Part shown: piece by piece, positions 1 to 64,000 of the stretch | Layout: every line of letters begins with the position of its first letter | How positions within the stretch are numbered: the stretch's first letter is position 1 | NCBI GenBank assembly: GCA_964394465.1 | Contig: CAYMXS010000001.1 | Location: 33,484-97,483 of the forward strand | Length of the DNA stretch: 64,000 nt | Direction of reading: 5' to 3' | Source of the DNA: an uncultured Thermoplasmata archaeon | GTDB lineage: Archaea > Thermoplasmatota > Thermoplasmata > Halarchaeoplasmatales > Halarchaeoplasmataceae | The notes under the pieces: model-generated | What the model saw: only the letters and a program-made list of their open reading frames with translations | Database searches by the model: none | Told to the model about the DNA's origin: nothing | Program-made: the position numbers and the translations under genes

Positions 1-450
1 ACCGCCGAGGATGACCAGGTCGTCGATATCATCTACCGTATCTAGAACTTCGTCTATATGGTCCACGTCTTTACGGATGGCGAACACGTTCTCCTTGTCT
101 ATACCGGGTATCGGCGGTACAAGGGGTTCGGAGCCAGTCGATAATACCAGTTTTTCATAGGATAGGTCCTCCTCTTCGTTCAGTTCGACTACTCTCTCGT
201 CCTTGTCTATGTTCTCGGCTTCGTCTATCACCAGGTCGATATCGTTCTTATCCAGTACCGCGTCAGGTATCAGGTCGTTCTCCGGTTCGTCCACGGTACC
301 GAATATGTACGGGATACCGCATGGGATGAGGACCTGCTCTTCCTTCCTGACAAGCGTGATATCCTTGTCTGGATAATGTCGTCTTGCAGTTATACCTGCC
401 GCTATGCCCGCTGCGCTTCCGCCTATGATTACTATGTCGGATTCCTTCAT
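1..450 (-). CDS. FAD-dependent pyridine nucleotide-disulfide oxidoreductase (NADH oxidase/CoA-disulfide reductase-like). This is the N-terminal ~150 aa; the gene continues past the window start.
   Basis: Minus-strand ORF running off the window edge, with ATG at 448-450. The N-terminus MKESDIVIIGGSAAGIAAG is an FAD GxGxxG motif. It is followed by LIPCGIPY, which resembles the redox-Cys region of the Nox/CoADR family. A TATA-like cttatatat lies at 487-495. Confidence 0.6.
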   Translation of the reverse strand, partial: MKESDIVIIGGSAAGIAAGITARRHYPDKDITLVRKEEQVLIPCGIPYIFGTVDEPENDLIPDAVLDKNDIDLVIDEAENIDKDERVVELNEEEDLSYEKLVLSTGSEPLVPPIPGIDKENVFAIRKDVDHIDEVLDTVDDIDDLVILGG

Positions 451-803
451 GTTATGACCCTCTTTTTCGATTTCTTTAGTCTAAACTTATATATTTGGTC
501 AAAGACGGAACTTTTGTTTATTCTTTTGCGTCTTTGACGTCTTGCAGGAAAGATAATCCTTTCCTGTGGTATCTGGAGCGAAGCTCCAGAAATATCTATT
601 GGGATCGCAGAGCAATCCCGTTGATCCTAGGGATTCAGACAAATTCTACAATGATCATTGCCTTGGTCAGCTTTTAGAAAATGAGGTCTCTCCAGAAATT
701 TCATCGAACCCTGTCTCTATACCCTTCTTGAGCATATTCTCAGGTGCATTTTTGTCTGGGATGACCTCGGTGGTGTTTTCTCCTTTGCTTTTCCTTTCTG
801 CAT

Positions 804-1181
804 TCATGGTTTTCCTCCCCCGAAATGACCCTGGACGGTCTCATCATCTAGCTGGTTCAGTTCACCCTTCTCGAGCTTCTTTACCGCTTCCTCGACCTCT
901 CCGGATCCCTTATATACCTCGATGTCCGCAGAATTCAATGTGCGATAGGCATTCGGGCCTATGTTACCGCTTATAACCGTGTCAACTTCCATGTCAGAAA
1001 GGGTCTGGACTACCTGGGGACCGACGCCATGGGCTTCCCTGGAATGAGGATTCTCCATGCATTCAAAATCCATCTCTTTTGTATCTACTATAACGAAGTA
1101 AGGGCATCTGCCGAACCTTTCGTCTATCTCTGCCTTCTCATCCGGATCTTTTGCTGATATTGCAACATTCATATCATTCAC
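804..1181 (-). CDS. Dinitrogenase FeMo-cofactor-binding (NifX/NifB-like, Nitro_FeMo-Co) domain protein
   Basis: 125-aa ORF. The pattern NVAISAKD...ERFGRCPYFVIVD...HGVGPQ...VISGNIGPNAY matches the NifX/NifB-like FeMoco-binding fold. It overlaps the upstream Mrp gene by 8 nt. Confidence 0.6.
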   Translation of the reverse strand: MNDMNVAISAKDPDEKAEIDERFGRCPYFVIVDTKEMDFECMENPHSREAHGVGPQVVQTLSDMEVDTVISGNIGPNAYRTLNSADIEVYKGSGEVEEAVKKLEKGELNQLDDETVQGHFGGGKP

Positions 1182-1935
1182 CCAATCTTTCTTTCAGTTT
1201 CTCTGTAATCTTTTCAAAGGGATCTGTGCCCGTTTTCTTATCCACGAAGGGTTCACCTTCCTCACCGCTTGACATGATCTCTGGGTCCAACGGTATCTTC
1301 CCGAGGAATGGAACTCCCGCACGCTCCGCCATCCTTTTGCCTCCACCGGAGCCGAAGACATCAATCTCTTCTCCACAGCTCGGGCATGTGAGTCTGCTCA
1401 TGTTCTCTATGACGCCCAGGACCTCCATGTCAACCTTTTCTGAGAAAGATATGGATCTTCTCACCGCCTGGACTGAGACTTCTTGGGGAGTCGTAACGAC
1501 TACCGAACCGTCGATATCCGATATCTGCTGCGCGATGCTCAGCGGCTCGTCTCCCGTACCTGGGGGTAGGTCTATGACGAGATGATCTATACCTTTCCAT
1601 CGGACCTGTTCCATGAACTGTTTGATCGCTTTCATCTTTAAAGGACCTCTCCATATCACCGCGGAATCGTCGTCGGGCAGCAGAAACTCCATGGAGACCA
1701 CTTTCAGGTTGGATGAAGCCTCTACTGGTTCTATAGAATCTTCTTCTTGAGCCGTCATCAACTCCTCTTTGACTCCCAGCATCTGAGGTATGGAGGGCCC
1801 GTGAAAGTCGCTGTCGAAGACCCCTACTTGGTTCCCCTCCGAGGCCAGCTTGGATGCTAGATTTGCGGCTACAGTACTCTTGCCGACGCCTCCCTTTCCG
1901 CTCATTACAGCTATCTTCTTCATCGGACTACTCAA
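1174..1935 (-). CDS. Mrp/NBP35/ApbC-family iron-sulfur cluster carrier ATPase
   Basis: 253 aa with a deviant Walker A KGGVGKST at the N-terminus. The body is ParA/MinD-like and there is a C-terminal CPSCGEE motif. This is the typical Mrp/NBP35 architecture. Confidence 0.85.
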   Translation of the reverse strand: MSSPMKKIAVMSGKGGVGKSTVAANLASKLASEGNQVGVFDSDFHGPSIPQMLGVKEELMTAQEEDSIEPVEASSNLKVVSMEFLLPDDDSAVIWRGPLKMKAIKQFMEQVRWKGIDHLVIDLPPGTGDEPLSIAQQISDIDGSVVVTTPQEVSVQAVRRSISFSEKVDMEVLGVIENMSRLTCPSCGEEIDVFGSGGGKRMAERAGVPFLGKIPLDPEIMSSGEEGEPFVDKKTGTDPFEKITEKLKERLGE

Positions 1936-2009
1936 ATGTTAAGGAATATAAATAAGTTTTTCTACCCGAATATGATTCGGCCTGCAAAAACTTTTATACC
2001 ACATATTCT

Positions 2010-2240
2010 GTGATACCACTAATCATGCTTCTAAACCACCTCGATGTAGGGGAAGAAGGCAGGATCGTTTCTATAGAGGGTGGTCGTGGTTTCAGGCAGA
2101 AATTGGCCTTGAGAGGCGTCCGTGAGGGCTCCATAGTCCGGGTCATCTCCTATCACGGACCCTTGACGGTAGAGGTGGATAGCTCCATGGTCTCCATGGG
2201 TAGGGGGATGGCTAGCAAGATCAGAGTGAGACGGTTGTGA
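2010..2240 (+). CDS. feoA: FeoA-family small protein (ferrous iron transport protein A)
   Basis: 76 aa. LDVGEEGRIVSIEGGRGFRQKLALRGVREGSIVRV is the SH3-like FeoA motif. It sits immediately upstream of a second feoA and of feoB. Confidence 0.6.
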   Translation: MIPLIMLLNHLDVGEEGRIVSIEGGRGFRQKLALRGVREGSIVRVISYHGPLTVEVDSSMVSMGRGMASKIRVRRL

Positions 2241-2473
2241 TATGCATGGAGAAGGAACTAAATGACATGGACTACGGAGAGAAGGGGGTCATAAAAGAGA
2301 TAGAAGAAGAGCTAAAGATGAAGCTCTCCGGGATGGGGGTCCGAGAAGGTAAAGGGTTGATCTTCAAGACGAGACATCCCATAAACGGTCCAGTTGTTAT
2401 AGAGGTCGAAGGTTCTACCACGTCCATGGGCGCCGGTCTAGCCGGCAAGATAACGGTGGAGGTCGAGGAATGA
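2237..2473 (+). CDS. feoA: FeoA-family small protein, second copy
   Basis: 78 aa. MDYGEKGVIKEI...LSGMGVREGKGLIF matches FeoA. Its 4-nt overlaps with neighbours suggest an operon. Confidence 0.6.
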   Translation: MICMEKELNDMDYGEKGVIKEIEEELKMKLSGMGVREGKGLIFKTRHPINGPVVIEVEGSTTSMGAGLAGKITVEVEE

Positions 2474-3000
2474 AGCTGTTGTTGATGGGTCATCCAAACG
2501 TGGGAAAGAGTGTCCTGTTCAACCGTTTGACCGGCGCCAGCGTGACTGAGTCGAACTACCCGGGCACTACAATCGATTATACCGAGGGGTACATGCAGTT
2601 GGACGGCGAAGAGATACAGCTCATCGATGTACCTGGAACGTTTTCGCTGGAACCCAGGGACAAGGCGGAAGAGGTGGCTGTCGAGATGCTGGAAGATAAT
2701 CCCGACTCGGTGGTCATATGCGTCATAGATTCCACAAAGCTGGAGAGGGGCCTTTACCTGGCGTTAGAGATCATGGAGAAGGGCTTCCCGATGATCATCG
2801 CCTTGAACATGTGGGACGTGGCCGAGGACAAGGAGATCGATATAGACGTAGAGCGATTGAGGGAGATCCTAGAGGTACCAGTGATCCCAACGATCGCGGT
2901 GAGCGGTAAAGGAGTGAAGGAGCTGGTATCCGAGGTGAAGAGAGCGGACCCAGTGGATGTTTCAAGGGTCAAAGAGGAAGTGGAGGTCAGCCCTAAATGA
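2470..3000 (+). CDS. feoB: Ferrous iron transporter FeoB, N-terminal GTPase (G-domain) polypeptide of a split FeoB
   Basis: 176 aa. GHPNVGKSVLFNRLTG is the G1 motif and DVPGTFSL is G3. NMWD is a probable G4, and the domain belongs to the FeoB small GTPase family. The stop overlaps the start of the membrane part. Confidence 0.85.
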   Translation: MKLLLMGHPNVGKSVLFNRLTGASVTESNYPGTTIDYTEGYMQLDGEEIQLIDVPGTFSLEPRDKAEEVAVEMLEDNPDSVVICVIDSTKLERGLYLALEIMEKGFPMIIALNMWDVAEDKEIDIDVERLREILEVPVIPTIAVSGKGVKELVSEVKRADPVDVSRVKEEVEVSPK

Positions 3001-4232
3001 AGCTGGACGTCGATGAAAGGTGGGACCTGGTCGACAGGATAGCCGAGGAAACGGTCAACTACGGGGAGAGGGAGACCACGCTGAAGGACGCCATAGCCGA
3101 GATAACGGTCAAGCCCTGGACCGGCATACCTATAGCTATAACGGTTCTATACGGCTTCTGGGCCTTCTTCGGGGCCTTTGCAGGCTTCTTCACGGACGGC
3201 TTCTTCGTGAAGATATTCGACGAGCACTGGCTGCCCTGGCTTCAGAGTGCCTTTCCCGGCAAGGGCTCCTGGTACTACTTCATACTGGTGGGTGACCCAG
3301 CCGCGGGAAACAGCTTCGAGGCCTTCGGGGTCCTCACCTCCGGTCTGTTCGTGGCCGTGGGTGTCGTCTTACCTGCCATCACCGCCTTCTATCTCTATCT
3401 TATAATCCTGGAAGACAGCGGGTACATGCCCAGATTGGCCGTGTTAGTGGACACATTACTGCACAAGATAGGCCTGCACGGATTCGCTATAGTTCCGATG
3501 GTCCTTTCACTGGGATGTAATGTTCCTGGTGTCGCTGCGACTAGGACCTTGCAGACGAAGAAACAGCGCTTCATGATGATGACGCTCCTTGCCATATTCA
3601 TACCGTGCGGCGCTCAGCTCGGTGTCATTTTCTCTCTGATACCTCAGTACGCCGGCATGATCTTGATCTACCTGTTGATAGGTTTCTTCTTCTTCGGATT
3701 CGTACTGCATAAACTTATACCCGGCAGGTCCCCTGAGATACTGATCGATATACCTCCCTACAGGATGCCCTCCCTGGACAACGTATCCAAGAAACTGTGG
3801 GTCCGGACGAAGTCTTTCTTCACTACGGCGATCCCCTTTGTGCTGTTCGGCGTTGCGTTGGTCAATATCCTTTATCTTGGTGGAGTCATCGATTTTTTGG
3901 CTGGGGCTCTAGGGCCAATTCTCACCAACTGGTTCGGAGTACCCCAGGAGACCATAGGACCCCTTATAGCCGGGTTCCTCAGGAAGGACCTAGCCGTAGC
4001 ACAGCTATCCGCTATAGAGATGACGAAGTATCAGTTGATCAGTTCCGTGGTTCTTGTCAACCTGTACTTCCCCTGTATAGCCACGTTCATAATGATGATG
4101 AAGGAGGGCAGTGAGAGGGGTATAAAAGGGGTGTTAGAGAACCTGGGAGGGAGTATTCTAGTTCTACTGACGGTACTCTTCGTATGGGGCGGCCTGTTGC
4201 ATCTCATCTGGATCGTATCGGGGGTGGGCTAG
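2997..4232 (+). CDS. feoB: Ferrous iron transporter FeoB, C-terminal polytopic membrane polypeptide of a split FeoB
   Basis: 411 aa and highly hydrophobic. FeoB gate-motif-like segments are present, and it starts inside the stop of the G-domain gene. Confidence 0.8.
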   Translation: MKLDVDERWDLVDRIAEETVNYGERETTLKDAIAEITVKPWTGIPIAITVLYGFWAFFGAFAGFFTDGFFVKIFDEHWLPWLQSAFPGKGSWYYFILVGDPAAGNSFEAFGVLTSGLFVAVGVVLPAITAFYLYLIILEDSGYMPRLAVLVDTLLHKIGLHGFAIVPMVLSLGCNVPGVAATRTLQTKKQRFMMMTLLAIFIPCGAQLGVIFSLIPQYAGMILIYLLIGFFFFGFVLHKLIPGRSPEILIDIPPYRMPSLDNVSKKLWVRTKSFFTTAIPFVLFGVALVNILYLGGVIDFLAGALGPILTNWFGVPQETIGPLIAGFLRKDLAVAQLSAIEMTKYQLISSVVLVNLYFPCIATFIMMMKEGSERGIKGVLENLGGSILVLLTVLFVWGGLLHLIWIVSGVG

Positions 4233-4691
4233 GTGGAGGATAAAAAGAGCTTCAAGATAGGTAGTATCTACTTTGGAATCCTCGGTCTTCTTGTGGTTTC
4301 AACGGGAGCTGCAGAGATGATACTGGGGGCTCTGAACAAGACAGTTCAGTCCAGTGCTGTTATATTCTCCGGATACTTCATGCTCTGGCGCGGACTGATA
4401 TTGGTCTCCGCCGGTCTCTTTTATCTGAGCAGTGTGAAGGATTTTTCAGATATCCACCAGCAGGCGAAAACGTTGGTAGGTTCGATCATGATATGGGTCA
4501 TCGCGGGCATGCAGCTGTTCAGCACATTGCTGGGAGCCACACCCGGAGGGGAAGACCGCTGGTTCAATACCTGGGACGGTTTTCTTTCCAGCTTTTCACC
4601 GCCCTATATTCCATCCCTGTTTCTCTTGCCACTCACCCTCTTCGTGTTATACTATGTCTATCTGAACAAAGAAGCAGGAAGGATACAGTGA
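4233..4691 (+). CDS. Small integral membrane protein with about 4 TM helices, function unknown
   Basis: 152-aa hydrophobic ORF. A GTG start sits directly after the feoB stop, so it is likely co-transcribed with feoAB. Confidence 0.4.
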   Translation: MEDKKSFKIGSIYFGILGLLVVSTGAAEMILGALNKTVQSSAVIFSGYFMLWRGLILVSAGLFYLSSVKDFSDIHQQAKTLVGSIMIWVIAGMQLFSTLLGATPGGEDRWFNTWDGFLSSFSPPYIPSLFLLPLTLFVLYYVYLNKEAGRIQ

Positions 4692-4747
4692 GGCTTTATA
4701 AGTTATGGAGATAAAAAACCGAAAGGTTTTAGACCCACCGAATAATT

Positions 4748-5206
4748 GTGTACTCGATGCTTGGAAAAAGAGAAGAGGAATATCTCGAATCTATATACGA
4801 AGTGGTACAGGATAAAGGATACGCCAAGGTGAAGGATATATCTGATGTGATGGATGTCGGTCTCTCCTCGGTAACGGAGATGTTCCAAAAACTGGATGAT
4901 AAGGGCTACATAAACTACAAGAAGTACAGCGGAGTGACCCTGACTGAGAAGGGGGAAGATAAGGCCGTTGAACTGTCGGAGAAACATGAAGTCCTTAGAG
5001 ATTTCTTCGTCATCCTGGGGGTCGATGAGGATATCGCCGACGAGGACGCCTGTAATATCGAGCATGTTGTAAGGCCGGAGACGATGGACAGGTTGACCCA
5101 ATTCGTGGACTTCATCGAGAGCCATGAAGAGCTGCCCTGGCTCGATAGGTTCAAGGAGTATTACGAGACCGGTGATCTGGAGCGACATACCCCGGACGAA
5201 GAGTAG
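4748..5206 (+). CDS. DtxR/MntR-family metal-dependent transcriptional repressor
   Basis: 152 aa. An N-terminal wHTH (EEYLESIYEV...GYAKVKDISDVMDVGLSSVTEMFQKLDDKGYINY) is followed by a metal-binding/dimerisation region (EKHEVLRDFF..EDACNIEHV). It lies next to the feo genes. Confidence 0.8.
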   Translation: MYSMLGKREEEYLESIYEVVQDKGYAKVKDISDVMDVGLSSVTEMFQKLDDKGYINYKKYSGVTLTEKGEDKAVELSEKHEVLRDFFVILGVDEDIADEDACNIEHVVRPETMDRLTQFVDFIESHEELPWLDRFKEYYETGDLERHTPDEE

Positions 5207-5243
5207 AGAGATAACCAAGCATATTTCTATCGCTCGGATAATC

Positions 5244-5261
5244 TTCGGCTAACCAAAATTA
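5244..5261 (+). promoter_or_regulatory. Conserved 18-mer TTCGGCTAACCAAAATTA upstream of metK. It is a candidate operator/BRE-proximal regulatory site.
   Basis: Identical at 17 of 18 positions to 9541-9558 upstream of the nuoB-like gene. It sits 52-69 nt upstream of the metK ATG, directly 5' of an A/T-rich TATA-like stretch (5254-5270). Confidence 0.4.
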
Positions 5262-5312
5262 TTAATATTTTGATCATCCTGCGGTACAGGAATAGGATAG
5301 AAGGTCTTTGAT

Positions 5313-6464
5313 ATGAAAAGAAGAGCTGGAGATGAAAGGTATCTTTTGACCTCGGAGTCCGTCACAGAAGGTCATCCAGATAAGATGGCGGACAAGATAA
5401 GCGATGCGATACTGGATGAATTCCTCAGGAAGGATCCAAACTCCAAGGTCGCCTGCGAGACCGTCTTGACCAACGGGATGGCTTTTGTAGCGGGAGAGAT
5501 CACCAGTGAAGGCTACGTGGATATCAACGACGTGGTCAGAGAGACCGTTAGAGACATAGGTTATACGGAGTTCGAATACGGCTGCGAGGCCAATTCCTGT
5601 GGTGTAACAACGGCGATACATAAACAGAGTACAGATATAGCTCGGGGCGTAGAGAGAGAGGACCAAGGTGCCGGTGATCAGGGTATAATGTTCGGTTATG
5701 CTACTGACGAAACGGAGGAGATGATGCCACTGCCCATAACCATGGCACATAAACTGGTGGAGAGGCTGACAGAAGTGAGAAAAGAGGATATCCTTTCCTA
5801 CCTGAGACCCGACGGCAAATCTCAGATCACCCTGGAATATCGAGGCTGCGAGGCTGTAAGGGTTGATGACGTTGTTATAGCGGCACAGCATGATCCAGAG
5901 ATAGATATGAGAAAACTGCGGGAGGATGTAAAAGAGGAGGTAATCCAGCCCGTCTGCGGGTCACTTTTGGATGGAAAAACGTCCTACAATATCAATGCTA
6001 CGGGAAGGTTCGTCAGGGGTGGTCCTCATGCAGACACCGGTCTGACGGGCAGGAAGATCATAGTGGATACCTATGGGGGTCACGGCAGCCACGGAGGAGG
6101 CTGTTTCTCGGGGAAGGATCCTTCTAAAGTGGACAGGTCCGGCGCCTACATGTCCAGGTATATCGCCAAGAACGTGGTTAAAGCGGGTCTGGCCAAGAAG
6201 TGCGAGGTCCAACTCAGCTACGCTATCGGTGTTTCAGAGCCCACGAGTATACTCGTGAATACGTATGATACGGGTAATATTCCTGAATCCGAGATACAAG
6301 AACTCATAAGAGAAGGGTTCCCGCTGAAGCCCCGGGATATGATAGAGCATCTCGATCTTCTGAGGCCGATCTATCGAAAAACGGCGGCCTACGGACACTT
6401 CGGTAGAGATGAAGAAGAGTTCACGTGGGAGAAGACCGATCGTATAGATCTTTCTGATCGGTAG
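5313..6464 (+). CDS. metK: S-adenosylmethionine synthetase, bacterial/eukaryotic type (MetK)
   Basis: 383 aa. It shows the hallmark motifs [37 protein letters not shown] and [13 protein letters not shown]. It is co-linear with E. coli MetK along the whole length. Confidence 0.9.
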
Positions 6465-6466
6465 AT

Positions 6467-7222
6467 ATGCATCAAAGGGAGATAGGTATGATGATAGTAG
6501 AAGAGATACTCGAGACGGTGGAGTATGAGCTGGAAGAGAGAAAAGCTCAAGATGTTTTGATCGGTCTGTCCTATACCATGGTAAAACTCGATGACGGACG
6601 GACCGGTCTGGCCAACACGATAATAGAAACGGACAGCCCCTGCAGGTCACTGCAGGACAGAGCCGGTGACCTTTCTGGTGAGAACGCCCTGCAGTTGGCT
6701 GAGGAACTGAAGAGCACGGACCTTATCCGTTCGTCTTTAGGTCTAGCGACCATAAACGCCGTGGTCAACTCCGATATAGAGAGTGACTGTCCTCCCATGA
6801 TGAAGTCCTTGGATATATCGGAAAAAGATACGGTAGGCATGGTGGGACATTTCAGACCTTTGGTAGATAGGATAAAAGAGAGGAGTAAGGAACTGTATGT
6901 GATCGAGAGAAAGGACCACAGCGAGGACTACATCTACCCGGACTGGACATCCAGCATGTTACTGCCGAGGTGCGATAAGGTCATAATATCTGGTTCCACC
7001 TTGATAAACAAGACGATAGATCACCTGCTGTCCCTCTGTGATGGGACTGTGGGTATCATGGGACCGTCCACCACACACAGCCCAGTCTTTAAAGAAGAGG
7101 GCGTGGGTTATCTCTTTGGATCTAGAGTGGTCGATCCAGAAAGGTTGTTCAAGATAATATCAGAAGGAGGAGGAACTAGAGCCTTCGGTGAAACTGTAGA
7201 AAAAGTGAACCAGAAGCTTTGA
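6467..7222 (+). CDS. DUF4213/DUF364-family protein (a so-called putative heavy-metal chelation Rossmann-like domain)
   Basis: 251 aa. The N-terminal pattern VLIGLSYTMVKLDDGRTGLANT and the C-terminal Rossmann-like block (VGMVGHFRP..VIISGSTLINKTIDHLL) match my recollection of this family. There is only a 2-nt gap after metK. Confidence 0.55.
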   Translation: MHQREIGMMIVEEILETVEYELEERKAQDVLIGLSYTMVKLDDGRTGLANTIIETDSPCRSLQDRAGDLSGENALQLAEELKSTDLIRSSLGLATINAVVNSDIESDCPPMMKSLDISEKDTVGMVGHFRPLVDRIKERSKELYVIERKDHSEDYIYPDWTSSMLLPRCDKVIISGSTLINKTIDHLLSLCDGTVGIMGPSTTHSPVFKEEGVGYLFGSRVVDPERLFKIISEGGGTRAFGETVEKVNQKL

Positions 7223-7224
7223 TC

Positions 7225-7893
7225 TTAAATATCCATCCGGAAACCGACGCCGCACTCCCTGTATTTTTTTGGATATCTCTCCTTGATCTTATCCAGGAGC
7301 ATGGTACAGTGGCACGGTACCAATACCGAGATATCTTCAAGGACGTCAAGGTCGCTGAAACCGTGGTAGCCACCTATCACGCTGTTGACCCTGCCCAACT
7401 CAGAGGCCTTCTCGATTATATTGCCTATCCCTGGGTGACCGCAGCCTGTGATGATGTTTATCCCATCCTTTCCCTCCACCAGTAAAGACTGTTCCTTGAT
7501 GGCCTTGCCCAGTTCACCCGTGGTGTACACATTTTCGACGATCTTCTCCCCTTCGGTAACGGCCATGAGGTCACCTTTCAGATCGAACTCCTTTTCTATC
7601 CTCTGGATCAGGGAGCTGGGTACGAATATTTTAACGTCCTGGTCCTTGAAGAGTGAAAGACCATTGAAATGGTCCCAGTGTCTGTGTGATACGACGATGA
7701 TATCGATATCCTCTTTGGAGATACCGAGCTGTTCCATATTGTGTTGAAGTATGTTCTCATCATGCCCTACATCGAACAAGATATCTTTATCTTCTATCTT
7801 GACATGTATAGAGACCCCCCAGTCTGGATACAGATCCTCATCCAATATCTTATCATCATACAGCACTGTGATCTCTATGTTTTCGTCTGACAT
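7225..7893 (-). CDS. MBL-fold metallo-hydrolase (paralogue A)
   Basis: 222 aa. VVSHRHWDHFNGL is the HxHxDH metal-binding motif. A C-terminal GCGHPG...HC block is shared with the paralogue at 12927-13574. Confidence 0.6.
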   Translation of the reverse strand: MSDENIEITVLYDDKILDEDLYPDWGVSIHVKIEDKDILFDVGHDENILQHNMEQLGISKEDIDIIVVSHRHWDHFNGLSLFKDQDVKIFVPSSLIQRIEKEFDLKGDLMAVTEGEKIVENVYTTGELGKAIKEQSLLVEGKDGINIITGCGHPGIGNIIEKASELGRVNSVIGGYHGFSDLDVLEDISVLVPCHCTMLLDKIKERYPKKYRECGVGFRMDI

Positions 7894-8044
7894 CCATTTT
7901 CCTCCTCTTCGAATCTACTCAATCGTGTAAGAATATAAATATTTACCCGTTCTCCATGATTTTCATAACCTGAGTAGATATGATAGACCCTCAACGGATG
8001 CATACCCTGGGCTTCATCGGAGTTCTATGCAGTAAAACGGACCG

Positions 8045-8404
8045 TTACTGATTCTTCATCGCCTGCAGTTCTTCTAGTGTCTTTTCTATCACGGTCTTCT
8101 CCTTGTTGAAGTGCTTCATCATCCTATTGAGACATTTCTGGTCTTCGTCTTCGCCGTCCAGGTGTTCGGCGCATGCTCTCATGTACTCCTTCGTCTCGTC
8201 CACGTTGGCTTCGATCTCCTCGGGTATCTTATCGCTGTCGTGTTTAACTGCGTCCTGTGGACATACTCCATGACAGAGACCACAGTGTATGCAGCCGTCC
8301 ATGTCTATCTCCGGTTCATCTTCGGCCATATATATCGTATCTACAGGGCACTTCTCTACGCATATTCCGCATCCTATACAGTCGTCTTCATCTATCCATG
8401 GCAT
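8045..8404 (-). CDS. 2x[4Fe-4S] ferredoxin-domain protein
   Basis: 119 aa with two CxxCxxCxxxCP motifs (CIGCGICVEKCP and CIHCGLCHGVCP) and an acidic C-terminal half. Confidence 0.7.
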   Translation of the reverse strand: MPWIDEDDCIGCGICVEKCPVDTIYMAEDEPEIDMDGCIHCGLCHGVCPQDAVKHDSDKIPEEIEANVDETKEYMRACAEHLDGEDEDQKCLNRMMKHFNKEKTVIEKTLEELQAMKNQ

Positions 8405-8438
8405 ATTATCATCTCTTTTTTCTATTTCATTTTTTATT

Positions 8439-8663
8439 TCATTCTAGACTTATCGCGTGCTGTTTCATCTTGATCCTGTGAGACCTGTTTATCCCTACTA
8501 CATTGCCGCACTCACACCTCACCTCTTTACCCTCCACTACGCTGTGGTCCTCCAGTATCCTCTCTTTGTGGCAGTTAACTAGGTTTCCGTCCCCGTATTT
8601 CACGTATTTGAAGAGGAGTCTTCCACATTCGGTGCACTTGATATCGTAGGTTCTTCTCCTCAT
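8439..8663 (-). CDS. Cysteine/histidine-rich small zinc-finger protein, function unknown
   Basis: 74 aa with CTECG...CH...CECG spacing. It lies between the ferredoxin and the UDG on the same strand. Confidence 0.4.
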   Translation of the reverse strand: MRRRTYDIKCTECGRLLFKYVKYGDGNLVNCHKERILEDHSVVEGKEVRCECGNVVGINRSHRIKMKQHAISLE

Positions 8664-8673
8664 GCTTCATCAC

Positions 8674-9420
8674 TCATCCTTCGATCCCCTCATCTATCTC
8701 TCCGTTGGGTAACATGGAGTCTGGATGGTATTCGCCTCTCTCCTCCTTTTGGTACCTTACACAGCTCTTCCAGTCGCCCTTGCAGTACAGTTCCACCCAT
8801 CTTCTGTCTATCTTTCCGGCTTCATAGAACCGCTTCATCGGACATACATCGTACCATTTGCACTGTTTCAAGAAGACATTCAATTTCTCATAGTGCCTCT
8901 TCATGTCCTCCTCGAAGGAGTCGTCGTACAGTAAGGAAGCGGGATGAGCTAGAGGATATATTTTCTTGCTATCAGCTAGAAACAGTTCCCCGGTGATCTC
9001 CGAGAATTCCTCCTCGAACGAAAGGTCGTACTTCCCGAATAGATATCTTGTGGAGTAGTATCCCAGAGGTACGAGTATATCCGGATCCACTATATCTATC
9101 TCCCTATCTAGGTACTCGGAGCACGTTTCGATCTCGTCCTGTTTCGGTTTCCTGTAATCCGGCAGCATGCACTTGATCAGGTTCGTCATGTATATCTCGT
9201 CACGCTCGACTCCAGCGTTGTTCAACATCTCATCTAGGACCTCTCCCGAAGGACCTATGAACATCACGCCTTCTTCATCCTCGTTCTCGCCAGGAGCCTG
9301 TGCTATCAGCATGACCCTAGCGTTCCTGTCCCCCTCTCCACACACCGCGTTAGTCCTACTCTCGGAGAGCCTGCATCCTTCGCATATCTTTATCTTCTTG
9401 TTGAGTCCGTGTAGCTTCAT
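8674..9420 (-). CDS. Uracil-DNA glycosylase, family 4 (4Fe-4S type) with a Cys-rich C-terminal extension
   Basis: 248 aa. The N-terminal Cys cluster is CEGCRLSESRTNAVCGEG. The motif-A-like VMLIAQAPGENED and motif-B-like LAHPAS are present. About 60 extra C-terminal residues carry C..C..C (KQCKWYDVCPMKRF...YCKGDWKSCVRY). Confidence 0.75.
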   Translation of the reverse strand: MKLHGLNKKIKICEGCRLSESRTNAVCGEGDRNARVMLIAQAPGENEDEEGVMFIGPSGEVLDEMLNNAGVERDEIYMTNLIKCMLPDYRKPKQDEIETCSEYLDREIDIVDPDILVPLGYYSTRYLFGKYDLSFEEEFSEITGELFLADSKKIYPLAHPASLLYDDSFEEDMKRHYEKLNVFLKQCKWYDVCPMKRFYEAGKIDRRWVELYCKGDWKSCVRYQKEERGEYHPDSMLPNGEIDEGIEG

Positions 9421-9539
9421 GGTTGACTCTTCTCTAAACAGAGTTCATCTTTTAAACTTCAAGGGTCTCGGAGTCATCCTGATTTTTGTTCCTCAAATCC
9501 TATTTTACAACCCACCATATATTTTATCTACCAAAAATC

Positions 9540-9558
9540 TTTCGGTTAACCAAAATTA
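9540..9558 (+). promoter_or_regulatory. Conserved motif TTTCGGTTAACCAAAATTA upstream of the nuoBCDI-like operon. It is near-palindromic around GGTTAACC.
   Basis: TTTcGGTTAACCaAAA is a 16-bp imperfect palindrome. It is flanked by direct ACCAAAA(A/T)T repeats at 9530-9538 and 9548-9556. It lies ~95-110 nt upstream of the start and upstream of TATA-like tgtataat (9573-9580). Confidence 0.4.
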
Positions 9559-9650
9559 CAAATAAACCCACCTGTATAATGAGGTTATATCTGTATGATC
9601 GATCAACTCAGCTATAAAAGCTTACACAATGCTGCAGGGAGACGGATAAC

Positions 9651-10076
9651 TTGAGTCATGACCCGAAGAAGATGAAGAAACTCATAAAGGCTATATGGAT
9701 ATTCAACTGGTTCAACTCGTGTGGGTTCGCTGAACTCATACCGGTCGTTGGTTCCCGATGGGATATGGAACGCTTCGGTATGAAGGTGGTGGGAACACCT
9801 CGACACGCGGACGTCCTGTTCATCGCTGGTTATCAGACCAAGAAATCGATAAAAAAAGCCCAGCGTGTGTACGAACAGATGGCCGAGCCCAAGGTCGTAC
9901 TGGCGTTAGGTTCATGCACCATGACCGGAGGCATGTACTGGGATTCCTACAACACCATAAAGGATCTGGAAGAGTATCTTCCGGTGACCATGTACATCCC
10001 TGGCTGTCCCCCGAGACCCGAAGCGGTCTTCGACGCCTGTGTGCAGATATTCGAACACGTGAAGGGGATGGAATAG
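9651..10076 (+). CDS. NuoB/FpoB/hydrogenase-small-subunit-like protein (complex I 20-kDa subunit family)
   Basis: 141 aa (TTG at 9651; first ATG at 9672). RHADVLFIAGYQTKK, GSCTMTGG and IPGCPP are the family motifs. The first cluster motif is SCGFAE, whereas CC or CxxC is expected, so one Cys ligand is missing. Confidence 0.8.
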   Translation: MSHDPKKMKKLIKAIWIFNWFNSCGFAELIPVVGSRWDMERFGMKVVGTPRHADVLFIAGYQTKKSIKKAQRVYEQMAEPKVVLALGSCTMTGGMYWDSYNTIKDLEEYLPVTMYIPGCPPRPEAVFDACVQIFEHVKGME

Positions 10077-10580
10077 ATGCCCTTGAAAGAGACAGAGATG
10101 TTGGATGAACTGAAGTCTAGGTTCGACCTCGAAGGGAGGATCCAGAGGGATGGTAGGATCTGGGTAACGATAGATAAAAGGGACCTGATCGAGCTGTGTG
10201 TTAAGCTCGATGAGTCAGGATTTACCCACCTCTCTGCCATATCGGCGACGGACTGGCCCGAAGATGAAGAGTTCGAACTGACCTATCATGTCTGGTCCTA
10301 CAGCGAAGACGTGCTCATCACGGTCAAAACGTCCATGGAGAGAGGTGATCCCATAATAGACTCAGTCGTACCGATATGGAGAGAGAACGCCCAGATACAT
10401 GAGAGGGAGATACACGAGCTGTTCGGCATCGATTTCGAAGGGAACGATGACCTAGAACCTCTATTCCTGGAGGACTGGAACGGTCCACCCCCTTTCAGAA
10501 AGGACTTCAACTGGAGGGAGTATGTGCAGGACGAATTCTATGATGAAGAGGATGAGAGGGAGAGTGTGTACTTTGATTAG
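10077..10580 (+). CDS. NuoC/FpoC-like protein (complex I 30-kDa subunit family)
   Basis: 167 aa. The NuoC-like core is ELTYHVWSY...ERE.HELFGIDFEGN. It starts 1 nt after the nuoB-like stop. Confidence 0.75.
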   Translation: MPLKETEMLDELKSRFDLEGRIQRDGRIWVTIDKRDLIELCVKLDESGFTHLSAISATDWPEDEEFELTYHVWSYSEDVLITVKTSMERGDPIIDSVVPIWRENAQIHEREIHELFGIDFEGNDDLEPLFLEDWNGPPPFRKDFNWREYVQDEFYDEEDERESVYFD

Positions 10581-10599
10581 TCAAGAGGGCCTGACCAGG

Positions 10600-11724
10600 A
10601 TGATGAACGACTCAAGGAAAGGCTCAGAAGAGAAGGGATACGACCTTTACTTCGGTCCAGCGCATCCAGGTTCCGGTAACTTCGGTGTCAAGCTGAGAGT
10701 TCAGGGTGAAGAAGTGGTCAAGGCTAGAGCCGATCCAGGCTATCTGCACAGGGGCTTCGAAAAACTGATGGAGTATAGGGTTCCGATACAGAACTCCGTC
10801 CTATCGGACAGATTGTGCGTCCTAGCCGGTCTTAACTGGAACCTTTTACATGCCGAGGCCGTGGAGGAACTGGCGGGGATAGAGGTTCCTGAAAGGGCAC
10901 GGTATATCCGGGTGATAATGGCTGAACTGTCCAGGATACAATCACATCTGATCTGGTACGGTGTTTTCTCCAAGGCTATAGGCTTCGACACCGGCTTCAA
11001 GATAGCCTTCGGCCACAGGGACTATATATTGGACCTGTTCGAGATGATAACCGGCGGTAGGGTCTATCCCGCTGGCTATGTATGTCCCGGCGGGGTGAGA
11101 AGAGACCTTCCAGAGGGATCGGAGGAGAAGATACTCAAGGTATTACTGGACCTGGAAGACATGATAAACATGGAGGAGACCGATCATTACACCTTGCTCA
11201 AAAGGTCCAAGGATGTAGGACACCTTACTCAAGAGGAAGCAAAACGTTTCGGTGCAACGGGTCCAGTCCTCAGAGGATCAGGAGTGAAGAAGGACGTTAG
11301 AAAGGAAGAATCATACGAGGTGTACGATAGATTCGATTTTGAGGTCCCGACCAGAAAAAAGGGAGACGCTAGAGCTAGATACATAATAGGAATAGAAGAG
11401 ATGAAGCAATCTAGAAGGATAATCAGGCAGGCTCTGGACGATATACCCGAGGGAAGATCCATAAACTCCGATCTCGAGAAACCCCAACTGAGAGGAGACC
11501 TACCTGAAGGTGAGGTCTACGTGAGGAACGAGGTCTCCAGAGGAGAAGGAGCGATATATATGGTGGGTAACGGGGAAAAGGAACCATATAGAGTGAAGAT
11601 CAGGGGCCCAGACTTCTTGCACATGATACCGCTCTTCGAGCACATGCTGGAAGGTGCCCAAATAGCGGACGTCCCCGCGATATACTGGAGTCTGAACGTG
11701 TGTCCCGCAGATATGGATAGGTGA
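10600..11724 (+). CDS. NuoD/FpoD-like protein (complex I 49-kDa / [NiFe]-hydrogenase large-subunit family, without NiFe-binding Cys pairs)
   Basis: The longest ORF starts at 10522 and would overlap nuoC by 59 nt. The start chosen here is the ATG at 10600, just after the nuoC stop. LYFGPAHPGSGNFG corresponds to the NuoD N-terminal motif. Where a hydrogenase RxCGxC would lie there is only RLCVLAG. The C-terminus has NVCPADMDR in place of DPCxxC. Confidence 0.8.
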   Translation: MMNDSRKGSEEKGYDLYFGPAHPGSGNFGVKLRVQGEEVVKARADPGYLHRGFEKLMEYRVPIQNSVLSDRLCVLAGLNWNLLHAEAVEELAGIEVPERARYIRVIMAELSRIQSHLIWYGVFSKAIGFDTGFKIAFGHRDYILDLFEMITGGRVYPAGYVCPGGVRRDLPEGSEEKILKVLLDLEDMINMEETDHYTLLKRSKDVGHLTQEEAKRFGATGPVLRGSGVKKDVRKEESYEVYDRFDFEVPTRKKGDARARYIIGIEEMKQSRRIIRQALDDIPEGRSINSDLEKPQLRGDLPEGEVYVRNEVSRGEGAIYMVGNGEKEPYRVKIRGPDFLHMIPLFEHMLEGAQIADVPAIYWSLNVCPADMDR

Positions 11725-11730
11725 ATATAG

Positions 11731-12114
11731 ATGCTTGGAATGCTCCCTAGGTTGTTGAAGAACCTGTTCACGAAGCCCATGACGGTCGAGTATCCCCACG
11801 AATCGATCCCCATACCAGAGGATTACAGAGGGGCTCATGAATATGATGTAGAGAAGTGCGTGTCCTGTTCCATGTGTGCCAAAATCTGCCCAAATAACGC
11901 TATAAAGATGATCGGGGCTCCGGATGAGCTGAAAGAGGAGTTCCCCAAAACCTATCCTGAGATAGACCTGGGTAAGTGCTGTTTCTGTGCCCTCTGCGAG
12001 GATATATGTCCCACAGATGCTCTGTGCATGTCCAAGGAATATTCCCTCTCGACCATGGACCCCGAGGACACCTTCATCGAGCCGTTTCCAGACCATGGAG
12101 AGGAGGCCGAATGA
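11731..12114 (+). CDS. NuoI/FpoI-like 2x[4Fe-4S] ferredoxin subunit
   Basis: 127 aa with CVSCSMCAKICP and CCFCALCEDICP. The N-terminal ..TVEYP.. is as in NuoI. Confidence 0.8.
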   Translation: MLGMLPRLLKNLFTKPMTVEYPHESIPIPEDYRGAHEYDVEKCVSCSMCAKICPNNAIKMIGAPDELKEEFPKTYPEIDLGKCCFCALCEDICPTDALCMSKEYSLSTMDPEDTFIEPFPDHGEEAE

Positions 12115-12168
12115 TAGACCTGGTAGTAAGATAAAGAGAGATAATAAGATGAGATAAGGAGGTATAGT

Positions 12169-12924
12169 ATGAACAGACTGAAGATAGATAAGGAGTGGTG
12201 GAACGAGGTGGTACCGCAGGGATTACCATATCCGTCGTCAACGCTGATAAGTGGACCTGGGGGCTCAGGAAAACCGTTGATAGGATTCGCTTTCGTTCAC
12301 GACTGGTTGAGGGCCGGAGGCAACGTCGTATTCGTGCCTCTCCAGTATCCGGATATGGTCTTCGTAAAAAAGACCTTGAAGGACCTTTACGATATGGACT
12401 TGGAGGGATACGAAGAGAACACCTCCTACGTGCAGTTCGATCCTGAGATCGAAGGGCATGAAAAGGTAGGCCAGAACGAGTGGAGAGCAAACTTATTGAT
12501 GCCGGACATATGGGATGAGATGATAGATGAAGCCGAATATTCGATGGCGGATGGTGGAGAATTGGGTACGCTGGTCTTCGCCTCTGCATTGAACATCCTC
12601 CTGTTCTCCCCCACATACCGGGAACTGACGGTAGATAACATAGAGAGGCTTTTGCGAGACAAGAGGGGACGATCATTCCTCTTCAATGTAAGCACCAGTG
12701 CCTTCCGAGAGGCTGTAAGAGACTGGGAAGAGGCTGCCGACAACCTGATGTTCTCCAGGATGGGAGATGACATGAAACTTTATCTAACCGTAGATAGGTT
12801 AGCGAACGAGGAGGTCGCTCTTGACGAGGTCTACGTGCCGATCGAAAGGGAGATGCTGCAGGAGATAAAGGATGTGGCCGAGACCGTCAGGAAGCGAAGG
12901 ATACCTCAGCTGAAGGAGATCTAA
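12169..12924 (+). CDS. RecA-superfamily ATPase-like protein (KaiC/RadA-like, COG0467-type) with a deviant Walker A
   Basis: 251 aa. The P-loop ISGPGGSGKPLIG reads GKP where GKT/S is expected. A RecA-like core follows. Confidence 0.45.
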   Translation: MNRLKIDKEWWNEVVPQGLPYPSSTLISGPGGSGKPLIGFAFVHDWLRAGGNVVFVPLQYPDMVFVKKTLKDLYDMDLEGYEENTSYVQFDPEIEGHEKVGQNEWRANLLMPDIWDEMIDEAEYSMADGGELGTLVFASALNILLFSPTYRELTVDNIERLLRDKRGRSFLFNVSTSAFREAVRDWEEAADNLMFSRMGDDMKLYLTVDRLANEEVALDEVYVPIEREMLQEIKDVAETVRKRRIPQLKEI

Positions 12925-12926
12925 AG

Positions 12927-13574
12927 GTGATGGATATGAAGGTGACCATCGTATATGACAACACGGTCTATAGGGAAGGTTTAGAGAGTGACTGGGGCAT
13001 CTCTGCCCTCGTTGAAAAAGAAGGTGTCCCCAAGATACTGTTCGATACAGGGGGCAGTGGACGTATACTGCTCAACAACATGGACAAGCTGGGTGTGGAT
13101 CCAAGATCGATAGAAGAGGTCTTCATCTCACACGCCCATTATGACCATACTGGGGGACTGTCCGCGCTCCTCACTGAGAACAGAGAAGTCACGGTCTGGA
13201 AACCCCCTTCCTTCAGAGGGGTCAAGAATGCAGAGGAAGTGGTCACGGTCGAAGGGCCGGCTGAACTGCATGACGGAGTCCATTCTACGGGAGAACTGCA
13301 GGGTATCGAGCAGTCGCTGTGCGTGGAGACCGAAAGTGGTATCGTCGTTCTGGCGGGCTGCTCCCATCCAGATATGGGAAATATACTGAAGATTGCCTCT
13401 CAGTTCGGCGATGTCCATGGTATAATCGGGGGACTTCATGGGACGAAGAGCGGACAGCTGAAGGGCCTCGAGTTGATATGCGCAACCCACTGCACCCAGC
13501 ACAAAGAAGCCATCAGGAAGAGATATCCTGAGCAGTACATGGAAGGGGGAGTTGGAAGGGTCATAGAGATCTGA
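12927..13574 (+). CDS. MBL-fold metallo-hydrolase (paralogue B)
   Basis: 215 aa. ISHAHYDHTGGL is the HxHxDH motif. It is roughly 40% identical by eye, co-linear, to the 7225-7893 protein, on the opposite strand. Confidence 0.6.
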   Translation: MMDMKVTIVYDNTVYREGLESDWGISALVEKEGVPKILFDTGGSGRILLNNMDKLGVDPRSIEEVFISHAHYDHTGGLSALLTENREVTVWKPPSFRGVKNAEEVVTVEGPAELHDGVHSTGELQGIEQSLCVETESGIVVLAGCSHPDMGNILKIASQFGDVHGIIGGLHGTKSGQLKGLELICATHCTQHKEAIRKRYPEQYMEGGVGRVIEI

Positions 13575-13661
13575 TAAGGGATGATGTTCGTGTTTGAAGA
13601 TAACTAGTTCGATCGATCTGTAAAGCAGGAGAAAAGATCATGAAATATAAGAGGTAAAAGG

Positions 13662-14831
13662 ATGAAGAACGAGATAGATGTATCTGAAAGGATTAGAAAT
13701 ATAGAGAAATCAGCCATACACGAGATGACCAGATTGTCCAAGGATATAGACGACGTAGCGTTCATCTCCTGGGCGAAGCCGACTTCTAAGACGCCCAGAC
13801 ATATACGAGACGGTGCTATAAAGGCCATAGAGGACGGCTCGGTCGGAGGCTATTCACAGAGTGAAGGATTACCGGAACTCAGAGAAGAGATCGCCAAGAA
13901 GCTGAGAAGGGACAACGATATAGACGCTAGAAAGGAGGAAGTGATGGTCACAGTGGGCGCTATAGAGGGACTTTCGGCCGCCATGATGACCGCCATCGAC
14001 CCAGGAGACGAGGTCATCCTTCCTTCACCGACGTACTCGACCCATATAAGGGAGATTTTACTTGCTTCTGGCAAACCAGTCTTCGTGCCCAGTATAGAGG
14101 AAGAAGGTCATGCTCTGGATATCGAAGGTATCGAAGAGGCCATCACGCCGAAAACGGAGGCTATAATATACTGCTCACCGAGCAACCCGACCGGTGCTGT
14201 TTACACCGAAGAGCAACTAAAACAGCTGGCCGATATAGCATTGGAACACGACCTAACGGTCATCACCGACGAGGCCTACGAGTATTTTACATACGACGGT
14301 CAGGAGCACTTCAGTATCGGCTCGATACCTGAGATGAAGAAGAACACGATCAGCGGTTTTACCTTTACGAAGACGTATGCCATGACTGGCTGGCGTCTGG
14401 GTTATCTTCACGCCGACGAGGAGATGATCAAGCAGATAAAGAAGGCACACATACCCTTCGCGATATGCGCTCCAGTTGTTTCTCAATATGCAGCACTTTC
14501 AGCTCTAAAGGGACCACAGGACTGCGTTGAAGAGTTCAGAGAGCATTACCTTTCTGGACGTGACCTGATGTGCGACCGTCTTGACGAGCTGGACGAGGTC
14601 TTCGATTATCAGAAGCCAAAGGGGTCTTACCTCATGTTCCCCAGGGTTAAACTCGAAGAGGGTAAAGACTCTACCAGTTTCGCTAAAAGACTGCTGAAAG
14701 AGGCGAAGGTTTCAGCTACTCCCGGGATAGCGTTCGGTCCGACGGGAGAAAGCCACCTCAGGATGTCGTTCTGCGTTTCCGAGGACATGATAAACAAGGC
14801 CTTCGACCGGATGGAGGACTATTTCACATAG
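13662..14831 (+). CDS. Pyridoxal-phosphate-dependent aminotransferase, class I/II (AspAT-like)
   Basis: 389 aa. The fold-type I pattern is present, including SPSNPTG and the TFTKTYAMTGWRLGY PLP-lysine region. Confidence 0.85.
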   Translation: MKNEIDVSERIRNIEKSAIHEMTRLSKDIDDVAFISWAKPTSKTPRHIRDGAIKAIEDGSVGGYSQSEGLPELREEIAKKLRRDNDIDARKEEVMVTVGAIEGLSAAMMTAIDPGDEVILPSPTYSTHIREILLASGKPVFVPSIEEEGHALDIEGIEEAITPKTEAIIYCSPSNPTGAVYTEEQLKQLADIALEHDLTVITDEAYEYFTYDGQEHFSIGSIPEMKKNTISGFTFTKTYAMTGWRLGYLHADEEMIKQIKKAHIPFAICAPVVSQYAALSALKGPQDCVEEFREHYLSGRDLMCDRLDELDEVFDYQKPKGSYLMFPRVKLEEGKDSTSFAKRLLKEAKVSATPGIAFGPTGESHLRMSFCVSEDMINKAFDRMEDYFT

Positions 14832-14836
14832 GATAG

Positions 14837-15202
14837 ATGATAACGATGGACGACGAAGAGATACTCGCCATGGAGCCCGGAGAGGAGATGAACAAAAGGG
14901 TTGCCGAGAAGCTGATGGACGGGGTTTCTGGTGACTATTCTCAGGACGTTTCCTCCTCCTGGAAGGTGGTCAAAAGACTCTGCGAGACGGGGTGGAGGAT
15001 GGATATCATGTCCTCCAAAAAGGAGGAGAACGTGGGCGGTATCAAGATGGTGAACGGCACTCCAGTGAGCTTGAACTTCCTCGCGGAACGGGTGAAGTGC
15101 GATAACCTTCCAGAGGCGGTATGTAAGGTCGCTTTACTGATCAAAAACAACTCCCATCGTATCGAGGATATCGTTTCTGATACTGGTCAACGAAGCATTT
15201 AA
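14837..15202 (+). CDS. Hypothetical protein resembling the phage ABA-sandwich domain (Phage_ABA_S-like)
   Basis: 121 aa. EEMNKRVAEKLMDG..YSQDVSSSWKVVKRLCETGW..LPEAVCKVALLI mirrors the ELDALVAEKVMGW / AAWEVVEKL / AICRAAL pattern I recall for that domain. Confidence 0.35.
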   Translation: MITMDDEEILAMEPGEEMNKRVAEKLMDGVSGDYSQDVSSSWKVVKRLCETGWRMDIMSSKKEENVGGIKMVNGTPVSLNFLAERVKCDNLPEAVCKVALLIKNNSHRIEDIVSDTGQRSI

Positions 15203-15227
15203 GGTGATGTAAACCATATCATCCAAC

Positions 15228-16172
15228 ATGGAAGAGAAGCTCTCCTACGGGCCGGTACCGTCAAGACGTCTGGGCCAGAGCCTAGGGGTCAACAACATAC
15301 CTCCCAAGATATGCACCTATTCATGCATCTACTGCCAGCTCGGAAGGACTCTTGATATGCAGGTGGAGAGGGAGGAGTTCTACACAGTGGAAGAGGTCTT
15401 TGAGGCGGTGAAGGAGAAGGTCGAAACTGCTGAAGAGAACAACGAAGAGATAGATCACATCTCGTTTGTACCGGACGGAGAACCCACTCTGGATAGGAGT
15501 TTAGGAGAGAAGATAGAAAGGGTAAAAGACCTGGGTCAAGAAGTTGCGGTCATATCCAACGCTTCCCTGATTTACGATGAAGAAGTGAGGGAAGACCTAT
15601 CCAAGGCGGATTGGGTCTCCCTTAAGATGGACGCCGTTTCCAAAGAGGGGTGGAAGAAAGTCAATCGACCGCACAAGGACTTGGACTTGGAAAGGATCAT
15701 GGACGGCATACACAAGTTCTCAGATATGTTCAAAGGAAGTTTGAACACCGAGACCATGCTGGTCGAAGGAGTGAACGACTCCACATCGGAGCTGGATAAG
15801 ATAGCTGATGAGCTGGTCGATATAGACGCGGATAAGAGTTATATCGGGATACCGACGAGGCCTCCAGCCGAGGACTGGGTTAAGCCGCCGGATGAGAAGA
15901 AGATAACCGAGGCCTACAGGATATTCGAAGAAGAAGGTCTCGATGTTGAATATCTTATCGGTTATGAAGGCGACACATTCGCTTCCTCCGGTGACCTGAA
16001 AGAGGACCTACTGAGCATAACCTCGGTGCACCCCATGAGAGAGAGGCAGGTGGAGAAGCTGATCTCGAAGTCTAAGGGTGATTGGTCCGAGGTCCAGGAA
16101 CTCATCGAAGAGGAAAAACTTATAGAGACGGAGTTCAAGGATGAAAAATTCTATATGAGAAAACTAGCTTGA
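15228..16172 (+). CDS. Radical SAM protein
   Basis: 314 aa. The N-terminal YGPVPSRRLGQSLGVNNIPPKICTYSCIYCQLG carries the CxxxCxxC cluster motif. The subfamily could not be assigned. Confidence 0.75.
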   Translation: MEEKLSYGPVPSRRLGQSLGVNNIPPKICTYSCIYCQLGRTLDMQVEREEFYTVEEVFEAVKEKVETAEENNEEIDHISFVPDGEPTLDRSLGEKIERVKDLGQEVAVISNASLIYDEEVREDLSKADWVSLKMDAVSKEGWKKVNRPHKDLDLERIMDGIHKFSDMFKGSLNTETMLVEGVNDSTSELDKIADELVDIDADKSYIGIPTRPPAEDWVKPPDEKKITEAYRIFEEEGLDVEYLIGYEGDTFASSGDLKEDLLSITSVHPMRERQVEKLISKSKGDWSEVQELIEEEKLIETEFKDEKFYMRKLA

Positions 16173-16194
16173 GGATGAATCCCAGGGGTAGTAC

Positions 16195-16761
16195 ATGACT
16201 GAAGAGATAGAGAGATGGGAAAGAGAGGAAGGACCTGATTTTCTCAGGAAGATAGGGCTCGAAGAGGGCGACAAGGTCCTAGATTTTGGAGCCGGCCACG
16301 GTCATTACACTCTTCCAGCCGCCGCTGTGGTCAAGGGCGCTGGAACGGTCTACGCGGTGGATAAGGAGGAGGGTCCGCTTCATTCCATAGCCGATAAGGC
16401 CTCTGAACACGGACTGAGGAACGTTAGAACGATAAAGAACTCCGGCGGTATAGAGCTCAAGTTCGAGGAAAACTCCATAGACAGGGTACTGCTTTTCGAT
16501 ATACTGCACTACATGGAAAGAGAGGATAGAAGGGAACTGTATCGGGAAGCCAGGAGGATACTGAAACCTGAAGGCGTTCTGTCCGTCTATCCTAAACATA
16601 CCAAGGAGGACTTCCCCATGGGTGAGTTCGAAGACATGAGCGTGGAAGACGTGGCCAACGAGGTACAGGAATTGGGCCTAGAACTCAAGGATAAGATATA
16701 CGGGAAGATAGCCCACGACGAGGGACTCGTTGAAGGCTGTGTTCTGAACTTCATCAAATGA
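16195..16761 (+). CDS. Class I SAM-dependent methyltransferase
   Basis: 188 aa. VLDFGAGHGHYT is motif I and a Rossmann MTase fold follows. Confidence 0.7.
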   Translation: MTEEIERWEREEGPDFLRKIGLEEGDKVLDFGAGHGHYTLPAAAVVKGAGTVYAVDKEEGPLHSIADKASEHGLRNVRTIKNSGGIELKFEENSIDRVLLFDILHYMEREDRRELYREARRILKPEGVLSVYPKHTKEDFPMGEFEDMSVEDVANEVQELGLELKDKIYGKIAHDEGLVEGCVLNFIK

Positions 16762-17399
16762 AAGAACTAGTGAGCCACATGGAACCCTTTGAACGATACA
16801 CGGAACGCTACGAGGATTGGTTCGAGAGGAACAGATCTGCGTATAAATCGGAGCTCAAAGCCGTTGATGAGTTGTTACCGGATGAAGGCGAAGCCCTAGA
16901 GGTGGGAGTCGGAACTGGCAGGTTCTCCGAACCTTTTTCAGTTGAACACGGCATAGACCCGTCTTTGAAGATGCTGAAGATAGCGAGGGAAAGGGGCATA
17001 AAGGTCGTGCAAGGTACGGGTGAAGAACTCCCCTTCGAAGGTGAAAGTTTCGATCGGGTTCTGATAGTCACCACGATATGCTTCTTTGAAGAACCAAAAA
17101 AGGCTCTAGAGGAAGCGAAAAGGGTCCTAAAGCCTGGCGGTGCCATCATCATCGGTTTTATAGACAGGGAAAGCCCTATAGGTAGAAGATACCAGGAGAA
17201 GAAGGAGGAGAACGTGTTCTACAGGGAAGCTGTATTTTTCTCTGCTCAGGAAGTCACGGAACTGCTTGAAGATGTAGGATTCAAGGATCTCTCTTATGTT
17301 CAAACTCTCTTCGGAGTAGAAACGAGGGAGGTCGAAGAACCGAAGAAGGGATGCGGCGAGGGCTCCTTCGTTGTAATCGGAGCTAAGAAATCCAGATGA
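16758..17399 (+). CDS. Class I SAM-dependent methyltransferase (UbiE/Methyltransf_11-like)
   Basis: 213 aa. LEVGVGTGRF is motif I and LKPGGAIIIGF is the post-II motif. It overlaps the preceding MTase by 4 nt. Confidence 0.75.
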   Translation: MKELVSHMEPFERYTERYEDWFERNRSAYKSELKAVDELLPDEGEALEVGVGTGRFSEPFSVEHGIDPSLKMLKIARERGIKVVQGTGEELPFEGESFDRVLIVTTICFFEEPKKALEEAKRVLKPGGAIIIGFIDRESPIGRRYQEKKEENVFYREAVFFSAQEVTELLEDVGFKDLSYVQTLFGVETREVEEPKKGCGEGSFVVIGAKKSR

Positions 17400-17404
17400 G
17401 GTAT

Positions 17405-17896
17405 TCAATCCTCGTCCACGAACCTTCCGTCGTCCTTCGTATGTGAAAGTTTCTGGACGTTCTCCTCCAGCCAGCCGAAGCTTTCGACCTCGTGCCTGTC
17501 GAAATCGGGCACGTAGGGTTTTATGTCCAGTAGAGGCGTTCCGTCCACTATATCCACGTTCTCGACGAAGAGCCTGTTCTTCTCTACCCTCTTCAGTCTT
17601 ACGGTCGAGATACCGACGGGGTTCGGACGGCTGGGCCCCCTCATGGCGAAGACGCCGTGCTCTTCTTCGTCCATGTACGGTTTTACCTCCAGTGGCGCCT
17701 TGGTGCTTCTATGAAAGTGGTAGATCAGTATTATATGTGAGAAGCCGTCCAGGTCTTTTAGACCTTCCGCATATTTGGAAAATATCTCGACCTCTCCTTC
17801 TACACCTTCAGCTCCCTTCGGTTGGATGGGCGTTCCCTCGGCTTCTTTGTTCGGCGTATGGATGACTCCTATGGATTCATATCTTATCTCGTCCAT
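17405..17896 (-). CDS. TrmO/TsaA (YaeB)-family tRNA methyltransferase-like protein
   Basis: 163 aa. IGVIHTP...DGFSHIILIYHFH...RPNPVGIS..DGTPLLDIKPYVP is the signature of the TsaA/YaeB family. Confidence 0.75.
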   Translation of the reverse strand: MDEIRYESIGVIHTPNKEAEGTPIQPKGAEGVEGEVEIFSKYAEGLKDLDGFSHIILIYHFHRSTKAPLEVKPYMDEEEHGVFAMRGPSRPNPVGISTVRLKRVEKNRLFVENVDIVDGTPLLDIKPYVPDFDRHEVESFGWLEENVQKLSHTKDDGRFVDED

Positions 17897-17920
17897 GTTT
17901 TCACCAACTGTACTGTCTCT

Positions 17921-19174
17921 TTAATCCTTTTCTCTCGTGGGGCTTCTGAGCAGTTCTATCTCGTCTTCAAAGAACTTGTCCAATGCCTTCTTGACCTTCT
18001 CTCCCTTCACGTGATATATGTCCACCAGATGGTCCCTCATGGTATGGAAAGAGATCTCCCCGATCTCTCTCGTGAAGAGGTAATCTATCTTCTCGTCTAT
18101 AAGCAGGTGGGAAGCGTTGAGCCCGGCTCTAACCTCTCTATCTTTGTACTCGTTCTCTATGACCTCGAAGCTCTCTACGCTGTCTCTTTCTTTGTCCACG
18201 GAGACCACGGCATAATATGGAGCTCTACCGAAATGGTCCGAGATGTTGGAATCTAGGCCCTTCTTCTCATCGATTGGTATGGCGATCCTGCTCCTGGACG
18301 TTTTATAGGGCTCTATGTGCGTTGTGAAATCATCCAGCCTGTCTATCTCCTCCTTCAGCTTGTTCTCTAGATTATCGGCCACCTCATGAGCCCTGTCGAC
18401 GTCCACGAACTTCCTCACCATGACGGTGGATTCGCCGAATATGAAGGGGCCGGATTTCCTCAGTTTAAGGTCCTTGAAGCCCTCTACACCCGAGATACTA
18501 CCTATGACACGGATCACTTCCTTCTCTATCTCCTCGCTAGGTGACTTGTCCATCAAGGCGTATATGCTGTCCCTGATCGATTCCACACCCACTTTCATTA
18601 TCAGGAGGGCTATAGCTATGGTGGTCAGACCCTCGACGTACTGTATCTGGTAGTAGCTTAAGATGACCCCTAAAAGGACCACAAGAGAGGACAAGACGTC
18701 CATCATGGATTCCTTAGAGTTTACTATGAGGGACTGGGAGTTCGTCACCTCTCCCATCTTCTTCTGGTACCTGGATATGAGGAAAGAAATTATGACCGAG
18801 GAAAGAGCGACCGAGACCGCGACGTAGGTGTGAGAGACCTGAGAGACCTCGAACAGTTTTGAATAGCCCTCTCTGATGAACTCGAAGGCCGCGTACATGA
18901 TGAAGAGAGAGACGAACAACGTTGCTATGGACTCCGCCTTGTAGTAGCCGTAAGGGAACTCCTTGTCCGGGTCTCTTCTAGATAGTTTAAGACCGAACCA
19001 GGAGGCGAATATGGGAAAGACGTCCGCCGCGGAGTGCAGGGCGTCCGTGATCAGTATGAGGTTTCCGGACAGAACGCCGGCTATCCACTTGGCTGCTGCT
19101 AAAACCACCGTGAGTATGGTCGTTGTTAGAGCCGCTCTCTCACCCTTCTTCAGCGTTTCATCTTTATCGGTCAT
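17921..19174 (-). CDS. Cation diffusion facilitator (CDF) transporter fused to a C-terminal NifX/NifB-like FeMo-cofactor-binding-type domain
   Basis: 417 aa. The N-terminal region has 6 TM helices with the CDF HSAADV motif. The cytoplasmic domain is followed by RIAIPIDEKKGLDSNISDHFGRAPYYAVVSVD..., which is the same domain family as the 804-1181 protein. Confidence 0.75.
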   Translation of the reverse strand: MTDKDETLKKGERAALTTTILTVVLAAAKWIAGVLSGNLILITDALHSAADVFPIFASWFGLKLSRRDPDKEFPYGYYKAESIATLFVSLFIMYAAFEFIREGYSKLFEVSQVSHTYVAVSVALSSVIISFLISRYQKKMGEVTNSQSLIVNSKESMMDVLSSLVVLLGVILSYYQIQYVEGLTTIAIALLIMKVGVESIRDSIYALMDKSPSEEIEKEVIRVIGSISGVEGFKDLKLRKSGPFIFGESTVMVRKFVDVDRAHEVADNLENKLKEEIDRLDDFTTHIEPYKTSRSRIAIPIDEKKGLDSNISDHFGRAPYYAVVSVDKERDSVESFEVIENEYKDREVRAGLNASHLLIDEKIDYLFTREIGEISFHTMRDHLVDIYHVKGEKVKKALDKFFEDEIELLRSPTREKD

Positions 19175-19183
19175 CTGTGAGGA

Positions 19184-19336
19184 TCACTCCCATCTGCCTA
19201 TCATCCTCGCTCCACACTCGGGACATCTGATGCTCGAGCAGGGCGTCCCTCTTCGGTGCTTCTCCTCGTGTCCACAGTTAGGGCATACACACGTTTCTGG
19301 CGGTCCGCCCTGCCCTCTTCTTTTTCTTCTTCTCAT
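19184..19336 (-). CDS. 50-aa arginine-rich zinc-ribbon peptide (MRRRKRRGQGGPPETCVCPNCGHEEKHRRGTPCSSIRCPECGARMIGRWE)
   Basis: Not in the ORF track because it is under 60 aa. I translated it by hand. It ends 10 nt upstream of the CDF gene on the same strand. It has CPxCGH...C...CPxCG spacing, and I recall this as a conserved small archaeal protein family. Confidence 0.5.
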   Translation of the reverse strand: MRRRKRRGQGGPPETCVCPNCGHEEKHRRGTPCSSIRCPECGARMIGRWE

Positions 19337-19474
19337 AGATATCCCGATGTTTTACACTTATGTGTAGTTATTATTAAATATTGAGATTTTGGCTCCTTGT
19401 TATAGATGTTAAAAAGATATACCTATCGTGTTACCTTTATCCAAAAACTTATTAATAACATCATTATCTAAGAC

Positions 19475-20188
19475 GTGTTACTCAAGCTGATCTATATGAC
19501 TCAGGAAGATGATCCGAGGACCGGTGTATGGAGACTTATAGAAGAAGATGACGTCGATTCTCTCTTGGATAAAGCTGCCCGACTTCACGGCCACTACTGT
19601 CCCGGTCTAGCGTTGGGAGTCAAGGCCGCCTTCGAAGCGGTGAAAGAGATGGGCCTCAAATCAGAGGGCATGGAAGACGTCCTGGCGATAGTCGAGACGA
19701 ACAACTGTTCGACGGACGGTATCCAGTTCGTCACGGGCTGTACCTTCGGTAATAACTCGCTGATCTTTAGAGACCTGGGCAAGACGGCCTTCACCCTGGC
19801 AAGAAGGGATGGAGAAGGTGTAAGGTTCGTGACAAGAAAGGATGCTGGAGAGAACTGGAACGGTGAATTCCCCGAGTATGAAAGGCTCTTCGAGAAGATA
19901 GTGAAAGAGAGGGAGGGCACTGAAGAGGACAAAGAAAGGTTCTCTCGATTGGCTAGAGAGGTCTCACACCATGTTGTCAACGTCCCCGCTGAGAAGTTGT
20001 TCAAAGTGGAGGATGTTATGAAGGAGATACCTGAATACGCGCCCATCCATGAAAGTTACGTTTGTGATAGGTGTGGAGAAAGCGTCATGGCGACCAGAAC
20101 CGTTGAGGAGGACGGTTCTGTTTACTGCCTCTCCTGTTCCAGCCAGGATTTTAACGAACTGACCGGCTACGGCATCGTGAGGGGTTAA
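19475..20188 (+). CDS. FmdE/FwdE-family protein (formylmethanofuran dehydrogenase subunit E-like domain with a C-terminal zinc ribbon)
   Basis: 237 aa. HGHYCPGLALG is the signature FwdE motif. The C-terminus has CDRCGE...CLSC. Confidence 0.75.
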   Translation: MLLKLIYMTQEDDPRTGVWRLIEEDDVDSLLDKAARLHGHYCPGLALGVKAAFEAVKEMGLKSEGMEDVLAIVETNNCSTDGIQFVTGCTFGNNSLIFRDLGKTAFTLARRDGEGVRFVTRKDAGENWNGEFPEYERLFEKIVKEREGTEEDKERFSRLAREVSHHVVNVPAEKLFKVEDVMKEIPEYAPIHESYVCDRCGESVMATRTVEEDGSVYCLSCSSQDFNELTGYGIVRG

Positions 20189-20191
20189 AAG

Positions 20192-21373
20192 ATGCATAGG
20201 AAGTTGACCTTTTTCGTTCTAGCATTGCTGACCATCTCTATACTAGGTAGTGCGTACTCCGTAAAGGGACAGGAAGAGACCAGAACGGTAACGGATATGC
20301 TGGGTAGAGAGGTAGAGATACCCAAAGAGATAGACGAGATCGTCGGTATAGAGGCGGGTGCGCTTCGCCTTCTCACCTATATGAACGCCACGGATATGGT
20401 CGTAGGCGTGGAGCAGTTCGAGAAGAGTGATAGTAACAGACCTTACATCATGGCCAACCCAGAGCTACAGGAGAAAGAAAGCATAGGGCCCCAGCACGGT
20501 GGAGACCCTGAATTGATAACGGCACAGCAGCCCGACGTCATCTTTTGGACCTATACCACAGTAGGAGAAGCCGACGACCTTCAACAGAAGACCGGCATAC
20601 CCGTTATAGGACTGAAGTACGGAGACCTAGACGATAAACGTAAAACGTTTTACGACGCCCTAGATATGATCGGAGACGTTCTTGAGAGGGAAGAGAGAGC
20701 TGAGGAGTTGAAGGACTTCTTCGATGGCACCATAAAAGACCTGAACGAGAGGACGAAGGACATACCTGAAGAGGAGAAACCCACCTGTTATGTAGGCGGC
20801 ATAGGTTTCAAGGGACCTCATGGGATCAAGTCCACGGAGCCGGATTACTCACCCTTCCAGTTCTTGAACGCCAGGAACGTTGCTAACGGCTTAAACATGG
20901 AGCACGCCATGGTGGACCCCGAGCAGATAATCCAGTGGGATCCAGAAGTTCTTTTCGTCGACGAGGGCGGCTACAAACTCGTCATGAGCGACCTGAAGAA
21001 CAGTTCAGAGTACAAACAGATAGACGCTATAAAGAACTCAGAAGTTTACGGTGTGCTGCCCTACAACTACTACACCGCTAACTACGGCACCATACTAGCG
21101 AACGCCTACTACATCGGTAGTGTGCTCTACCAGGAACAGTTCGAAGATATAGATATAGAGGAAAAAGCAGACCGTATATACGAGGAGTTGGTCGGAGAAG
21201 AGGTCTATAGTCAGATGAACGGATCATTTGGAGGCTATAAAGAATTGGATGCCGAGATAAATTCAGACGGTGATAGATCACTATCTCAGGGCTCATTTTA
21301 TCTTCCTTTAGCTGTAGTTGCCGCATCCTGCATCGTATCTATATCATACTACTGGAAGAGGAAAAGGAGATGA
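20192..21373 (+). CDS. ABC transporter substrate-binding protein, iron-siderophore/cobalamin (FecB/BtuF-like) type, membrane-anchored
   Basis: 393 aa with an N-terminal signal/TM and a class III PBP-like body. A C-terminal hydrophobic anchor is followed by RKRR. Confidence 0.75.
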   Translation: MHRKLTFFVLALLTISILGSAYSVKGQEETRTVTDMLGREVEIPKEIDEIVGIEAGALRLLTYMNATDMVVGVEQFEKSDSNRPYIMANPELQEKESIGPQHGGDPELITAQQPDVIFWTYTTVGEADDLQQKTGIPVIGLKYGDLDDKRKTFYDALDMIGDVLEREERAEELKDFFDGTIKDLNERTKDIPEEEKPTCYVGGIGFKGPHGIKSTEPDYSPFQFLNARNVANGLNMEHAMVDPEQIIQWDPEVLFVDEGGYKLVMSDLKNSSEYKQIDAIKNSEVYGVLPYNYYTANYGTILANAYYIGSVLYQEQFEDIDIEEKADRIYEELVGEEVYSQMNGSFGGYKELDAEINSDGDRSLSQGSFYLPLAVVAASCIVSISYYWKRKRR

Positions 21374-22437
21374 CGGAAGAAAAGACCCTCGGGAAAAGAT
21401 ACCAGGAATTCATCTCGAAGAAGATACTGTTCATCATCATATCGGCGCTGCTTCTCCTCTTGTTCCTCTTCATCTCGATAACGCTGGGTGCCTCTGACAT
21501 CACCTTGATGGACGCCTGTAGAGGCGTTTTAGGGCGGGGCGAAGATTGGAAGGTACAGATAATCTGGCAGATACGTATCCCTAGAGTTCTGTCGGCTGTA
21601 CTGGCCGGTTTGGGTCTGTCCATAGCCGGAGTGGCCATGCAGAGCATACTGAGGAATCCGTTGGGCTCACCCTTCACGCTGGGCGTCTCTCAAGCCGCCG
21701 CTTTTGGGGCCGCCTTCGCGGTCATAGTTCTAGGGGCTGGTTCGACCCAGAGTTCCGTTTCCGATGCGGTCATGCTCAACAATCCATACATCATAACCAT
21801 CTCGGCCTTCTTCTGGTCGCTTGTCTCTACCGTTGGCATACTTTTACTTTCGAAGATGAGGAACGCCACGCCCGAGACTTTGGTTCTGGCCGGTGTGGCC
21901 CTGGGCTCCCTCTTCAGCGCCGGCATGACCTCTTTAGAGTACTTCGCCAGCGACGTGGAACTCGCAGCTATAATATTCTGGACCTTTGGTGATCTGGGCA
22001 AAGCGTCTTGGAGAGACTTCGGCATAATGGTCGCGGTCATAGTTCCGGTCCTGCTTTACTTCGTCTGGAATAGCTGGGATTACAACGCTCTAGACAGCGG
22101 AGACGAGACGGCTAAAAGTCTTGGGGTAGATGTAGAAAAAACCAGGACCTACGGCATGTTATTAGCTTCTCTGTGCACCGCCGTGATCGTCTCCTTCTTC
22201 GGTATAATCGGCTTCGTGGGACTTGTGGTTCCACATATAGTAAGAAAGGTCATTGGAGGCGACGAACGGTTCCTTATACCAGCTTCCGCGGTTTTCGGAG
22301 GCGCTTTTCTTTTGGCTTCCGATACCGTGGCTAGGACCGTCCTTTCCCCGATAGTCTTACCCGTCGGGATCTTGACTTCCTTTTTGGGCGCTCCTCTGTT
22401 CATCTACTTATTGGTGAAAGGGAGGTCGTACTGGTGA
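21370..22437 (+). CDS. ABC transporter permease, FecCD/BtuC family
   Basis: 355 aa, polytopic, with the FecCD signature. It overlaps its neighbours by 4 nt. Confidence 0.85.
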   Translation: MTEEKTLGKRYQEFISKKILFIIISALLLLLFLFISITLGASDITLMDACRGVLGRGEDWKVQIIWQIRIPRVLSAVLAGLGLSIAGVAMQSILRNPLGSPFTLGVSQAAAFGAAFAVIVLGAGSTQSSVSDAVMLNNPYIITISAFFWSLVSTVGILLLSKMRNATPETLVLAGVALGSLFSAGMTSLEYFASDVELAAIIFWTFGDLGKASWRDFGIMVAVIVPVLLYFVWNSWDYNALDSGDETAKSLGVDVEKTRTYGMLLASLCTAVIVSFFGIIGFVGLVVPHIVRKVIGGDERFLIPASAVFGGAFLLASDTVARTVLSPIVLPVGILTSFLGAPLFIYLLVKGRSYW

Positions 22438-23213
22438 GACTGGAAGTTGACGGTCTAGACTTCAGTTACGATAAGGAAGAGAAGGTGCTGGAAGATATCG
22501 CGTTCTCTCTGGACGAGGGAAAGATACTGGCGATCATCGGTCCTAACGGTTCAGGCAAGACAACTCTTCTCAAGTGTATCGGCGATATACTCACTCCCGA
22601 CCGAGGAAATGTAAGGCTGGACGGTGAAGAACTTTGTGAGCTCGACCAGCAGGACCGTGCGAGAAAGATAGGCTACGTGCCCCAGGTGGAATCCAAAGGC
22701 TTCCCGTCCACCGTTTACGATACCATACTCATGGGAAGAAAGCCGTACATCTCTTGGAAGCCCAGTGAAAAAGACAGAAAGATCGTCTCCGATATAATAG
22801 ATATGCTGGATATTGAGCATCTTGCCATGAAGGAGATAAACGAGCTCTCTGGTGGACAAAGACAGAAGGTCTTCGTCGGCAGGGCTCTAGCTCAGCAGCC
22901 AGAGTTACTGCTCCTGGACGAGCCCACCAGCGACCTGGACTTGAAACACAAGCTGGAGGTCCTGAACATGATCAGACGAGAAGTGGATTCTGGACCTTCG
23001 GCCATACTAGCCATCCACGACCTGAACATGGCCGTCAGGTACAGCGACAAGATAGTCATGTTGAAGAACGGTAGGGTATATGATTCCGGAGGTCTAGATG
23101 TTATAACGCCCGAGAACATCGAATCGGTCTATGGGGTGAAGGTATACATAACTGAACATGAAGGTTGGCTCACAGTGACACCGGACAGGCCGGTGAGCGG
23201 TATAACCCTTTAA
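22434..23213 (+). CDS. ABC transporter ATP-binding protein (FepC/BtuD-like)
   Basis: 259 aa. GPNGSGKTT is Walker A, LSGGQRQKV is the ABC signature, and LLLDEPTSDLD is Walker B. Confidence 0.9.
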   Translation: MRLEVDGLDFSYDKEEKVLEDIAFSLDEGKILAIIGPNGSGKTTLLKCIGDILTPDRGNVRLDGEELCELDQQDRARKIGYVPQVESKGFPSTVYDTILMGRKPYISWKPSEKDRKIVSDIIDMLDIEHLAMKEINELSGGQRQKVFVGRALAQQPELLLLDEPTSDLDLKHKLEVLNMIRREVDSGPSAILAIHDLNMAVRYSDKIVMLKNGRVYDSGGLDVITPENIESVYGVKVYITEHEGWLTVTPDRPVSGITL

Positions 23214-23214
23214 G

Positions 23215-23964
23215 TCAATGTATCGAAGAGCCGCCGTTGACTCCGATTATCTCTCCGTTCACGTAGGAGCCCATGTCCGAAGCTAGATATAAAGCCGCTT
23301 CAGCTATGTCATCCGGCTCTCCCAACCTCCTGACCGGGATATTTTGTGCCCTTCTTTTTCTCTTCTCCTGGGAATAGCTGGAGATTATATCCGTATCTAT
23401 CGTACCAGGCGCTATGCCGTTGACGGTTATGCCTTCGGGGGCCAGCTCTAAAGCTAGAGCCCTAGTCAGTCCGAGAAGAGCGGCCTTGCTTATCACGTAG
23501 GCGGTCCCATGGTCGGAGCCTTTGAAGGCTAGTTGAGAGGACATGTTGATTATCCTCCCATGGCTCGATTCTTTCAGGTGTGGTAGTGACAGTTTGCTCA
23601 GCATGAAGGGACCTCTGGAGTTGACCTGCATCGTTCTGTCATAGTCTTCTATCGTGGAATCCTCTAGATCCTTCCTCCTGTAGATGCCGGCGTTGTTGAC
23701 AAGGATATCCAAACCGTTGAACTCTTCTGTGAATCTAGTGATCATCTCTCGGCAGTCCTCTTCTTTGCCCACGTCGCCCTGTAAGAGGATGCCTTCGCTC
23801 TTCTGGTTCACTTCTTTTAGCGTGTTGCTAGCCTTCTGTTCGTTGCTGTGGTAGTTTATTCCGACTTCAGCGCCTTTCTCCGCGAATTTAACGGCGATAG
23901 CTTTACCGATGCCTCTCGAGGCTCCAGTCACTATAGCCCTTCTATCCTCCAGCTTCCTCGACAT
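23215..23964 (-). CDS. Short-chain dehydrogenase/reductase (SDR; FabG-like)
   Basis: 249 aa. TGASRGIGKAIA is the cofactor-binding motif, NNAG is present, and YVISKAAL is the YxxxK catalytic motif. Confidence 0.85.
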   Translation of the reverse strand: MSRKLEDRRAIVTGASRGIGKAIAVKFAEKGAEVGINYHSNEQKASNTLKEVNQKSEGILLQGDVGKEEDCREMITRFTEEFNGLDILVNNAGIYRRKDLEDSTIEDYDRTMQVNSRGPFMLSKLSLPHLKESSHGRIINMSSQLAFKGSDHGTAYVISKAALLGLTRALALELAPEGITVNGIAPGTIDTDIISSYSQEKRKRRAQNIPVRRLGEPDDIAEAALYLASDMGSYVNGEIIGVNGGSSIH

Positions 23965-24154
23965 GTTTGAGGAATCCGATAGAGAGTAAATAAGTATTTT
24001 TCTTGAGGAAATTGTTAAATATGAAAAATATGTGTTGGTTGATGCTTGGCCTTGATTGGCTTAGGTTTCCTAATAAGAGCAAATGGCTATACGTTTGCTC
24101 CTACGGGGAATCAGAGATTCCCCTGAGTCGCAAGATTTCACTACGTTCAATTTT

Positions 24155-24229
24155 GCTCCCGTAGTGTAGTCCGGCCAATCATTTTGGCCTCTCGAGCCAA
24201 AGTCCCGGGTTCGAATCCCGGCGGGAGCA
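24155..24229 (+). tRNA. tRNA-Glu (anticodon CUC)
   Basis: 75 nt: GCTCCCG-TA-GTGTAGTCCGGCCAATCAT-TTGGC-CTCTCGA-GCCAA-AGT-CCCGG-GTTCGAAT-CCGGG... folds as a cloverleaf. The acceptor stem pairs GCTCCCG with CGGGAGC, and discriminator A is at 24229. The D-arm GUGUAGUCCGGCCAAUCAU is the archaeal tRNA-Glu form. The 7-nt anticodon loop has U33 and G37. No CCA is encoded. Confidence 0.85.
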
Positions 24230-24332
24230 TTTTTATGCGACCAGAGGGTTTCGAACTTTAGTTCGTGAACAAAATTTTTTGGTTAATTTTGTGAGCGTTT
24301 GGAATCATGAGTGAAACGAATGATTCTGAACA

Positions 24333-24354
24333 GAATCCCGGCGGGAGCATTTTT
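24333..24354 (+). repeat. Exact 22-nt duplicate of the tRNA-Glu 3' end plus flank (GAATCCCGGCGGGAGCATTTTT), 120 nt downstream of the tRNA
   Basis: Identical to 24213-24234. A third, partial copy GCGGGAGCATTTA is at 24407-24419. Confidence 0.8.
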
Positions 24355-24520
24355 CGTTTTTTCTAAAAATGCGACCCAATGGAAAAATCTTCAGTGATTT
24401 TCTGACGCGGGAGCATTTACACATTTCTGAGCCAAGTGAAGAAATTGTAAAAAGGAGGAATCTGTGATTCCTACGCATTTTTCGTTTTTTCTAAAAATGC
24501 GACCTAGTGGAAAAATCTTC
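24348..24520 (+). repeat. Two direct copies of a 45-nt hairpin-containing unit CATTTTTCGTTTTTTCTAAAAATGCGACC(C/T)A(A/G)TGGAAAAATCTTC, at 24348-24392 and 24476-24520
   Basis: 43 of 45 nt are identical. Each copy has an 8-bp inverted repeat GCATTTTT/AAAAATGC around a 10-nt loop. A loop-less shorter version GCATTTTTATGCGACC directly follows the tRNA at 24227-24242. Confidence 0.8.
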
Positions 24521-24597
24521 TGTTTTCTTCCAGCTCAAGAAGAACTCTAACCGCCAAAAATACCGATTTGAACTAAAGTAAAAAGAAAAAAGGGTTT

Positions 24598-24744
24598 TTA
24601 CTCGCTGCTTTTTATCCTGTAGACTCCGGTGCCACAGTTGGGGCACTCGCCCTTAACGGCGGGTCTTCCGTTCTTCATCTCGGTCTCTTCTGGATTCTTG
24701 ATCTCTACCTTCTCTCTGCATTTAACACAGTATGCTTTAGTCAT
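24598..24744 (-). CDS. 48-aa zinc-ribbon protein (MTKAYCVKCREKVEIKNPEETEMKNGRPAVKGECPNCGTGVYRIKSSE), DUF5679-like
   Basis: Under 60 aa, so absent from the ORF track. I translated it by hand. CxxC...CxxC spacing is present. It resembles a widespread small archaeal protein of the form MAKAYCVKCK...NGRPA.KG.CP.CGTKV.R. Confidence 0.5.
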   Translation of the reverse strand: MTKAYCVKCREKVEIKNPEETEMKNGRPAVKGECPNCGTGVYRIKSSE

Positions 24745-24796
24745 GTTCTCACTCACGGGAGCATTAAAAGAGGAGTATTAAAGGTTTACTTCGTAA

Positions 24797-25146
24797 AGGT
24801 CAGGTGACCGAAGTAAGCCCCTTTCTGTTTTGCCGCAGTTCTACCCGCTAGACGACATTCACCTGCGCGTCCTACCTGCCGGTCGCGGAAAGCTCATCCC
24901 GGCGCGTTTGGACTTGCTCCAGTGAGGTAAGTGGCCGTTTCATCGTTCCCTTCAGTTCAGTGCTCGGTGGGTTGACTCACCCGCCTTGCGGCGGACTTCG
25001 CGCACCTCATAGCTCCCCGAAGGACGTGTCGTTTCTGCGCCCTGAAACCTGGACTCTCGCCCCACCGCCTTGCGACGGTCCACCTTTCCTGTGGAGAGGG
25101 GACTTTCCTCAGGATGATCCCGTCGGTCGTCCTCGGTCTCCTGACC
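24797..25146 (-). ncRNA. rnpB: RNase P RNA (archaeal type A-like)
   Basis: A GC-rich, ORF-poor ~350-nt segment. On the minus strand it contains GAGGAAAGTCC, the universal P4 5' strand, near the 5' end. AACAGAAAGGGGCTTAC, corresponding to the ACAGAANCCGGCUUA region, lies near the 3' end. There is also a GGGTGAGTCAACCCACC element. The 5' GGTCAGG pairs with the 3' CCTGACC as P1. Confidence 0.65.
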
Positions 25147-25244
25147 AGTATAAGCATCGACGCTGATAGATATAAAATTATTGCCCAAGATAAGGCAAAG
25201 GTTATTATCCTCTTTCAATATATGATAAGATAGGGAGAAAGAAG

Positions 25245-26072
25245 ATGAGGCGCACTCAAGAGATCCGCCTAAGAGAGGACAATTTAGAAGATATAGTTTG
25301 CTGCCCCGGTGGTGCGGAGGTGGAGGGCAAGGGCTTGAAGGGTGACCTTGACAAAACTGTAGAATGGCAGAGAGAGATGCTCGAGGAAGGGATGACCGGT
25401 TTTATATCCTACCTGGGAGACGAACCAAGAGGTTTTATAGAGTACATGCCGGCGGAGAAAGCGCCTTTTCCGATAGAGGGCCCTGAAGCCGCTGTCCTGA
25501 TGTGTTACCACTGGGTACGTTCAGGAAATGAAAAAGAGGAAAGTCATCTCGACCATGAAGAAAGACTGATAGAACTTGTCTTGGACGATGCCCGGGAAAG
25601 ATATGCCGGTATAGCTACCCTCGGATGGGATCATCCCGTACATTTTCCAACCGAGATGCTGCAGGACCTAGAGTTCGAGATGATCGATTCCGAAGAACAC
25701 CTCTCGGTAATGTGGCACGCCTTTGAAGAGGGGGCTGAAAAACCATCCTTGGTAGGACCGAGCTTCGAACCTAGAGATTTATCAGGGGAATCAAAACTAG
25801 CCGTTGACTCAGCCCACAGCAACCGGTGCCCATACAGTATAAACAACTCGAGAAAATTGAGGGATGTTTTAGAGGAGGTCGATAAACAACGTATAGAGCA
25901 TATAGAGCACGTTATAGATACGCATGAGGATGCCATAAAATACAGTGTTTCTCCGTGGAATTGGGAGTGGCTCTATCTCAATGGAGAAGATGTCCCGATG
26001 TTATTCACCAAGCCTGAAGAGTTGAAAGAGATAATAGAGAAGAGCCTAGAAGGTTTAGTCAGTGACCGGTAG
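25245..26072 (+). CDS. Hypothetical protein, 275 aa
   Basis: A long ORF with coding-like composition. No confident family assignment was possible. Confidence 0.4.
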   Translation: MRRTQEIRLREDNLEDIVCCPGGAEVEGKGLKGDLDKTVEWQREMLEEGMTGFISYLGDEPRGFIEYMPAEKAPFPIEGPEAAVLMCYHWVRSGNEKEESHLDHEERLIELVLDDARERYAGIATLGWDHPVHFPTEMLQDLEFEMIDSEEHLSVMWHAFEEGAEKPSLVGPSFEPRDLSGESKLAVDSAHSNRCPYSINNSRKLRDVLEEVDKQRIEHIEHVIDTHEDAIKYSVSPWNWEWLYLNGEDVPMLFTKPEELKEIIEKSLEGLVSDR

Positions 26073-26772
26073 GCGCTTCAACACCTTCGATAACCCATCG
26101 ACCGGAAGATGAATCGTAAAGGAACTTACCTTTGACCACGGCTGGATCGTCGTTCGTGATTGTGTAATCTTCACTGTAATCCCATCCCTTTATACTGCAG
26201 CTTAAGTAGTGATCGCCACCTTCTAGAGGTGATAGCTCGAATCTAGTGGTATTGTAATTACAGCTCAAATGGTGGACGTCGCCTCTAACTTTTACTTCCA
26301 TGTCTTCATACCACTCTGGATTTTCCAGTAGTGATGAGATAGGTGTGAAACTCGAATACGCTTTTTTAGTTATCTTCAGGTCCGAGATCCCGTTGACCTG
26401 GATGGTGTACTCCTCCTGGTACTCGCTCAACTGCCCAGTAACCAAGACCTCGGAACCGGACCTCAGTTTCTTCTTTTCCTCCAAAGGTAGGTTCTTGACC
26501 ACTTTGTCCTTAACCATCACATCTATGGAGGAAGTGGAGAACTGTTCTCTCAGCACTAAAAAGTAAGTGTCCTGATACTTATCTAACTCGGTTATGAATC
26601 CTCTAGTCTTGATGGATGTTCCCAGCATATTGGAGTCAATGTCAGATATCTCTATCTCTTTCGCGTCCTGCCGTGCGGTATAAACGTACAGAGAGGACGT
26701 TCCTATCAAAGAGACGACCACACATATCAGAAGTATCTTGTTCTTCTTGTTCTCACCCAATATATCCAGCAT
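26059..26772 (-). CDS. Membrane-anchored hypothetical protein (N-terminal TM helix plus a beta-rich extracytoplasmic domain)
   Basis: 237 aa. The TM helix is KILLICVVVSLIGTSSLYVY, followed by a soluble, probably OB/beta-sandwich-like domain. It ends 5 nt from orc1. Confidence 0.4.
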   Translation of the reverse strand: MLDILGENKKNKILLICVVVSLIGTSSLYVYTARQDAKEIEISDIDSNMLGTSIKTRGFITELDKYQDTYFLVLREQFSTSSIDVMVKDKVVKNLPLEEKKKLRSGSEVLVTGQLSEYQEEYTIQVNGISDLKITKKAYSSFTPISSLLENPEWYEDMEVKVRGDVHHLSCNYNTTRFELSPLEGGDHYLSCSIKGWDYSEDYTITNDDPAVVKGKFLYDSSSGRWVIEGVEAPTGH

Positions 26773-26777
26773 CTTAT

Positions 26778-27947
26778 CTATCCTATGAATTCAGTCAGTT
26801 TCTCCTCCAAGACCTCGGCGGGTATATCCGCCAGGGATACTTTGGTCGTTCTTCCAGAACCGTCCGATATCGTTTTGGTATCCAAGAGCCCTTCGTCGGC
26901 TAGAGTCTTGATATACTTCCAGAACTGTGTATGCCCCAGCTTCTTCTTCTCGTACTCCTCGCATATAATATTATACGTTTCTTCTATCTCCCCTGTCTGA
27001 GTATAGGACTGCTTCTTCAGTTTTCGAGTGGAAGCCAGAAGGATCAGTCTCTCCTGCTCGTTCAGTTTCTTCAATTTACGTTCCGTCATATAGGGGTCAA
27101 CTTCGGCCTTGGCCGATCTAACATCTTCTGGCTTTATCTGGTCCCGGCCGTCCATCTCTGCTATCAGTCCCGCTTTTTCTAAAAGTTCAATGCCGAACCT
27201 GGCGTCCCCTTTTCTTCCAGATATATCGGCTAGAAGAGACAGCTCGCTATCCTGGATGGCGCCCGGATAAAGAGCCATCTCTGCCCTCTGCTCCAGGATG
27301 GGATACATCTCTTCAGGATTGTATTTAGGAAACTTGATCCTGTTGCTCCTTTTAAAGGAACTCAGGGCGCTCTCATCCAGCAGTTCGAAGGCGTTCTTCT
27401 GTGAGATCAGGAACAGGGAAACGCTTCCCTGAGGTGCTACACCTTCCTCGTCGAATCTAGAGAGTAAGTAGATCAGTTCCGACCCTTCCTTCTGTATGAG
27501 GGCATCGGCTTCATCTAAAACTACGATAAGATGTGTGTTCCTCTCCTTTATCTTGCTGTCTAGGGTCTTCATCATCTCGTCCACGGAGAAGCCCCTGTCC
27601 GGAAAGCCCTTATCGAAGTGATGCACTATCTTCCACATGGCGGCGCTGTTGTTGTTCCTCCTTCGACAGTTCACCAAAACGTGGTCCAGGGCCTGTCCCT
27701 TCTCCTTTGCCCACTTCTTGAAGTCCATGCAGAAACGTTTGGCCGTTGCAGTCTTTCCTGTGCCTACGGGCCCGTGGAGGAAGACGTTCTGCGAGATCTC
27801 GGAATCCAGCACGCCCCTGTAGAGTCCGAACAGCTCGTTCATCTGCTCGTCCCGGTTTGGCAGTTCGTCTGGAACGTAATCGAATGACAGTTTCTTTCGA
27901 TTTTTTATGACTCGGCTAGCGCTGTCTCTAAAGCTCATCTTAACCAC
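26778..27947 (-). CDS. cdc6: Orc1/Cdc6 replication initiator (AAA+ plus a C-terminal winged helix)
   Basis: 389 aa. The N-terminal motif is YVPDELPNRDEQMNEL. LFLHGPVGTGKTA is Walker A and IVVLDEAD is Walker B. A C-terminal wH domain is present. Confidence 0.9.
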   Translation of the reverse strand: MVKMSFRDSASRVIKNRKKLSFDYVPDELPNRDEQMNELFGLYRGVLDSEISQNVFLHGPVGTGKTATAKRFCMDFKKWAKEKGQALDHVLVNCRRRNNNSAAMWKIVHHFDKGFPDRGFSVDEMMKTLDSKIKERNTHLIVVLDEADALIQKEGSELIYLLSRFDEEGVAPQGSVSLFLISQKNAFELLDESALSSFKRSNRIKFPKYNPEEMYPILEQRAEMALYPGAIQDSELSLLADISGRKGDARFGIELLEKAGLIAEMDGRDQIKPEDVRSAKAEVDPYMTERKLKKLNEQERLILLASTRKLKKQSYTQTGEIEETYNIICEEYEKKKLGHTQFWKYIKTLADEGLLDTKTISDGSGRTTKVSLADIPAEVLEEKLTEFIG

Positions 27948-27957
27948 TCCTATCGGC

Positions 27958-28947
27958 TCACTCTATATCTAACTTCGCCCCGCAGTTTTCGCAGGTCTCG
28001 GCCGTGATCGGATTGTGCTCTTTACACACAGGACATTCCTTCTTTTCTATATCCTTGTCCTCTTCGTTTTCTTCTTCTGATCCCTCCACCAGGACCGCTT
28101 CTTCTATCACAGCCTCCTCTTCTTCATCTATCGTTTTCTTATGGTATTCTTCTTCCTCTGCGTCCTCTCCTATCGGTACCACTCCATCCTTGATCTCTGC
28201 ATTCTGGGCTCTCCTGAGTATTCCCCCATACTCTACGGAACCTTCGACTTTTACATCCTCATCTAACCACACATCTCTTTCACATGTTATATCTTCGGTC
28301 CTGGATCCGCTTTTGATGTGTATCTTGTCCTCGCCCATGATCTCCTTTGCAAGAACGTTCTCTTCTAGGTGGACTTCCCCCCCCTCTATAGCGCCTTGGA
28401 CCTCACTTTTGGTCCCTATATTCACGATACCTTCCTCGCTGATCACCTCCCCTTCTATTTTCACCTCTTTCTGGATATCCACATCTCCTACAGCAGATAT
28501 CGAGCCCTTGATCACGTCCTTTCGTCCGATCTTTACATCTCTAGAGGATCTTATGTCTCCCTGTACGACCATGTTCTCGCTCAGTTCTATGTCGCCTTTG
28601 GAGGATATCACTGTTACATTTTTCACTTCAGTTTTTACCTTTTCGAGCAGTATCTCGTTCTCTTCGTTCAACTCCTCTATCTCCCCTTTCAGTTCCTTCT
28701 TTTCCCTTTCCAGCTTATTGATCGCTTCTGTCTGAGAGTTCTCTTCCTTGTTTCCTCCCCCTCTCCCTTCGAGGAGTTCTTCCTGCCTCTTTAAAAGCCT
28801 TCGATTCTCCTTCTCTAACTCATTTATTTTCTCTTTAAGCTCCTTCTTCTCCTCCTTCAGGCTCTTGACCTGTTTGAGGTAGCTTTTGATCTTATTCTGG
28901 ATGTATTCCTTCTTGTCCTCTTCAGTGTTTCCTTCCATCGATTCCAC
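27958..28947 (-). CDS. Coiled-coil protein with a bactofilin-like (polymer-forming beta-helical) central domain, an acidic tail and a C-terminal zinc ribbon
   Basis: 329 aa. Roughly 110 aa of K/E-rich heptads come first. Then V..G.I/V repeats follow, for example VISSKGDIELSENMVVQGDIRSSRDVKIG..VIKGSISAVGDVDIQKEVKIEGEV. The C-terminus has EEEE...CPVCKEH...CENCGAKL. It lies 10 nt upstream of orc1. Confidence 0.55.
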   Translation of the reverse strand: MESMEGNTEEDKKEYIQNKIKSYLKQVKSLKEEKKELKEKINELEKENRRLLKRQEELLEGRGGGNKEENSQTEAINKLEREKKELKGEIEELNEENEILLEKVKTEVKNVTVISSKGDIELSENMVVQGDIRSSRDVKIGRKDVIKGSISAVGDVDIQKEVKIEGEVISEEGIVNIGTKSEVQGAIEGGEVHLEENVLAKEIMGEDKIHIKSGSRTEDITCERDVWLDEDVKVEGSVEYGGILRRAQNAEIKDGVVPIGEDAEEEEYHKKTIDEEEEAVIEEAVLVEGSEEENEEDKDIEKKECPVCKEHNPITAETCENCGAKLDIE

Positions 28948-29010
28948 TCGGTTTCGCTGCTCTAATTATATCTCAAGCTATATAAGACTTTATAAGAATT
29001 ATCCAGTATC

Positions 29011-29640
29011 TCAACCGTTCTGGATATTCTCTATTATGCCCTCCATCCTTTCCACCTCGAGTATGCAGAAAAGGTCTCCCCGTTTGGACAACCTTTTGAT
29101 GTTCTTAGCCATGACCTCTTCGCGGTGCTCCTCCAGTTTCTGGAAACCCTTCAGTTTGTTTATCAGGTTGTCCCACTCCATGGCGAACTCTCTTGAGTTT
29201 TCGGCATCGATGCTTCTCTTACCCAGTCTTTTCTCCCTGAACGACTGCCTCAGCCACTGTACGCCGGTCACGTGGTCACAGTAGGCCATGGTGTAATGCT
29301 CCTCGTCCATGTCAACCCCTTCGATCTCCTTGTCGTTCTCCCTGCAGTATCTGAGGAAGAAAATGTAAGACGGAGGCGGTAGACTGACCTCGCCGAAACG
29401 CTCCAGATTTTCCGCGTAGATCCTCTCCGGAGTGCTCGGCTGTATGTCCACATCCTTCGAATCGTCGTCTAGAAGCTGTTTCAACCCGTCCAGTTCCTCT
29501 CCCGATATCGGTAAAGTGCCGACTTTAAAATCGTGGTCCAACTTTTCGAGTTTTGATTCCACCCTCTCGGCTTCGGAAGTCAGTCCTTTAACCACGCCCA
29601 TCAGAAAGACCCTGGAACCGTTCAAGTTCAACTCTTTCAA
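29011..29640 (-). CDS. Hypothetical protein, 209 aa
   Basis: A coding-like ORF. Its start overlaps the stop of the upstream regulator gene. No confident family was assigned. Confidence 0.4.
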   Translation of the reverse strand: MKELNLNGSRVFLMGVVKGLTSEAERVESKLEKLDHDFKVGTLPISGEELDGLKQLLDDDSKDVDIQPSTPERIYAENLERFGEVSLPPPSYIFFLRYCRENDKEIEGVDMDEEHYTMAYCDHVTGVQWLRQSFREKRLGKRSIDAENSREFAMEWDNLINKLKGFQKLEEHREEVMAKNIKRLSKRGDLFCILEVERMEGIIENIQNG

Positions 29641-29641
29641 T

Positions 29642-30601
29642 CTATTTTGCCTCCTTCCTTTCCATGAGTATCTTCACGATCTCCTCCCTGTCATCTATTT
29701 TCTTCAGCTCGTCCTTGTCTATCAACGGGATCCCCTCTATGTTTGTATGGATGTACCTCTTCCGTATGAATATGACCGACTCTTTTTCGGTTATATCTGA
29801 AAGGCTGGACACTACTTTAGCCTTCTTCTTTATGTTCTGGTTGTCCTCCGAGGTTATGCCGCTCAGCATTATCCTGTCCTCTGCGTCGTCTGCCGTCACG
29901 GCCTCGAAGGGACATCTCTGTGTTGGAACTATCCTGTAGCCCATGGACTGGAGACAGTCGAAGACCAACTTTTCCAAGCCGGAGAACCCGTCCAGGGATG
30001 CTGAAGGCTTTTCTTCTTCCTCCTCTTTATGTTCCAACGGATTCAATGGCAGTATCAGGTCCTCCCCCAGGAACTCTTCCAGTTCCACCGCGACTTCAAG
30101 GTCTGCTCCCATACCCTTCTCGTACTTCTGTATGGACTTTCTAGAGACCCCGGCCACATCGGCCAACTTACGGAGCGATATCTTCCTCTCCTTCCTCGCC
30201 TGCTTGAGCAGCTCCGAGTCCATCTGGACGTAGAAGCCTCCCGGTGCCGAAAACACGTAGGGAGGAACGCCCTCCAGCATCATGTCTTCCAGGGTCCCTA
30301 TGGACAGTAATGGTATGCCTCTCCTGGAGTAGACCACGCCTCTTTCAAGCTCCCTTCTCCCCCCGTACTTCGCTATGTATAGTGGTGAAGCGTCCAGCGT
30401 ATCACTCAGGACCTTCAGACCTCTCGTGTTCTCCTCTCTCGTGCTGTCTGCATTTAAAACGGCACGGATGATGATCAGGTCTTCGTCTTTCCTGGCTATC
30501 AGATCGAAGGCGATGCCGCTCTCCCGATACGTGTCCGTTGTATAGAACCCGGCCTTCGTCAGGATTTCCTGAGCTTCCTGTATCAACTTTAATCTGTGCA
30601 T
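29642..30601 (-). CDS. Archaeal transcriptional regulator with a central HTH_XRE domain (COG1395/K07728-like architecture)
   Basis: 319 aa. The central LKQARKERKISLRKLADVAGVSRKSIQKYEKG is a Cro/C1-type HTH, flanked by N- and C-terminal domains. Confidence 0.6.
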   Translation of the reverse strand: MHRLKLIQEAQEILTKAGFYTTDTYRESGIAFDLIARKDEDLIIIRAVLNADSTREENTRGLKVLSDTLDASPLYIAKYGGRRELERGVVYSRRGIPLLSIGTLEDMMLEGVPPYVFSAPGGFYVQMDSELLKQARKERKISLRKLADVAGVSRKSIQKYEKGMGADLEVAVELEEFLGEDLILPLNPLEHKEEEEEKPSASLDGFSGLEKLVFDCLQSMGYRIVPTQRCPFEAVTADDAEDRIMLSGITSEDNQNIKKKAKVVSSLSDITEKESVIFIRKRYIHTNIEGIPLIDKDELKKIDDREEIVKILMERKEAK

Positions 30602-30660
30602 CTATAATTTAATTCATTGAGGTTCTATATAAGAATAACGGTCCTTTGGGGTTAAAACGC

Positions 30661-31323
30661 TCATATCCGGGTGCAGCCCCGCTTCAACCACTGCCATACT
30701 GCTCTTCGGACGTAGAAGAACGTTTGAGTCAGGGTCCTGCTGACACCTCCGACGTGGGTGTTCTTCCTCTCTATCTCTTTTATGGCCTCCTCCCAGGAGT
30801 CTACCTTTTCGAAGATGGTGTAGGATTTTCCAACGGTTTTCAGCCGGTGGCTGTCGCTCCCGCCCACCACGGGCAGGTCTAAACTATCTGCGAGTTTCTG
30901 GGCCATCCTGTTCTTCCGGGGCCAGGTCCTGCCGTTCATGCCCTCGATGGAGTCCCAGTGGTTGTCCAGTACGTTATCTTTGCCTATCCCGGACCAGAAC
31001 CTGAACGGGTGCACCGCTACTGCTAAACCTCCATGCTCCCTTATGGTCTCCACCGCGCTCTCTATGTCTTCCTGCCTTCCGATCTCCTCCTGAAGGCCCA
31101 GAGCGCCTACATGGCCTGCAGGAGTACTGACCTCTATACCGGGAACGAGGATCAGGTCCATATCTTCAGCTATCTTCCTCGCTTCCTTGTAGCCGGATAA
31201 GGTGTTGTGGTCCAGGAATGCCAGGCCGGCCAGATCTCTTTCTCTCGCTGCCTTCAGTATGTCCTTGGCCGAGGACTTCGAATCCCCCGAGTGCTTGGAA
31301 TGTATATGCAGGTCGAACTTCAT
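30661..31323 (-). CDS. PHP-domain metal-dependent phosphoesterase
   Basis: 220 aa. The PHP motifs are MKFDLHIHSKHSGD...LAFLDHN...GIEVS...AHP. Confidence 0.7.
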   Translation of the reverse strand: MKFDLHIHSKHSGDSKSSAKDILKAARERDLAGLAFLDHNTLSGYKEARKIAEDMDLILVPGIEVSTPAGHVGALGLQEEIGRQEDIESAVETIREHGGLAVAVHPFRFWSGIGKDNVLDNHWDSIEGMNGRTWPRKNRMAQKLADSLDLPVVGGSDSHRLKTVGKSYTIFEKVDSWEEAIKEIERKNTHVGGVSRTLTQTFFYVRRAVWQWLKRGCTRI

Positions 31324-31886
31324 CGCAATTCATCCCTGATGAGTTCCTTCATGTCTTCGTTTTCAGTGCTTTTCTCTAATAAGCTTTCTATCTTTTTCGT
31401 TAATAGTCTTTTCTGTCTCTCATCAGCCAAGGGTAATCTCGTCGCGTGCACCATCGCGTTTAGAAGGGGGTCCTCTCTGCTTAGACCTTTTTCCTCACCC
31501 CTTTCCTCCAGTATTTCTCCCCTGATCCTTTTGATCCTCGCCTCTCCGTACTCGTCCTTTTCGTGAGTCTCCTCCTGGTCGATGACCTCACAGAAGTAGG
31601 TCTTGGTGGCGTGCTTCGGGAAGAAGTATCCCTCGCTCTTTTGAAGTTCGTCTTTATCCAGTTCTGAATAACCGGTTCTGTTGTGCCCGGTCAAGGCAGC
31701 TTTGTAGAACAGTTCGTGAGAACAGCTCAGAGAGAAGGTGAATCTCGATCCAACGGATAGATTCTCAGCGGTGTCACAGGGCCGGTAGACCCTCAGCGTT
31801 ATGCTCTTGCCTTCCAAATCTCCTCCCATGGCCGCCGCGTTAAGGAATTCATCCCAGGAGACCACTATCCCCTCGTGATAGGTCAT
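31320..31886 (-). CDS. Hypothetical protein (DUF447-like; possibly a flavin-binding split-barrel-type fold)
   Basis: 188 aa. It overlaps the PHP gene start by 4 nt (ATGA). The family assignment rests on weak recollection. Confidence 0.35.
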   Translation of the reverse strand: MTYHEGIVVSWDEFLNAAAMGGDLEGKSITLRVYRPCDTAENLSVGSRFTFSLSCSHELFYKAALTGHNRTGYSELDKDELQKSEGYFFPKHATKTYFCEVIDQEETHEKDEYGEARIKRIRGEILEERGEEKGLSREDPLLNAMVHATRLPLADERQKRLLTKKIESLLEKSTENEDMKELIRDELR

Positions 31887-31931
31887 GCTGAGACCGTCCT
31901 ATCTTCTCGAGATGATGCTAAAGGGAAAAAT

Positions 31932-32363
31932 TCAGGCCACTTCCATACCGCCCTTCACCTGTTGGCCCTCACCCTCTTCACCGGGGAGGTTTACTTGTGG
32001 TAAGGGTATCGGCGGCGGGAGCTGGAGGTCCCTTGCTATTATAACGGCCTGGGGGATGCAGTTGTTTATTATGGTCGAATGTACCTCTTTGGCTATCTCG
32101 TTGGGCATCTGGTCCTTCTTCCTCCATTTCTTCGCTAGGTTCGGGTCTCCCCCTACGTGAAGTATCTGACCCTCGAGCTTTATGATACCCAGACCGGAGT
32201 AATTCGCTGTAAATCTGAAGTGTATCTCGTTCTTTTTCTTGTCCAACTTCTTTATCTTGGTGACCGAGCTGTTGTGGTCTATGCGCACGTTCTGCTGCTG
32301 TCCATCCGCATCACTGAACCTCTCTCCTTCGATTGAGTTCAATTTGAAGTTCTTTATCGGCAT
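31932..32363 (-). CDS. Hypothetical protein, 143 aa
   Basis: An ORF with a K-rich middle and a proline-rich C-terminus. No family was assigned. Confidence 0.35.
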   Translation of the reverse strand: MPIKNFKLNSIEGERFSDADGQQQNVRIDHNSSVTKIKKLDKKKNEIHFRFTANYSGLGIIKLEGQILHVGGDPNLAKKWRKKDQMPNEIAKEVHSTIINNCIPQAVIIARDLQLPPPIPLPQVNLPGEEGEGQQVKGGMEVA

Positions 32364-32471
32364 GGAAGGGAACTACGAGAGGAGCCTTTATAACTTTTTT
32401 GTGAGTTTTGGTCACCCGCCTTTTACCGCGTAGAAAAGGTTATATACGATATAGTTTCATCCGAAACTAAT

Positions 32472-32915
32472 ATGGGAAACGCCTTCTCAGTTCACCGACT
32501 ACTCAACATGGTCCACAAGAGGACGCTCAAGAAGTTCAGGCATAAACTGGAGCCATACGAGTTTACCAGGGGGGAGTTCCCCTTCCTGCTCCATCTACTG
32601 AGGGAGGGGGACGGCGTGACCCAGAAGGATATATGCGAAAGGATTCCTATATCGAAGGGCACCACGTCCAAGATGATAAACAATCTGGTCGATAAGGGAT
32701 ACCTGAGGAAGGAAAGGGACCAGGAAGATAGGAGGGCAACAAGGATATACCTGACTGAGAAGAAAGAGGAGCTAGAGGGTCTGATACAGGATATAGATAG
32801 GGAAGCGGAGGAGACCCTGCTGAGGGGATTCGATGAGGGTGAAAAGAAGGAACTGCATGGATATCTCGAACGTATATTGAAGAACCTAGAGGGAGAGAAC
32901 GGCCAAAATGCATGA
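32472..32915 (+). CDS. MarR-family transcriptional regulator
   Basis: 147 aa. The wHTH is GEFPFLLHLLREGDGVTQKDICERIPISKGTTSKMINNLVDKGYLRKERDQEDRRATRIYLT. Confidence 0.8.
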   Translation: MGNAFSVHRLLNMVHKRTLKKFRHKLEPYEFTRGEFPFLLHLLREGDGVTQKDICERIPISKGTTSKMINNLVDKGYLRKERDQEDRRATRIYLTEKKEELEGLIQDIDREAEETLLRGFDEGEKKELHGYLERILKNLEGENGQNA

Positions 32916-34308
32916 TAGGACCGAGGGTGTGAAGAAGCTTTTAGGAGAGCCAAAGAAAGCGATACTGTCCATCTCGCTGCCCATGATGGTGGCCATGCTG
33001 GTCAACTCCATATACAACATAGTGGACGGCTTCTGGGTTGCCGGACTGGGGGCCGATGCTCTCGCTGCTGTTGGTCTATTCTTCCCCTTCTTCATGGTCG
33101 TTATAGCATTGGGTGCTGGGATAGGGGTCGGCGGCAGCTCGGCCATCTCGAGGAGGATAGGGGCCAACAATAAAGAAGGGGCCGATAACACTGTGGACCA
33201 CACTATAATCATAGGTATAGTACTGGCTCTGGTGATAAGCCTCCCGATGCTCCCGTTCCTAGACGATATGTTCAGCGCCATGACCAGTAACACGAACGTT
33301 GTGAAGATGGCAACTCAATACGGCTCCATCATCCTGGGTGGGGCGTTCATCCTCATCTTCTATAACATGGCCAACGCTATACTGAGGGGTGAGGGAGACA
33401 CGAAGAGGGCCATGTACGCCATCATTTTCGGCTCGGTCATGAACGCCTCTCTTGATCCGGTACTCATATACACCTTGGACCTTGGGGTGGCCGGTGCAGC
33501 GTGGTCGACCGTTTTATCCATGTCCGCCACGTCTCTTATATTCATCTACTGGCTCTTCCACAAGAAGGACACCTTCGTTGACCTGGACCTCAGGCACTTC
33601 AGACCGGATAAGGATATACTCAAGGAGATATTCGAAGTGGGGATACCCTCCTCGTTGGCTCAGCTCTCCATGTCGTTCTCCATCGTGGCCCTGAATGTGA
33701 TAGTCATAGCTGCCGGAGGCAGCGACGGCGTGGCCGTTTTCACCTCGGGCTGGAGGATAATCAATATAGGCATCATACCTCTGATCGGCATGGCCATGGG
33801 GGTCACCGCCGTGACCGGTGCGGCTTACGGTGCCAGAGAAAAAGAGAAATTGAAGATATCTTACCTCTATGCGGTCAAGATAGGCATCATGATAGAGGCC
33901 GCCGCTTTCCTGATCGTTTTACTCTTCGCTCCCCAGATCGCGTATATCTTCACCTACTCGCCGGATTCGGCCCGTATCTACGGGGATCTCGTTACGTTTT
34001 TGCGGATCACATCTCTTATGTTCATAGTCGTTCCCCTGGGCATGTTGACGTCCTCCATGTTCAGGGGTGTGAAGATGGGTGTCAGGTCTCTGATCGTGAC
34101 CATATTGAGGACGATATTCTTCCAGGTACCCTTCGCCTTCCTTTTTGGTATAACATTAGGCTATGGATTGATCGGTATATGGGCAGGCATAGTTCTTGGC
34201 AATCTGACCGCGTCCGTCATAACCTTCATCTGGGGGAAGATAACCGTAGAGACCATCTTCGAAGATATGGAGGAAGAGCCGAAAAAAGCGTTCTCATCGA
34301 GCGAATGA
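32908..34308 (+). CDS. MATE-family multidrug/oligosaccharidyl-lipid efflux transporter
   Basis: 466 aa with 12 predicted TM helices and an N-terminal ...LGEPKKAILSISLPMMVAMLVNSIYNIVDGFWVAGLG typical of MATE/NorM. It overlaps marR by 8 nt. Confidence 0.85.
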   Translation: MHDRTEGVKKLLGEPKKAILSISLPMMVAMLVNSIYNIVDGFWVAGLGADALAAVGLFFPFFMVVIALGAGIGVGGSSAISRRIGANNKEGADNTVDHTIIIGIVLALVISLPMLPFLDDMFSAMTSNTNVVKMATQYGSIILGGAFILIFYNMANAILRGEGDTKRAMYAIIFGSVMNASLDPVLIYTLDLGVAGAAWSTVLSMSATSLIFIYWLFHKKDTFVDLDLRHFRPDKDILKEIFEVGIPSSLAQLSMSFSIVALNVIVIAAGGSDGVAVFTSGWRIINIGIIPLIGMAMGVTAVTGAAYGAREKEKLKISYLYAVKIGIMIEAAAFLIVLLFAPQIAYIFTYSPDSARIYGDLVTFLRITSLMFIVVPLGMLTSSMFRGVKMGVRSLIVTILRTIFFQVPFAFLFGITLGYGLIGIWAGIVLGNLTASVITFIWGKITVETIFEDMEEEPKKAFSSSE

Positions 34309-34414
34309 CCGTTCTTTTTCTAAAAACGGCTAAAAACACTAATATCTAAGCAAAATGTTTATAATCATCAAGAGCAATCTAAAAGGTACTCATTATACAC
34401 TAGCAGGGGTAAAA

Positions 34415-34774
34415 ATGTCTCCAGCAAATTCACTGGAATCTATACTAGAAAAGATAAAAGAGAAATCTGAGATAACCGAGGTAACCTTGGTCTCCAGGAG
34501 CGGTATGCACGTCTCTGGAGATGTTCCTCAAAAGGCGCACAGAGAGACCTTCGTTGCGATGTCGGCCATATTACTGGGTTCTGCTGAAACCGCTACATCG
34601 GAATTGGATGACGAACTCTCCTATGTCTCGGTGAAGTTGAAGGAGAGTATAATATTGATACAGGACGCGGGGCCTTCAGTCCTACTGGTATCCAGACTGG
34701 AGAAAGATGCTGACATCGAAGACGTGTTAGATTATATTAAAGGCTTTATAGAGGATATCCAGGATTCTCTATAA
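34415..34774 (+). CDS. Roadblock/LC7 (MglB-like) domain protein
   Basis: The start was chosen at the internal ATG (MSPANSLES...). The ORF track begins at 34355. The length is ~120 aa, and LESILEKI..EVTLVSRSGMHVSGDV...AMSAILLGSAETA fits the Roadblock fold pattern. Confidence 0.5.
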   Translation: MSPANSLESILEKIKEKSEITEVTLVSRSGMHVSGDVPQKAHRETFVAMSAILLGSAETATSELDDELSYVSVKLKESIILIQDAGPSVLLVSRLEKDADIEDVLDYIKGFIEDIQDSL

Positions 34775-34871
34775 TCGATAAGGGGGATTTAACATCACAG
34801 ACGACAGGATTGGTTTTATTAATTGTAATGTCATACCTATAGAAAATCGTTCTGAGTTATATCATGGATTT

Positions 34872-36287
34872 ATGGTAGAGCAGGGTAGGATAAAGAATAT
34901 CGACGACTACGACAAGATAATGTCGAAGAGTGACGAGAAGGTGGACCTAAAGGGGCTCCACATCTTACCCGGTTTTATAGACGCCCACACCCATCTGATA
35001 GAGATGGGGCTCAACATGGACCGCTTGGACCTCTCCGAAGCCACTTCTTTGGAGGAAGCTAAGTACTATCTGGAGAAGGAGGCGGAGAAGACGGAAGAAG
35101 GGGAATGGATAGTGGGCATAGATTTCGATGAATCTGAATGGAAGACCACGGAGTTCCCGGAAAAAGAAGAACTGGACGAGGTCAGTGACGAACACCCCGT
35201 GATAATCAAGCGGGTCTGCGGCCATATAGGCGTCGCGAATTCTAAAGCTCTGGAGATCATCGACGATGAGTGGGAGAACATAGACTACGAGACGGGGATG
35301 ATGAAGGAAGGCCCGATCTTACATCTAAACGAACTTGTGAACATCTCTAAAGAGGATAGAAAGGAGGCCATAGAGAGAGGGATAGAAACGGCCCATTCCT
35401 TGGGTATCACCAGTATCCACGATATCGTTGATAGAGATGGCTGGGAAGCCTACAAAGAGCTGGACGAAGAAAAGGACCTTGGCCTCAGGGTCAGATGCTA
35501 CATGTATCATGAAGATATAGATGACCTGGAGCCCGTGAATGAGAGCGAGTATCTGAAACTCCAGGGGGTTAAGGCCTTCGCTGACGGCTCGATAGGAGGT
35601 CATACCGCCGCCCTTCATGAAGAATACGCGGATGATCCGGGTAACCGGGGTATATTGCTCCTATCGCAGGACGAGATTGAAGATATCATACGGGATGCGG
35701 AATCCAAGGGATTCCAGGTTATGCTGCATGCCATCGGTGATAGAGCCATATCCACAGCTTTGGACGCCTATGAAGAGGCCTCCACCCGTGCGGAACTGAG
35801 GCACAGGATCGAACATGCAGAGGTACTCTATGAAGAGAACGTTCTAAGGATAAGGGACCAGAACCTGGTCCTATCTACTCAGCCAAATTTTGCCTACAAG
35901 TGGTCCAGACCGGGGGGCATGAACGAGAAAAGACTGGGTAAGGAAAGGCTCAAGAAGTGCAATCCTTACTGGGACATCCAGCGTTCCCTCGTCAAGATGG
36001 CCTTCGGTTCCGACTCCATGCCCATGTCCCCCCTCTTCGGAATACATTCCGCCGTGAACCACCCGATACTGGAACAGAGGATATCCGCTTATAACTCGGT
36101 CCAGAGCTATACCATGAACGGAGCCTACGCGACTGGAGATGAGAACCAATTCGGTACGTTCAAAGAGAACAGGTTAGCCGATTTCGTCGTACTCTCCGAT
36201 AATCCCTTGGATGTCGACGATGTTGAGGACATAGAGGTCAAGATGACCGTCGTGGGCGGTAACGTGGTCTATGACGATAGAGACTGA
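34872..36287 (+). CDS. Amidohydrolase-family metal-dependent hydrolase (Amidohydro_3-like TIM barrel)
   Basis: 471 aa. PGFIDAHTHL is the HxH metal-binding motif, and internal HAIGD and a C-terminal GSD are as in amidohydrolases. Confidence 0.8.
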   Translation: MVEQGRIKNIDDYDKIMSKSDEKVDLKGLHILPGFIDAHTHLIEMGLNMDRLDLSEATSLEEAKYYLEKEAEKTEEGEWIVGIDFDESEWKTTEFPEKEELDEVSDEHPVIIKRVCGHIGVANSKALEIIDDEWENIDYETGMMKEGPILHLNELVNISKEDRKEAIERGIETAHSLGITSIHDIVDRDGWEAYKELDEEKDLGLRVRCYMYHEDIDDLEPVNESEYLKLQGVKAFADGSIGGHTAALHEEYADDPGNRGILLLSQDEIEDIIRDAESKGFQVMLHAIGDRAISTALDAYEEASTRAELRHRIEHAEVLYEENVLRIRDQNLVLSTQPNFAYKWSRPGGMNEKRLGKERLKKCNPYWDIQRSLVKMAFGSDSMPMSPLFGIHSAVNHPILEQRISAYNSVQSYTMNGAYATGDENQFGTFKENRLADFVVLSDNPLDVDDVEDIEVKMTVVGGNVVYDDRD

Positions 36288-36364
36288 GCTCTTTTAAAAA
36301 AAGTTTATTTTCCCTCTTCCGATTACCTTATATAACCCCATTTTGTTAGGCCGGACGTGGTAAA

Positions 36365-36745
36365 ATGAGCGAGATTCCGTCCGATTTGAAATATACCGAG
36401 GAGCACGAGTGGGTAAAGACCGAAGATGGGACTATAAGATATGGTATAACTGACCATGCTCAAGATGAATTGGGTGACCTCGTCTATATCGAACTACCGT
36501 CAGAGGGAGATGAACTTAGTAAGGGAGATATGATCGGAGTCGTTGAATCAGTGAAGACGGTCTCGGATCTCTATGCGCCGGTGTCCGGAGAAGTAAAAGA
36601 GGTCAACGAAGACCTAGAGACCGCCCCTGAGGTGATCAACAGTGATCCATATGGTGAGGGCTGGATAGCCGTGATAGAGCTCTCCGATAGGTCTGAATTG
36701 GACTCACTTATGAGCCCAGAGGGATACGAGGAACATATAGGTTGA
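36365..36745 (+). CDS. gcvH: Glycine cleavage system protein H (lipoyl carrier)
   Basis: 126 aa. YTEEHEWV...GDLVYIELP.....VESVKTVSDLYAPVSGEV is the GcvH signature, with the lipoyl-Lys in ESVKT. Confidence 0.85.
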   Translation: MSEIPSDLKYTEEHEWVKTEDGTIRYGITDHAQDELGDLVYIELPSEGDELSKGDMIGVVESVKTVSDLYAPVSGEVKEVNEDLETAPEVINSDPYGEGWIAVIELSDRSELDSLMSPEGYEEHIG

Positions 36746-36926
36746 AAAGATTTCCTTTAAACCTTTTTATATTTTATAATCTCATTTTCATCTATGTTTT
36801 AGTTTTCAATTTATTTTGTGATATAAGCAGAATCTCGGAGGTTATCTAAAAAGTGTTATTAAAATATTTTCCATAACCTTTAAAGGACCTTCTTACCATA
36901 TATAGTGATAGAAGAGGAGAGTTAAA

Positions 36927-39900
36927 ATGAAGCAATCCTCTAAAATTGTATCCCTCACGGTAGTGATGGCCCTAGTACTGCTTCTGGGAGCGGTATCTGG
37001 AGCCCAATGGACTCGATGGAATCAGGATCAACCTCAAGAGAATTCTAAGGAAGTTAATGACACACACCTGATGACGGAGGACGAAGTGGAACAGCTGAAG
37101 AAGAATGTAGGAATGTACCAGCCCGGAGAGAACTATAACGAGATAATCAACGGGCATGGAACTGGCTTAGCACCACCTTCTACAGAGGATTACAAGGAGA
37201 TGGAAGGCTCTGTAAAGGTGGTGGAACACGTGGACTCTAACGAGCCCTTATCCGGTTCGGTCGACTTGACCGAAGACCAGTACTTCCCGCCGATAGGGAA
37301 CCAGGGTTCTCAGGGTTCATGCGCATCCTGGTCTACCGCATATTATGCCAACACGTACATGCAGGCGAAGGCCAACGGATGGGACGTTTCTAGCGGAGGG
37401 GACGATCATTTGATGAGTCCTTCATGGGTCTACAACAAGGTGAACGGTGGGAGCGATGGTGGTTCAACCCTTGCGGACCCGATGGCCCTGGTAGAAACGG
37501 TCGGCAACGCTGATATGCAGACCATGCCCTACGACGATTCAGATCATATCTCTTGGGGAGACGAATCGGCTTGGCGGGACGCTCCGCAGCACAGGGCCCA
37601 AGATTATGAATCTACCAGTGTCAGCAACGTAGATGTGGTCAAGTCTTGGCTCTCAGATGGTTTCGTTGTCAGCATGGCCGTAGATGCGGATCAGTACAAC
37701 TTCGACGGTGACAACGTTCTCTCCTCACAGGAATACAATGCAGGCAGCCCGAATCACGCCAATACCGTCGTGGGATACGATGACAGCGTGAGTGATGACG
37801 GTGAAACCGGGGCCTTCAAGATAGCTAATTCTTGGGGTCAATCATGGGGTCCAAACGGTGATGGAACGTATTACATGACCTATGACTGTTTCCAGACCCT
37901 AGCCTACAGTTCGGCCTATCGTTATACCGGGTCATTGTACAACGGCACTACATATCCTCAGATGATAGGGGCAACGGAGTTGAGTTCCACCGGGCCAAGG
38001 GATGCAGAAGTCGAGCTTGGAGCGGGCGACCCAGACGATCCAAGCGATACTCACTCCCCACAGTGGGACGGCGGCTCCCACGACTTTCCGTCCTTCATGT
38101 GCTTCGACATGACCACTCTAGAAACCGATGATACTTATTCTCAGTACTACCTTCACATAGGCTCCGGTTCCGGCTCCAGCACTATCTCGTCCTTCCAGGT
38201 CGAGGCATACCCCACGGGATACACACCAGGAAACCCGGATAACACATCCGGTGAATCATCTGATACCCCGGCAGATACCCCCGCAACGGTAATTGTTGAC
38301 TTCCAGGGTGGCGGAGGAAACGACCCGCCGGATGCTGCGTTCACTTATTCCCCTGATACACCAGCCGTTGGTGAGACCGTACAGTTCACCGACCAATCCG
38401 AGGACCAGGACGGAGGTACCATAACCGATTGGTCCTGGAGCTTCGGTGACGGTTCCAGCAGTTCTTCTCAGGATCCGACCCATTCCTACAGTTCCGAGGG
38501 TACTTATACGGTAGAACTGAGCGTGACAGATGATGATGGGGCCACCGCCACGGCCTCCCAGACCATAGAAGTCACCAGCGATGGAGATGACGGCGGCGGT
38601 GGTGGTTCCTCTGAGATGGACGAAGATTATGAGGACGGAGCCTCGGGCTGGAGCACGCAAGGTCTCTGGCATCTGGTTTCTGACTCCGACCAGTATGGGG
38701 ACAGTCACAGCGGTTCCAATGCGATGTGGTATGGTAAAGACTCAACCGGAAACTACGATACCGGTTCGCAGACAACTGGTTCTCTGGTTTCGCCTTCGAT
38801 AGATCTAACTCAGGCTTCCCAAGCTCAATTGACCTTCTACCACTGGTACGAGACGGAGAGCTACGACGGTGAGTACGATAAGGTCATGGTTTCAGTCAAT
38901 GGGGACCAGGTTTACTATAGAGACTCGAGTGATCCCAATGTGGGCTCCGAAGGCAACTTCGTGCAGGAAACAGTAGATCTTTCCTCCTACGTAGGTCAGA
39001 CCATATCCGTCAGTTTCACCTTCGATTCCATGGACGGGACCTACAATGACTATCGTGGATGGTATGTCGATGATATAGCCGTGTCTTCAGATGACGGTGG
39101 CGGCGGTGGAGGAAACAACGCCCCAAGCGCTTCCTTCACTTATTCTCCGACCGATCCATCTCCGGGAGATTCGATCCAGTTCACCGATACATCTTCGGAC
39201 GGCGATGGAAGCATAAGTTCCTATTCATGGGACTTCGGTGACGGTTCCACGAGTTCATCTCAGAACCCCACTCACTCCTACGGCTCCGAAGGGACCTACA
39301 CGGTTTCATTGACCGTGACTGACAACGACGGGGCGACCGACACGGCCTCGCAGTCAATAGACGTGAGTTCCGGAGGCGGTGGCGGTTCCACCGTGATTGA
39401 CGATGATTTCGAAAATGGAGCCTCAGGCTGGAGCACTTCAGGTCTGTGGCATCTCGTTTCAGACTCCGACCAGTACGGCGATGCCAACAGCGGTTCCAAG
39501 GCGATGTGGTATGGCCAGGATTCTACTGGTAACTACGCTACGGGGTCCCGTACAACGGGGTCCTTGAGCAAATCTGTGGACCTGAGTGGAACCTCATCAG
39601 CTACCTTGAGCTTCTCTCACTGGTTCGAAACTGAGAATTACGACAATGGCCAGTATGATAAGGTCATAGTTACAGTGAACGGTAATCAGGTCTACTACAG
39701 AGATACGTCGGATTCCAACGTCGGTTCTGAGAACAACTTCGTGCAGGAAACCATAGACATATCATCCTATGCCGGTCAAACGGTGGATATCAAGTTCACC
39801 TTCGACTCCATGGACGACTACGACAACGACTACCGTGGCTGGTATGTGGATGATGTCAAGGTCACAGCGGACTCCGGTGGTGGAGGCGGTGGAAATAGTG

Positions 39901-40799
39901 CGCCTTCAGCATACTTCAGTTACTCCCCGTCGAATCCATCTTCAGGAGAAACGGTTCAGTTCACTGACTCGTCTTCGGACAGTGATGGAAGCATAAGTTC
40001 CTATTCATGGGACTTCGGTGACGGCTCAACGTCCTCACAGCAGGACCCCACACATTCATATGGGTCCGACGGTACCTACACCGTTACCCTAACTGTAACG
40101 GATAATGAAGGGGCTACCAGTTCGACTTCTAAGGATATCACGGTCGGAAGTGGGGGCGGCGGTTCAACCGTACTAGATGAAGACTTCGAAAATGGAGCGT
40201 CCAGCTGGAGCACTTCAGGTCTGTGGCATCTTGTTTCAGACTCCGACCAATATGGCGATGCCAACAGCGGTTCCAAGGCGATGTGGTACGGTCAGGATTC
40301 CACTGGAACTTATGATACCGGTTCACCGACGTCGGGTTCATTGAGTGCTTCCGTTGACCTGAGCGGTGCGTCACAGGCAGAACTTACTTTCCAGCATTGG
40401 TTCAAGACTGAAAGCTATGATGGTCAGTACGATAAGGTCATAGTTACGGTGAACGGAAACCAGGTCTACTACAGAGATACGTCGGATTCCAATGTTGGTT
40501 CCGAGAACAACTTCGTGCAGGAAACGATAGACATCTCATCCTATGCGGGTCAAACGGTGGATATCAAGTTCACCTTCGACTCAGTAGATGACTACAACAA
40601 CGGATACCGCGGCTGGTACGTGGACGATGTCAAGGTCACAACTGGTACCACCTCTCCGACGGCAGTAGAAAGCACTGATGACGGTAGCGCTCCTCTCCTC
40701 AGTATGAGCGAGCAATATACCTCTCTTGATGCCTTGGATCACATGAACGTTGATATCGAGATCGATACGGCAAGCTATTACCGTCGAAAACTCTTCTAA
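36927..40799 (+). CDS. Giant secreted multidomain protein 1: signal peptide, papain-like C1A cysteine protease, then three units of [PKD domain + 150-aa GLWH/RGWYVDD beta-sandwich-type module]
   Basis: 1290 aa. The N-terminal signal/TM is MKQSSKIVSLTVVMALVLLLGAVSGA. C1A catalytic residues are present: QGSQGSCASWSTAYY (Cys), HANTVVGYDD (His) and IANSWGQSWG (Asn). There are three PKD domains (WSFGDGSSSSSQDPTHSYSSEGTYTVELSVTDDDG and others). There are three modules of the form EDFENGASGWSTSGLWHLVSDSDQYGD..MWYGQDSTGNYDTGS..HWFETE.YD..YDKV.VTVNG.QVYYRD.SD.NVGSE.NFVQETIDISSY.GQTV.I.F.FDS.DDY.N.YRGWYVDDV. Confidence 0.85.
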   Translation: MKQSSKIVSLTVVMALVLLLGAVSGAQWTRWNQDQPQENSKEVNDTHLMTEDEVEQLKKNVGMYQPGENYNEIINGHGTGLAPPSTEDYKEMEGSVKVVEHVDSNEPLSGSVDLTEDQYFPPIGNQGSQGSCASWSTAYYANTYMQAKANGWDVSSGGDDHLMSPSWVYNKVNGGSDGGSTLADPMALVETVGNADMQTMPYDDSDHISWGDESAWRDAPQHRAQDYESTSVSNVDVVKSWLSDGFVVSMAVDADQYNFDGDNVLSSQEYNAGSPNHANTVVGYDDSVSDDGETGAFKIANSWGQSWGPNGDGTYYMTYDCFQTLAYSSAYRYTGSLYNGTTYPQMIGATELSSTGPRDAEVELGAGDPDDPSDTHSPQWDGGSHDFPSFMCFDMTTLETDDTYSQYYLHIGSGSGSSTISSFQVEAYPTGYTPGNPDNTSGESSDTPADTPATVIVDFQGGGGNDPPDAAFTYSPDTPAVGETVQFTDQSEDQDGGTITDWSWSFGDGSSSSSQDPTHSYSSEGTYTVELSVTDDDGATATASQTIEVTSDGDDGGGGGSSEMDEDYEDGASGWSTQGLWHLVSDSDQYGDSHSGSNAMWYGKDSTGNYDTGSQTTGSLVSPSIDLTQASQAQLTFYHWYETESYDGEYDKVMVSVNGDQVYYRDSSDPNVGSEGNFVQETVDLSSYVGQTISVSFTFDSMDGTYNDYRGWYVDDIAVSSDDGGGGGGNNAPSASFTYSPTDPSPGDSIQFTDTSSDGDGSISSYSWDFGDGSTSSSQNPTHSYGSEGTYTVSLTVTDNDGATDTASQSIDVSSGGGGGSTVIDDDFENGASGWSTSGLWHLVSDSDQYGDANSGSKAMWYGQDSTGNYATGSRTTGSLSKSVDLSGTSSATLSFSHWFETENYDNGQYDKVIVTVNGNQVYYRDTSDSNVGSENNFVQETIDISSYAGQTVDIKFTFDSMDDYDNDYRGWYVDDVKVTADSGGGGGGNSAPSAYFSYSPSNPSSGETVQFTDSSSDSDGSISSYSWDFGDGSTSSQQDPTHSYGSDGTYTVTLTVTDNEGATSSTSKDITVGSGGGGSTVLDEDFENGASSWSTSGLWHLVSDSDQYGDANSGSKAMWYGQDSTGTYDTGSPTSGSLSASVDLSGASQAELTFQHWFKTESYDGQYDKVIVTVNGNQVYYRDTSDSNVGSENNFVQETIDISSYAGQTVDIKFTFDSVDDYNNGYRGWYVDDVKVTTGTTSPTAVESTDDGSAPLLSMSEQYTSLDALDHMNVDIEIDTASYYRRKLF

Positions 40800-40973
40800 A
40801 AAAACCTTTAACCCTTGTTTTTACTTTTTTTAGTTCCTTAGCCTCCTCCGATTTTTCTCCTAGAATACAACTTCTTAGCGCTGATATTCTACCCTTTTGC
40901 CCCCCCCATATATGGGGGTACGCTTTATATACCATATTCCTTTTTCCATTTTTGTAGATAAAAGGTGTTCTAG

Positions 40974-43900
40974 ATGGAATGGACGAAGAAAAAGTTGATA
41001 ACTTCAAGTTTGATCTTGGCCGCTTTGCTAGTGTTGGGCTCTTTTTCCACTCCCGCACTGGACCTTATAAATGATTCGAACACGGATGATGCTGGGCTAT
41101 CTCAAGGGACGGTCGAGAGTGATGTAGAGACAGAGGAGGACACTAAGAGTGTTCCCTCCAGTTCAGACCTAGACTCTGACGGGTCTACCGCCGAAACTAC
41201 AGATGGATCCAAGTCTAAATCCACCACCAGCGGTGAAAGCGACAAGTTCTGCATAGAGATACACAAGATCGAGGAGTTGGATAATATGGATGCCGTTGGT
41301 TCGGCTGAGTGGTACTACGAACTGAAGGTATCCGACGATGGAGGCTCGACCTGGGAGGTTCGAGAGTCATCAAAACCTTTGGACGACAGTAAAGATACCA
41401 TGATCGTGGATAACGAGCATTTCTTCGACGTGACCAATGACAAGATACTGTTCCGGATGACCCTAAAAGATGAAGATTCCGCTCTAGACGACACCGCGGA
41501 CATATCAGAACGGCCGGACAAGGGCTGGTTCGACGACGACGGGAAAGTTTTCAAGGGCGTCTACTGGATGGAGAACCACACCGTGGGGGGAGACCGAACT
41601 GAAGAGAACGAGATACACTGGTTGAAGACCAGCGGTGAGTGGGATGATAGTGGAGACGATGAGGATACGAATCTGCTGTTCAACGTTTACGAGAAGGGCA
41701 GACCGGACATAAAAAGACCTATCTTTACGGTGCCGAAGATACAGGAGAAGGGGAAGAACATAGAGGTCACTGTCACCTCCAGCGAGGAACCCAATACCTG
41801 GAACGTCGAGCTCTTCACCCCTTCTAGATATCCAACAGATTTGGACATCGAGGATATAACCAAACTGAAAGACGATAGATGGAGATTGGAGTGTGAGATA
41901 CCGGGGTCCATGGAGTCTAGACTTTACGATCTGGTCGTCAGCAATGAGTTCGGATCAGACAGTGAGTACCACGCAGTACAGATAGTGGATGAGATAGACG
42001 ACGAGTTCAACTTCATCCATATGTCGGACTTACACGTGGGATACGATGAGGATTTCTATTCCATACCGAACGTGAAGCAGGCCATCAGAGAAGCTAATCT
42101 GATAAACCCAGACTTCGTTTTCATAACTGGAGATGTATGTGACAAGGTCATGGGATGGTACAAAGACCAGCATCCAGACCCCATAGATCAGGACAGGAGA
42201 ACCCTCCAGTTACTCCAGATGTTTGACGTCCCCATCTACGTGGGCAGCGGCAATCACGACTGGTCCTACGACGGCTATAACGACGAGAGGCAGAATATAG
42301 AGTCCTACAAGAGATGGATCAATCCTTATCTCAACTTCTCGTTCAACTACGGCGATCATCATTTCTCTTACATGGATACCAAAAGCTACGTTGGGTGGTT
42401 GAACCCGGACAGTCCCATGGGGATGGAGGGTATCGATTGGCTCAAGAACGATCTGGAGCAGAACATAGACAAGACCCAGCGTTTCGTTGGGTATCATCAT
42501 CCCGTGTATCCAGACAATTTCGATGACGAGAGTGTTAGGTCTGAATTGGCCCAAACGCTCATAGATTACAACGTATCCATGGCTTTGACCGGACACACCC
42601 ATATAGAGTCCATCCATGATGCCTACGGAAACGAGCAGACCGGAGAGATGGGAAACCCGGCCCAACCGATACATGCTACAGTCTCGGATATAGAGGGGGG
42701 CAACAATTACAGACTAGTAAGGGTCCAGGGAAACGATATAGCCGACTATACCTACGATGAAGATGGAGACGGCGAGAGGCCGGCGAACTCCAGTATACCA
42801 ACAGGTGAATTATCCGTCGAGTACACCCCATCCAACAGTGGTGATAACAGTAAGGTGGTAGCCACGATCGAGAACGGTCTCTACGAGTACTTTGAAGACG
42901 CCTCCATAAGCTTCAAGGTCCCTGACGACGGGAGCGATTACACCGTTGAGAACGGTACGGTAAGGAACATGAAAGATATCGGGGCCTATCTCAGATTCAA
43001 CGTTTTGACCGATGTCCCTGAAGATAACACTAAAAAAGTGACCATCAGACCGTCAAACTACCTGGAAGCTGATTTCACCTGGTCCCCGGACGATCCTACC
43101 GTGCAGGATACGGTCCAATTCGATCACAGCGGGAATAAAAACGATATAAGTTCGTTTTCGTGGGACTTCGGGGACGGTTCGACTTCAACTGAAACTTCGC
43201 CATCACATGGTTATTCATCACCTGGAACGTACACCGTAGAACTGACCGTGGAGGATGCGGACGGCAAAACAGACACATCGACCAAACAGATAACGGTCAG
43301 CCCTGAGGATGAAAACGTAAATAAACTGAACGAGGACTTCGAAGGGGACGTTGACTGGTCAACCAGTGGATTGTGGCATCTAACTACCGAGAACGACCAG
43401 TACGGCGATGCGAACAGCGGTTCCAATGCCATGTGGTACGGTCAGGATTCCACCGGAGATTACGATACAGGTTCACATACCACTGGTTCTCTTGTATCAC
43501 CTACTCTCGATCTTTCTGAAGCTTCCGAAGCGGAATTGACTTTTCAGCACTGGTTCGAGACGGAGAACTGTGACGACGGCCACTGGGATAAGGTCATAGT
43601 GAGAGTGAACGATCAGCAGGTCTATTACAGAGATACCACGGACGACAACATGGGCTCGGAAGATAATTTCGTAAGGGAGACGATAGACATCTCGGAATAC
43701 ACGGGCCAGACCATCGAGATCCAGTTCGTATTCGACTCGGTAGACGATTACGATAATGCCTACAGAGGATGGTACGTAGACGACGTGAAAGTCACAGCGG
43801 ACTCCGGCGGGGATGAGGACGATGACGGCGATGAAGACGATGAAGACTCTGGCTCGGTGGTAATCTCAGAGGTATACTACGACGTAGAAGGTACGGACTC

Positions 43901-44807
43901 AGACGGCGAGTACATCGAGATATACAACCAGGGCTCAGAAGCAGTGGATCTTTCTGGATGGACTATAGGAGACGATACCAGTGCCAACTACACCTTCGAA
44001 GACTCCCTTGCTATACCGGGACACAGTTATCTAACGGTCTGCAGGGACAAGGCTACCTTCGAAGACCGGTACAATAAAAGTCCGGACGCTTGGGACCTAG
44101 CCCTTTCACTGAACAACGGCGGGGATACACTTACACTGTACGATACAAACGGCCAGACAGTAGATAAGGTGGGCTGGGAACAGAACGGTTGGAGCAACCT
44201 TTCAGCCTCTACAGGAGAGGTCATAAGAAGGGAAGATACTTCTGAAGATACGGACACCGTTGAAGACTGGGTCGTGAGTCAACCGGACCCGCAGGTCTTG
44301 AGCGATGGGGAGTCCTCCACTGGAAAACTCTTAAGCGAGGACTTCGAAGGAGAGCATGACTGGTCGACCAGTGGATTGTGGCATAGTGTAACAGAAAACG
44401 ATCAATACGGTGACAGTCACAGCGGTTCTCATTCGATGTGGTACGGTCAGGATTCAAAAGGAAACTACGATACGGGTTCACGCACCAATGGAATTTTGAG
44501 TTCTCCCACGGTAGATCTATCGAGCGTTTCAGACGCTACGCTGAGATTTCGACACTGGTTCAGGACTGAAAGTCACGAAGATAGCTATGACCACTGTGAA
44601 GTGAAGGTGAACGGAGAGCAGGTATACTTCAGAGACACATCAGATGAGAATGTGGGTTCTGAAGACAACTTCGTCAAGGAAACGATCGATATATCGTCAT
44701 ATGCGGGACAAACGGTCCAAATAGAGTTCGTCTTTGATTCGGTAGACGATTATGACAACGGGTATAGAGGCTGGTACATAGACGACGTGGCAGTCACAAC
44801 AGGTTGA
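40974..44807 (+). CDS. Giant secreted multidomain protein 2: signal peptide, calcineurin-like metallophosphoesterase, PKD domain, GLWH module, lamin-tail domain (LTD), GLWH module
   Basis: 1277 aa. The N-terminal signal is MEWTKKKLITSSLILAALLVLGS. The metallophosphoesterase motifs are FIHMSDLHVG, FITGDVCD, GNHDW and GHTHIES. The PKD domain is FSWDFGDGSTSTETSPSHGYSSPGTYTVELTVEDADG. The LTD is VVISEVYYDVEGTDSDGEYIEIYNQGSEAVDLSGWTIGDD...GGDTLTLYDTNGQTVDKVGW. Two C-terminal modules both end in RGWY(V/I)DDV. Confidence 0.85.
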   Translation: MEWTKKKLITSSLILAALLVLGSFSTPALDLINDSNTDDAGLSQGTVESDVETEEDTKSVPSSSDLDSDGSTAETTDGSKSKSTTSGESDKFCIEIHKIEELDNMDAVGSAEWYYELKVSDDGGSTWEVRESSKPLDDSKDTMIVDNEHFFDVTNDKILFRMTLKDEDSALDDTADISERPDKGWFDDDGKVFKGVYWMENHTVGGDRTEENEIHWLKTSGEWDDSGDDEDTNLLFNVYEKGRPDIKRPIFTVPKIQEKGKNIEVTVTSSEEPNTWNVELFTPSRYPTDLDIEDITKLKDDRWRLECEIPGSMESRLYDLVVSNEFGSDSEYHAVQIVDEIDDEFNFIHMSDLHVGYDEDFYSIPNVKQAIREANLINPDFVFITGDVCDKVMGWYKDQHPDPIDQDRRTLQLLQMFDVPIYVGSGNHDWSYDGYNDERQNIESYKRWINPYLNFSFNYGDHHFSYMDTKSYVGWLNPDSPMGMEGIDWLKNDLEQNIDKTQRFVGYHHPVYPDNFDDESVRSELAQTLIDYNVSMALTGHTHIESIHDAYGNEQTGEMGNPAQPIHATVSDIEGGNNYRLVRVQGNDIADYTYDEDGDGERPANSSIPTGELSVEYTPSNSGDNSKVVATIENGLYEYFEDASISFKVPDDGSDYTVENGTVRNMKDIGAYLRFNVLTDVPEDNTKKVTIRPSNYLEADFTWSPDDPTVQDTVQFDHSGNKNDISSFSWDFGDGSTSTETSPSHGYSSPGTYTVELTVEDADGKTDTSTKQITVSPEDENVNKLNEDFEGDVDWSTSGLWHLTTENDQYGDANSGSNAMWYGQDSTGDYDTGSHTTGSLVSPTLDLSEASEAELTFQHWFETENCDDGHWDKVIVRVNDQQVYYRDTTDDNMGSEDNFVRETIDISEYTGQTIEIQFVFDSVDDYDNAYRGWYVDDVKVTADSGGDEDDDGDEDDEDSGSVVISEVYYDVEGTDSDGEYIEIYNQGSEAVDLSGWTIGDDTSANYTFEDSLAIPGHSYLTVCRDKATFEDRYNKSPDAWDLALSLNNGGDTLTLYDTNGQTVDKVGWEQNGWSNLSASTGEVIRREDTSEDTDTVEDWVVSQPDPQVLSDGESSTGKLLSEDFEGEHDWSTSGLWHSVTENDQYGDSHSGSHSMWYGQDSKGNYDTGSRTNGILSSPTVDLSSVSDATLRFRHWFRTESHEDSYDHCEVKVNGEQVYFRDTSDENVGSEDNFVKETIDISSYAGQTVQIEFVFDSVDDYDNGYRGWYIDDVAVTTG

Positions 44808-44953
44808 ATCAAAATCAAAAAATTCTTTCTATCTTTTCCATCTAATATGCCCCTCTAGAAGCGCATATATGCGGCTGAGCGTTATATATCTACCAATACT
44901 TTTTTACCCCGATAAGAACCGAGGATACCCCCTCCTCGGAGAAGGGATCAACC

Positions 44954-47900
44954 ATGAAAAGAAACAACCTCAAGATTTTTGCGCTCGTGGCCGTTCTATC
45001 CATATTTGTTTCAACGGCGAGCATAGCCTTCACCCCATTGGGAAGTAGTCCGTGGCTTGCCGATGAAGAGGAAGGTGAGGAGTACATAGGGGCGATCATA
45101 CCCTCTAATTACCTCATAGGTAACACTTCTTCCGATTCGGTGGAGTATGGCTTCGAACTGTTCGTCGGTTACAAAGAGAATGAATCCTTGGAAGAATTAA
45201 AGGTGTTCGAACTGAAGGATGCCGAGGATATCGGTTCGGTCATAGGTGGGAAGTTCAGGATAAGCTACGATGGACAGAAACACGTCCTAGAAGAGACGAT
45301 AAACGACAGTTTTGAGGAGGTCATCGAAAGCGAGATGGACGAGGTCATAGACGACCTGTTCAAGAACATAGAGGTAGAGTTCAAATCCGCCAGCCTGACC
45401 ATCGAAGATAACACCTACGGGATAGGCTGTACCGATGAGGAGGACTTCATGTGGATAATGCCCAACGAGTCTTATCCGTCTTTCTTCAACAAGGTGAGGG
45501 TGAAAGGAACAGTTCTAGACGAAGACGCCCTCGAGTCGATAATAGAGAATTTCTCTGCCTTTACCGAAGATTTCATCGATCCCAGTCTTGTTACTGAGGT
45601 GAGCGAGGATCTAGAGATGAATTATACGGGCCTGTTGACCAACTTCATCTTTGTCTCCGACTTTCAATACTTGGGGGATAGAAACGTCGTCGGCGATGTA
45701 GTCGATACGATCACTCCAAGGGACATAGATATAGACGTGCACAAGTCCTCCTCCGCTGAGGGAATAAAAGCGCTGGGAAACGGCTCCTGCGATGCGGCCA
45801 TGACCACCAGAAAAGTGACCCAGGAAGAAGAAGACCTCTATCCAGACTGTGATTTTAACTCCTATCTTATAGCTAGAGACGCTGTTTCTTTGATAGTGGA
45901 TGAAAGAGTTTACGAGGAAGGGGTATCGGACCTAGATAAAGAGGAGATACACGATATATACACCGACGAGATAGACAACTGGAAGTACCTGGGAGGTCCG
46001 AACGAGCCGATACACACGATCGGAAGGACAGAGAGCTGCGATGCACAAAGTACATTTCAACAGTTCATAGGGGAGGGATCGACCTCGGCTGATAATCACG
46101 TAAAGGAAGGCGAAAAGGTGATAGACGAGGTCAAAGATGTTTCAGGGAACGAGTACAGCATAGGTTACGTCAGCACCGGTTACCTAGATGATGATATAAG
46201 ATCACTGAGCGTTCACGGGGTCAAACCGGACAAGACGGCCATCAATACCGAGCAGTACCCCATGACTAGGGAACTTTATGTTTATACCGACGGCGAACCC
46301 ATGGGGTTAGAAAAAGAACTCATAGATATCCTACTAAGCAGAGAAGGTCAGGATGTAGTTGAACAGGAAGGCTTCATCAACGTTACAGAAGGAAACTACA
46401 ACGGTCTAGAGAAGAGTGTAAGCGGTAGACTATCCGTTAAGGGCTCCATGGTGACTGATAAGGTGGTGAATAAACTTTCAGATAGACTCCTGGAGAACAA
46501 CCCTGAAAACGAGAACGTCTCCGACGGTTTTCTCACTTCCGGCACCTCTTGGGTACAAGATACAGGTAGGAGGTCCAACACTGGTATAGCCGTCGTAGCG
46601 TCAAAGGATAACACTTGGAGCGATAACGAGTTCTGGTTCGTGTTCTACGACCAGGGGAGATTTAGAGGTTTCCCGGGCATCTGTGAGATGAACGTCTCCA
46701 GGATGCACTACGAAACGCTGTTCAGGGAGGTCAGTTTCTTGGATGAGGACGACTTCGACCTGGGCATAGATATGAACGTGGAAGTGAACCTCGGCATATT
46801 GAAGAGGATGGAAACCACGGATTATGAAGAGACGACCTTACCTGAGATGTGGTCTCTGCTAGAAGACAACGACCAGTACAGCCAGGTGAAGAACGTAGAG
46901 ACCACTACGTATTCCGCCGTTTTGGACCTTCAGACCGCTTCTAACGTCCTATCAGACCTCTTCGGCATGGACAGCGATGTCACCGAGGATATAGGTGATC
47001 TGACTTCGGATAAGAATCCAGCTATAGCATTGATGCTGGACGGGACCGCCCCCTCTGAATATGAAGAAAACGATGAGTCCATCTGGGACTATACTGGCTT
47101 CGCCATCATCCCGCATTATAGAGAAGGAGATTCCCACTTCAACTATCTAGATATCGAAGGAGTTCTCTACGACCCGGTCACTTACTTCGAACTCGACTCC
47201 TGTGATCATAACGTACCATTGATCATCGCCGACGGATATCACGAGTCTAACGAGGTCAACACGGAGGTCCAATTCAGCTCGGCCAGCGTCGTCGTAGGTA
47301 GAGATACGTACGGCGTTGGATTTACCGATGAAACCAATTATCTCTGGACTGCCCAGGGAGAAGCACTTCCCACTGTCCTCAACGACGTTACCGCTCGAGG
47401 AGTCATCATGCCCACCGATGTTATCGTGGCGATGCTTGAAGAAGTGACCGGTAATATATTCGAGGGCTTCGGCCTTTCAGACCTGGAAACCTACTCGGAC
47501 AATTACAGCGTCAACATATACGGACCGGAGACCAAGTTCCTCTTCGTCTCGGATATAGAGCACGAACCGGACAGGGTGATAGAAGGCGACGTCTTAGACA
47601 CGATAACTCCGGAGGATCTAGATCCGCTCACCTCCAACTACACGACCGAGGGCACGCAATGGCTCCAGAACATGGCCGATAGAAGTGATACGGGACTTGC
47701 CATACTGACCGAGGAGGACAGCAGCATAGAACACAACAAGATATGGTTCCTGCTTTACGATGTCAGGAGATACGACCATTTCCCGGGTAAATGCCAGATG
47801 AAGGTTTCCGTTTCCCATCTGCCAACTCTGCTTGCCAGGAACATAAATCTGGACGATGATTCCTTCGACTTCGGCATGGATATAGACTTCGAGGTCAATC

Positions 47901-50900
47901 TAGGCATCATAGTTGGTGCTAGAGGTCGGCGTTACCAAAGAGAAAGCGTACATGATCTCTGGTCTCTGATCGAAGATGACCATCATCACTCACAGCTGAA
48001 GAACGTAGAGGTCAACAGCTACTGTTTCGTCGTGGACCTGGATACGGTAACGGACTTCGTGGGAGATATGTTGAACATAAGTGACGGTACGGCAAGAAAA
48101 CTAGAGACCATGACTACCCTCAAGAATCCCGCCTTCGTATTCATGCTGGATTCCGATACGCCGGAACAGATAGACGATGAGAACGTTTGGCACTACACCG
48201 GGATCGGTATAATACCGGACTACGAGAAAGAACAGGCAGGCTTCAGATACTTAAGGCTGAGAGGTGTCCTCCACGACCCGGTTCAATACTTAAACCTCAG
48301 CTCTTATATGGACAACATACCATTACTGCTCGTAGACAGTTACAGGGAATCGGATCATAACAACGCGGTGGAAGAGTTCACATCCTGCAGCCTGGTCTTC
48401 GACGAAGATACGTACGGCATGGGCTGGTCGAACGACGATCACTATCTCTGGATGGCCCAGAACGAGAGCTATCCCACCGTTTTCAACGATGTGAGGGCCG
48501 AAGGCGTTCTGTTCCCGACGAACCTTTTAGTCTCTCTGGCCCAAAATGTGAGCGAGCAGGTCTTCGGTGTGATAGACAGTGACAAGACGGAGAACATATC
48601 CTCAGAGTATGGTATAGAGACGAACTACACGAAGATACTCTTCGTTGACCATCTGGATTACATTGGTAACACGGAAGTACAGGGCGACGTGATAGATACC
48701 ATCACCCCGGAAGACATGCATGATCTGGCATCTGAGTTCAGGACCCCTGGTATAGACTGGATGAAGGACATGGTCGAAGAACTCGGCATAGGTCTTGCGA
48801 TATTTTCAGAGAAGGACAACAGCATAAGCGATACGGACCTCTGGTTCATCCTATACGATTCTGAAGAGTACGAAGATTTCGAGGGTATATGCAACCTGAG
48901 CGTTTCGGTTTCCAGCCTGACCTACCTGATAGAGAACGTGACCGATCTGGGAGACGATGCCTTCGACTTCGATCTGAATATATCGTTCTCCGTCAACATC
49001 GGCATCTTGACGGAACTGGAGAACGACGACTACATGCAGAGTTCGGTGACCGGCCTGTGGGATAGGTTGGACCAACCCCATACATACATGCAGGTGGACT
49101 CGGTCAGCGCAAAGGCGTACAGTCTTGTAGTAGACCTAGACAGCGTGATAGACGGTCTCGTGGACATATTCGAGATGGATAGAGGAACGGCCAGCACTAT
49201 CGACAGCATAACCACGTTCAAGAATCCAGCCTTCGCATTCTTGTTCGACGAGAGATCGGGAGAGATGTTCAACGGGAGCGGAACGGCATTCTGGAAGTAC
49301 GGAGCTATAGGCATAATCCCGGATTACGGGGTGGGTGAATCCAATACAAGAGTCCTGCGAGTAGAGGGCGTCCTGTACGACCCTGTCAAGTATTTCGACG
49401 AAGATGCGGATGAATGGAACGTTCCTTTGGTCGTTGTTGACAGCTATCACGAGGCTGAGAAAGATATACAGGACGTCTCCGTCAAGGAAGTTGTCCAGGA
49501 AGACCTAGATATGAACGAGATAGGTAACTTCGGGTGGGCTCACGTGCAGATAGACGCGGTCACTACGGGCTTATCACTCCAGAAACTGATCGAGCTGATA
49601 CCGACTGGAGATCCGACTACAGGACTTATCCAGAAGATAATCTGTGACTTCCCGCTCAAGATAGGGGTCTACGACGGGATGCAGATGGAGGCCATCAATC
49701 AGAGCTATCACGTGCCCATAGTTTATCCGACCATAGGGGAGGCACCCACACACTTCAGCCTGAACATAACCAGAGTGGAAGGTATCTACGTGAGTTTCAA
49801 CGGAACGATGCTGGACAGGGTCAAGGATCATCTAGTAGACAACATAATGCAGCAGCTTGCCGCCATAAATGAGGAACTGGAGGACATATTACCTTCCTAC
49901 ATAGAGGAAAAGCTGTACGAATACGTGGACCTGATATTCGACTCGATACATGTGGCTCCTGGTTTCCTATTTGCTTACTCCATGGAGGACATAGACAACG
50001 AGCCCGCTGAGTTGGAGTTCATGAGCCCTCAGCAGGATGAGGAAGTTGAACCTCAAGACTTCAATATAACCTTCAGCACCACTGACAGTCCGGACGTAGT
50101 GGCCTGGGTGACCCTGAACGTGACCAAGTTCTCCGACTCGGGCGATATAACCGTGAACAACATCCCGATACCGGTCTTCAGAGACGGCATATGGTCTACG
50201 GGAGACACGTGGTGGTGGGGATACGTACAGGATTATATAATCGAGCCATACGGTACAGGTGATTATGAAGTAACGATAAAGGCACATGACTTCCAGGGTT
50301 ATTCCTACTCCATAATAAGGGAGTTCCAGATAGTGGACGATGCACCGGATCCCATCCCTCCAGAATCACACGTAGATCCGTTGCCGGAATATAATCGAAA
50401 CATGTCCTTCGATGTGAGCGCCACGGCATCCGATGATGAAGGAGTTGATGCCGTATCTTTATACTACAGGCACAACGGAGGTGAATGGAAGCACTACGAT
50501 ACGGACGACTGGGGCTTCAACGGCTGGGACTGGTCGTTCAATACCTATTATAGAGGCGATGGGGAGTACCAGTTCTATACCAGGGCCATAGACGACTCCG
50601 GCAACTACGAAGAGATACCGAACGGGAGCGACGAAGTGACCAAGGTGGATTACTATGCACCAGAAACGGAGGCGACTGGACCAGAAAACGTGAACGGATT
50701 CTCCTTCGACCTGAGCTATGAGGTCCAAGATAAGACTTACTCATCCGGCCTTGAATCCGTCACTCTTTACTATACCAGGAACGGAGGCTGGACATGGGAA
50801 GAATACGGAGAGGACACGGATTGCAGCAGTCCTATGACCGTCACGGTAAACGAAGAAGGCACCTACGGCTGGCAGTTCGTCGCGGAAGATAGAGCTGGCA

Positions 50901-53488
50901 ACATTGAATCCTTTGCAGGAGGCGTGGAGCAGGAGACCGAAGTCGAGGCCTCTGAAGAGACCATACTAGAGGAAGATTTCGAAGGTTCTTCCGACTGGTC
51001 TACTAGTGGTTTATGGCATAAAGTTGAAGAGTCCGACCAGTACGGTGACAGCAACAGTCAAACTCATTCGATGTGGTACGGTCAGGATTCCACAGGCAAC
51101 TACGATACCGGTTCTCAAACGACCGGCGCTTTGAGCAAGACCGTCGATCTGAGCGGCGCCACACAGGCCGAGCTGATCTTCCACCACTGGTATGAGACGG
51201 AGAGCTATGATGACGGAAGCTACGACCGACTCAAAGTCACTGTAGACGGACAGGAGGTCTATTACAGAGACAGTTCTTACGATAACGTCGGTTCTGAAAA
51301 TGATTACGTGAAGGAAGGGATAGATATATCCGATCATACTGGTCAAGAGGTAGAGATAAGATTCGTTTTCGACTCTCTAGACGGCTACAACAACGGCTAC
51401 AGAGGCTGGTATATAGACGACGTTAAGGTGACAGCTGATTCCAGCGGTGGGGATAACAGTGCTCCTTCGGCCGGTTTCAGTTTTGCCCCTACCGATCCAA
51501 CAACGGGAGAGACTGTCCAGTTCACTGAAACATCGGAGGATGCCGACGGCACCATAGCTTCTTACTCATGGGACTTCGGTGACGGGTCGAGTTCTACGGA
51601 AGCTAGTCCATCGCACACTTTCTCCTTGTCTGGCACTTACACGATAGGATTGACCGTCACAGATAACGATGGAGCAGAGGACTCCACCAGTGAAGAAATA
51701 ACCGTACAATCCGACAATGATGGGGACACCACTACTCAGCTAGATGAAGATTTTGAAGACGGTGCTTCAGACTGGTCCACCAGCGGATTGTGGCACCTTG
51801 TTTCCGAAAGCGACGAGTACGGAGACAGCAGCAGTCAAACTCACTCGATGTGGTATGGTCAGGACTCTACAGGTGATTACGATACCGGTTCTCGAACGAC
51901 CGGCCAACTCACTTCTCCCAGCATCGACCTGACCCAAGCTTCACAGGCGGAACTGACCTTCCAGCACTGGTTCGATACGGAGAACTACGACGGAGGTAAT
52001 TATGACAAGGTAAAGGTAACGGTGAACGGAGACCAGGTCTACTACAGAGACACCTCAGATGATAATGTTGGCTCCGAGAACAATTTCGTCAACGAGACCA
52101 TAGACCTTTCCTCTTATGTCGGTCAAACCATACAGTTGAAGTTCATATTCGATTCCGTGGACAAATACACTAACGATTATCGGGGCTGGTATGTAGATGA
52201 TATAAGAGTTAACACTGAAAGTGGCGAAAACTCCGCACCTACGGCTGATTTTGATTACTCACCTGACCAACCTGAAAAAGGACAGACGGTTCAATTCACA
52301 TCCACCTCTTCAGATGAAGACGGCACAATCGCTTCCTACAGCTGGGACTTCGGAGACGGGAGTGTATCAGACGAACAGGATCCAACGTACAGTTATTCCT
52401 CTACGGGTACTTACGACGTCTCCTTGACCGTGACCGATGAAGACGGTGATTCGGATTCTATCACGAAGACGATAGTTATAAGCAGCGAAGAGGAAGGCAT
52501 GGACACGGTATTCAAGGAGGACTTCGAAGGTTCATATGACTGGTCTACAAGCGGGTTATGGCATCCTGTTTCCGAAAGCGACGAGTACGGAGACAGTAAC
52601 AGTCAAACTCACTCGATGTGGTACGGACAGGACTCTACAGGCGATTACGATACCGGTTCACATACGACCGGCCAACTCACTTCTCCCAGCATCGACCTGA
52701 CCCAAGCTTCACAGGCGGAACTGACCTTTCAACACTGGTTCGAGACCGAGAACCACGACGGTGGATACGACAAGGTCAAAGTCTTGGTTAACGGAGAGCA
52801 GGTCTACTACAAGGATACCTCGGATGAAAACGTCGGCTCAGAGAACGAATTCGTGAAGGAGACCATAGACCTTTCATCCTTCGTAGGCCAGACGATACAG
52901 GTGACCTTCGAGTTCGACTCCATAGATGATTATGAGAACGGTTACAGGGGTTGGTACGTGGACGATGTAGAAGTGAAAGCAGAAAGCAGTGACGAAGGCC
53001 AGGAGATATACTCCCAGTCCTTCGAGACATCCGAGGGCTGGAGTTCCTCCGGTTTATGGCACCCCGTCTCTGAGGAAGACCAGTATGGGGACAGCAAAAG
53101 CGGTTCTAATTCGATGTGGTACGGTCAGGATTCCACAGGCAACTACGACACTGGCTCTAGGACCACGGGGGATCTCACATTGAACTCCGTCGATCTGACC
53201 GGTGTTGACAACGCGGAGTTAAGTTTTGCCCACTGGTTCGAGACGGAGAACCACGAAGGAGAATATGACCTGTGTAAGGTCAAGGTGAACGGAGAGCAGG
53301 TCTACTACAAGGATGCATCAGATGAGAACGTGGGTTCTGAGGGCAATTTTGTCACTGAGAACATAGACATATCCGATTATGCTGGACAGACCGTGGACAT
53401 AGAGTTCACCTTCGATTCCGTCGACGATTACGATAACGCGTATCAGGGCTGGTACATAGACGATGTGGCCATAACTTCGGAACAGTGA
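44954..53488 (+). CDS. Giant secreted multidomain protein 3 (2844 aa): signal peptide, about four copies of a novel ~330-aa repeat (the first with an inserted PstS-like/PBP_like_2 substrate-binding-type domain), Ig-like beta-sandwich domains, then four GLWH modules with two PKD domains
   Basis: The N-terminal signal is MKRNNLKIFALVAVLSIFVSTASIAF. Repeat markers are TYG(I/V/M)G(C/F/W)(T/S)D...(W/M)...ESYP(S/T)(F/V)(F/L)N.V...G..., about four times. The PBP-like insert spans nt 45704-46514: IKALGNGSCDAAMTTR..LIARDAVSLIVDE..EEIHDIYTDEIDNWKYLGGPNEPIHTIGRTE..EYSIGYVSTGYLDD..YPMTRELYVYTDGEP.GLEKELIDILLSREGQDVVEQEGFI, which is the PstS/PBP_like_2 pattern. Two Ig-like repeats are present (VSLYYRHNGGEW...YQFYTRAIDDSGNYE). 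The four modules end in RGWYIDDV, RGWYVDDI, RGWYVDDV and QGWYIDDV. Two PKD domains contain WDFGDGS. Confidence 0.85.
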   Translation: MKRNNLKIFALVAVLSIFVSTASIAFTPLGSSPWLADEEEGEEYIGAIIPSNYLIGNTSSDSVEYGFELFVGYKENESLEELKVFELKDAEDIGSVIGGKFRISYDGQKHVLEETINDSFEEVIESEMDEVIDDLFKNIEVEFKSASLTIEDNTYGIGCTDEEDFMWIMPNESYPSFFNKVRVKGTVLDEDALESIIENFSAFTEDFIDPSLVTEVSEDLEMNYTGLLTNFIFVSDFQYLGDRNVVGDVVDTITPRDIDIDVHKSSSAEGIKALGNGSCDAAMTTRKVTQEEEDLYPDCDFNSYLIARDAVSLIVDERVYEEGVSDLDKEEIHDIYTDEIDNWKYLGGPNEPIHTIGRTESCDAQSTFQQFIGEGSTSADNHVKEGEKVIDEVKDVSGNEYSIGYVSTGYLDDDIRSLSVHGVKPDKTAINTEQYPMTRELYVYTDGEPMGLEKELIDILLSREGQDVVEQEGFINVTEGNYNGLEKSVSGRLSVKGSMVTDKVVNKLSDRLLENNPENENVSDGFLTSGTSWVQDTGRRSNTGIAVVASKDNTWSDNEFWFVFYDQGRFRGFPGICEMNVSRMHYETLFREVSFLDEDDFDLGIDMNVEVNLGILKRMETTDYEETTLPEMWSLLEDNDQYSQVKNVETTTYSAVLDLQTASNVLSDLFGMDSDVTEDIGDLTSDKNPAIALMLDGTAPSEYEENDESIWDYTGFAIIPHYREGDSHFNYLDIEGVLYDPVTYFELDSCDHNVPLIIADGYHESNEVNTEVQFSSASVVVGRDTYGVGFTDETNYLWTAQGEALPTVLNDVTARGVIMPTDVIVAMLEEVTGNIFEGFGLSDLETYSDNYSVNIYGPETKFLFVSDIEHEPDRVIEGDVLDTITPEDLDPLTSNYTTEGTQWLQNMADRSDTGLAILTEEDSSIEHNKIWFLLYDVRRYDHFPGKCQMKVSVSHLPTLLARNINLDDDSFDFGMDIDFEVNLGIIVGARGRRYQRESVHDLWSLIEDDHHHSQLKNVEVNSYCFVVDLDTVTDFVGDMLNISDGTARKLETMTTLKNPAFVFMLDSDTPEQIDDENVWHYTGIGIIPDYEKEQAGFRYLRLRGVLHDPVQYLNLSSYMDNIPLLLVDSYRESDHNNAVEEFTSCSLVFDEDTYGMGWSNDDHYLWMAQNESYPTVFNDVRAEGVLFPTNLLVSLAQNVSEQVFGVIDSDKTENISSEYGIETNYTKILFVDHLDYIGNTEVQGDVIDTITPEDMHDLASEFRTPGIDWMKDMVEELGIGLAIFSEKDNSISDTDLWFILYDSEEYEDFEGICNLSVSVSSLTYLIENVTDLGDDAFDFDLNISFSVNIGILTELENDDYMQSSVTGLWDRLDQPHTYMQVDSVSAKAYSLVVDLDSVIDGLVDIFEMDRGTASTIDSITTFKNPAFAFLFDERSGEMFNGSGTAFWKYGAIGIIPDYGVGESNTRVLRVEGVLYDPVKYFDEDADEWNVPLVVVDSYHEAEKDIQDVSVKEVVQEDLDMNEIGNFGWAHVQIDAVTTGLSLQKLIELIPTGDPTTGLIQKIICDFPLKIGVYDGMQMEAINQSYHVPIVYPTIGEAPTHFSLNITRVEGIYVSFNGTMLDRVKDHLVDNIMQQLAAINEELEDILPSYIEEKLYEYVDLIFDSIHVAPGFLFAYSMEDIDNEPAELEFMSPQQDEEVEPQDFNITFSTTDSPDVVAWVTLNVTKFSDSGDITVNNIPIPVFRDGIWSTGDTWWWGYVQDYIIEPYGTGDYEVTIKAHDFQGYSYSIIREFQIVDDAPDPIPPESHVDPLPEYNRNMSFDVSATASDDEGVDAVSLYYRHNGGEWKHYDTDDWGFNGWDWSFNTYYRGDGEYQFYTRAIDDSGNYEEIPNGSDEVTKVDYYAPETEATGPENVNGFSFDLSYEVQDKTYSSGLESVTLYYTRNGGWTWEEYGEDTDCSSPMTVTVNEEGTYGWQFVAEDRAGNIESFAGGVEQETEVEASEETILEEDFEGSSDWSTSGLWHKVEESDQYGDSNSQTHSMWYGQDSTGNYDTGSQTTGALSKTVDLSGATQAELIFHHWYETESYDDGSYDRLKVTVDGQEVYYRDSSYDNVGSENDYVKEGIDISDHTGQEVEIRFVFDSLDGYNNGYRGWYIDDVKVTADSSGGDNSAPSAGFSFAPTDPTTGETVQFTETSEDADGTIASYSWDFGDGSSSTEASPSHTFSLSGTYTIGLTVTDNDGAEDSTSEEITVQSDNDGDTTTQLDEDFEDGASDWSTSGLWHLVSESDEYGDSSSQTHSMWYGQDSTGDYDTGSRTTGQLTSPSIDLTQASQAELTFQHWFDTENYDGGNYDKVKVTVNGDQVYYRDTSDDNVGSENNFVNETIDLSSYVGQTIQLKFIFDSVDKYTNDYRGWYVDDIRVNTESGENSAPTADFDYSPDQPEKGQTVQFTSTSSDEDGTIASYSWDFGDGSVSDEQDPTYSYSSTGTYDVSLTVTDEDGDSDSITKTIVISSEEEGMDTVFKEDFEGSYDWSTSGLWHPVSESDEYGDSNSQTHSMWYGQDSTGDYDTGSHTTGQLTSPSIDLTQASQAELTFQHWFETENHDGGYDKVKVLVNGEQVYYKDTSDENVGSENEFVKETIDLSSFVGQTIQVTFEFDSIDDYENGYRGWYVDDVEVKAESSDEGQEIYSQSFETSEGWSSSGLWHPVSEEDQYGDSKSGSNSMWYGQDSTGNYDTGSRTTGDLTLNSVDLTGVDNAELSFAHWFETENHEGEYDLCKVKVNGEQVYYKDASDENVGSEGNFVTENIDISDYAGQTVDIEFTFDSVDDYDNAYQGWYIDDVAITSEQ

Positions 53489-53501
53489 ACGAACAAAAAA
53501 C

Positions 53502-55841
53502 CTATCCCATCTTCTCTTTTAAAGCGTCCTTCCAGGCTTCTCTGGCCTTCTGGACGTCGATATCGATGACCCTTTCGTCCTGTACTTCCACTTCTATCTT
53601 CTCACCGGTGACCTCTCCCAGCTTCGAAACTGGAACGTCTAAGGTATCAACGAACTCCTGAGCGTTCTTTTCCTTGACCTCCACGATCCAACGCGTGTTG
53701 CTCTCCGAGAAGAGAAGCTTATCGGGCCTGAGTCCTTCCCTTAAGCAGACGTCTGCGCCCAGGTCTCCGGCGATGCACATCTCGGTCAAAGCTACAGCTA
53801 GACCGCCGTTGGAGACATCGTGGCAGCTCTCTATAAGTTTCTTTGAGTGAGCTTTCAACATGCCGTCCATGTTCTTTTCAAGCTGTTCTATATCCACGGA
53901 AGGAACATCGCCGCTTTTTCCTCCTACTAGAGAATAATACTCGGAGGCCCCCATCTCGTCCTTCGTTTCACCGACCAGGAATAGGATGTTATCTTTCTTT
54001 TTCAGGTCCATGGTGACCGCTTCTCTCACGTCCTGTATCAGGCCGGAAGCCAGTATAGAGGGTGTAGGCTTCACCGGTCCTTCGTCGGTCTCGTTGTAGA
54101 AGCTGACGTTTCCAGAGACGAAGGGTATGTTGAAGTGATGTGCTATCTGGCCTAGACCTTCGGCCACCCTTTCGAAGTCTCCTAGACGTTCAGGTTTCTC
54201 TGGGTTGCCGAAGTTGAGGCAGTCCGCCAGGGAATGAGGTTCGGCTCCTACGGCTACAAGGTTCCGGAAGGCCTCGTCCAGTATGGACATGGCTCCTTTT
54301 TCGGGATCCAGTGAAGTCATCTGGGGATTCACGTCCGTCGTAACGGCTATACCCTTGTAGGAGTCCTCCAGCGGTTTGATCACAGAAGCGTCTCCGGGAC
54401 CCTGTTTTCCCAGTTCTCCCTGGAGCGGCTTTATAACGGTGTTCGCTCTCACCTCGTGGTCGTACTGCCTTACCACCCATTCCTTGCTGTTTACGTTATC
54501 TGATCGTAAGAGCTGGAGCAGTATTTCTTCACAGTCATCGGGTTCCTCCGGCTCCTCTTCCTCTATCTTCTCCGTGTGCTTCACGCTCTCCGTAGGTCGA
54601 CAGTACGTTGGGCCTCCGGTCTGGAATTCCAGGTCGAGGTCCATTATCCTCTCGCCGTGGTGGAATACCTTGATATGCGGTTCTTCGATGACCTCTCCTA
54701 TTATCGTTGCTTCGACGTCCCACTTCCTGCAGATATGCAGGACTTCGTCCACGTCTTCTTCTTTAACGGCGTACATCATCCTTTCCTGGCTTTCGGACAC
54801 CCAGATCTCCCAGGGCGCCATATCCTCTTCTTTTAACGGTACCTTGTCCAGCTGTATCTGGGCTCCGTAGCCCGCATCCAGAGACATCTCTCCAGCCACG
54901 CATGAGAGGCCTCCGCCGCCGAAGTCCTTCATGCCTTGAAGTAGACCTTTTCTGTTGAGCTCCAGGCTGGTATGTATCAATGGCTCTTTGGTTATCGGGT
55001 CTCCCACTTGGACCGCTCCTATGTCCTCTTCCTCGGATTCTTCATGGAGCTCGTCCGAGGCGAAGGTCACTCCGTGTATTCCATCTCTACCTGTTTTTCC
55101 CCCGGCTAGGATGAAAACGTCTCCTGGCTCCTTGACCCTGCTCCGGATGAGCTCGTCCTTTTCAGCTATACCTATACATCCAACGTTGACCAGGCAGTTC
55201 GTGAGATAGCTCTCGTCGAAGTGTACCATGCCGGATATGGTAGGTATGCCCAGACGGTTCCCGTAGCCGCTTATACCCTCGACTACTCCGTTGAATAGGT
55301 ATCTTGGATGTTTCGTACCTTTAGGTAGTTCCTCATCCTCTATGTCCAGAGGTCCGAAAAATAATGGGTCCACGAAGGCGAGGGGCTGAGCGCCCATGCA
55401 CGTCACGTCTCTAACTATGCCTCCTATGCCCGTTGCTGCTCCACCGTAGGGCTCTATGGCCGAAGGGTGATTATGACTCTCGAGAGCTACGACATAGGCG
55501 TGTTCATCATCGAACTCGACGACACCTGCATCCTCTTCCACCACGTAGATGTTCTGTGGCGCATCTATATCGAAGACGGTGTCCTTAAGTATGGGCTTGG
55601 AGGATTTATAACAGCAGTGTTCCGACCAGGCCTGTCCTATGGCCTCCATCTCCAGATCTGTTGGATTCCTCCCAAGTTCTTCGAAATGCTGCTTGGTCAT
55701 CTTCATCTCTTCCAGGCTCAGACCTATCCCGGACTCCCGGCTGATATCCTCTAAGGCCTCGTCGTCCGCTTCCAGTAGATTGACTTCGTGGAGTTCGAAG
55801 GGCACGTCCTTCTCTATGTAGTGCTCCGGCTTCTCGGTCAT
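53502..55841 (-). CDS. purL: Phosphoribosylformylglycinamidine synthase subunit PurL (FGAM synthase II)
   Basis: The ORF runs to 55907, and the probable true start is at MTEKPEHY (55841). The PurL/AIRS-like domains include HNHPS..EPYGGAATGIGG and DVSNGGLAVALTEM. The 780-800-aa size is right for archaeal PurL. Confidence 0.9.
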   Translation of the reverse strand: MTEKPEHYIEKDVPFELHEVNLLEADDEALEDISRESGIGLSLEEMKMTKQHFEELGRNPTDLEMEAIGQAWSEHCCYKSSKPILKDTVFDIDAPQNIYVVEEDAGVVEFDDEHAYVVALESHNHPSAIEPYGGAATGIGGIVRDVTCMGAQPLAFVDPLFFGPLDIEDEELPKGTKHPRYLFNGVVEGISGYGNRLGIPTISGMVHFDESYLTNCLVNVGCIGIAEKDELIRSRVKEPGDVFILAGGKTGRDGIHGVTFASDELHEESEEEDIGAVQVGDPITKEPLIHTSLELNRKGLLQGMKDFGGGGLSCVAGEMSLDAGYGAQIQLDKVPLKEEDMAPWEIWVSESQERMMYAVKEEDVDEVLHICRKWDVEATIIGEVIEEPHIKVFHHGERIMDLDLEFQTGGPTYCRPTESVKHTEKIEEEEPEEPDDCEEILLQLLRSDNVNSKEWVVRQYDHEVRANTVIKPLQGELGKQGPGDASVIKPLEDSYKGIAVTTDVNPQMTSLDPEKGAMSILDEAFRNLVAVGAEPHSLADCLNFGNPEKPERLGDFERVAEGLGQIAHHFNIPFVSGNVSFYNETDEGPVKPTPSILASGLIQDVREAVTMDLKKKDNILFLVGETKDEMGASEYYSLVGGKSGDVPSVDIEQLEKNMDGMLKAHSKKLIESCHDVSNGGLAVALTEMCIAGDLGADVCLREGLRPDKLLFSESNTRWIVEVKEKNAQEFVDTLDVPVSKLGEVTGEKIEVEVQDERVIDIDVQKAREAWKDALKEKMG

Positions 55842-55846
55842 GCTGT

Positions 55847-56092
55847 TCACTCCTTTATCTCGATTTCGTAGCGCTGGATGACGGGATTTGCTAGGAGCTT
55901 GCGACACATCTCTTCTACTTCTTTTTCCGCTTCCCCTTTAGATATATCCTCTCCCAGCTCGATCTCGAATATCTTGCCGGTCTCGACGCTCTCGACGTCC
56001 CAGCCGAGCAGCTTCAAGGCTTTCTTTGTGTTCATACCCTCTGGGTCGGCGACCCCTTCCTTCAGTTCGATTACGACCTCAGCTGAAACCAT
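55847..56092 (-). CDS. purS: Phosphoribosylformylglycinamidine synthase subunit PurS
   Basis: 81 aa. VVIELKEGVADPEG..ALKLLG fits the PurS family. It is immediately upstream of purL. Confidence 0.8.
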   Translation of the reverse strand: MVSAEVVIELKEGVADPEGMNTKKALKLLGWDVESVETGKIFEIELGEDISKGEAEKEVEEMCRKLLANPVIQRYEIEIKE

Positions 56093-56189
56093 GTGATCAC
56101 GGCCCTCAATCTAGAACTACTTTAATAGTTTTTCTTTTTGACACCGATACGAAAAGAAAGAGAGTCGCTAAGAAACGGAACCTTTTTAG

Positions 56190-57509
56190 GTGAAGTACTT
56201 TTTCAGCCATATAGTGAATTGGATAAGTGATAAAAAAGAAACGAGCCTCTCGCGTGACATGGCTTTCCTTATATTCTTCATTTCCCTGACTTTTATCTCC
56301 GGGATTATCCTTAGGAGCTGGGTATTTTTACTCGTCACTATAGCGGGTCTCTCCGTGCTCGCGGCCAGTCTGAGAGGTTTACCACCCGAGGATATCGAGG
56401 TCGAAGTGGAGAGAGAATCAACCGAGATGAACATATACGAAGAGGGAGAGGTCTGGGTGAGGGTCAAGGTGAAAAACAGGGGCCATCCTTTACGCTTTCT
56501 GGAGATATACGACGAGCTTCCACCCGAGGCTGAGATGGTAGATGGCTCGAACAGGAAAGTGGTGGAGCTCGGAGAGGATGAAGCAACGGTTTTGAAGTAC
56601 AAGATCTCTTGTAAGACCAGGGGAGAACTGGAGATAGGCCCCTTGAAGCTCCGTTATAGGGGCCCGTTACACCTTTATCATCAAGGTTCAACTATACCGG
56701 AGAAACTCGAACTTCATATACTCCCCAGGGCCCAGGAACTGAGCAGGACCAGGGTCAGGCCCTCCTACACTAAAAATTGGCTCGGTAACATACGTTCGAA
56801 GAGCATAGGTATAGGCTCCGAGTTCTTCTCCCTGCGTGAGTACGTACCAGGGGACGAACTCAGGAGGATCAACTGGAAGGCTACCGCTAGACAGTTGAAC
56901 CCCATAACCAACGAGTTCGAGGGCGAGAAGAGCGGCGACGTTATCTTAGTTGTAGATGGTTATCTCCAAGGCAACGTTGGTACCCTACGACAGAACACCA
57001 CGAAGGCATCCATACAAGCAGCTTCCAGTCTTGCAGCGGACATATTGAAGGACAGAAATCGGGTCGGTCTGATCGTATTGGGCGATTTTTTGAGCTGGGT
57101 CTATCTTGGCTCGGGAAGAGAGCAGTACTACAAGATAATGGAGTGCTTGAGTAAAGTCGAGGGCGGTGGCGTCTGGCAGCTGGAGGACGCTCGGGCATTG
57201 ATAGATAATTTCTTTCCGGCTAGGAGCCTGATAGTTTTTATCTCGCCCCTGATACAGGAGAAGGTGACGGAGACTGTTGTTGATATGTGCCGTCAGGAGT
57301 ATGACGTGATGATCATTTCACCCAACCCGGTAGATCTTGAAAAGAAGGTTCTCGACAGCTACGAGCCCGCGGCTGAGAAGGTTCTTGATATGGGGAGAAA
57401 GAACGTAATAGAGAGCCTTTGGAGTTATGGACCCGTAGTCGACTGGGACCCGACCGAGCCTCTAGAAGCGGCGCTGGAGGAGGTGGTACGATACCAGCAC
57501 TTGAAGTGA
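56190..57509 (+). CDS. DUF58-family protein (vWA-like, often partnered with MoxR-type ATPases) with N-terminal TM helices
   Basis: 439 aa with two N-terminal TM helices. The DUF58 signature is LREYVPGDELRRINWKATAR..NEFEGEKSGDVILVVDG. Confidence 0.7.
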   Translation: MKYFFSHIVNWISDKKETSLSRDMAFLIFFISLTFISGIILRSWVFLLVTIAGLSVLAASLRGLPPEDIEVEVERESTEMNIYEEGEVWVRVKVKNRGHPLRFLEIYDELPPEAEMVDGSNRKVVELGEDEATVLKYKISCKTRGELEIGPLKLRYRGPLHLYHQGSTIPEKLELHILPRAQELSRTRVRPSYTKNWLGNIRSKSIGIGSEFFSLREYVPGDELRRINWKATARQLNPITNEFEGEKSGDVILVVDGYLQGNVGTLRQNTTKASIQAASSLAADILKDRNRVGLIVLGDFLSWVYLGSGREQYYKIMECLSKVEGGGVWQLEDARALIDNFFPARSLIVFISPLIQEKVTETVVDMCRQEYDVMIISPNPVDLEKKVLDSYEPAAEKVLDMGRKNVIESLWSYGPVVDWDPTEPLEAALEEVVRYQHLK

Positions 57510-57550
57510 AGGATAAGTTGAAGGAGAACAAGAGAAAACTTGTCTTGGTG

Positions 57551-58075
57551 ATGTCCTATATAGCTATAGTGAGCTTGGTGTCCATCCTTTTGGGCTCACC
57601 CTTTTGGTACGTGCCCTCCTTGGTCGGCATCGTAGCTATAGGGGGGACCTTCTCTGAGAAGAAGCTCTTCGTCAGCGCAGGCATGTTCGGCACCATATAC
57701 ACGTTCTATATCGTCAACTATATGCTTCCTGTGAACACCTTGACGATCTCTACAGGCCTGGGGATGTTCTTCCTGTTCTTCGCTTTTTGGAGTCTTACCA
57801 GGAGGTCGTACTTGGTAGAGGGCATAGAGAATAAAGCCCATTCCAGCGGGATACCACCTTCGTTGGTCGATTACAAGAAGAAGTCAAATGAGGAGCTGAT
57901 CTACGCGGTCATCTTGGGATTTGTAGTATCCTTCATGGGCGGGTTCATAGCGTTCTACAGCTCGATAGGACTCGACGTCACGGGTGGGATGAGGGTACCG
58001 ATCTTGGTCCTTCTAGGCGCCTTTGTTATGGTCATACTCTACAGCATGATCGTCTTGGTACCTAGATTCCGCTAG
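57551..58075 (+). CDS. Integral membrane protein, function unknown
   Basis: The ORF track starts at 57419, overlapping DUF58. The ATG at 57551 gives MSYIAIVSLVSILLG..., with about 5 TM helices. An alternative GTG at 57506 overlaps the DUF58 stop. Confidence 0.4.
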   Translation: MSYIAIVSLVSILLGSPFWYVPSLVGIVAIGGTFSEKKLFVSAGMFGTIYTFYIVNYMLPVNTLTISTGLGMFFLFFAFWSLTRRSYLVEGIENKAHSSGIPPSLVDYKKKSNEELIYAVILGFVVSFMGGFIAFYSSIGLDVTGGMRVPILVLLGAFVMVILYSMIVLVPRFR

Positions 58076-58176
58076 ATAGGAAACTCAGATGTTAAACTAG
58101 GGAAAAGGTATAGTTTGAAATCGTACAAGATACTCGGGACGGGAGAAATTGAGATACACATCAGGGGATTTTCCCT

Positions 58177-58452
58177 CTACTTCTCCATGGTTATCTCTAT
58201 GGCTGAAACGTTGGTGGTTTTGTTCTCCTCCTCGATGGGAATCTCTTCCGTATCAGTTATTATATCGGTTATCTCCGAGCCCTCTAAAAAGCGATGCCTC
58301 GTTATCTCGGCCACATCTACAGCTTTGCTTATCGCCCTTCCTCTAGCCTTTATTACGACCTCTTCAGTTCCACTGTTGAACAGTGTAAGCACCGCCGTAA
58401 CGTATTTCATGGTCTCTTTTTTCCCTATATATACTATATTATCTTCTGGCAT
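58177..58452 (-). CDS. albA: Alba (archaeal chromatin / DNA-RNA-binding protein)
   Basis: The start was taken at the internal ATG (MPEDNIVYIGKK...), giving 91 aa. NIVYIGKK..MKYVTAVLTLFNSGTEEVVIKARGRAISKAVDVAEI is the canonical Alba sequence. Confidence 0.8.
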   Translation of the reverse strand: MPEDNIVYIGKKETMKYVTAVLTLFNSGTEEVVIKARGRAISKAVDVAEITRHRFLEGSEITDIITDTEEIPIEEENKTTNVSAIEITMEK

Positions 58453-58627
58453 ATCTGATCTCACTCCGTTCCTTTTTGATTTACTTGATGAGGGATAATG
58501 GGATGGTGATATACAAAGCTTTTCGATGTGTTTTACCGACACTCCTTGAGCAAAAATATATATATGTGAGGGGCAAAACGTTTTATACAAGAGGATGATA
58601 AGGAGTATACTTCATCTTTAATGTTGA

Positions 58628-59749
58628 ATGGAGAGTATATCAATGGAATCAATAGTCGATGAGGCACTGTCTAATGTAGGTGGTGAGAAGGCTGAGAAGA
58701 GCATGGAGAAGGACGCAAGAGACCTATCAGCCGATGACGAGGAACTCAAAGAGGTATTATCAGATTTAAAGACGGACATAAAGATAGTCGGTGTAGGTGG
58801 AGCCGGCTGCAATACCATAGAAAGGATGTCCGAAGAGGGCATACAAGGAGCTAAACTTATAGCCGCAAATACCGACGCTCAGCACCTTCTGACCGTGCAT
58901 GCAGAGAGAAAGATACTGCTTGGTAGAAGGAAGACCAGAGGTTTAGGTGCCGGAGCTCGACCACAGGTCGGCAAAGAAGCTACCGAGGAAGCTAGGGATG
59001 ATCTCAATGAGCTCCTAGAGGGTACAGATCTGGCCTTCATCACCTGTGGGCTGGGTGGAGGTACAGGAACCGGCGGTTCACCGACTATAGCCCAGATAGC
59101 CAAGGACAACGGCGCTCTGACCGTTGCCGTTTGCACCACTCCCTTCACCGCTGAAGGCACCGCAAGGATGGACAACGCTGAATGGGGCCTAGCACAACTC
59201 AAGAGCATAGCCGATACCGTCATAACCATACCCAACGATAAGCTGCTGGATCTCGTTCCAAGGTTATCACTGAACAAAGCGTTCAAAGTGGCGGATGAAG
59301 TGCTCACCCGTTCGATAAAGGGCATAACGGAGATCGTCACCAAACCTGGTCTTGTTAACCTGGACTTCAACGATCTTAAGACTGTGATGGAAGGCGCCGG
59401 TGTAGCGATGATAGGCATGGGAGAGGACGATTCTGAAAACAGAGCCGAAGAGGCCATAAAAGAGGCGTTGAATTCGCCACTGTTAGAGGTCGACATAAGC
59501 AACGCCAACGCGGCCCTGATAAACGTGGTCGGCGGAAACGATATGACCGTCGGCGAGGCTGAACAGGCCGCAGAACTCGTCGAGAGCAAGATAGGGAAAG
59601 AGGCTAGGATCATCTGGGGGGCTTCAGTCGAGCCCACATTAGAGAAAACGCTAAGGGTCATGGTGGTCATAACAGGCGTTAAATCCAGCCAGATATTCGG
59701 TGAAGAAGGAGAAGACCTGGAGAAGGAAGGAATCCAAACTGTAGCATGA
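58628..59749 (+). CDS. ftsZ: Cell division GTPase FtsZ
   Basis: 373 aa. IKIVGVGGAGCNTIERM is tubulin motif T1, GLGGGTGTGGSPTIAQIAK is the T4 GGGTGTG motif, and NLDFNDLKTVM is T7. Confidence 0.9.
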   Translation: MESISMESIVDEALSNVGGEKAEKSMEKDARDLSADDEELKEVLSDLKTDIKIVGVGGAGCNTIERMSEEGIQGAKLIAANTDAQHLLTVHAERKILLGRRKTRGLGAGARPQVGKEATEEARDDLNELLEGTDLAFITCGLGGGTGTGGSPTIAQIAKDNGALTVAVCTTPFTAEGTARMDNAEWGLAQLKSIADTVITIPNDKLLDLVPRLSLNKAFKVADEVLTRSIKGITEIVTKPGLVNLDFNDLKTVMEGAGVAMIGMGEDDSENRAEEAIKEALNSPLLEVDISNANAALINVVGGNDMTVGEAEQAAELVESKIGKEARIIWGASVEPTLEKTLRVMVVITGVKSSQIFGEEGEDLEKEGIQTVA

Positions 59750-59759
59750 GGTCGGACCA

Positions 59760-59996
59760 ATGGATATAATAGAAGAATCATGGAAGGTTCAGAAGAAGAT
59801 CGAGGAGAAGGCCGGCAAGATCGGCAAAGGCAAGTATGGCCGGATACTCAAGATGGCTAGAAAACCCGACAAAGAGGAGTACAGAAAGACACTGATGATC
59901 TGCGTGGCAGGTATCCTGCTCATAGGAGGTCTTGGGTTCTTGATGTACTGGTTGTGGAACAACGTTCCCGATTATCTGCCTTTCTTGATAGGATAG
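59760..59996 (+). CDS. secE: Protein translocase subunit SecE/Sec61-gamma
   Basis: 78 aa with a single C-terminal TM helix (LMICVAGILLIGGLGFLMYWLW) and a basic N-terminus. It lies in the conserved archaeal position between ftsZ and spt5. Confidence 0.75.
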   Translation: MDIIEESWKVQKKIEEKAGKIGKGKYGRILKMARKPDKEEYRKTLMICVAGILLIGGLGFLMYWLWNNVPDYLPFLIG

Positions 59997-59997
59997 A

Positions 59998-60933
59998 GTG
60001 GTATACATGGGACTTCTTGATGATTTTACGGAAGAGGAAATAGCCGAGGAAGAAGAGAAAGAAGAGTTTGTACCTAAAGAAAAGAAGGAAGAAGAAGAAG
60101 AAAAGGAACTCGGTATAAAGCTCGTTTGTGAGGATAACAAAAGGACAGTAACAACGGAGAACAAAACAGACTATTTGGTCAAACTGGTCAACGAGACAAA
60201 TTCCGGTCAGAAGATAGACCTCAAAGGTCACCTGATATACACTACCGATAGAGACGAATGGATACCTTGGGAGGTGACCATTCTAAACCAAAAAACACTT
60301 TCGAATCCTGAGGACGAGTTCAGCACCACGGTAGAAGTAGATGAAAGGGGCGAGAAAAGGATCCCCGTTGGGGTGAATCCACCTGAAGATGCTGGCTATG
60401 GAGATAAAGTCGAGATAATAATAGATGCATCCTCCGCTGAGGATGTGCTTTTATCCGACTCGATAACACTTATAACTACTGCTAGACCGACTGTAGTGGC
60501 GGTCAAGACCCAGATAAATCAGGAGAAGAACGTTGCGGATTACATCTCAAAGTGGGCGAAAAAAGGCAATAAAGGAGTTTTCTCAATACTGTCGCCCAAA
60601 CCCGTCAGAGGTTACATATTTCTGGAGGCGATGAACCCTCATCGTGTAGAGGACGCCATAAGCGGTACAAGGAAAGCGAAGAGCGTGGTGGAAGGTGAGA
60701 CCAGTATAGAGGAAGTCGAGCACTTCTTGACGCCTAAACTGGCCGTAGAAGGTATCGCCGAAGGGGACATAGTCGAGCTTTCTGCGGGTCCATTCAAGGG
60801 CGAGAACGCCCGGGTGACCAAGATAAATGAGGACAACGATGAGATAACGGTCGAACTGTTCGAGGCAACTGTTCCAATACCAGTCACGGTCAGAGGAGAC
60901 CATGTAAGGGTCTTGGAAAAGGATGAAGAATGA
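59998..60933 (+). CDS. spt5: Transcription elongation factor Spt5 (NusG), NGN + KOW, with an unusual ~160-aa acidic/K-rich N-terminal extension in the longest ORF
   Basis: The NGN domain is VFSILSPKPVRGYIFLEAMNPHRVEDAISG. The KOW domain is GDIVELSAGPFKGENARVTKINEDN..ITVELF. The N-terminal 160 aa (EEEEKEEFVPKEKKEEEEEKE..) has no known match. An in-frame GTG near 60445 would give a conventional-length Spt5. Confidence 0.8.
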   Translation: MVYMGLLDDFTEEEIAEEEEKEEFVPKEKKEEEEEKELGIKLVCEDNKRTVTTENKTDYLVKLVNETNSGQKIDLKGHLIYTTDRDEWIPWEVTILNQKTLSNPEDEFSTTVEVDERGEKRIPVGVNPPEDAGYGDKVEIIIDASSAEDVLLSDSITLITTARPTVVAVKTQINQEKNVADYISKWAKKGNKGVFSILSPKPVRGYIFLEAMNPHRVEDAISGTRKAKSVVEGETSIEEVEHFLTPKLAVEGIAEGDIVELSAGPFKGENARVTKINEDNDEITVELFEATVPIPVTVRGDHVRVLEKDEE

Positions 60934-60985
60934 ATCAGAAACGCTTAGAGTGTATTAAGATTTAAATAAGATAAAACTAAAGGAG

Positions 60986-61471
60986 TTGATCGATATGGCT
61001 GAAGAAACGATAGAAGCTCTCGTAGACGCTGGCGAGGCAAGTGCTGGACCTCCCTTGGGTCCCGAGTTGGGCCCCCTGGGAGTCAACATAATGGATATAG
61101 TTGAATCGATAAACGAGGAGACCGAGAAGTTCAAAGGTATGAAGGTCCCCATCAAACTCACCGTCGATACCGAGACGGGGGAACACGAGGTAGAGGTAGG
61201 GACTCCGCCGACATCCGGCCTCATCTTGGAGAAGGCCGGTATAGAGAAGGGAAGCGGCAGTCCCCAGAGCAATAAGGTTGCGGACCTCAGCATGGAAGAG
61301 ATAGTCGAGATAGCTGAGATGAAGGATACGGACCTTCTCGGCAAGAACCTCAAAAAGAAGGCTAAAGAGATAATCGGCACATGTGTCTCCATGGGAGTTA
61401 CAGTCGAGGGTAAAGAGCCGAAGGAGATCTTGATGCTCATAGATGAAGGACAGTACGACTCGGCCTTCTAG
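60986..61471 (+). CDS. rpl11: 50S ribosomal protein L11
   Basis: ALVDAGEASAGPPLGPELGPLGVNIMDIVESINEETEKFKGMKVPIKLTVD is the canonical L11 N-terminal domain. The true start is probably MAEETIE at 60998. Confidence 0.9.
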   Translation: MIDMAEETIEALVDAGEASAGPPLGPELGPLGVNIMDIVESINEETEKFKGMKVPIKLTVDTETGEHEVEVGTPPTSGLILEKAGIEKGSGSPQSNKVADLSMEEIVEIAEMKDTDLLGKNLKKKAKEIIGTCVSMGVTVEGKEPKEILMLIDEGQYDSAF

Positions 61472-61544
61472 ATTTTCTAGGTCTAGAGGTAAAAACTCTT
61501 CTAAATCTTAAACACTTTTTTCGTTTTTACACCACTTTCTATCA

Positions 61545-62360
61545 TCAGAGTTTGACCTTTTCCGCCTTACCTCTCTCTATCAGTACGTTTGCCAGGTCTT
61601 CCCTCATGGTGAGTACGTCTTCCTTTCTCAACTCGTAGGTATCTCTCAGACCGATGAAGGGTGACATATCCTCCGTTATACGTATCAGCAGTTCGTCGAA
61701 GCTCTCGGGTTCTTCAGTATCCTTTTTTTTCTCCTCGATCTCCTCCTCTATTGTCTTCTCTGTACCCCCTTCACTCTCCTCTTTTTTCTCCTTTTCCTTT
61801 TTTTCTCCCCCTTCCTCTTCTCTTATATCGATGGTCTCAGTCTTTTCCCCCGTCTCTAACTCTTCCGTATCGCTAGTCTTTTTCTTCAATCCCTCTTCCA
61901 GTCCCTGCTCTACGTCCTCTTCAACGGTCTTCTCTTTTTCCTCTTCGCTGACTTCTTTCTTCGACGGTGCCTTGCGCTTGTAACCTCCGAAGAAGACCTC
62001 CTCTTTGAGTTCCTTCAGCAGGCTGGTGATGTTCTCGAAAAGATCCAACTCTCTATCCACCATCCTGCTCATATCCACGTTCTCGCCTAACGAGTCGTGA
62101 TACGCGGCCAGAACGATCTTCCTCTGCCTCTTCTTGAAGAAATCGTCGGCTATCTTTTTCACCTGCTTGAATTCCTTGTGGACCAATCTCTCTCTTTTAG
62201 TTTCTGGAAGGCCAATCTCCGAGACTCTCTCGTCCAGGTCCTGTATATATCGTCTCAGATCCTCGTAGAAATCATCCGGGATAGAAGAAAGCTGTTTAGA
62301 ACTGGCTTCTGCGTCTCTAGCGTTCACGAGGTCGTCGTAGTCGAATTCGTCTTCGGCCAT
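61545..62360 (-). CDS. Acidic protein, possibly a GINS-family (Gins51/Sld5-Psf1-like) replication factor, with a long E/K-rich low-complexity insert
   Basis: 271 aa. The N-terminal IPDDFYEDLRRYIQDL...RER...KKIADDFFKKRQRKIVLAA resembles the GINS A-domain pattern from memory. The central ~100 aa are a poly-E/K tract. This is a weak call. Confidence 0.3.
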   Translation of the reverse strand: MAEDEFDYDDLVNARDAEASSKQLSSIPDDFYEDLRRYIQDLDERVSEIGLPETKRERLVHKEFKQVKKIADDFFKKRQRKIVLAAYHDSLGENVDMSRMVDRELDLFENITSLLKELKEEVFFGGYKRKAPSKKEVSEEEKEKTVEEDVEQGLEEGLKKKTSDTEELETGEKTETIDIREEEGGEKKEKEKKEESEGGTEKTIEEEIEEKKKDTEEPESFDELLIRITEDMSPFIGLRDTYELRKEDVLTMREDLANVLIERGKAEKVKL

Positions 62361-62431
62361 CTACATCGCATAGAAAAAGATGCTATTAGTGTTTTTGGAA
62401 GGTGAGCCAATAGGATTTTTACAGTAATATT

Positions 62432-62665
62432 TCAGCCGACGAAATGGGCAGAGCACGAAGGGCATCTTTCAGCGTCCTCGTCCACCATTTCACTGCAGTT
62501 GGAACAGACGAAACTAGTTTCCTCTTCTTCCTGAGTCTCCAATACTTTTGCGCCACACTTGATACATTCAAAATCGTCTGGAACCAGTCCTCCGCAGAAA
62601 GGACATACCATGAAAACCTCGATGTAAGCTGTCTTTTCCTCTTCGCCTTGGCTCTCGGGTGTCAT
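62432..62665 (-). CDS. Small double zinc-ribbon protein
   Basis: 77 aa with CPFCGG..CIKCGAKV and CSNCSE..CPSCSAHF, that is two CxxC..CxxC pairs, and an acidic linker. Confidence 0.4.
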   Translation of the reverse strand: MTPESQGEEEKTAYIEVFMVCPFCGGLVPDDFECIKCGAKVLETQEEEETSFVCSNCSEMVDEDAERCPSCSAHFVG

Positions 62666-62691
62666 GCGTTTGGATGATACTCTTTAGGATA

Positions 62692-63162
62692 TTAATCATT
62701 TTTGCTCGTATTCCTAACGGTGCCCCATTTACCCCCGCTTATCTGTAATCCATAGCCCTTGTCCTGAACGTAACCGTTTATGACCTTTATCTCGTCGCCT
62801 GTTTCGAATCTTTCGTCCACCTCTTCCGCTTTATCTCCCCAGAATACCACTTTCAGTGAACCGGTACCGTCGTCTATCCTCACATTTCTCACCTTGCCCT
62901 GACCGTTCTTCTTACTGAATGTCCTCACACTGCCCAGGTCTATGATCCTGCCTTCAACGGTCGCCTCTTGGCCCGCCTCCAGTTCTTCGATGTCGTGCTG
63001 CGAGACCTCGTAGCGGTCCTCTTCGGCTAGAAGCAGTTTAGCTATGACTTCATCCGTGAACAGTCCGTTGTACTCCTCCCTCCTTTTCTCTATCGTCTGT
63101 TCAAATTCATCTCTTGTGTAGATATCATCGACGTCCTTGTACAGTTCTTCTATCTCGGACAT
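62692..63162 (-). CDS. OB-fold ssDNA-binding protein (RPA/SSB-like)
   Basis: 156 aa. An N-terminal helical region with ...FTDEVIAKLLLAEE is followed by one OB fold (ATVEGRIIDLGSVRTFSKKNGQGKVRNVRIDDGTGSLKVVFWGD). This resembles short euryarchaeal RPA proteins. Confidence 0.5.
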   Translation of the reverse strand: MSEIEELYKDVDDIYTRDEFEQTIEKRREEYNGLFTDEVIAKLLLAEEDRYEVSQHDIEELEAGQEATVEGRIIDLGSVRTFSKKNGQGKVRNVRIDDGTGSLKVVFWGDKAEEVDERFETGDEIKVINGYVQDKGYGLQISGGKWGTVRNTSKND

Positions 63163-63283
63163 AGTTTTTGAAATAGCTGCTCGGTTAAAACATTTGCTTT
63201 TTCCATAGCATGAAATATTAACGAGGTAGGTTAAACAAGCTTAATGGCAAAGTCTAAATGTATATTTTACCATTCATGAATAT

Positions 63284-64000
63284 ATGACCTATCGCGAAGA
63301 TGAACTCGACCTGCGTCTGCTGCGCTTCCTTCTTTCAGGGGACGGCGTCCACGTCAACGTCAGTGGGCTCTCAAGGGACCTAGATATACATTGGGCCACG
63401 GCGAAGAAAAAACTTCAGTTCCTGTACGACCAGGATATATTGACCTCACCTTTCTATCCCTTCGTCCAGCTCTTCGAGGAATATCCCTTGCTGGTCCTCG
63501 TCAAGGCGGACATGCCGAGGATCCAGGGCGTGAGGAACTTCTACAGGGACGATTCACATATATTCGCGGCATTTTCCTGCATGGAGGGCTTTTACAACAC
63601 ATTCCTGATCGAATTTTTTGAAGGATTAGAGGAATATCATTCCTGGCGCAGCAAGATAGTCAGAGAGAACAAGATCCCGGCTAGGGGCGAAAGGACACCG
63701 GCTCAGTCGGAATTCTTCAGCAACAGATTGACCTTCAAATATGAACCGACCTGTTTCATCCACAAGATGGTGGACGAATTCGAAAAAGATGGCTTCGTTG
63801 AGTTGAACGGGATAAAGATCGAGGGAGATACCTTTCGTATACTAGAGAAGGTGATGAAGGGAGAAGGCATCCGTACCAATTATTCATACATCGGTAGAGA
63901 GATAGGGGCGAATCGAAAAACGGTGAAGAGGAGGATAGATTCTCTTCTAGATAAGAACATCATCGCCGATCCCGGGTGTTACTTTCCAAATCTGCTGATC
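63284..64000 (+). CDS. Putative transcriptional regulator with two Lrp/AsnC-type HTH regions. It is 5'-partial in the window and continues beyond the end.
   Basis: An open frame from the ATG at 63284 runs to the window end (239 codons with no stop; hand-translated). LDLRLLRFLLSGDGVHVNVSGLSRDLDIHWATAKKKLQFL and IGREIGANRKTVKRRIDSLLDKNII look like HTH_AsnC motifs. It is not in the ORF track because it has no stop. Confidence 0.4.
   Translation, partial: MTYREDELDLRLLRFLLSGDGVHVNVSGLSRDLDIHWATAKKKLQFLYDQDILTSPFYPFVQLFEEYPLLVLVKADMPRIQGVRNFYRDDSHIFAAFSCMEGFYNTFLIEFFEGLEEYHSWRSKIVRENKIPARGERTPAQSEFFSNRLTFKYEPTCFIHKMVDEFEKDGFVELNGIKIEGDTFRILEKVMKGEGIRTNYSYIGREIGANRKTVKRRIDSLLDKNIIADPGCYFPNLLI

Follow-up and report, generated by a model that had tools for sequence, protein, structure and literature searches.

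The window analysed here, a 64-kb stretch of DNA from a MAG of the halophilic order Ca. Halarchaeoplasmatales (Thermoplasmata), carries a minus-strand gene string in the order COG1395 nuclease-like HTH protein, 209-aa protein, bactofilin-like protein, Orc1/Cdc6 and membrane-anchored OB-fold protein (OB-TM), with successive gaps of 1, 63–72, 10–19 and 5 nt:

29642–30601, minus strand: COG1395/PRK04140 protein, 319 aa (NCBIfam NF003162, 299.7 bits against a cutoff of 263; HTH_3, E = 7.7e-12)
29011–29640, minus strand: 209-aa protein, degenerate in its motif, whose fold resembles TraB/ChaN/erythromycin-esterase proteins
28964–28998, minus strand: TATA-box-like elements TTCTTATAAAG, TCTTATATAG and GATATAATTA inside the 63–72-nt spacer
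27958–28938, minus strand: coiled-coil, bactofilin-like beta-helix, acidic linker and Zn-ribbon protein, 326 aa from ATG 28938
28621–28923, minus strand: its N-terminal coiled coil, residues 6–106, two long helices (6–58 and 66–106 in the AF2 model)
28174–28614, minus strand: its right-handed beta-helix of ~8 windings, residues 109–255 (AF2 pLDDT >90)
28045–28173, minus strand: its acidic low-confidence linker, residues 256–298, about half D/E
27961–28044, minus strand: its C-terminal Zn ribbon, CPVC-x11-CENC (pLDDT ~87; weak DZR and Zn_Ribbon_1 matches)
26778–27938, minus strand: Orc1/Cdc6 AAA+ protein, 386 aa from ATG 27938 (TIGR02928, 282.6 bits against a cutoff of 181.3)
26059–26772, minus strand: membrane-anchored OB-fold protein, 237 aa, an N-terminal TM helix followed by OB-fold domain(s) (weak tRNA_anti-codon and tRNA_anti_2 matches)

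All open reading frames named in the original prediction were present as described there, and orc1 is indeed squeezed between its neighbours, with 10 nt upstream when measured from a GTG and 5 nt between its stop and the ATG of the OB-TM gene. The upstream gap, counted from the bactofilin-like stop, becomes 19 nt if orc1 starts at ATG 27938, the start in public gene calls, which has AGGAG 12 nt upstream; the GTG start yields an ORF of 26778–27947 (minus strand). An alternative start for the bactofilin-like protein, GTG 28947, gives 329 aa (27958–28947, minus strand). The COG1395 stop was said to overlap the next start, whereas a single nucleotide separates TAG 29644–29642 from a TTG with GGAGG 9 nt before it. 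The 209-aa gene is probably translationally coupled to the COG1395 gene.

The COG1395 protein comprises an N-terminal PD-(D/E)XK domain (Hjc-like), a central Xre-type HTH and a C-terminal degenerate PD-(D/E)XK domain, an architecture described previously (PMC1189080), and PDDEXK_19 and HTH_3 are annotated on an identical public gene. Identity in 30 relatives is 53–66%, and in each of them this is the second gene upstream of the bactofilin-like gene or of orc1. The 209-aa protein gave no Pfam match of any kind, TraB included. Proteins of the TraB superfamily have an N-terminal GTxH-type motif. Compared with the TraB/Tiki/ChaN/erythromycin-esterase superfamily, the 209-aa protein has an invariant VVKGL where GTxH would stand, and its further invariant residues (DMD..H.T.A.C.H) suggest a different or lost active site.

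The protein encoded upstream of orc1 had been called bactofilin-like, and the AF2 model and Pfam matches in orthologues bear this out: a bactofilin-superfamily beta-helix is joined to a coiled coil, an acidic linker and a Zn ribbon. Pfam Bactofilin is matched by 28 of 29 orthologues (best E = 6.8e-13), the window protein itself scoring 26.1 bits (E = 1e-5), just under the gathering score of 27.9. The heptad-rich K/E/L sequence of the coiled coil is kept in the 29 orthologues, as are all four Zn-ribbon cysteines, which are invariant, and the beta-helix ends in a conserved motif, VEGSVEYxGxL...VxIxxSVLPR. The acidic stretch contains D or E at 23 of 45 residues; orthologue lengths range from 286 to 467 aa, most of the spread being due to the linker. 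Divergence is fast, at 26–38% identity as against 55–73% for Orc1. In the nearest relatives of the beta-helix, the same C-terminal position is taken by an HhH DNA-binding domain or likewise by a Zn ribbon, or else a DUF835 (inactivated KaiC) domain stands at the N terminus. Six relatives were sampled at other genomic places, namely one with HhH (P0128), three with a Zn ribbon (P0166, P0142, P0148) and two DUF835 fusions (P0123, P0136), and orc1 adjoins none of these six. Both sampled fusions come from halophilic Thermoplasmata MAG series; DUF835-coiled-coil-bactofilin fusion proteins occur in the same halophilic clade.

Orc1 has intact Walker A (GPVGTGKT) and Walker B (VVLDEAD) motifs, a Cdc6_lid and the Cdc6 C-terminal winged helix. 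Its best PDB sequence matches were Sso Cdc6-1 (158.7 bits), Pae Cdc6 (148.6), Ape ORC1 (123), Ape ORC2 (95) and Sso Cdc6-3 (75). Orthologues in Methanomassiliicoccales are 47–51% identical and lie in a conserved context of ftsZ, nusG, rpl11, rpl1, rpl10, rpl12, NIF3-like and orc1. In the complete genome CP058896.1 the orthologue is found at ~995 kb of 1.82 Mb. The OB-TM protein has a conserved TM helix at about residues 13–31, and the OB match reaches E = 5.8e-11 in one orthologue (L048); judged by the positive-inside rule, its OB-fold domain may lie outside the cell. The OB-TM gene begins no more than 50 nt after orc1 in 34 of 34 clade loci long enough to show it, and in other Thermoplasmata it comes after orc1-DUF835. 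At 14 non-halophilic Thermoplasmata loci the same orc1 orthologue has a stand-alone DUF835 gene directly downstream, with the OB-TM gene next in seven of them, and at an eighth locus the OB-TM gene comes directly after orc1.

At the position of the TATA-box-like elements, relatives have conserved AAATCTTAAATAATG or GATAAATATTAAATA motifs, and in the six species that lack the bactofilin-like gene GCGTCATCGTTTTATAT stands immediately before orc1. The elements represent a putative promoter of a unit comprising the bactofilin-like gene, orc1 and the OB-fold gene. The gap of 10–19 nt before orc1 and a conserved TATA-like box before the bactofilin-like gene, or before orc1 where that gene is missing, support co-transcription of the trio, which is plausible as the original prediction had it. 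The claim of one gene string holds to this extent, but the COG1395 and 209-aa genes are probably a transcription unit of their own, given an insertion in one relative (L042) and the comparison of TATA-like motifs across relatives. The cluster probably consists of two adjacent units, the COG1395 and TraB-like pair and the TATA element with the bactofilin-like/orc1/OB-TM trio.

Gene order, which the original prediction allowed might be shared by no relative, proved widely conserved: the full order COG1395, TraB-like, bactofilin-like, orc1, OB-TM is kept in 26 of the 34 species-representative genomes assessable at the locus. Six of the other eight species lack the bactofilin-like gene, in one the copy is truncated, and in one the locus is rearranged. 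The six form one clade on the Orc1 tree, which indicates a single loss, and this subclade still has orc1 and the OB-TM gene. The truncated copy (L029) retains the coiled coil and Zn ribbon and still adjoins orc1. Where kept, the bactofilin-like gene is always within ~60 nt of orc1, down to an Orc1 identity of 55%. With the order shared by 26 species and a single loss, the cluster is vertically inherited and chromosomal.

No ORB-like or long AT-rich intergenic region adjoins orc1, and the ORB consensus is not enriched in the 64-kb window. The description of this copy as not origin-adjacent is correct for the locus, but the absence is not peculiar to it and is common to the Orc1 orthologue group across Thermoplasmata, members of which sit inside tight co-directional gene strings throughout. 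The ORB consensus GTTCCAGTGGAAATGG-AGGGGT occurred within 10 kb at 0 of 80 Thermoplasmata loci of the group, Methanomassiliicoccales included; the missing origin is therefore a trait of the Orc1 lineage and not of the locus. When up to six mismatches were permitted, 13 matches were obtained in the window and the 80 loci (12 in the loci) compared with nine after the 80 loci had been shuffled; only 2 of 96 loci contained the core TCCANTGGAAA.

These counts favour an explanation that is quite possible, at somewhat under an even chance, in which Orc1 is a second, ORB-less paralogue and not a replication initiator. On this view the genes would form a DNA-damage or cell-cycle regulon of an Hjc-like nuclease-HTH protein, an Orc1-type regulator and an OB-fold protein, likened to Cdc6.2 of Methanomassiliicoccales by position and to the Orc1-2 DNA-damage regulator of Sulfolobales by concept. 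Methanomassiliicoccales genomes have two cdc6 genes each, with ORBs beside Cdc6.1 only (PMC4153887; PMC5011839), Orc1-2 works as a regulator in Sulfolobales (PMC6061795), and the location of the CP058896.1 copy points the same way. However, slow evolution and conserved synteny, both seen for this Orc1, are published criteria for 'core' copies (PMC3914693), the protein scores higher against Orc1-1-class structures than against ORC2, and its Methanomassiliicoccales context is conserved, whereas Cdc6.2 has been described as fast-evolving in a non-conserved context (PMC4153887). This explanation concerns the role of Orc1 and can be combined with either of two accounts of the bactofilin-like gene.

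The first of these, which we favour tentatively and place a little below an even chance, is that the trio is co-transcribed and acts together, the bactofilin-like protein and the membrane-anchored OB-fold protein holding Orc1-bound DNA, or Orc1, at a fixed place on a scaffold or membrane. In this model the ~100-residue coiled coil would pair two bactofilin-like proteins and the ends of the ~8-turn beta-helix would join them into oligomers, while the Zn ribbon on its flexible acidic tether would be a binding module for DNA or Orc1. A functional parallel may lie in bacterial bactofilin or polar scaffolds, which arrange machinery associated with the chromosome; in Myxococcus, bactofilin filaments assist chromosome segregation (bioRxiv 10.1101/617639). 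This scaffold role is suggested by the conserved order, the single loss and the domains retained in the truncated copy, by the tight spacing (with a Shine-Dalgarno sequence before orc1) and the conserved TATA-like motif, by the bactofilin-superfamily nature of the beta-helix, and by DUF835, which is linked both to the orc1 group as a neighbouring gene and to the beta-helix family through fusions. The C-terminal module is read as a binding hook because the closest beta-helix relatives carry HhH or a Zn ribbon there. The case is weakened by the six sampled relatives that are not beside orc1, by the subclade that lost the gene yet kept orc1 and the OB-TM gene, and by the fast evolution of a protein whose window copy falls just under the Pfam threshold. 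The functional coupling is drawn wholly from gene neighbourhood within one uncultured order. The coiled coil, fused straight onto the N-terminal end of the helix, may obstruct the head-to-head contact of canonical bactofilins, and a possible extracellular OB-fold domain also counts against this account.

It is possible, if rather doubtful, that the gene is instead a passenger encoding a general cytoskeletal or cell-shape protein, like the halofilins of Haloferax, that takes no direct part in replication or in organising the chromosome. It would have entered between orc1 and its promoter in the order's ancestor and stayed there by operon inertia or growth-linked expression. Family members elsewhere without orc1 linkage, the clean loss in one subclade that left the promoter directly before orc1, and the fast divergence with a highly variable linker all accord with this, and those archaeal bactofilins that have been characterised to date have roles in cell shape (PMC11459167). 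Harder to reconcile with a passenger are its retention close to orc1 across deep divergence, the coiled coil and Zn ribbon of the truncated copy, the independent links of DUF835 to the orc1 group and the beta-helix family, and the C-terminal HhH domains of close relatives, which point to DNA binding.

A cryptic lineage-specific origin is very unlikely. The candidate is an AT-rich 370-nt spacer at 24230–24600, 2.2 kb beyond the orc1 3' end and the sole repeat-bearing intergenic region in the window, with a GC content of 35–39% against ~49% for the window. Its two 56-nt repeats are 89% identical and contain the ORB-half-like core GACCYARTGGAAAAA, the 17-nt core being seen twice against 0.31 expected. 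The copies, however, are direct rather than inverted and just two, the spacer lacks a G-string, none of the relatives has the motif or the tRNA at the position, and Rfam gave no match besides the tRNA itself. Exact duplicates of the tRNA-Glu 3' end lie in the spacer, which is also a synteny break beyond which relatives have rpa genes and the window has none; recombination or att scars therefore fit it better than an origin.

The proposal that the cluster is what remains of an integrated plasmid or virus carrying an Orc1 of its own retains next to no probability and was rejected: although Orc1 is frequent on archaeal mobile elements (PMC3914693) and the tRNA gene with duplicated 3' ends is 2.5 kb away, the order is shared by 26 species, the Orc1 tree fits vertical descent, the protein evolves slowly and stays recognisably close even to its Methanomassiliicoccales orthologues, and the gene string holds no integrase or other mobile-element gene. 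A search of 2.9 million viral contigs gave no relatives, and neither defence-system matches nor a compositional break were found.

The overall interpretation originally offered is thus supported in part. Under the preferred scaffold reading, the conserved order hints at, without proving, a cytoskeletal scaffold link to replication or chromosome organisation.

The window protein shares a right-handed, three-faced beta-helix with conserved turn glycines with canonical bactofilins (BacA of Caulobacter and TtBac of Thermus; PF04519), and the full BacA and TtBac domains superpose on it at 1.8–2.8 Å. It differs from them in having ~8 windings (147 aa) rather than ~6, a 100-residue N-terminal coiled coil in place of their short tail or membrane-targeting sequence, and an added long acidic linker and C-terminal Zn ribbon. 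FapA/DUF342 proteins (PF03961, matched by 13 of 29 orthologues, best E = 8.9e-12) likewise combine a beta-solenoid with a coiled coil. FapA proteins have a large N-terminal domain and a coiled coil after the solenoid, whereas in the window protein the coiled coil precedes the solenoid and a Zn ribbon stands at the end. The BacNOP scaffold of Myxococcus arranges proteins of chromosome segregation, reportedly PadC-ParAB. The scaffold role proposed here for chromosome-associated machinery resembles that of BacNOP as outlined in 10.1101/617639; in contrast to bacterial bactofilins, the protein belongs to an archaeon, has Orc1 rather than ParAB as its genomic partner, and is a polymer former by prediction. 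Like the halofilins HalA and HalB of Haloferax volcanii, it is a bactofilin-superfamily protein of an archaeal halophile, divergent from PF04519 and recognised by profile and structure methods (PMC11459167). It is built neither like HalA, in which two head-to-head bactofilin subdomains are joined by an alpha-hairpin, nor like HalB, which crosses the membrane several times and has its bactofilin domain outside the cell, and it lies beside orc1, whereas halofilins act in cell-shape transitions with no reported link to replication genes (PMC11459167). As with Cdc6.2 of Methanomassiliicoccales (PMC4153887, PMC5011839) and Orc1-2 of Sulfolobales (PMC6061795), orc1 here is without ORBs and another copy is expected at the origin; unlike these, the present Orc1 group is slow-evolving, conserved in synteny and nearer to Orc1-1-class structures than to ORC2.

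The orc1/cdc6 gene lies in a string of five minus-strand genes, with a bactofilin-like gene directly upstream and an OB-fold membrane protein gene directly downstream.

Genes of the orc1 cluster in 5' to 3' order, delimited by ORF scan
29642-30601, minus strand, COG1395/PRK04140 gene, 319 aa
29011-29640, minus strand, gene for a 'hypothetical' protein of degenerate TraB fold, 209 aa
27958-28947, minus strand, bactofilin-like gene, 329 aa
26778-27947, minus strand, orc1/cdc6, 389 aa
26059-26772, minus strand, OB-fold membrane protein gene, 237 aa

Genes for a PHP phosphoesterase, a DUF447_N protein and a 143-aa hypothetical protein precede the cluster in the same direction, followed by a divergent MarR gene. 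A single nucleotide separates the TAG of the COG1395 gene from the TTG of the 209-aa gene, 9 nt upstream of which is GGAGG. The spacer between the 209-aa and bactofilin-like genes measures 63-72 nt, that between the bactofilin-like gene and orc1 10 nt (GTG start) or 19 nt (ATG at 27938, preceded by AGGAG), and that between orc1 and the OB-fold gene 5 nt. The ORF scan and junction lengths therefore agree with the original prediction as to the ORFs, their order and the tight gaps; the overlap of the COG1395 stop with the next start, also claimed there, does not exist. TATA-like boxes are present in the window in the spacer 5' of the bactofilin-like gene, where relatives have a conserved AAATCTTAAATAATG or GATAAATATTAAATA at the same position, and in six species lacking the bactofilin-like gene GCGTCATCGTTTTATAT is found directly 5' of orc1. 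One related locus (L042) carries a 1.36-kb insertion with an opposite-strand 398-aa ORF (7602-8961) between its TraB-like and bactofilin-like genes, which indicates that the two halves of the cluster are separable. From these sequence features we infer two putative transcription units, one comprising the COG1395 and 209-aa genes and the other the bactofilin-like gene, orc1 and the OB-fold gene.

The nearest Orc1 homologues were found in hypersaline Thermoplasmata MAGs named Ca. Natronoplasma, Saliniplasma and Haladaptatiplasma, of the order Ca. Halarchaeoplasmatales, and 13 of 13 window proteins compared map at 98-100% identity to a 20,981-nt stretch of contig CAJOVN010000002.1 (101 kb) in MAG GCA_905333785.1. 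Scanning of one genome per species for Orc1 yielded 80 loci with 10-kb flanks, comprising a halophilic clade of 36 with Orc1 identities of 55-73% and a further 44 from Methanomassiliicoccales and other Thermoplasmata with identities of 47-51%. Gene order, which had been singled out for checking in relatives, was judged by tblastn of window proteins and ORF analysis in the 34 halophilic loci whose upstream sequence was long enough. In 26 of these species-level loci it was conserved, as COG1395 gene, 209-aa gene, gene for a Zn-ribbon-ended protein of 286-467 aa, orc1 and OB-fold gene. The bactofilin-like gene alone is missing in six (L011, L013-L016, L019), with the 209-aa gene and orc1 then 89-134 nt apart, is reduced to a 150-aa remnant in one (L029), and is absent together with the other two upstream genes in one (L041). 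In a neighbour-joining tree of Orc1 the six loci that lack the gene group as one clade, and the truncated and rearranged loci are each nested among intact ones, so that the arrangement is ancestral to the order and was disturbed three times. By tblastn, the COG1395 and 209-aa proteins are 53-66% and 52-64% identical across the halophilic clade; the ranges for the bactofilin-like and OB-fold proteins are 26-38% and 30-43%. Taken together, these data show a conserved, chromosomal, tightly packed cluster with a bactofilin-like protein encoded directly 5' of orc1.

The AF2 model of the bactofilin-like protein (mean pLDDT 83) has two long helices at residues 6-58 and 66-106, a beta-helix at residues 109-255 with pLDDT >90, a low-confidence acidic segment and finally a Zn ribbon. 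Its right-handed, three-faced beta-helix superposes on solved bactofilins. Against Pfam Bactofilin (PF04519) the window protein reaches 26.1 bits, under the gathering score of 27.9; the same model matches 28 of 29 aligned orthologues at E<=0.01 (best E 6.8e-13), and the FapA beta-solenoid model also matches 13 of the 29. In the alignment the turn glycines and an end motif, VEGSVEYxGxL...SVLPR, are conserved and four Cys are invariant, and the acidic linker varies greatly in length. The domain order first proposed from sequence, a coiled coil, a bactofilin-like beta-helix, an acidic tail and a ribbon, is thus supported by both the model and the orthologue matches. The L029 remnant (9497-9946), directly 5' of orc1, is a natural truncation that retains the coiled coil and Zn ribbon and has lost the entire beta-helix.

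In the 44 non-halophilic loci the orc1 orthologue is likewise packed between genes. A protein of ~320 aa with a weak NIF3/DUF34 match only is encoded directly 5' of orc1 in 32 of them (set L044-L087; for example L055 9045-10004 and L067 8970-9983), and in 25 of the 32 the match ends within ~25 nt of the aligned orc1 start or overlaps it by a few bases. Directly 3' of orc1, a DUF835 gene was found in 14 of the 44, followed in seven by a gene for a single-TM OB-fold protein, which directly follows orc1 in one further locus. No partner of this orc1 is more stable than the OB-fold protein, whose gene comes directly after orc1 in each of the 34 halophilic loci that can be assessed; the comparison covers the window, L008-L043, L045-L052 and L080. 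By the positive-inside rule the OB domain could lie outside the cell. In Methanomassiliicoccales, two loci (L072, L097) have the order ftsZ, nusG, rpl11, rpl1, rpl10, (rpl12), NIF3-like gene, orc1, with gcvT downstream of orc1 in the complete genome and an opposite-strand aldehyde dehydrogenase gene in RumEn M1. In the window, ftsZ and an Spt5/NusG gene are located at 58628-60933, ~31 kb from orc1. The position of ftsZ and nusG immediately upstream of the rpl/NIF3-like/orc1 string in Methanomassiliicoccales, set beside this distance, suggests that ftsZ/nusG and orc1 were ancestrally linked and became separated in the halophilic order.

A search with the full-length bactofilin-like protein gave two matches because coiled-coil words saturated the candidate list; residues 105-329 were then used in an exhaustive HMMER search, which yielded 88 representatives. 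Apart from large multi-repeat proteins, the sampled relatives have the coiled coil and beta-helix in common and differ at their ends.

Terminal domains of sampled relatives of the beta-helix
C-terminal Zn ribbon: P0002, P0142, P0148, P0166
C-terminal helix-hairpin-helix (HhH) DNA-binding domain: P0124, P0125, P0128, P0131, P0132, P0134, P0135
N-terminal DUF835 domain: P0123, P0129, P0136, P0138, P0143, P0154, P0169

In close relatives the HhH domain occupies the same C-terminal position as the Zn ribbon. DUF835 has been described as an inactivated KaiC output domain (PMC5847659), and a FlaC_arch domain is also present in two DUF835-bearing relatives. Two of the DUF835 fusions, P0123 (near ftsZ and che genes) and P0136, come from halophilic Thermoplasmata MAG series, so these genomes hold paralogues of the bactofilin-like gene. 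Paralogous coiled-coil bactofilin-like proteins with N-terminal DUF835 are encoded at L093/L094 6001-7644 and L096 2029-3609 (HAP and JBKH records), with ftsZ 3-4 kb and cheX/cheD 4-5 kb away from the L093/L094 copy. A coiled-coil bactofilin-like protein with C-terminal HhH is encoded at L088 6001-7119, with a hexapeptide-repeat protein gene after it, in a MAG from the window's own assembly project and sequencing run.

The bactofilin-like, orc1 and OB-fold genes may be co-transcribed and act jointly; the bactofilin-like scaffold would then present its Zn-ribbon hook to DNA or to Orc1, and the OB-fold membrane protein would serve as an anchor. Such a joint function would follow from a neighbourhood argument in one uncultured order. 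It is nearly as likely that the bactofilin-like gene is a passenger without a direct role in replication; relatives of the beta-helix outside the cluster adjoined orc1 in none of the six contexts sampled. Three independent observations argue for more than plain adjacency: DUF835 adjoins the same orc1 group, it is fused to the same beta-helix family, and HhH takes the Zn-ribbon position in close relatives. Extended beyond the halophilic order, the joint-function reading would make the adaptor exchangeable, an inactivated-KaiC (DUF835) protein in non-halophilic lineages and the coiled-coil bactofilin-like Zn-ribbon protein in Halarchaeoplasmatales, with the DUF835-coiled-coil-bactofilin fusions acting as a 'Rosetta stone' that joins both. 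That the Thermoplasmata Orc1-type protein belongs to a membrane- and cytoskeleton-linked module of this kind, with the OB-fold membrane protein as widespread partner, either adaptor between them and the fusions as the link, is a speculative proposal that we consider improbable.

Orc1 itself is intact, scoring 282.6 bits against TIGR02928 (curated cutoff 181.3), with Walker A GPVGTGKT, Walker B VVLDEAD, Cdc6_lid (E=2.7e-22) and a Cdc6_C winged helix (E=3.1e-17). The gaps of 10-19 nt and 5 nt beside its gene hold neither origin recognition box (ORB) repeats, such as inverted GTTCCAGTGGAAA-type boxes, nor an AT-rich intergenic region. Scanning of the window and the 80 related loci with their 10-kb flanks, using a generic core and the published 22-nt Methanomassiliicoccales consensus with <=6 mismatches, gave no ORB signal above chance. 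With gaps this tight and the consensus at chance level in the window, the view that this orc1 does not adjoin an origin holds. Gaps beside orc1, where measurable, reach at most ~275 nt in the 44 non-halophilic loci, and an unbiased repeat search of intergenic DNA in the relatives recovered no conserved origin-like repeats. Judged by these motif and repeat searches, the absence of an adjacent origin is shown to be a trait of this Orc1 group across Thermoplasmata loci. No second orc1 was found in the window or in any of the loci examined. Methanomassiliicoccales carry two cdc6 genes per genome, with ORBs only beside Cdc6.1 (PMC4153887; PMC5011839), and given that none occur above chance by the present group, it behaves like the ORB-less second copy, of Cdc6.2 type. 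Against this assignment, the group evolves slowly and keeps its synteny in the manner of a core copy (55-73% identity within the order, 47-51% to Methanomassiliicoccales), and a PDB ranking favours Orc1-1-class structures; cluster look-ups by accession, meant to place the group with Cdc6.1 or Cdc6.2, recovered MAG accessions and none of the named Cdc6 proteins. As this Orc1 group was never origin-adjacent in the loci examined, caution is called for when orc1 is used as an origin marker in rotating or annotating archaeal MAGs.

The further proposal that the cluster is a relic of an integrated mobile element with its own Orc1 is rejected, since the context is conserved and Orc1 slow-evolving, domain searches found no integrase or mobile-element gene in the string and no integrase/att-flanked layout, there is no compositional break at the cluster, no relatives of Orc1 were found among viral contigs, and PADLOC returned generic AAA, coiled-coil or HTH noise only.

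An AT-rich spacer (GC 35-39%) that separates tRNA-Glu(CTC) from a DUF5679 gene extends over 24213-24600. Within it, two direct repeats of 56 nt occupy 24347-24402 and 24475-24530, each consisting of a hairpin, GCATTTTT-N10-AAAAATGC, followed by GACCYARTGGAAAAATCTTC. A 22-nt segment at the 3' end of the tRNA (24213-24234) recurs exactly at 24333-24354, and GCGGGAGCATTT occurs a third time at 24407. The 56-nt repeat was discounted as an origin, its motif being found in none of 86 other loci and matching nothing among viral contigs. A tRNA at this position is absent in 13 of 13 relatives scanned and the spacer coincides with a break in synteny; it may be an element specific to this lineage, or scars left by recombination or att sites. 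Just past a convergent 275-aa gene are an archaeal RNase P RNA (24802-25142, 189 bits) and the gene for the 52-aa DUF5679 zinc-ribbon protein (24598-24756), whose position relative to orc1 is kept in most relatives.

In ~22 halophilic relatives an RPA1-like and RPA-associated OB-fold gene pair lies on the opposite strand 6-9 kb 3' of orc1 (L011-L041, about +5.8 to +9.3 kb), placing orc1 in a loose replication neighbourhood in these genomes. No rpa gene is present in the 64-kb window, which indicates that the genome was rearranged at the tRNA-Glu spacer. In several species the interval that separates the rpa1-like gene from the rpa2A-like gene, ~6.6 kb from orc1, carries two or three tandem copies of a ~50-nt unit containing AAGGAGGTTTTAAGATGAGCAGGATTA (SD and ATG, mimicking how the downstream gene begins), spaced 42-155 nt start to start and mostly ~50 or 92.

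Tandem ~50-nt units in relatives (locus coordinates)
L011 16604-16745
L014 16695-16785
L015 11643-11765
L016 12778-13079
L028 10259-10368
L032 16659-16775

Given their location between rpa genes and the SD and ATG inside them, the units are not ORB-like; they may act as an element of translational control or have arisen by duplication of start regions. Elsewhere in the window, three very large plus-strand ORFs (36927-53488; 1290, 1277 and 2844 aa) probably encode surface proteins, as the public gene call of one has PKD and InhA-like MAM domains.

The TraB family has a conserved GTxH-type motif. The 209-aa protein has a TraB/ChaN-like fold, but an invariant VVKGL occupies the matching position in its N-terminal strand-loop and no Pfam or NCBIfam model matches it. 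Its annotation as a degenerate TraB fold is a gain that stands even if the bactofilin-like gene and orc1 are linked by co-expression only. The COG1395 protein scores 299.7 bits against a curated cutoff of 263 and has a PDDEXK_19 and HTH_3 architecture on record; the family is described as a PD-(D/E)XK domain (Holliday-junction-resolvase-like), an HTH and a degenerate PD-(D/E)XK domain (PMC1189080).

The putative order-wide orc1, bactofilin-like and OB-fold operon and its ties to DUF835 offer three or four proteins to test for interaction. To our knowledge, little has been established about placement of the chromosome or replication machinery in euryarchaea without SegAB- or ParAB-type systems, and the links of archaeal bactofilins known to us are to cell shape only. 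Were the proposed module real, it would be the first archaeal apparatus to tether an initiator, or DNA bound by it, to a bactofilin-type scaffold, and a candidate euryarchaeal system for chromosome positioning or replication localisation.

Among known archaeal systems, halofilin HalA has two head-to-head bactofilin subdomains and an alpha-hairpin, and HalB couples a five-TM domain to an extracellular bactofilin domain (PMC11459167); the window protein, whose AF2 model has one beta-helix and lacks TM segments, is identified with neither. We conclude from the predicted structure and the orthologue alignment that it is probably a bactofilin-superfamily member of non-canonical architecture, which would constitute a new bactofilin architecture family even if the link to orc1 is mere co-expression. 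Whereas canonical bactofilins (PF04519) have a core of ~6 windings with short disordered tails, the window protein has ~8 windings (147 aa), preceded by an N-terminal coiled coil of 100 aa and followed by a long acidic linker, or tether, and a Zn ribbon.

Follow-up and report, generated by a model that had tools for sequence, protein, structure and literature searches.

Three giant, probably exported proteins with different heads on a shared stalk of MAM-like and PKD domains in a halophilic Thermoplasmata archaeon

Three giant genes lie next to one another on the + strand of the window, as the whole 64,000-nt stretch of DNA analysed here is called, and together cover 25.9% of it. Their open reading frames agree exactly with those of the original prediction, namely 36927–40799 for gene 1 (1290 aa), 40974–44807 for gene 2 (1277 aa) and 44954–53488 for gene 3 (2844 aa). 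In gene 1, a signal-like N-terminus is followed by a C1A papain-type head, the series PKD-module-PKD-module-PKD-module and a non-hydrophobic tail of 50 aa. Gene 2 encodes a signal-like N-terminus, an acidic linker, unassigned N-terminal domains, a metallophosphoesterase, a PKD domain, a module, a lamin-tail domain (LTD) and a second module. The product of gene 3 starts likewise with a signal-like N-terminus and continues with a partial orphan repeat, an inserted periplasmic-binding-protein (PBP)-like domain, three orphan repeats of ~370 aa, two Ig-like domains and the C-terminal series module-PKD-module-PKD-module-module. The view that every protein carries a different head thus holds, with Peptidase_C1 in gene 1, Metallophos plus LTD in gene 2, and PBP_like_2 (partial PstS family) with Ig-like domains of the Big_7 type in gene 3.

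For gene 1, 36927 is taken as the start in preference to the Met49 (37071) of the public annotation, because GAGGAG stands 8 nt upstream and the resulting N-terminus aligns with that of the paralog P0006 from residue 1. An exact database look-up of the gene 1 product returns no match, the public gene call beginning at Met49; the public record truncates the signal peptide, a point of use for annotation. The product of gene 3 is identical to a database protein (P0004, GCA_905333785.1), and gene 2 has a full-length ortholog, P0010, with 69% identity. The trio is flanked by housekeeping genes (GcvH, an amidohydrolase, PurL/PurS and FtsZ), from which no functional hint can be drawn. All three proteins are strongly acidic (Asp+Glu 15.7–21.5%, net charge −164 to −435), a composition that fits a salt-in halophile (PMC11332174), and the source organism, represented by a MAG, is a halophilic Thermoplasmata archaeon near Candidatus Halarchaeoplasmatales.

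Each protein possesses a single hydrophobic stretch, at about residues 5–28, which is preceded by a start containing Lys/Arg and closed by a (-3,-1) site of the small-x-small type; it is on this hydropathy pattern and on the (-3,-1) rule that the term signal peptide is based here. No other 19-aa window in the three proteins exceeds a mean Kyte-Doolittle hydropathy of 1.6, so a C-terminal anchor is absent, and the earlier description of the trio as exported and unanchored at the C-terminus agrees with this pattern. A Cys lipobox or a twin-Arg (Tat) signal is not found in the three N-termini, and a Tat signal, a lipobox and a PGF-CTERM-like anchor were rejected as candidates on sequence inspection and profile searches. 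The Sec pathway probably carries each protein across the membrane by means of its N-terminal signal peptide, which would make the trio secreted, and the same segment could also be an uncleaved signal anchor.

The stalk consists of nine modules (three, two and four in genes 1, 2 and 3), each 161 aa long and delimited by GLWH...GWY[VI]DD, and six PKD domains (three, one and two); the nine copies and the interspersed PKD domains that had been predicted are therefore both recovered. In gene 1, modules occupy 38610–39092 (assigned to the PF20773 InhA-like MAM beta-sandwich), 39390–39872, and 40167–40646 (alignment and local HMM), and PKD domains 38328–38582, ~39123–39371 and 39894–40136, with W[DS]FGDG motifs at aa 504, 768 and 1028. 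Gene 2 has its modules at 43317–43802 (alignment and local HMM) and 44322–44804, with the latter of which the protein ends. Alignment and HMM place the four modules of gene 3 at 50957–51439, 51734–52219, 52502–52984 and 53000–53482 (span 50957–53482), and profile search places its PKD domains at ~51455–51700 and ~52226–52477. PKD profiles (PF18911/PF00801) score above threshold, with PKD_4 reaching 216 (over the three stretches of gene 1 together), 66.5 and 129 bits in genes 1, 2 and 3, respectively. The nine modules are 60–88% identical at the protein level, 63 of the 161 columns being invariant, and at the DNA level the module repeat families show 61–90% identity and a [module+PKD] period of ~780 nt; within the window, matches to the local module HMM are confined to the three open reading frames of the trio. 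Purifying selection acts on every module copy: dN/dS is 0.07–0.12 for the closest pairs, and as 34 of 36 pairs are close to saturated at synonymous sites, all copies are old as well as constrained.

With regard to family membership, PF20773 (InhA-like_MAM, gathering threshold 26.9 bits) scores 94.9, 55.9 and 112.2 bits in the whole proteins of genes 1, 2 and 3 and 35.3 bits in an isolated module, which confirms the label MAM-like, and the module profile matches the InhA2 structure 4yu5. Modelling of a lone module had been proposed as a check; the AlphaFold2 (AF2) model of the second copy of gene 1 (pLDDT 92.9) is a predicted beta-sandwich that can be superposed on the MAM-like domain of InhA2, and a fold search with it also retrieves carbohydrate-binding-type domains (CBMs), MAM domains and gingipain adhesin domains. 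Canonical MAM domains (PF00629), which are eukaryotic and found in meprin, RPTP mu/kappa, neuropilin and enteropeptidase, serve in homophilic adhesion and oligomerisation. The module does not belong to them, as PF00629 gives no hit at E<=0.01, nor at E<=1 for the isolated module, and the conserved cysteines are absent, as the original prediction had noted; each copy has none or one, at no conserved position. Its further description as cysteine-free is only nearly accurate, six of the nine copies being devoid of Cys and three carrying one. The suggested resemblance to choice-of-anchor J domains fails, since neither this family nor any other NCBIfam surface-domain model matches at E<=0.01.

The family to which the module belongs is very large: an exhaustive profile search retrieves 17,076 cluster representatives of PF20773-like modules at E<=1e-3, from many archaeal and bacterial phyla, whereas a word-indexed homolog search with one module yields only three hits and so under-represents it. 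Across this wider family, the module co-occurs with He_PIG, PKD, FG-GAP, a T9SS tail and peptidases, and most of the members sampled are built of adhesin-type and Ig-like repeats and have no enzyme. A new module as the basis of a hitherto undescribed system is thus not supported, and the outcome that had been named as its refutation, a well-characterised and widespread domain in an ordinary family, has largely come about, in that the domain is catalogued and very widespread. We know of no established role for the MAM-like domain within InhA itself, and a literature search for "immune inhibitor A" with "MAM-like" found nothing. A binding role appears plausible for the module; the predicted fold matches do not separate glycan binding from protein binding, oligomerisation or a purely structural function. 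Given its abundance (more than 17,000 cluster representatives), knowledge of its ligand would serve the annotation of a very large number of proteins. In InhA/M6 metallopeptidases (Bacillus anthracis InhA2, PDB 4YU5/4YU6), one MAM-like copy lies C-terminal to an M6 metalloprotease domain, whereas in the trio two to four copies per protein alternate with PKD domains, and the heads are of C1A, metallophosphoesterase or non-enzymatic type.

The Peptidase_C1 domain of gene 1 (aa ~110–330, 37254–37916) matches PF00112 over residues 111–311 with an E-value of 7.5e-14 and 52.8 bits (cut-off 20.7). In an alignment to cathepsin K, the oxyanion Gln126 and the catalytic Cys132, His277 and Asn301 all fall on their counterparts, so that the head is catalytically intact by sequence, as had been claimed, and the same four residues are kept in the head of P0006 and in that of one Thermoplasmata homolog. 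The gene 1 product may therefore be regarded as a predicted papain-type (C1A) cysteine endopeptidase. Two features speak against taking its activity and activation for granted: no propeptide of the I29 type is detected (no Inhibitor_I29 hit in residues 1–470 at E<=1), and the catalytic Cys is followed by Ala, not by the usual Trp. The ~80 residues between the signal segment and the C1 domain match no assigned domain.

The calcineurin-like metallophosphoesterase of gene 2 (aa 346–544, 42009–42605; PF00149, 53.8 bits, cut-off 21.5) displays all five metal-binding motifs expected for the family (DxH, GDxxD, GNH[DE], H and GHxH), in the form of DLH352, GDVCD386, GNHD426, HH507-508 and GHTH540, and the intactness attributed to it at the outset is thereby corroborated. 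Both enzyme heads have their catalytic residues conserved among paralogs and orthologs. A phmmer search of the phosphoesterase region against the PDB gives nothing at E<=0.01, and at E<=5 only non-significant matches to Mre11 and LpxH (E 0.02–0.08). The protein is most plausibly a phosphodiesterase or nuclease that would act on extracellular nucleic acids or other phosphoesters. The lamin-tail domain (aa 958–1069, 43845–44180) matches positions 4–108 of the 109 of PF00932 with 85.1 bits (cut-off 34.3), and a passage of PMC6085458, citing Mans et al. 2004, lists the pairing of LTD with calcineurin-like phosphoesterases as typical. The extracellular nuclease of Shewanella, ExeM, likewise has an LTD (PMC6085458) and resembles gene 2 in joining this domain to an exported phosphoester-cleaving enzyme, with export and activity predicted in the case of gene 2; however, ExeM has an EEP-type catalytic domain and OB folds, whereas the catalytic domain of gene 2 is calcineurin-like and its LTD lies between two MAM-like modules. 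The N-terminal 340 residues of gene 2 and the N-terminal 260 of gene 3 have Pfam hits only below threshold (DUF7474, PG_binding_4).

In gene 3, a type-II PBP-like domain (aa 256–476, 45719–46381) matches PF12849 PBP_like_2 with 80.2 bits against a cut-off of 27, and its homology to PstS (PDB 4Q8R, 4GD5) is clear over ~220 residues (E 1e-26). Against the PstS model TIGR02136 it attains 139.7 bits, below the cut-off of 206.6, and covers model positions 65–294 of 295 only. The alignment to PDB 4q8r begins at chain residue 30, and REDGSGT is changed to RTESCDA; the initial ~29 residues of PstS therefore have no counterpart in the domain, and Cys-Asp-Ala stands at the phosphate loop instead of Ser-Gly-Thr. 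It also differs from PstS in having no lipobox and in being set inside a giant protein. In E. coli PstS, phosphate is bound by an N-terminal Ser/Thr loop and by an Arg-x3-Ser-Gly-Thr loop (Arg135, Ser139–Thr141), and the former of these falls within the missing N-terminal stretch. Binding of phosphate by this domain is doubtful owing to these two changes, so that of the PstS-like head originally proposed the PBP fold and the homology stand, while the phosphate-like ligand is weakened by the truncation, the altered loop and the score below cut-off; a label of PstS on gene 3 would mislead annotation.

The PBP-like domain follows a partial copy (45041–45739) of an orphan repeat that recurs in full three times in tandem (46502–47620, 47621–48739 and 48740–49873; span 46502–49873), each ~370 aa and 31–41% identical, and makes up 40% of the protein. 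Its measured length of ~366–379 aa (DNA period 1098–1110 nt) corrects the earlier value of 330 aa. Whole-gene self-BLAST gives the identity hit only, and the repeats emerge when windowed queries are run against the self-masked sequence. The repeat has no Pfam hit, a homolog search produced 2,501 candidates, none significant, and its AF2 model, from an alignment of four rows, is unusable (pLDDT 35.9). The two Ig-like domains (aa 1811–1899 and 1910–1998, 50384–50947) are defined by internal similarity, the match to Big_7 being marginal. A catalytic domain cannot be recognised in gene 3; judging from the sequence, its PBP-fold domain and its orphan repeats serve binding more probably than catalysis.

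The trio does not stand alone as a unit: members of its paralogous family, at least eight genes, are spread over at least four loci of the MAG, the trio being one of these. P0006, a protein of peptidoglycan hydrolase type, combines C1 (57% identical to the gene 1 head), GH25, Amidase_6, SH3_3, PKD domains and modules; P0007 combines Amidase_6, PPC, PKD domains and modules; P0009 has modules, PKD domains and a C92 amidase (NlpC/P60-like); P0005 is a further member with a C-terminal TM anchor; and a 2086-aa protein bears PKD, GEVED, module and LTD domains. Together with the S8 + PKD + C1 + module combinations of relatives in other Thermoplasmata MAGs, P0006, P0007 and P0009 answer the suggested search for the same module on other heads in related archaea. 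A Promethearchaeota homolog, P0001, also has a C-terminal TM anchor. According to Pfam, peptidoglycan-cleaving domains are absent from genes 1–3 and occur in the family only in P0006, P0007 and P0009. Between related strains, identity is 54% for the gene 1 tail, 69% for gene 2 and 93% for the N-terminus of gene 3, and the adjacency of genes 2 and 3 is kept in a related MAG.

Upstream of gene 2, a perfect 16-bp palindrome, CCCCCATATATGGGGG (40903–40918), stands 9 nt before the TATA-like box TTTATATA (40924–40931), and it is conserved in the orthologous promoter (L087) even though that intergenic region is only 66% identical overall. Upstream of gene 3, a 12-bp palindrome, CGCATATATGCG (44862–44873), stands 10 nt before the TATA-like box TTATATAT (44882–44889) and is identical in the ortholog locus (L086). 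The palindrome sCATATATGs is found just upstream of the TATA box in four family genes (genes 2 and 3, P0005 and P0007), which hints at co-regulation of genes 2, 3 and P0005 with the amidase-bearing P0007; it is absent upstream of P0006 and P0009.

On the whole, it is somewhat more probable than otherwise that the trio belongs to a paralogous family, expanded in this lineage, in which extracellular hydrolases share a stalk for binding and spacing. Each protein would consist of a variable N-terminal head and a common C-terminal stalk, in which PF20773 beta-sandwich modules alternate with PKD Ig-like domains. The heads would do the chemistry, as a C1A endopeptidase in gene 1 and a binuclear-metal phosphoesterase with flanking lamin-tail domain in gene 2, while the modules probably keep the enzymes attached to polymeric substrates or to a cell surface and the PKD domains act as spacers. 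The role would be the breakdown and scavenging of extracellular polymers, that is protein, phosphoesters and, by way of paralogs elsewhere in the genome, bacterial cell wall; activity and substrates are predicted from domain content, and the degradative role originally put forward is kept as the best reading. A different account sees the proteins as cell-surface adhesins or envelope proteins, held by an uncleaved N-terminal anchor and attaching to particles, partners or biofilm matrix, with heads that are secondary or inactive. Their h-regions are indeed long enough (about 20 residues) to span a membrane, P0005 and P0001 have TM anchors, the enzyme-free adhesin-type repeats prevail among sampled members of the wider family, the fold recalls gingipain adhesin and MAM adhesion domains, and the gene 1 tail and gene 2 diverge fast between strains, as surface proteins often do. 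This is decidedly unlikely all the same, as both enzyme heads keep their conserved catalytic residues, all three proteins have plausible -3/-1 cleavage sites, and the variety of hydrolase heads in the family would be left without explanation.

To our knowledge, archaea have no murein, and the target of the peptidoglycan hydrolase paralogs must therefore be the walls of bacteria. Killing of bacteria by peptidoglycan hydrolases that archaea secrete is documented, and such enzymes are described as frequent in Thermoplasmatota (Strock et al., PLoS Biol 2025, PMC12352652), and P0006, which has its C1 head and stalk in common with gene 1, fits this class. The trio could on these grounds belong to an antibacterial arsenal, serving as weaponry or feeding apparatus, in which the modules and PKD domains fix the enzymes to the envelopes of bacteria. 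The peptidoglycan hydrolase paralogs would work jointly with the gene 1 protease and the gene 2 phosphoesterase, the latter for instance on teichoic acids, eDNA or the head groups of lipids; such an arsenal overlaps with the hydrolase family favoured here and differs in target and purpose. The wall-directed domains of P0006, P0007 and P0009 and the palindrome shared with P0007 speak for it, yet it is unlikely given that the three window genes have no such domain, that wall-degrading domains serve necromass scavenging besides killing, that the flanking open reading frames include no immunity or delivery gene and that P0006 and P0009 are without the palindrome. A stronger version is a long shot: a regulon under a sCATATATGs operator 9–10 nt upstream of the TATA box would control a bacteriolytic, prey- or necromass-digesting secretome of at least eight giant exported hydrolases, whose MAM-like/PKD stalk would target bacterial envelopes and in which the gene 3 orphan repeats would be a new target-recognition fold. 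If true, it would matter more, since the first records of archaea attacking bacteria directly are only now appearing. Finally, genes 2 and 3 have been considered as a dedicated phosphate-scavenging pair, the former freeing phosphate from organic esters and the latter capturing it for uptake through its PstS-like domain, as their conserved adjacency and common palindrome might suggest. That is highly improbable, in view of the missing first phosphate-binding loop, the Cys-Asp-Ala substitution and the score below the NCBIfam cut-off, the position of the domain in a 2844-aa protein without lipid anchor, the lack of pstCAB or phoU among the flanking open reading frames surveyed and the presence of the same palindrome before an amidase gene.

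The trio, read as such a hydrolase family, is a well-populated and ordinary kind of extracellular enzyme family rather than a new system, and the combination once thought undescribed, hydrolase heads on PKD/beta-sandwich stalks, is a familiar architecture of secreted enzymes. As examples, sedimentary Thermoplasmatota (MBG-D/Thermoprofundales) of the same phylum are reported to express extracellular C1A, C25, S8 and M9B peptidases, some with PKD domains, the signal-peptide-bearing C1A and C25 enzymes lying on multi-domain scaffolds and being read as degraders of detrital protein (PMC6461988). Reports of this type are, however, metabolic surveys and do not include the MAM-like/PKD stalk, the paralog expansion, a halophilic lineage or phosphoesterase and PBP-like members. 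What the locus documents is the extracellular enzyme repertoire of one uncultured halophilic Thermoplasmata lineage, in which one constrained stalk has been recombined among many hydrolase heads, and it rounds out the view of Thermoplasmatota as organisms that degrade detrital polymers. The gingipains Kgp and RgpA of Porphyromonas gingivalis join a C25 protease to repeated "cleaved adhesin" beta-sandwiches, whereas gene 1 is of C1A type, the trio has no T9SS C-terminal domain and the cleaved-adhesin Pfam family gives no hit in its proteins. As for the family context in the same MAG, an adjacent C25 giant is encoded there, devoid of modules.

The three giant genes lie on the forward strand as long open reading frames of 1290 aa (gene 1, 36927-40799), 1277 aa (gene 2, 40974-44807) and 2844 aa (gene 3, 44954-53488), exactly where the original prediction had placed them, and the nine modules, PKD domains and different heads that it described were all recovered. 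A motif search found nine GLWH...[RQ]GWY[VI]DD units, distributed 3+2+4 over genes 1, 2 and 3, and six PKD-type W[DS]FGDG motifs (3+1+2). Upon alignment the modules, each 160-162 aa long, show pairwise identities of 60-88% and 63 invariant columns, and at the DNA level they form repeat families (identity 61-90%) with a period of ~780 nt, corresponding to one module-plus-PKD super-unit; an HMM built from the nine copies found no tenth one elsewhere in the 64-kb window. Taken together, the motif counts, alignment, DNA repeat period and HMM scan therefore make the repeats in the trio real and far beyond chance. The module had also been called cysteine-free, which applies to six of the nine copies, the other three carrying one Cys at a position that is not conserved. 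Of the 36 module pairs of the trio, 34 are near saturation at synonymous sites, and the two closest pairs give dN/dS values of 0.07-0.12; every copy is under strong purifying selection, and the set is made up of old, individually constrained copies and not of recent padding.

The module belongs to the Pfam family PF20773 ('Immune inhibitor A-like, MAM domain'), which is matched with 94.9, 55.9 and 112.2 bits in genes 1, 2 and 3, and with 35.3 bits by one isolated module, against a threshold of 26.9. When the nine copies were combined with three homologs, the resulting profile matched the InhA2 crystal structure 4yu5 (E 6e-4), and the AlphaFold2 model of one copy (pLDDT 92.9, pTM 0.90), with ten predicted strands, matches the CBM/MAM jelly-roll group, its fold matches being a Reelin subrepeat (14.2), CBM61 (13.7), the 'cleaved adhesin' of Gingipain K1 (13.6), the MAM domains of RPTP kappa/mu, neuropilin and enteropeptidase (12.4-13.4) and InhA2 (12.0). 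The earlier guess of a MAM-like module is borne out. Canonical MAM (PF00629) is ruled out, with no PF00629 match and the MAM cysteines absent, and the NCBIfam search returned no match to choice-of-anchor J or another surface-domain model.

Searched exhaustively with the profile, 1.84 billion cluster representatives yielded 17,076 proteins with the module at E<=1e-3 (928 at E<=1e-30), many of the proteins found in this way carrying 2-14 copies. In a genome scan it was present in archaea (Thermoplasmata, Methanofastidiosa, Methanomassiliicoccales, many Asgard lineages and DPANN) and in bacteria (Planctomycetota, Chloroflexota, Verrucomicrobiota and others), the nearest copies residing in other Thermoplasmata MAGs (identity 58-73%). 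Thus, given the Pfam assignment, the number of proteins and the many phyla, the module is a catalogued and very common extracellular domain. Its partners in 36 sampled strong matches are mostly repeat domains of extracellular proteins (He_PIG, PKD, reelin-B, FG-GAP, fn3 and the T9SS tail), with occasional enzymes such as S8, and source names among module proteins include 'bacillopeptidase F (M6 family)' and 'S8 family serine peptidase'. Since P0001, a Promethearchaeota homolog, and P0005, a paralog from the same MAG as the trio, end in C-terminal TM helices, the module is found on cell-surface-anchored proteins too. P0001 itself is 280 aa long and comprises a signal segment, one module, a poly-Asp linker, the TM helix and a KKKSRR tail.

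The heads of genes 1 and 2 carry the residues expected of hydrolases, as had been predicted for both. Residues 111-311 of gene 1 match Peptidase_C1 (Pfam, 52.8 bits) and align with cathepsins K, L and V, which places Gln126, Cys132, His277 and Asn301 at the catalytic positions of a papain-like C1A head; these four are kept in the paralog P0006 and in one Thermoplasmata homolog (domain identity about 70%). The catalytic Cys is followed by Ala, not Trp, and no I29 propeptide was detected in gene 1. Residues 346-544 of gene 2 match Metallophos (Pfam, 53.8 bits) with all five metal-ligand motifs of an intact calcineurin-like phosphoesterase (DLH352, GDVCD386, GNHD426, HH507-508 and GHTH540); structure-database searches gave no subfamily assignment. 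Between the two modules of gene 2 lies the lamin-tail domain (LTD; Pfam, 85.1 bits), whose pairing with calcineurin-like phosphoesterases is documented and which is also known in the extracellular nuclease ExeM (PMC6085458).

In gene 3, residues 256-476 match PBP_like_2 (Pfam, 80.2 bits) and PstS structures (E 1e-26), so that the proposed PstS-like binding-protein domain stands as far as homology is concerned; its NCBIfam PstS score, 139.7, is however below the cut-off of 206.6, and phosphate-binding loops are missing or replaced. In E. coli PstS the phosphate ligands are Thr10/Phe11, Ser38, Asp56, Arg135 and Ser139-Gly140-Thr141. The gene 3 domain aligns only from chain residue 30 of PstS onward, and in place of the PstS sequence REDGSGT it has RTESCDA; because two phosphate-binding loops are thus missing or replaced, canonical phosphate binding is unlikely. 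The domain sits between a partial copy (45041-45739) and the first of three full copies (46502-49873, forward strand) of a tandem repeat of ~366-379 aa, which are 31-41% identical and are followed by two Ig-like domains; the repeat accounts for about 40% of gene 3. For this repeat there was no Pfam match and no homolog detectable in a word-indexed search, and AlphaFold2 gave an unusable structure (pLDDT 36).

Each trio protein begins with a basic n-region (MKQSSK, MEWTKKK and MKRNNLK) and a hydrophobic core of ~20 residues, followed by a small-x-small site (VSGA|Q, STPA|L and ASIA|F). A Cys lipobox and twin arginine are absent from all three, and there are no other 19-residue windows with mean hydropathy >1.6. 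N-termini of this kind would probably direct secretion, though they may instead act as an anchor. The public call for gene 1 starts at Met49 (window 37071, 1242 aa), so the signal-like segment is lost; the longer start at 36927 is preceded, 8 nt upstream, by the ribosome-binding-like GAGGAG, and the N-terminus that it yields aligns with P0006 from residue 1.

The trio is not alone in its genome: module genes number at least eight in the MAG and are spread over four loci, at least five of the genes lying in three loci outside the trio, and a local HMM counted 19 modules in seven genes (the loci of P0009 and P0011 left out). On contig 61 (CAJOVN010000061.1), P0006 (1830 aa) combines a C1 head, 57% identical to that of gene 1, with GH25, Big_7, Amidase_6, SH3_3, four PKD domains and two modules, next to a 1870-aa PKD protein and a C25 (gingipain-family) giant. 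Contig 5 encodes P0005 (993-5648 of the locus examined; three modules, two PKD, C-terminal TM helix), P0007 (Amidase_6, PPC, PKD, two modules) and a 2086-aa protein with PKD, GEVED, three modules and LTD, and contig 56 encodes P0009 (module, PKD, C92 amidase); proteins with S8, PKD, C1, GEVED and module are present in other Thermoplasmata MAGs. GH25, Amidase_6 and SH3_3 act on murein, which to our knowledge is absent from archaea, and therefore part of the family, at least, would be directed at the bacterial cell wall; the domain set of P0006 beside a C25 giant likewise suggests degradation of that wall. Killing of bacteria by secreted archaeal peptidoglycan hydrolases, noted as frequent in Thermoplasmatota, has recently been shown (PMC12352652). 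The order gene 1-gene 2-gene 3 is retained in a related MAG (GCA_905333415.1, run ERR5414701). Over window 40550-45400 its identity is lowest in the tail of gene 1 (54%), intermediate in gene 2 (69%) and highest in the N-terminal part of gene 3 (93%), and P0006 has a 100% identical counterpart in that assembly; such uneven divergence would speak for recombination, for rapid evolution of the first two genes or for a mixed bin.

The trio genes are likely transcribed separately, because each has its own T-rich stretch past the stop codon, TATA-like box and Shine-Dalgarno-like sequence. In the whole window there are just two copies of the octamer CATATATG, each the core of a GC-clamped palindrome: CCCCCATATATGGGGG (40903-40918) before gene 2 and CGCATATATGCG (44862-44873) before gene 3. 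In 36 kb of other loci of the MAG there are again only two, located correspondingly before P0005 and P0007 (contig 5 locus, ~918-929 and ~5753-5762), and in all four cases the distance from the palindrome down to the TATA-like box is 9-10 nt. All four octamers in about 100 kb thus fall in the ~0.8% of sequence that lies <=100 nt upstream of family genes, with a roughly estimated chance probability of about 4e-9. The palindrome recurs in the orthologous promoters (L087 ~347-362; L086 ~3916-3927), being retained before gene 2 though overall identity across that intergenic region is no more than 66%. Before gene 1 there is just a version with one mismatch, nearer to the gene start, and none was found before P0006, P0009 or P0011. 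This distribution suggests that some family members share a regulator, with the palindrome as candidate operator; alternatively, its AT core could be a second TATA-like element.

We consider it reasonably probable that the three genes belong to a family of exported hydrolases, expanded within the lineage and built on a shared stalk, which serves the breakdown of extracellular polymers, in agreement with reports on Thermoplasmatota (PMC6461988). The variable heads would supply the chemistry, and the stalk of MAM-like beta-sandwiches and PKD domains would provide spacing and binding to polymeric substrates or surfaces, so that the family would degrade protein, phosphoesters and, via paralogs, the bacterial wall. 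A specifically antibacterial arsenal, which overlaps with this reading, is rather unlikely: the peptidoglycan-hydrolase-type paralogs and the palindrome common to trio genes and paralogs speak for it, but this support reaches the trio only via those paralogs and that palindrome. Somewhat less probable still are surface adhesins held by an uncleaved N-terminal anchor. That genes 2 and 3 form a phosphate-scavenging pair, despite the phosphoesterase of the one and the PstS homology of the other, is very improbable in view of the degenerate PstS site.

The proposed family of exported hydrolases has close analogies in gingipains and InhA/M6 proteases. The original claim of an undescribed system fails: Pfam already lists the module as a family, whose members number in the tens of thousands, and it is a standard arrangement for a secreted enzyme to carry its hydrolase head on a beta-sandwich/PKD stalk. 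What is notable is the size of the family and the diversity of its heads within one small archaeal genome, its link to peptidoglycan hydrolases, the candidate shared operator and the orphan 370-aa repeat of gene 3.

As for the host, the gene 3 product is identical to a database protein from contig CAJOVN010000002.1 (GCA_905333785.1), and the FtsZ of the window is 77-84% identical to that of Thermoplasmata MAGs and 80% identical to that of Candidatus Saliniplasma of the order Candidatus Halarchaeoplasmatales, a halophilic and probably salt-in lineage (PMC11332174). The acidic trio proteins (Asp+Glu 15.7-21.5%; net charges -164, -189 and -435) fit such a lineage. The flanks are housekeeping, with MatE, roadblock/LC7, amidohydrolase and GcvH upstream (Orc1/Cdc6 further up) and PurL/PurS, DUF58, Alba, FtsZ, SecE and Spt5 downstream; no secretion, sorting, immunity or transport gene adjoins the trio. 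About 10 kb upstream cluster a tRNA-Glu(CTC) (24154-24230), an archaeal RNase P RNA (24802-25142, reverse strand, 189 bits) and Orc1/Cdc6 (26778-27947, reverse strand), which may lie near a replication origin. The 329-aa ORF directly adjoining Orc1/Cdc6 (27958-28947, reverse strand) matches bactofilin below threshold, with 26.0 bits where the cut-off is 27.9. The Roadblock/LC7-domain protein is encoded at 34355-34774, and a Ras/Arf/Roc-type small GTPase adjoins the paralog cluster on contig 61 (752-1558 of that locus).

Follow-up and report, generated by a model that had tools for sequence, protein, structure and literature searches.

The PstS family of substrate-binding proteins (SBPs; PF12849, TIGR02136) comprises free or lipid-anchored proteins such as PBP-1 of Clostridium perfringens (PDB 4Q8R), in which phosphate is held by nine residues, namely S11, T12, S13, S41, S59, R125, S129, G130 and T131 (PMC5381212). 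A PstS-type protein can also be displayed on the cell surface with a role other than the delivery of phosphate to a permease, as in the PstS-containing surface appendages of Pseudomonas aeruginosa (PMC2242829); as far as that account describes it, this is a free, canonical, bacterial protein with neither covalent nesting nor permutation, unlike the domain analyzed in this work. A further term of comparison is given by the engineered PBP switches, where the same device is used, that is, a circular permutation joining the termini so that a domain can be nested in a host loop. In those constructs the PBP is the host, whereas here it is the guest and the design is natural. Lastly, multi-OB proteins such as RPA, Stn1/Ten1, the HIN-200 tandem OB domains, baculovirus LEF-3 and the anticodon-binding domains of AspRS and AsnRS are cytoplasmic or nuclear and handle nucleic acids, whereas the module that we describe belongs to an extracellular or surface protein.

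The whole stretch of archaeal DNA analyzed (64 kb, hereafter the window) encodes a 2844-aa protein, P0001, whose features are listed in Table 1 together with those of two neighbouring paralogues. The evidence strongly supports the view that the gene product is a giant, very acidic archaeal surface or secreted protein. The explanation that we consider likely overall is that a triplicated OB-like surface module carries, as a pendant head, a nested and permuted PstS-type domain with a remodelled pocket, and that the protein is part of a trio of exoproteins.

Table 1. Features of P0001 and of the adjacent paralogues, in window coordinates
Feature	Position	Strand	Basis
Paralogue p1: Peptidase_C1 head, same MAM/PKD cassettes	36927..40799	+	Domain matches
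Paralogue p2: Metallophos phosphoesterase, lamin-tail domain, MAM/PKD cassettes	40974..44807	+	Domain matches
ORF of the 2844-aa surface protein (P0001)	44954..53488	+	ORF; identical protein in NCBI MAG GCA_905333785.1
N-terminal hydrophobic segment, aa 7-29, putative signal peptide or signal anchor	44972..45040	+	Read from translation
N-terminal cap, aa 44-137, long form of the small 'IIP...' β element (IIP...GVLYD)	45083..45364	+	Alignment, family profile
Repeat unit 1, part a, aa 138-256, last residues GDVVDTITPR	45365..45721	+	Self-BLASTP, alignment, family profile
PstS-type insert, first segment, aa 257-476, β2 to native C-terminal helix, PBP_like_2 positions 37-266	45722..46381	+	Pfam, TIGR02136, 4Q8R alignment
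Linker from native C-terminus to native N-terminus of the PBP fold, aa 477-490, VTEGNYNGLEKSVS	46382..46423	+	P0038 HSP, alignment
Displaced β1-α1 of the PBP fold, aa 491-518, GRLSVKGSMVTDKVVNKLSDRLLENNPE, and return to host, aa 519-522	46424..46519	+	Profile, control, P0038 HSP
Repeat unit 1, part b, aa 523-768	46520..47257	+	Self-BLASTP, alignment, family profile
Repeat unit 2 (modelled), aa 769-1140	47258..48373	+	Self-BLASTP, family profile, AlphaFold model
Repeat unit 3, aa 1141-1505	48374..49468	+	Self-BLASTP, family profile
Conserved downstream module, aa 1506-1800, motifs GWAHV...P.K.G.YDG...YHVP, in all single-unit relatives	49469..50353	+	Comparison with relatives
C-terminal array: weak Ig-like matches, four InhA-like MAM domains, two PKD domains	50354..53485	+	Pfam, self-comparison

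The repeated module and its archaeal relatives

The original prediction described, at the N-terminus of this protein, a repeat of ~330 aa in about four copies. The repeat is real, since the units match each other with E values from 1e-43 to 1e-56 in a chunked BLASTP comparison of the protein against itself, but its dimensions had to be revised: the period is 366-372 aa and the full units are three, at aa 138-768 (with the insert), 769-1140 and 1141-1505 (45365-49468 of the window), the N-terminal 1500 residues being a triplication of a ~370-aa module. The four-way alignment, in which the identity between units is 35-40%, recovered the repeat markers that had been listed (TYGxG, ESYPxFFN, GDVxDTITP, KNPAF, IIPxY). 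An artefact of tandem repetition or low complexity was rejected, because the units share just 35-40% identity and each of them is also conserved when compared with distant relatives. The family profile gives 570-640 bits for each of the three units and matches the downstream module too. As regards the "fourth copy" (aa 1446-1592), it matches profile positions 1-147 only, and the same partial match comes after the single unit in nearly all relatives; thus, it was rejected as a truncated repeat and corresponds to the conserved downstream module that single-copy relatives also possess.

An exhaustive HMMER scan revealed 32 representatives carrying the module, i.e., P0001 and 31 other proteins (P0006-P0036), which form an unnamed archaeal surface-protein family with the motifs NIEV..S.S.VY..YTFG, GDV.D.ITP, LWF, F.NPAF, AIIPD and GVLYD. 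Members have the ~370-aa unit followed by a GWAYV...GPTY module, an order that is also found in P0001, and those loci of the relatives that the records name belong to Methanomassiliicoccales and DHVE2 MAGs. The usual layout is one unit per protein with no insert at the ITP loop, from which P0001 departs with its three units and an insert of 266 aa; P0017 and P0031 harbor two or three units each, without the insert. In the relatives of P0001 a charged N-terminal tail precedes one TM helix. These data strongly support the idea that proteins with this module make up a small archaeal family, so far uncharacterised, whose members sit at the surface and are anchored by the N-terminus.

The repeat had been said to match nothing recognizable. 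This holds for the databases, given that the P0001 unit has no match in Pfam, NCBIfam or the PDB sequences and that no Pfam domain falls on the unit in any of the 31 relatives (PBP_like_2 is found in 0 of 31); it does not hold with respect to novelty, since 31 other representatives exist and the predicted fold, OB-like α+β, is not a new one. The described OB sequence families (e.g., tRNA_anti-codon, tRNA_anti-like, BOF) also gave no Pfam or NCBIfam match on the unit, in P0001 or in the 31 relatives. What emerges is a family of archaeal surface-protein modules with neither a Pfam or NCBIfam model nor a solved relative. The gene neighbourhoods of five relatives have nothing in common, and therefore they offer no operon-based clue to function, and scans for close relatives of units 2-3 found none. 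A word-indexed homologue search proved insensitive, because with unit 2 as the query it missed even P0001, which is present in the collection, while the family profile found P0029 only and the insert found two PstS proteins; given that this search was nearly useless here, the family size and the absences reported in this work are those of the exhaustive HMMER scan.

In the AlphaFold model of unit 2 (pLDDT 72, pTM 0.71), the small C-terminal β element is packed on the core and the N-terminal one is disordered, which is in agreement with the phase originally chosen for the repeat. A Foldseek search with one repeat had been recommended; with the unit-2 model, the best matches were the multi-OB proteins mentioned above, to which the unit has no sequence relationship and TM-scores of 0.17-0.28 across its whole length. 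The modelled unit shows the arrangement that defines the OB fold, namely a closed barrel of five β-strands in which a helix separates the third strand from the fourth, and ~100 of its 370 residues at most align to any solved OB domain. The model thus strongly supports an OB-fold character of the OB-like α+β type. The idea of three homologous OB barrels in the unit was rejected for lack of sequence support, since hhalign detected no similarity among three sub-segments. Extracellular proteins do not usually have a multi-OB architecture like the one predicted, which suggests that the module binds polymers.

The nested PstS-type domain and its pocket

The insert, originally put at ~270 aa, spans 266 aa (aa 257-522), between DTITPR and VSDGFLTSGTSW. 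Two profiles bear on its attribution to the PstS/PBP_like_2 proteins, Pfam PBP_like_2 matching aa 257-463 (E 2.7e-22; 80-90 bits, above the cut-off of 27) and TIGR02136, the PstS family, matching aa 256-476 (E 1.1e-40; 140-149 bits, below the cut-off of 206.6). The identity with PstS proteins is 30-37%, and by sequence the insert belongs to the same fold family, keeping S11, S41, R125, a hydroxyl at position 59 and the YPxxR and IGY motifs.

The claim that this domain lies inside copy 1 is supported by the residues flanking it, which align to adjacent positions (~120 of ~370) not only in units 2 and 3 but also in all the relatives examined. In the unit-2 model the equivalent site is a lower-pLDDT loop between strand 175-185 and helix 200-211, the length of the loop varies across the family, and the insert is absent from it in all of the ~40 relatives compared. 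Hence, we have strong support for a PstS-type substrate-binding domain lodged within unit 1, in a surface loop that is variable.

A different matter is whether this domain might be a working phosphate or oxyanion sensor, or receptor, exposed on a surface array, as the original prediction suggested. The strong PstS-family match and the identity just reported favor this idea, as do the retention of S11, S41, R125 and S59 (the latter as Thr), the metallophosphoesterase encoded next door, and the fact that backbone NH groups, which provide five of the 14 hydrogen bonds in PBP-1, could persist. However, the pocket is not that of a PstS: at the nine ligand positions of PBP-1, in order, the insert has S, M, V, S, T, R, C, D and A, whereas all nine are kept in full by three comparators (4Q8R, P0037 and P0038). 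Only five of the nine ligands survive the changes T12M, S13V, S129C, G130D and T131A, and side-chain chemistry is lost at four of the nine positions. Indeed, T12M, S129C and T131A remove side-chain donors, and in the SGT anion loop, which now reads CDA, Asp takes the place of Gly and sets a carboxylate at the N-terminus of the anion-binding helix. The TIGR02136 score below the cut-off is also at odds with a sensor. Furthermore, a six-frame translation of the 64-kb window revealed no pstC, pstA or pstB, and the sole ABC signature in it is a FecCD/Peripla_BP_2 system at 20192-23213. With ligands eroded and pstCAB absent from the window, we regard a classical phosphate sensor as unlikely. With SGT replaced by CDA and Thr by Met, the pocket represents a compact case of a very selective anion site that was lost or repurposed.

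Circular permutation of the insert

The insert also differs from PstS in a further respect, overlooked in the original prediction: it is permuted, besides being nested in a 2844-aa protein. In its native order it matches PBP_like_2 positions 37-266 only, with β1-α1 placed after the C-terminal helix, so that the canonical order of elements is absent. Re-ordering extends the Pfam match from 38-266 to 10-266 of 267 positions, and that to TIGR02136 from 66-294 to 40-294, with a modest gain in score (4-6 bits). In a profile control with ten variants, the real tail gave the top score and was the sole one aligned past profile position 59, whereas phmmer, used as a pairwise control, could not tell it from shuffled tails (92.3 bits vs 93.1±1.6); the tail by itself has no Pfam match and a chance PDB match only. 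After re-ordering, the insert and 4Q8R can be aligned from one end to the other, and one BLASTP HSP against P0038 (37% identity, E 3e-21) crosses the C-to-N junction. As judged from the alignment, the cut appears to fall exactly in the α1-β2 turn (NNPE/DIDIDV vs KKPDVSIEI). Each segment of the parent fold is accounted for and a linker connects its native ends; on this sequence evidence it is strongly supported that the nested domain is a circular permutant.

P0038 is an uncharacterised 303-aa metagenomic lipoprotein, the gene of which is complete on two contigs, and is itself a circularly permuted PstS, independently of the P0001 insert. The two resemble each other in the linker between the native C- and N-termini (~12 aa in P0038), the junction aligning in a single HSP, and differ in the cut, which in P0038 lies at the hinge just before ISREDGSGTR and in P0001 in the α1-β2 loop. 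P0038 also stands alone, has a lipoprotein signal and keeps all nine phosphate ligands. Thus, a second, independent permuted PstS was found in the same search, and we found no paper in the open-access literature linking circular permutation with PstS.

It might be argued that the PBP-like region is just an ordinary bead between repeats or sub-domains, truncated at its N-terminus and not permuted. The absence of profile positions 1-36 from the native-order match and the non-significant pairwise tail control are in agreement with this, and in the model the site follows the apparent last strand of an OB barrel, which may be a sub-domain junction. Against it, the segments before and after the site always occur together as one evolutionary unit, both in ~40 relatives and in P0017 and P0031, where the unit is duplicated, the pTM of 0.71 speaks for one compact unit, and the tail aligns with β1-α1 both through the P0038 junction and in profile space. 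In addition, in type II PBPs a lobe lacking its central β1 strand is not expected to fold. A simple bead is, in our opinion, quite improbable, and we retain a nested circular permutant.

We find it hardly credible that the insert arose as a chimera during assembly, or that it is a functionless remnant in decay: even though it is known from one MAG lineage only and neither the exhaustive scan nor scans with the insert for close relatives found an orthologue of P0001 that carries it, the exact protein occurs on more than one contig (three in the cluster table, with lengths of 139,815 and 101,319 bases among them), the frame rejoins the host at the homologous residue with the host loop almost intact, the PBP core motifs are well kept (E 1e-40), and codon usage and acidity are those of the rest of the gene. 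This last similarity argues for a long residence of the insert in the genome.

Possible role and neighbouring genes

A permuted chain would enter the domain at β2, run to the native C-terminus, cross the 14-aa linker and form β1-α1 last. Its entry and exit would thus adjoin, because each corresponds to one side of what was the α1-β2 loop, and adjoining ends would supply the geometry that nested insertion requires. Since β1, α1 and β2 would share one lobe of the flytrap, the stalk would bear the domain as a pendant head, and the closure of the hinge would not be passed to the host module; with the new termini within one lobe, allosteric coupling is not expected, unlike in the engineered switches. 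The locus would therefore show, as is rare in nature, a domain nested by means of circular permutation, the device that engineers use for binding-protein switches.

Given that the fold is maintained and the phosphate pocket is remodelled, the insert is most likely, on the basis of its residues, a pendant head with a changed binding specificity, or a domain that serves for docking, and not a high-affinity orthophosphate receptor. A more detailed and rather doubtful scenario is that of a re-tooled receptor, the Met/Cys/Asp-rebuilt pocket of which might accept a different ligand, for instance a metal ion, a cationic compound or a phosphorylated one; carried on a polymer-binding, multi-OB extracellular stalk of a previously unrecognised class, it might act alongside the protease and the phosphoesterase encoded next to it, as part of an apparatus for scavenging at the surface of this acid-proteome archaeon. 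If this were true, a permuted SBP inserted in another domain and endowed with a new function would be seen here for the first time in nature.

Finally, P0001 is probably one of three adjacent exoproteins, i.e., a papain-type protease, a metallophosphoesterase and a predicted binder, which have MAM/PKD cassettes in common and might act on extracellular polymers.

Repeat units and their relatives

Self-BLASTP of the 2844-aa protein in chunks (E 1e-43 to 1e-56) and a four-way alignment (unit identity 35-40%, with the marker motifs described previously) revealed that the repeat of the original prediction is real. However, its numbers have to be corrected, since the offsets are 366-372 residues rather than ~330 and three full units are present rather than four. 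Indeed, the match of the supposed fourth copy (aa 1446-1592) is confined to profile positions 1-147, and nearly all relatives show this partial match after their single unit. It is therefore a conserved downstream module, which opens with another small 'W.Y..AIIPDY...GVLYD' element; a longer form of this element constitutes the N-terminal cap (aa 44-137).

The AlphaFold model of aa 700-1145, obtained with a 23-sequence family alignment (pLDDT 72, pTM 0.71), leaves the first 70 residues, i.e. the small element before the core, disordered and confidently packs the small element after it. This places the modelled structural unit at aa about 770-1139 and bears out the phase assigned previously. 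The best Foldseek matches are multi-OB proteins (p204 HINab, TEBP-α, LEF-3, RADX, and CST), aligned over about 450 columns but with a TM of just 0.17-0.28. We conclude that the unit contains at least one OB barrel, and it probably consists of OB-like barrels in a row, separated by helices; hhalign among sub-segments of the unit detected no similarity.

The supposed novelty of the repeat holds in that it is uncharacterised, with no match in Pfam or NCBIfam and no relative of the family profile among PDB sequences; however, it is not unique, and its fold is of the OB type. An exhaustive HMMER search with the repeat profile over 1.84 billion cluster representatives retrieved 32 proteins (19 at E<1e-30), that is, the protein itself (P0001) and 31 relatives. 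A word-indexed protein search with unit 2 gave no matches, missing even P0001, although the collection searched includes P0001 as the representative of a cluster; therefore, its negatives are unreliable and are not read as absence. The relatives, 700-2000 aa long, share the order charged N-terminal tail, one TM helix, cap, one unit, and downstream module, and end in distal domains that vary between proteins (fn3, PPC, Big, PKD, TSP3). The unit has multiplied independently in P0017 (locus L020; two units) and P0031 (two or three, diverged). Pfam assigned no family over the unit and no PBP_like_2 to any of the 31 relatives. The loci bearing organism names are from Methanomassiliicoccales and DHVE2-group MAGs. 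Six additional loci came from metagenomes; a comparison of gene neighbourhoods revealed no conservation. On the archaeal contig of P0018 (L019), the family member adjoins a giant 1742-aa Peptidase_C1 protein (11956-17184, minus strand), which echoes the protease neighbour in the window and may be a coincidence.

Insertion and circular permutation of the PstS-type domain

The insert of unit 1 is matched by Pfam PBP_like_2 (aa 257-463, E 2.7e-22) and TIGR02136 (aa 256-476, E 1.1e-40), and the host breaks between DTITPR (aa 251-256) and VSDGFLTSGTSW (aa 522-533). Units 2 and 3, like all relatives, have the same flanks just about 14 residues apart, which supports the domain-insertion architecture proposed initially. 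In the model the site (residues about 188-199) is a loop of lower pLDDT joining strand 175-185 to helix 200-211, and its length varies across the family; none of the 31 representatives or 11 extra loci carries an insert there. The insert is unlikely to be an assembly chimera or to have been grafted in recently from a foreign source, because the reading frame returns to the host at the homologous residue and codon usage is indistinguishable from that of the gene (distance 0.376 vs 0.383±0.035 in equal-sized windows); acidity is equal, and GC3 is slightly below the rest of the gene.

The insertion architecture is sharpened by a circular permutation, which the original prediction had missed. The native-order profile matches begin only at position 37 (Pfam) and 65 (TIGR02136), so that the first strand and helix appear absent; they are found at aa 491-518 (GRLSVKGSMVTDKVVNKLSDRLLENNPE), after the native C-terminal helix and a 14-aa linker. 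When aa 488-522 were moved ahead of aa 260-480, the Pfam match extended to profile 10-266 (89.8 vs 84.3 bits before) and that of TIGR02136 to 40-294 (148.9 vs 144.8 bits), and the re-ordered insert aligned to residues 6-245 of 4Q8R, the C. perfringens PBP-1 structure. Nine control tails (six shuffled and three unrelated 35-mers) gave 142.5-147.6 bits, none aligning past profile position 59. A pairwise phmmer control was uninformative, and the tail searched alone found no match.

What we regard as the strongest evidence for the permutation comes from P0038, a complete 303-aa metagenomic lipoprotein found on two contigs (L010 481-1392, L011 53-964). It is itself a circularly permuted PstS: it starts ISREDGSGTR, runs to ...SREGQDIVEASGFI, and continues, after a ~12-aa linker, with SGKLTVAGSSS...NPDADIELQ. 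One BLASTP HSP of the native-order insert against P0038 (37% identity, E 3e-21) is continuous across the C-to-N junction, and in a second the start of the insert pairs with the sequence that follows in P0038. Both proteins are permuted but their cut points differ; natural permuted PstS proteins thus exist outside the window. Once re-joined, the two ends of the insert (NNPE and DIDIDV) fit the canonical KKPDVSIEI turn in a four-way alignment; therefore, in sequence the cut falls in the α1-β2 loop, and in the parent fold the two ends should lie next to each other, both in the N-lobe. From this position, the insert would be displayed as a pendant, and hinge closure would not be passed to the host.

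The ligand positions of the insert

The phosphate ligands of PBP-1 are S11, T12, S13, S41, S59, R125, S129, G130, and T131 (PMC5381212). All nine are kept, allowing S/T exchange, in 4Q8R, in the PstS comparator P0037, and in the permuted P0038, whereas the corresponding residues of the insert are S, M, V, S, T, R, C, D, and A. Other PBPs have a hydrophobic residue at position 13 (PMC5381212), which the V of the insert resembles. The idea of a phosphate sensor is not supported: T12M, S129C, and T131A lose donors, G130D puts a carboxylate at the N-terminus of the helix cradling the anion, and no Pst permease or ATPase is encoded in the 64-kb window, where a FecCD/Peripla_BP_2-type system is the sole ABC transporter. 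On these grounds a canonical phosphate receptor seems quite improbable. Nevertheless, the fold is well kept and its adaptation to the host proteome is complete, which argues for some retained role, possibly binding of a different ligand or contact with a protein.

Each of the three cysteines of the insert (aa 279, 299, and 362; 45788-46042) precedes an Asp (SCD, DCD, SCD), and one stands in place of the ligand Ser129. With Met in place of Thr12 as well, the altered pocket residues are of a metal-binding kind.

Gene and genome setting

Features of the window and of the 2844-aa protein
Feature	Position	Strand	Remark
S-adenosylmethionine synthetase	5313-6464	+	Pfam S-AdoMet_synt_N/M/C
CDF cation-efflux transporter	17921-19174	-	C-terminal fused Nitro_FeMo-Co (dinitrogenase iron-molybdenum cofactor) domain
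Peripla_BP_2 / FecCD / ABC_tran operon	20192-23213	+	sole ABC transporter in window
tRNA-Glu(CTC)	24154-24230	+	
Archaeal RNase P RNA	24802-25142	-	189 bits
Cdc6/Orc1 gene with neighbouring gene	26059-27947	-	neighbour encodes small OB-fold (tRNA_anti-codon-like) protein
Exoprotein, 1290 aa	36927-40799	+	papain-family protease head (Peptidase_C1) + MAM/PKD
Exoprotein, 1277 aa	40974-44807	+	calcineurin-like phosphoesterase head (Metallophos) + lamin-tail + MAM/PKD
ORF of 2844-aa protein	44954-53488	+	contains whole finding
Full repeat units (three)	aa 138-768, 769-1140, 1141-1505		

The 2844-aa protein has an identical entry (P0001) in the NCBI MAG GCA_905333785.1 and is the sole member of its 90% cluster. 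It is strongly acidic (D+E 20.4% vs K+R 5.1%), and the proteome is acid-shifted as well (cytoplasmic proteins pI about 4.5). Both exoprotein genes lie upstream of it, with MAM/PKD cassettes about 60% identical to its C-terminus; the shared cassettes suggest that the three proteins are paralogues, either secreted or located at the surface, and the three adjacent genes look like a paralogous cluster with swapped heads. These proteins would work on extracellular substrates.

The window is archaeal, since it carries archaeal RNase P RNA, Cdc6/Orc1, Spt5-NGN, and FtsZ, and a replication origin may lie near the Cdc6/Orc1 gene pair. The ABC operon is of a putative iron-siderophore or cobalamin uptake type. 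The S-adenosylmethionine synthetase has three bacterial/eukaryotic-type Pfam domains, yet the genome is archaeal.
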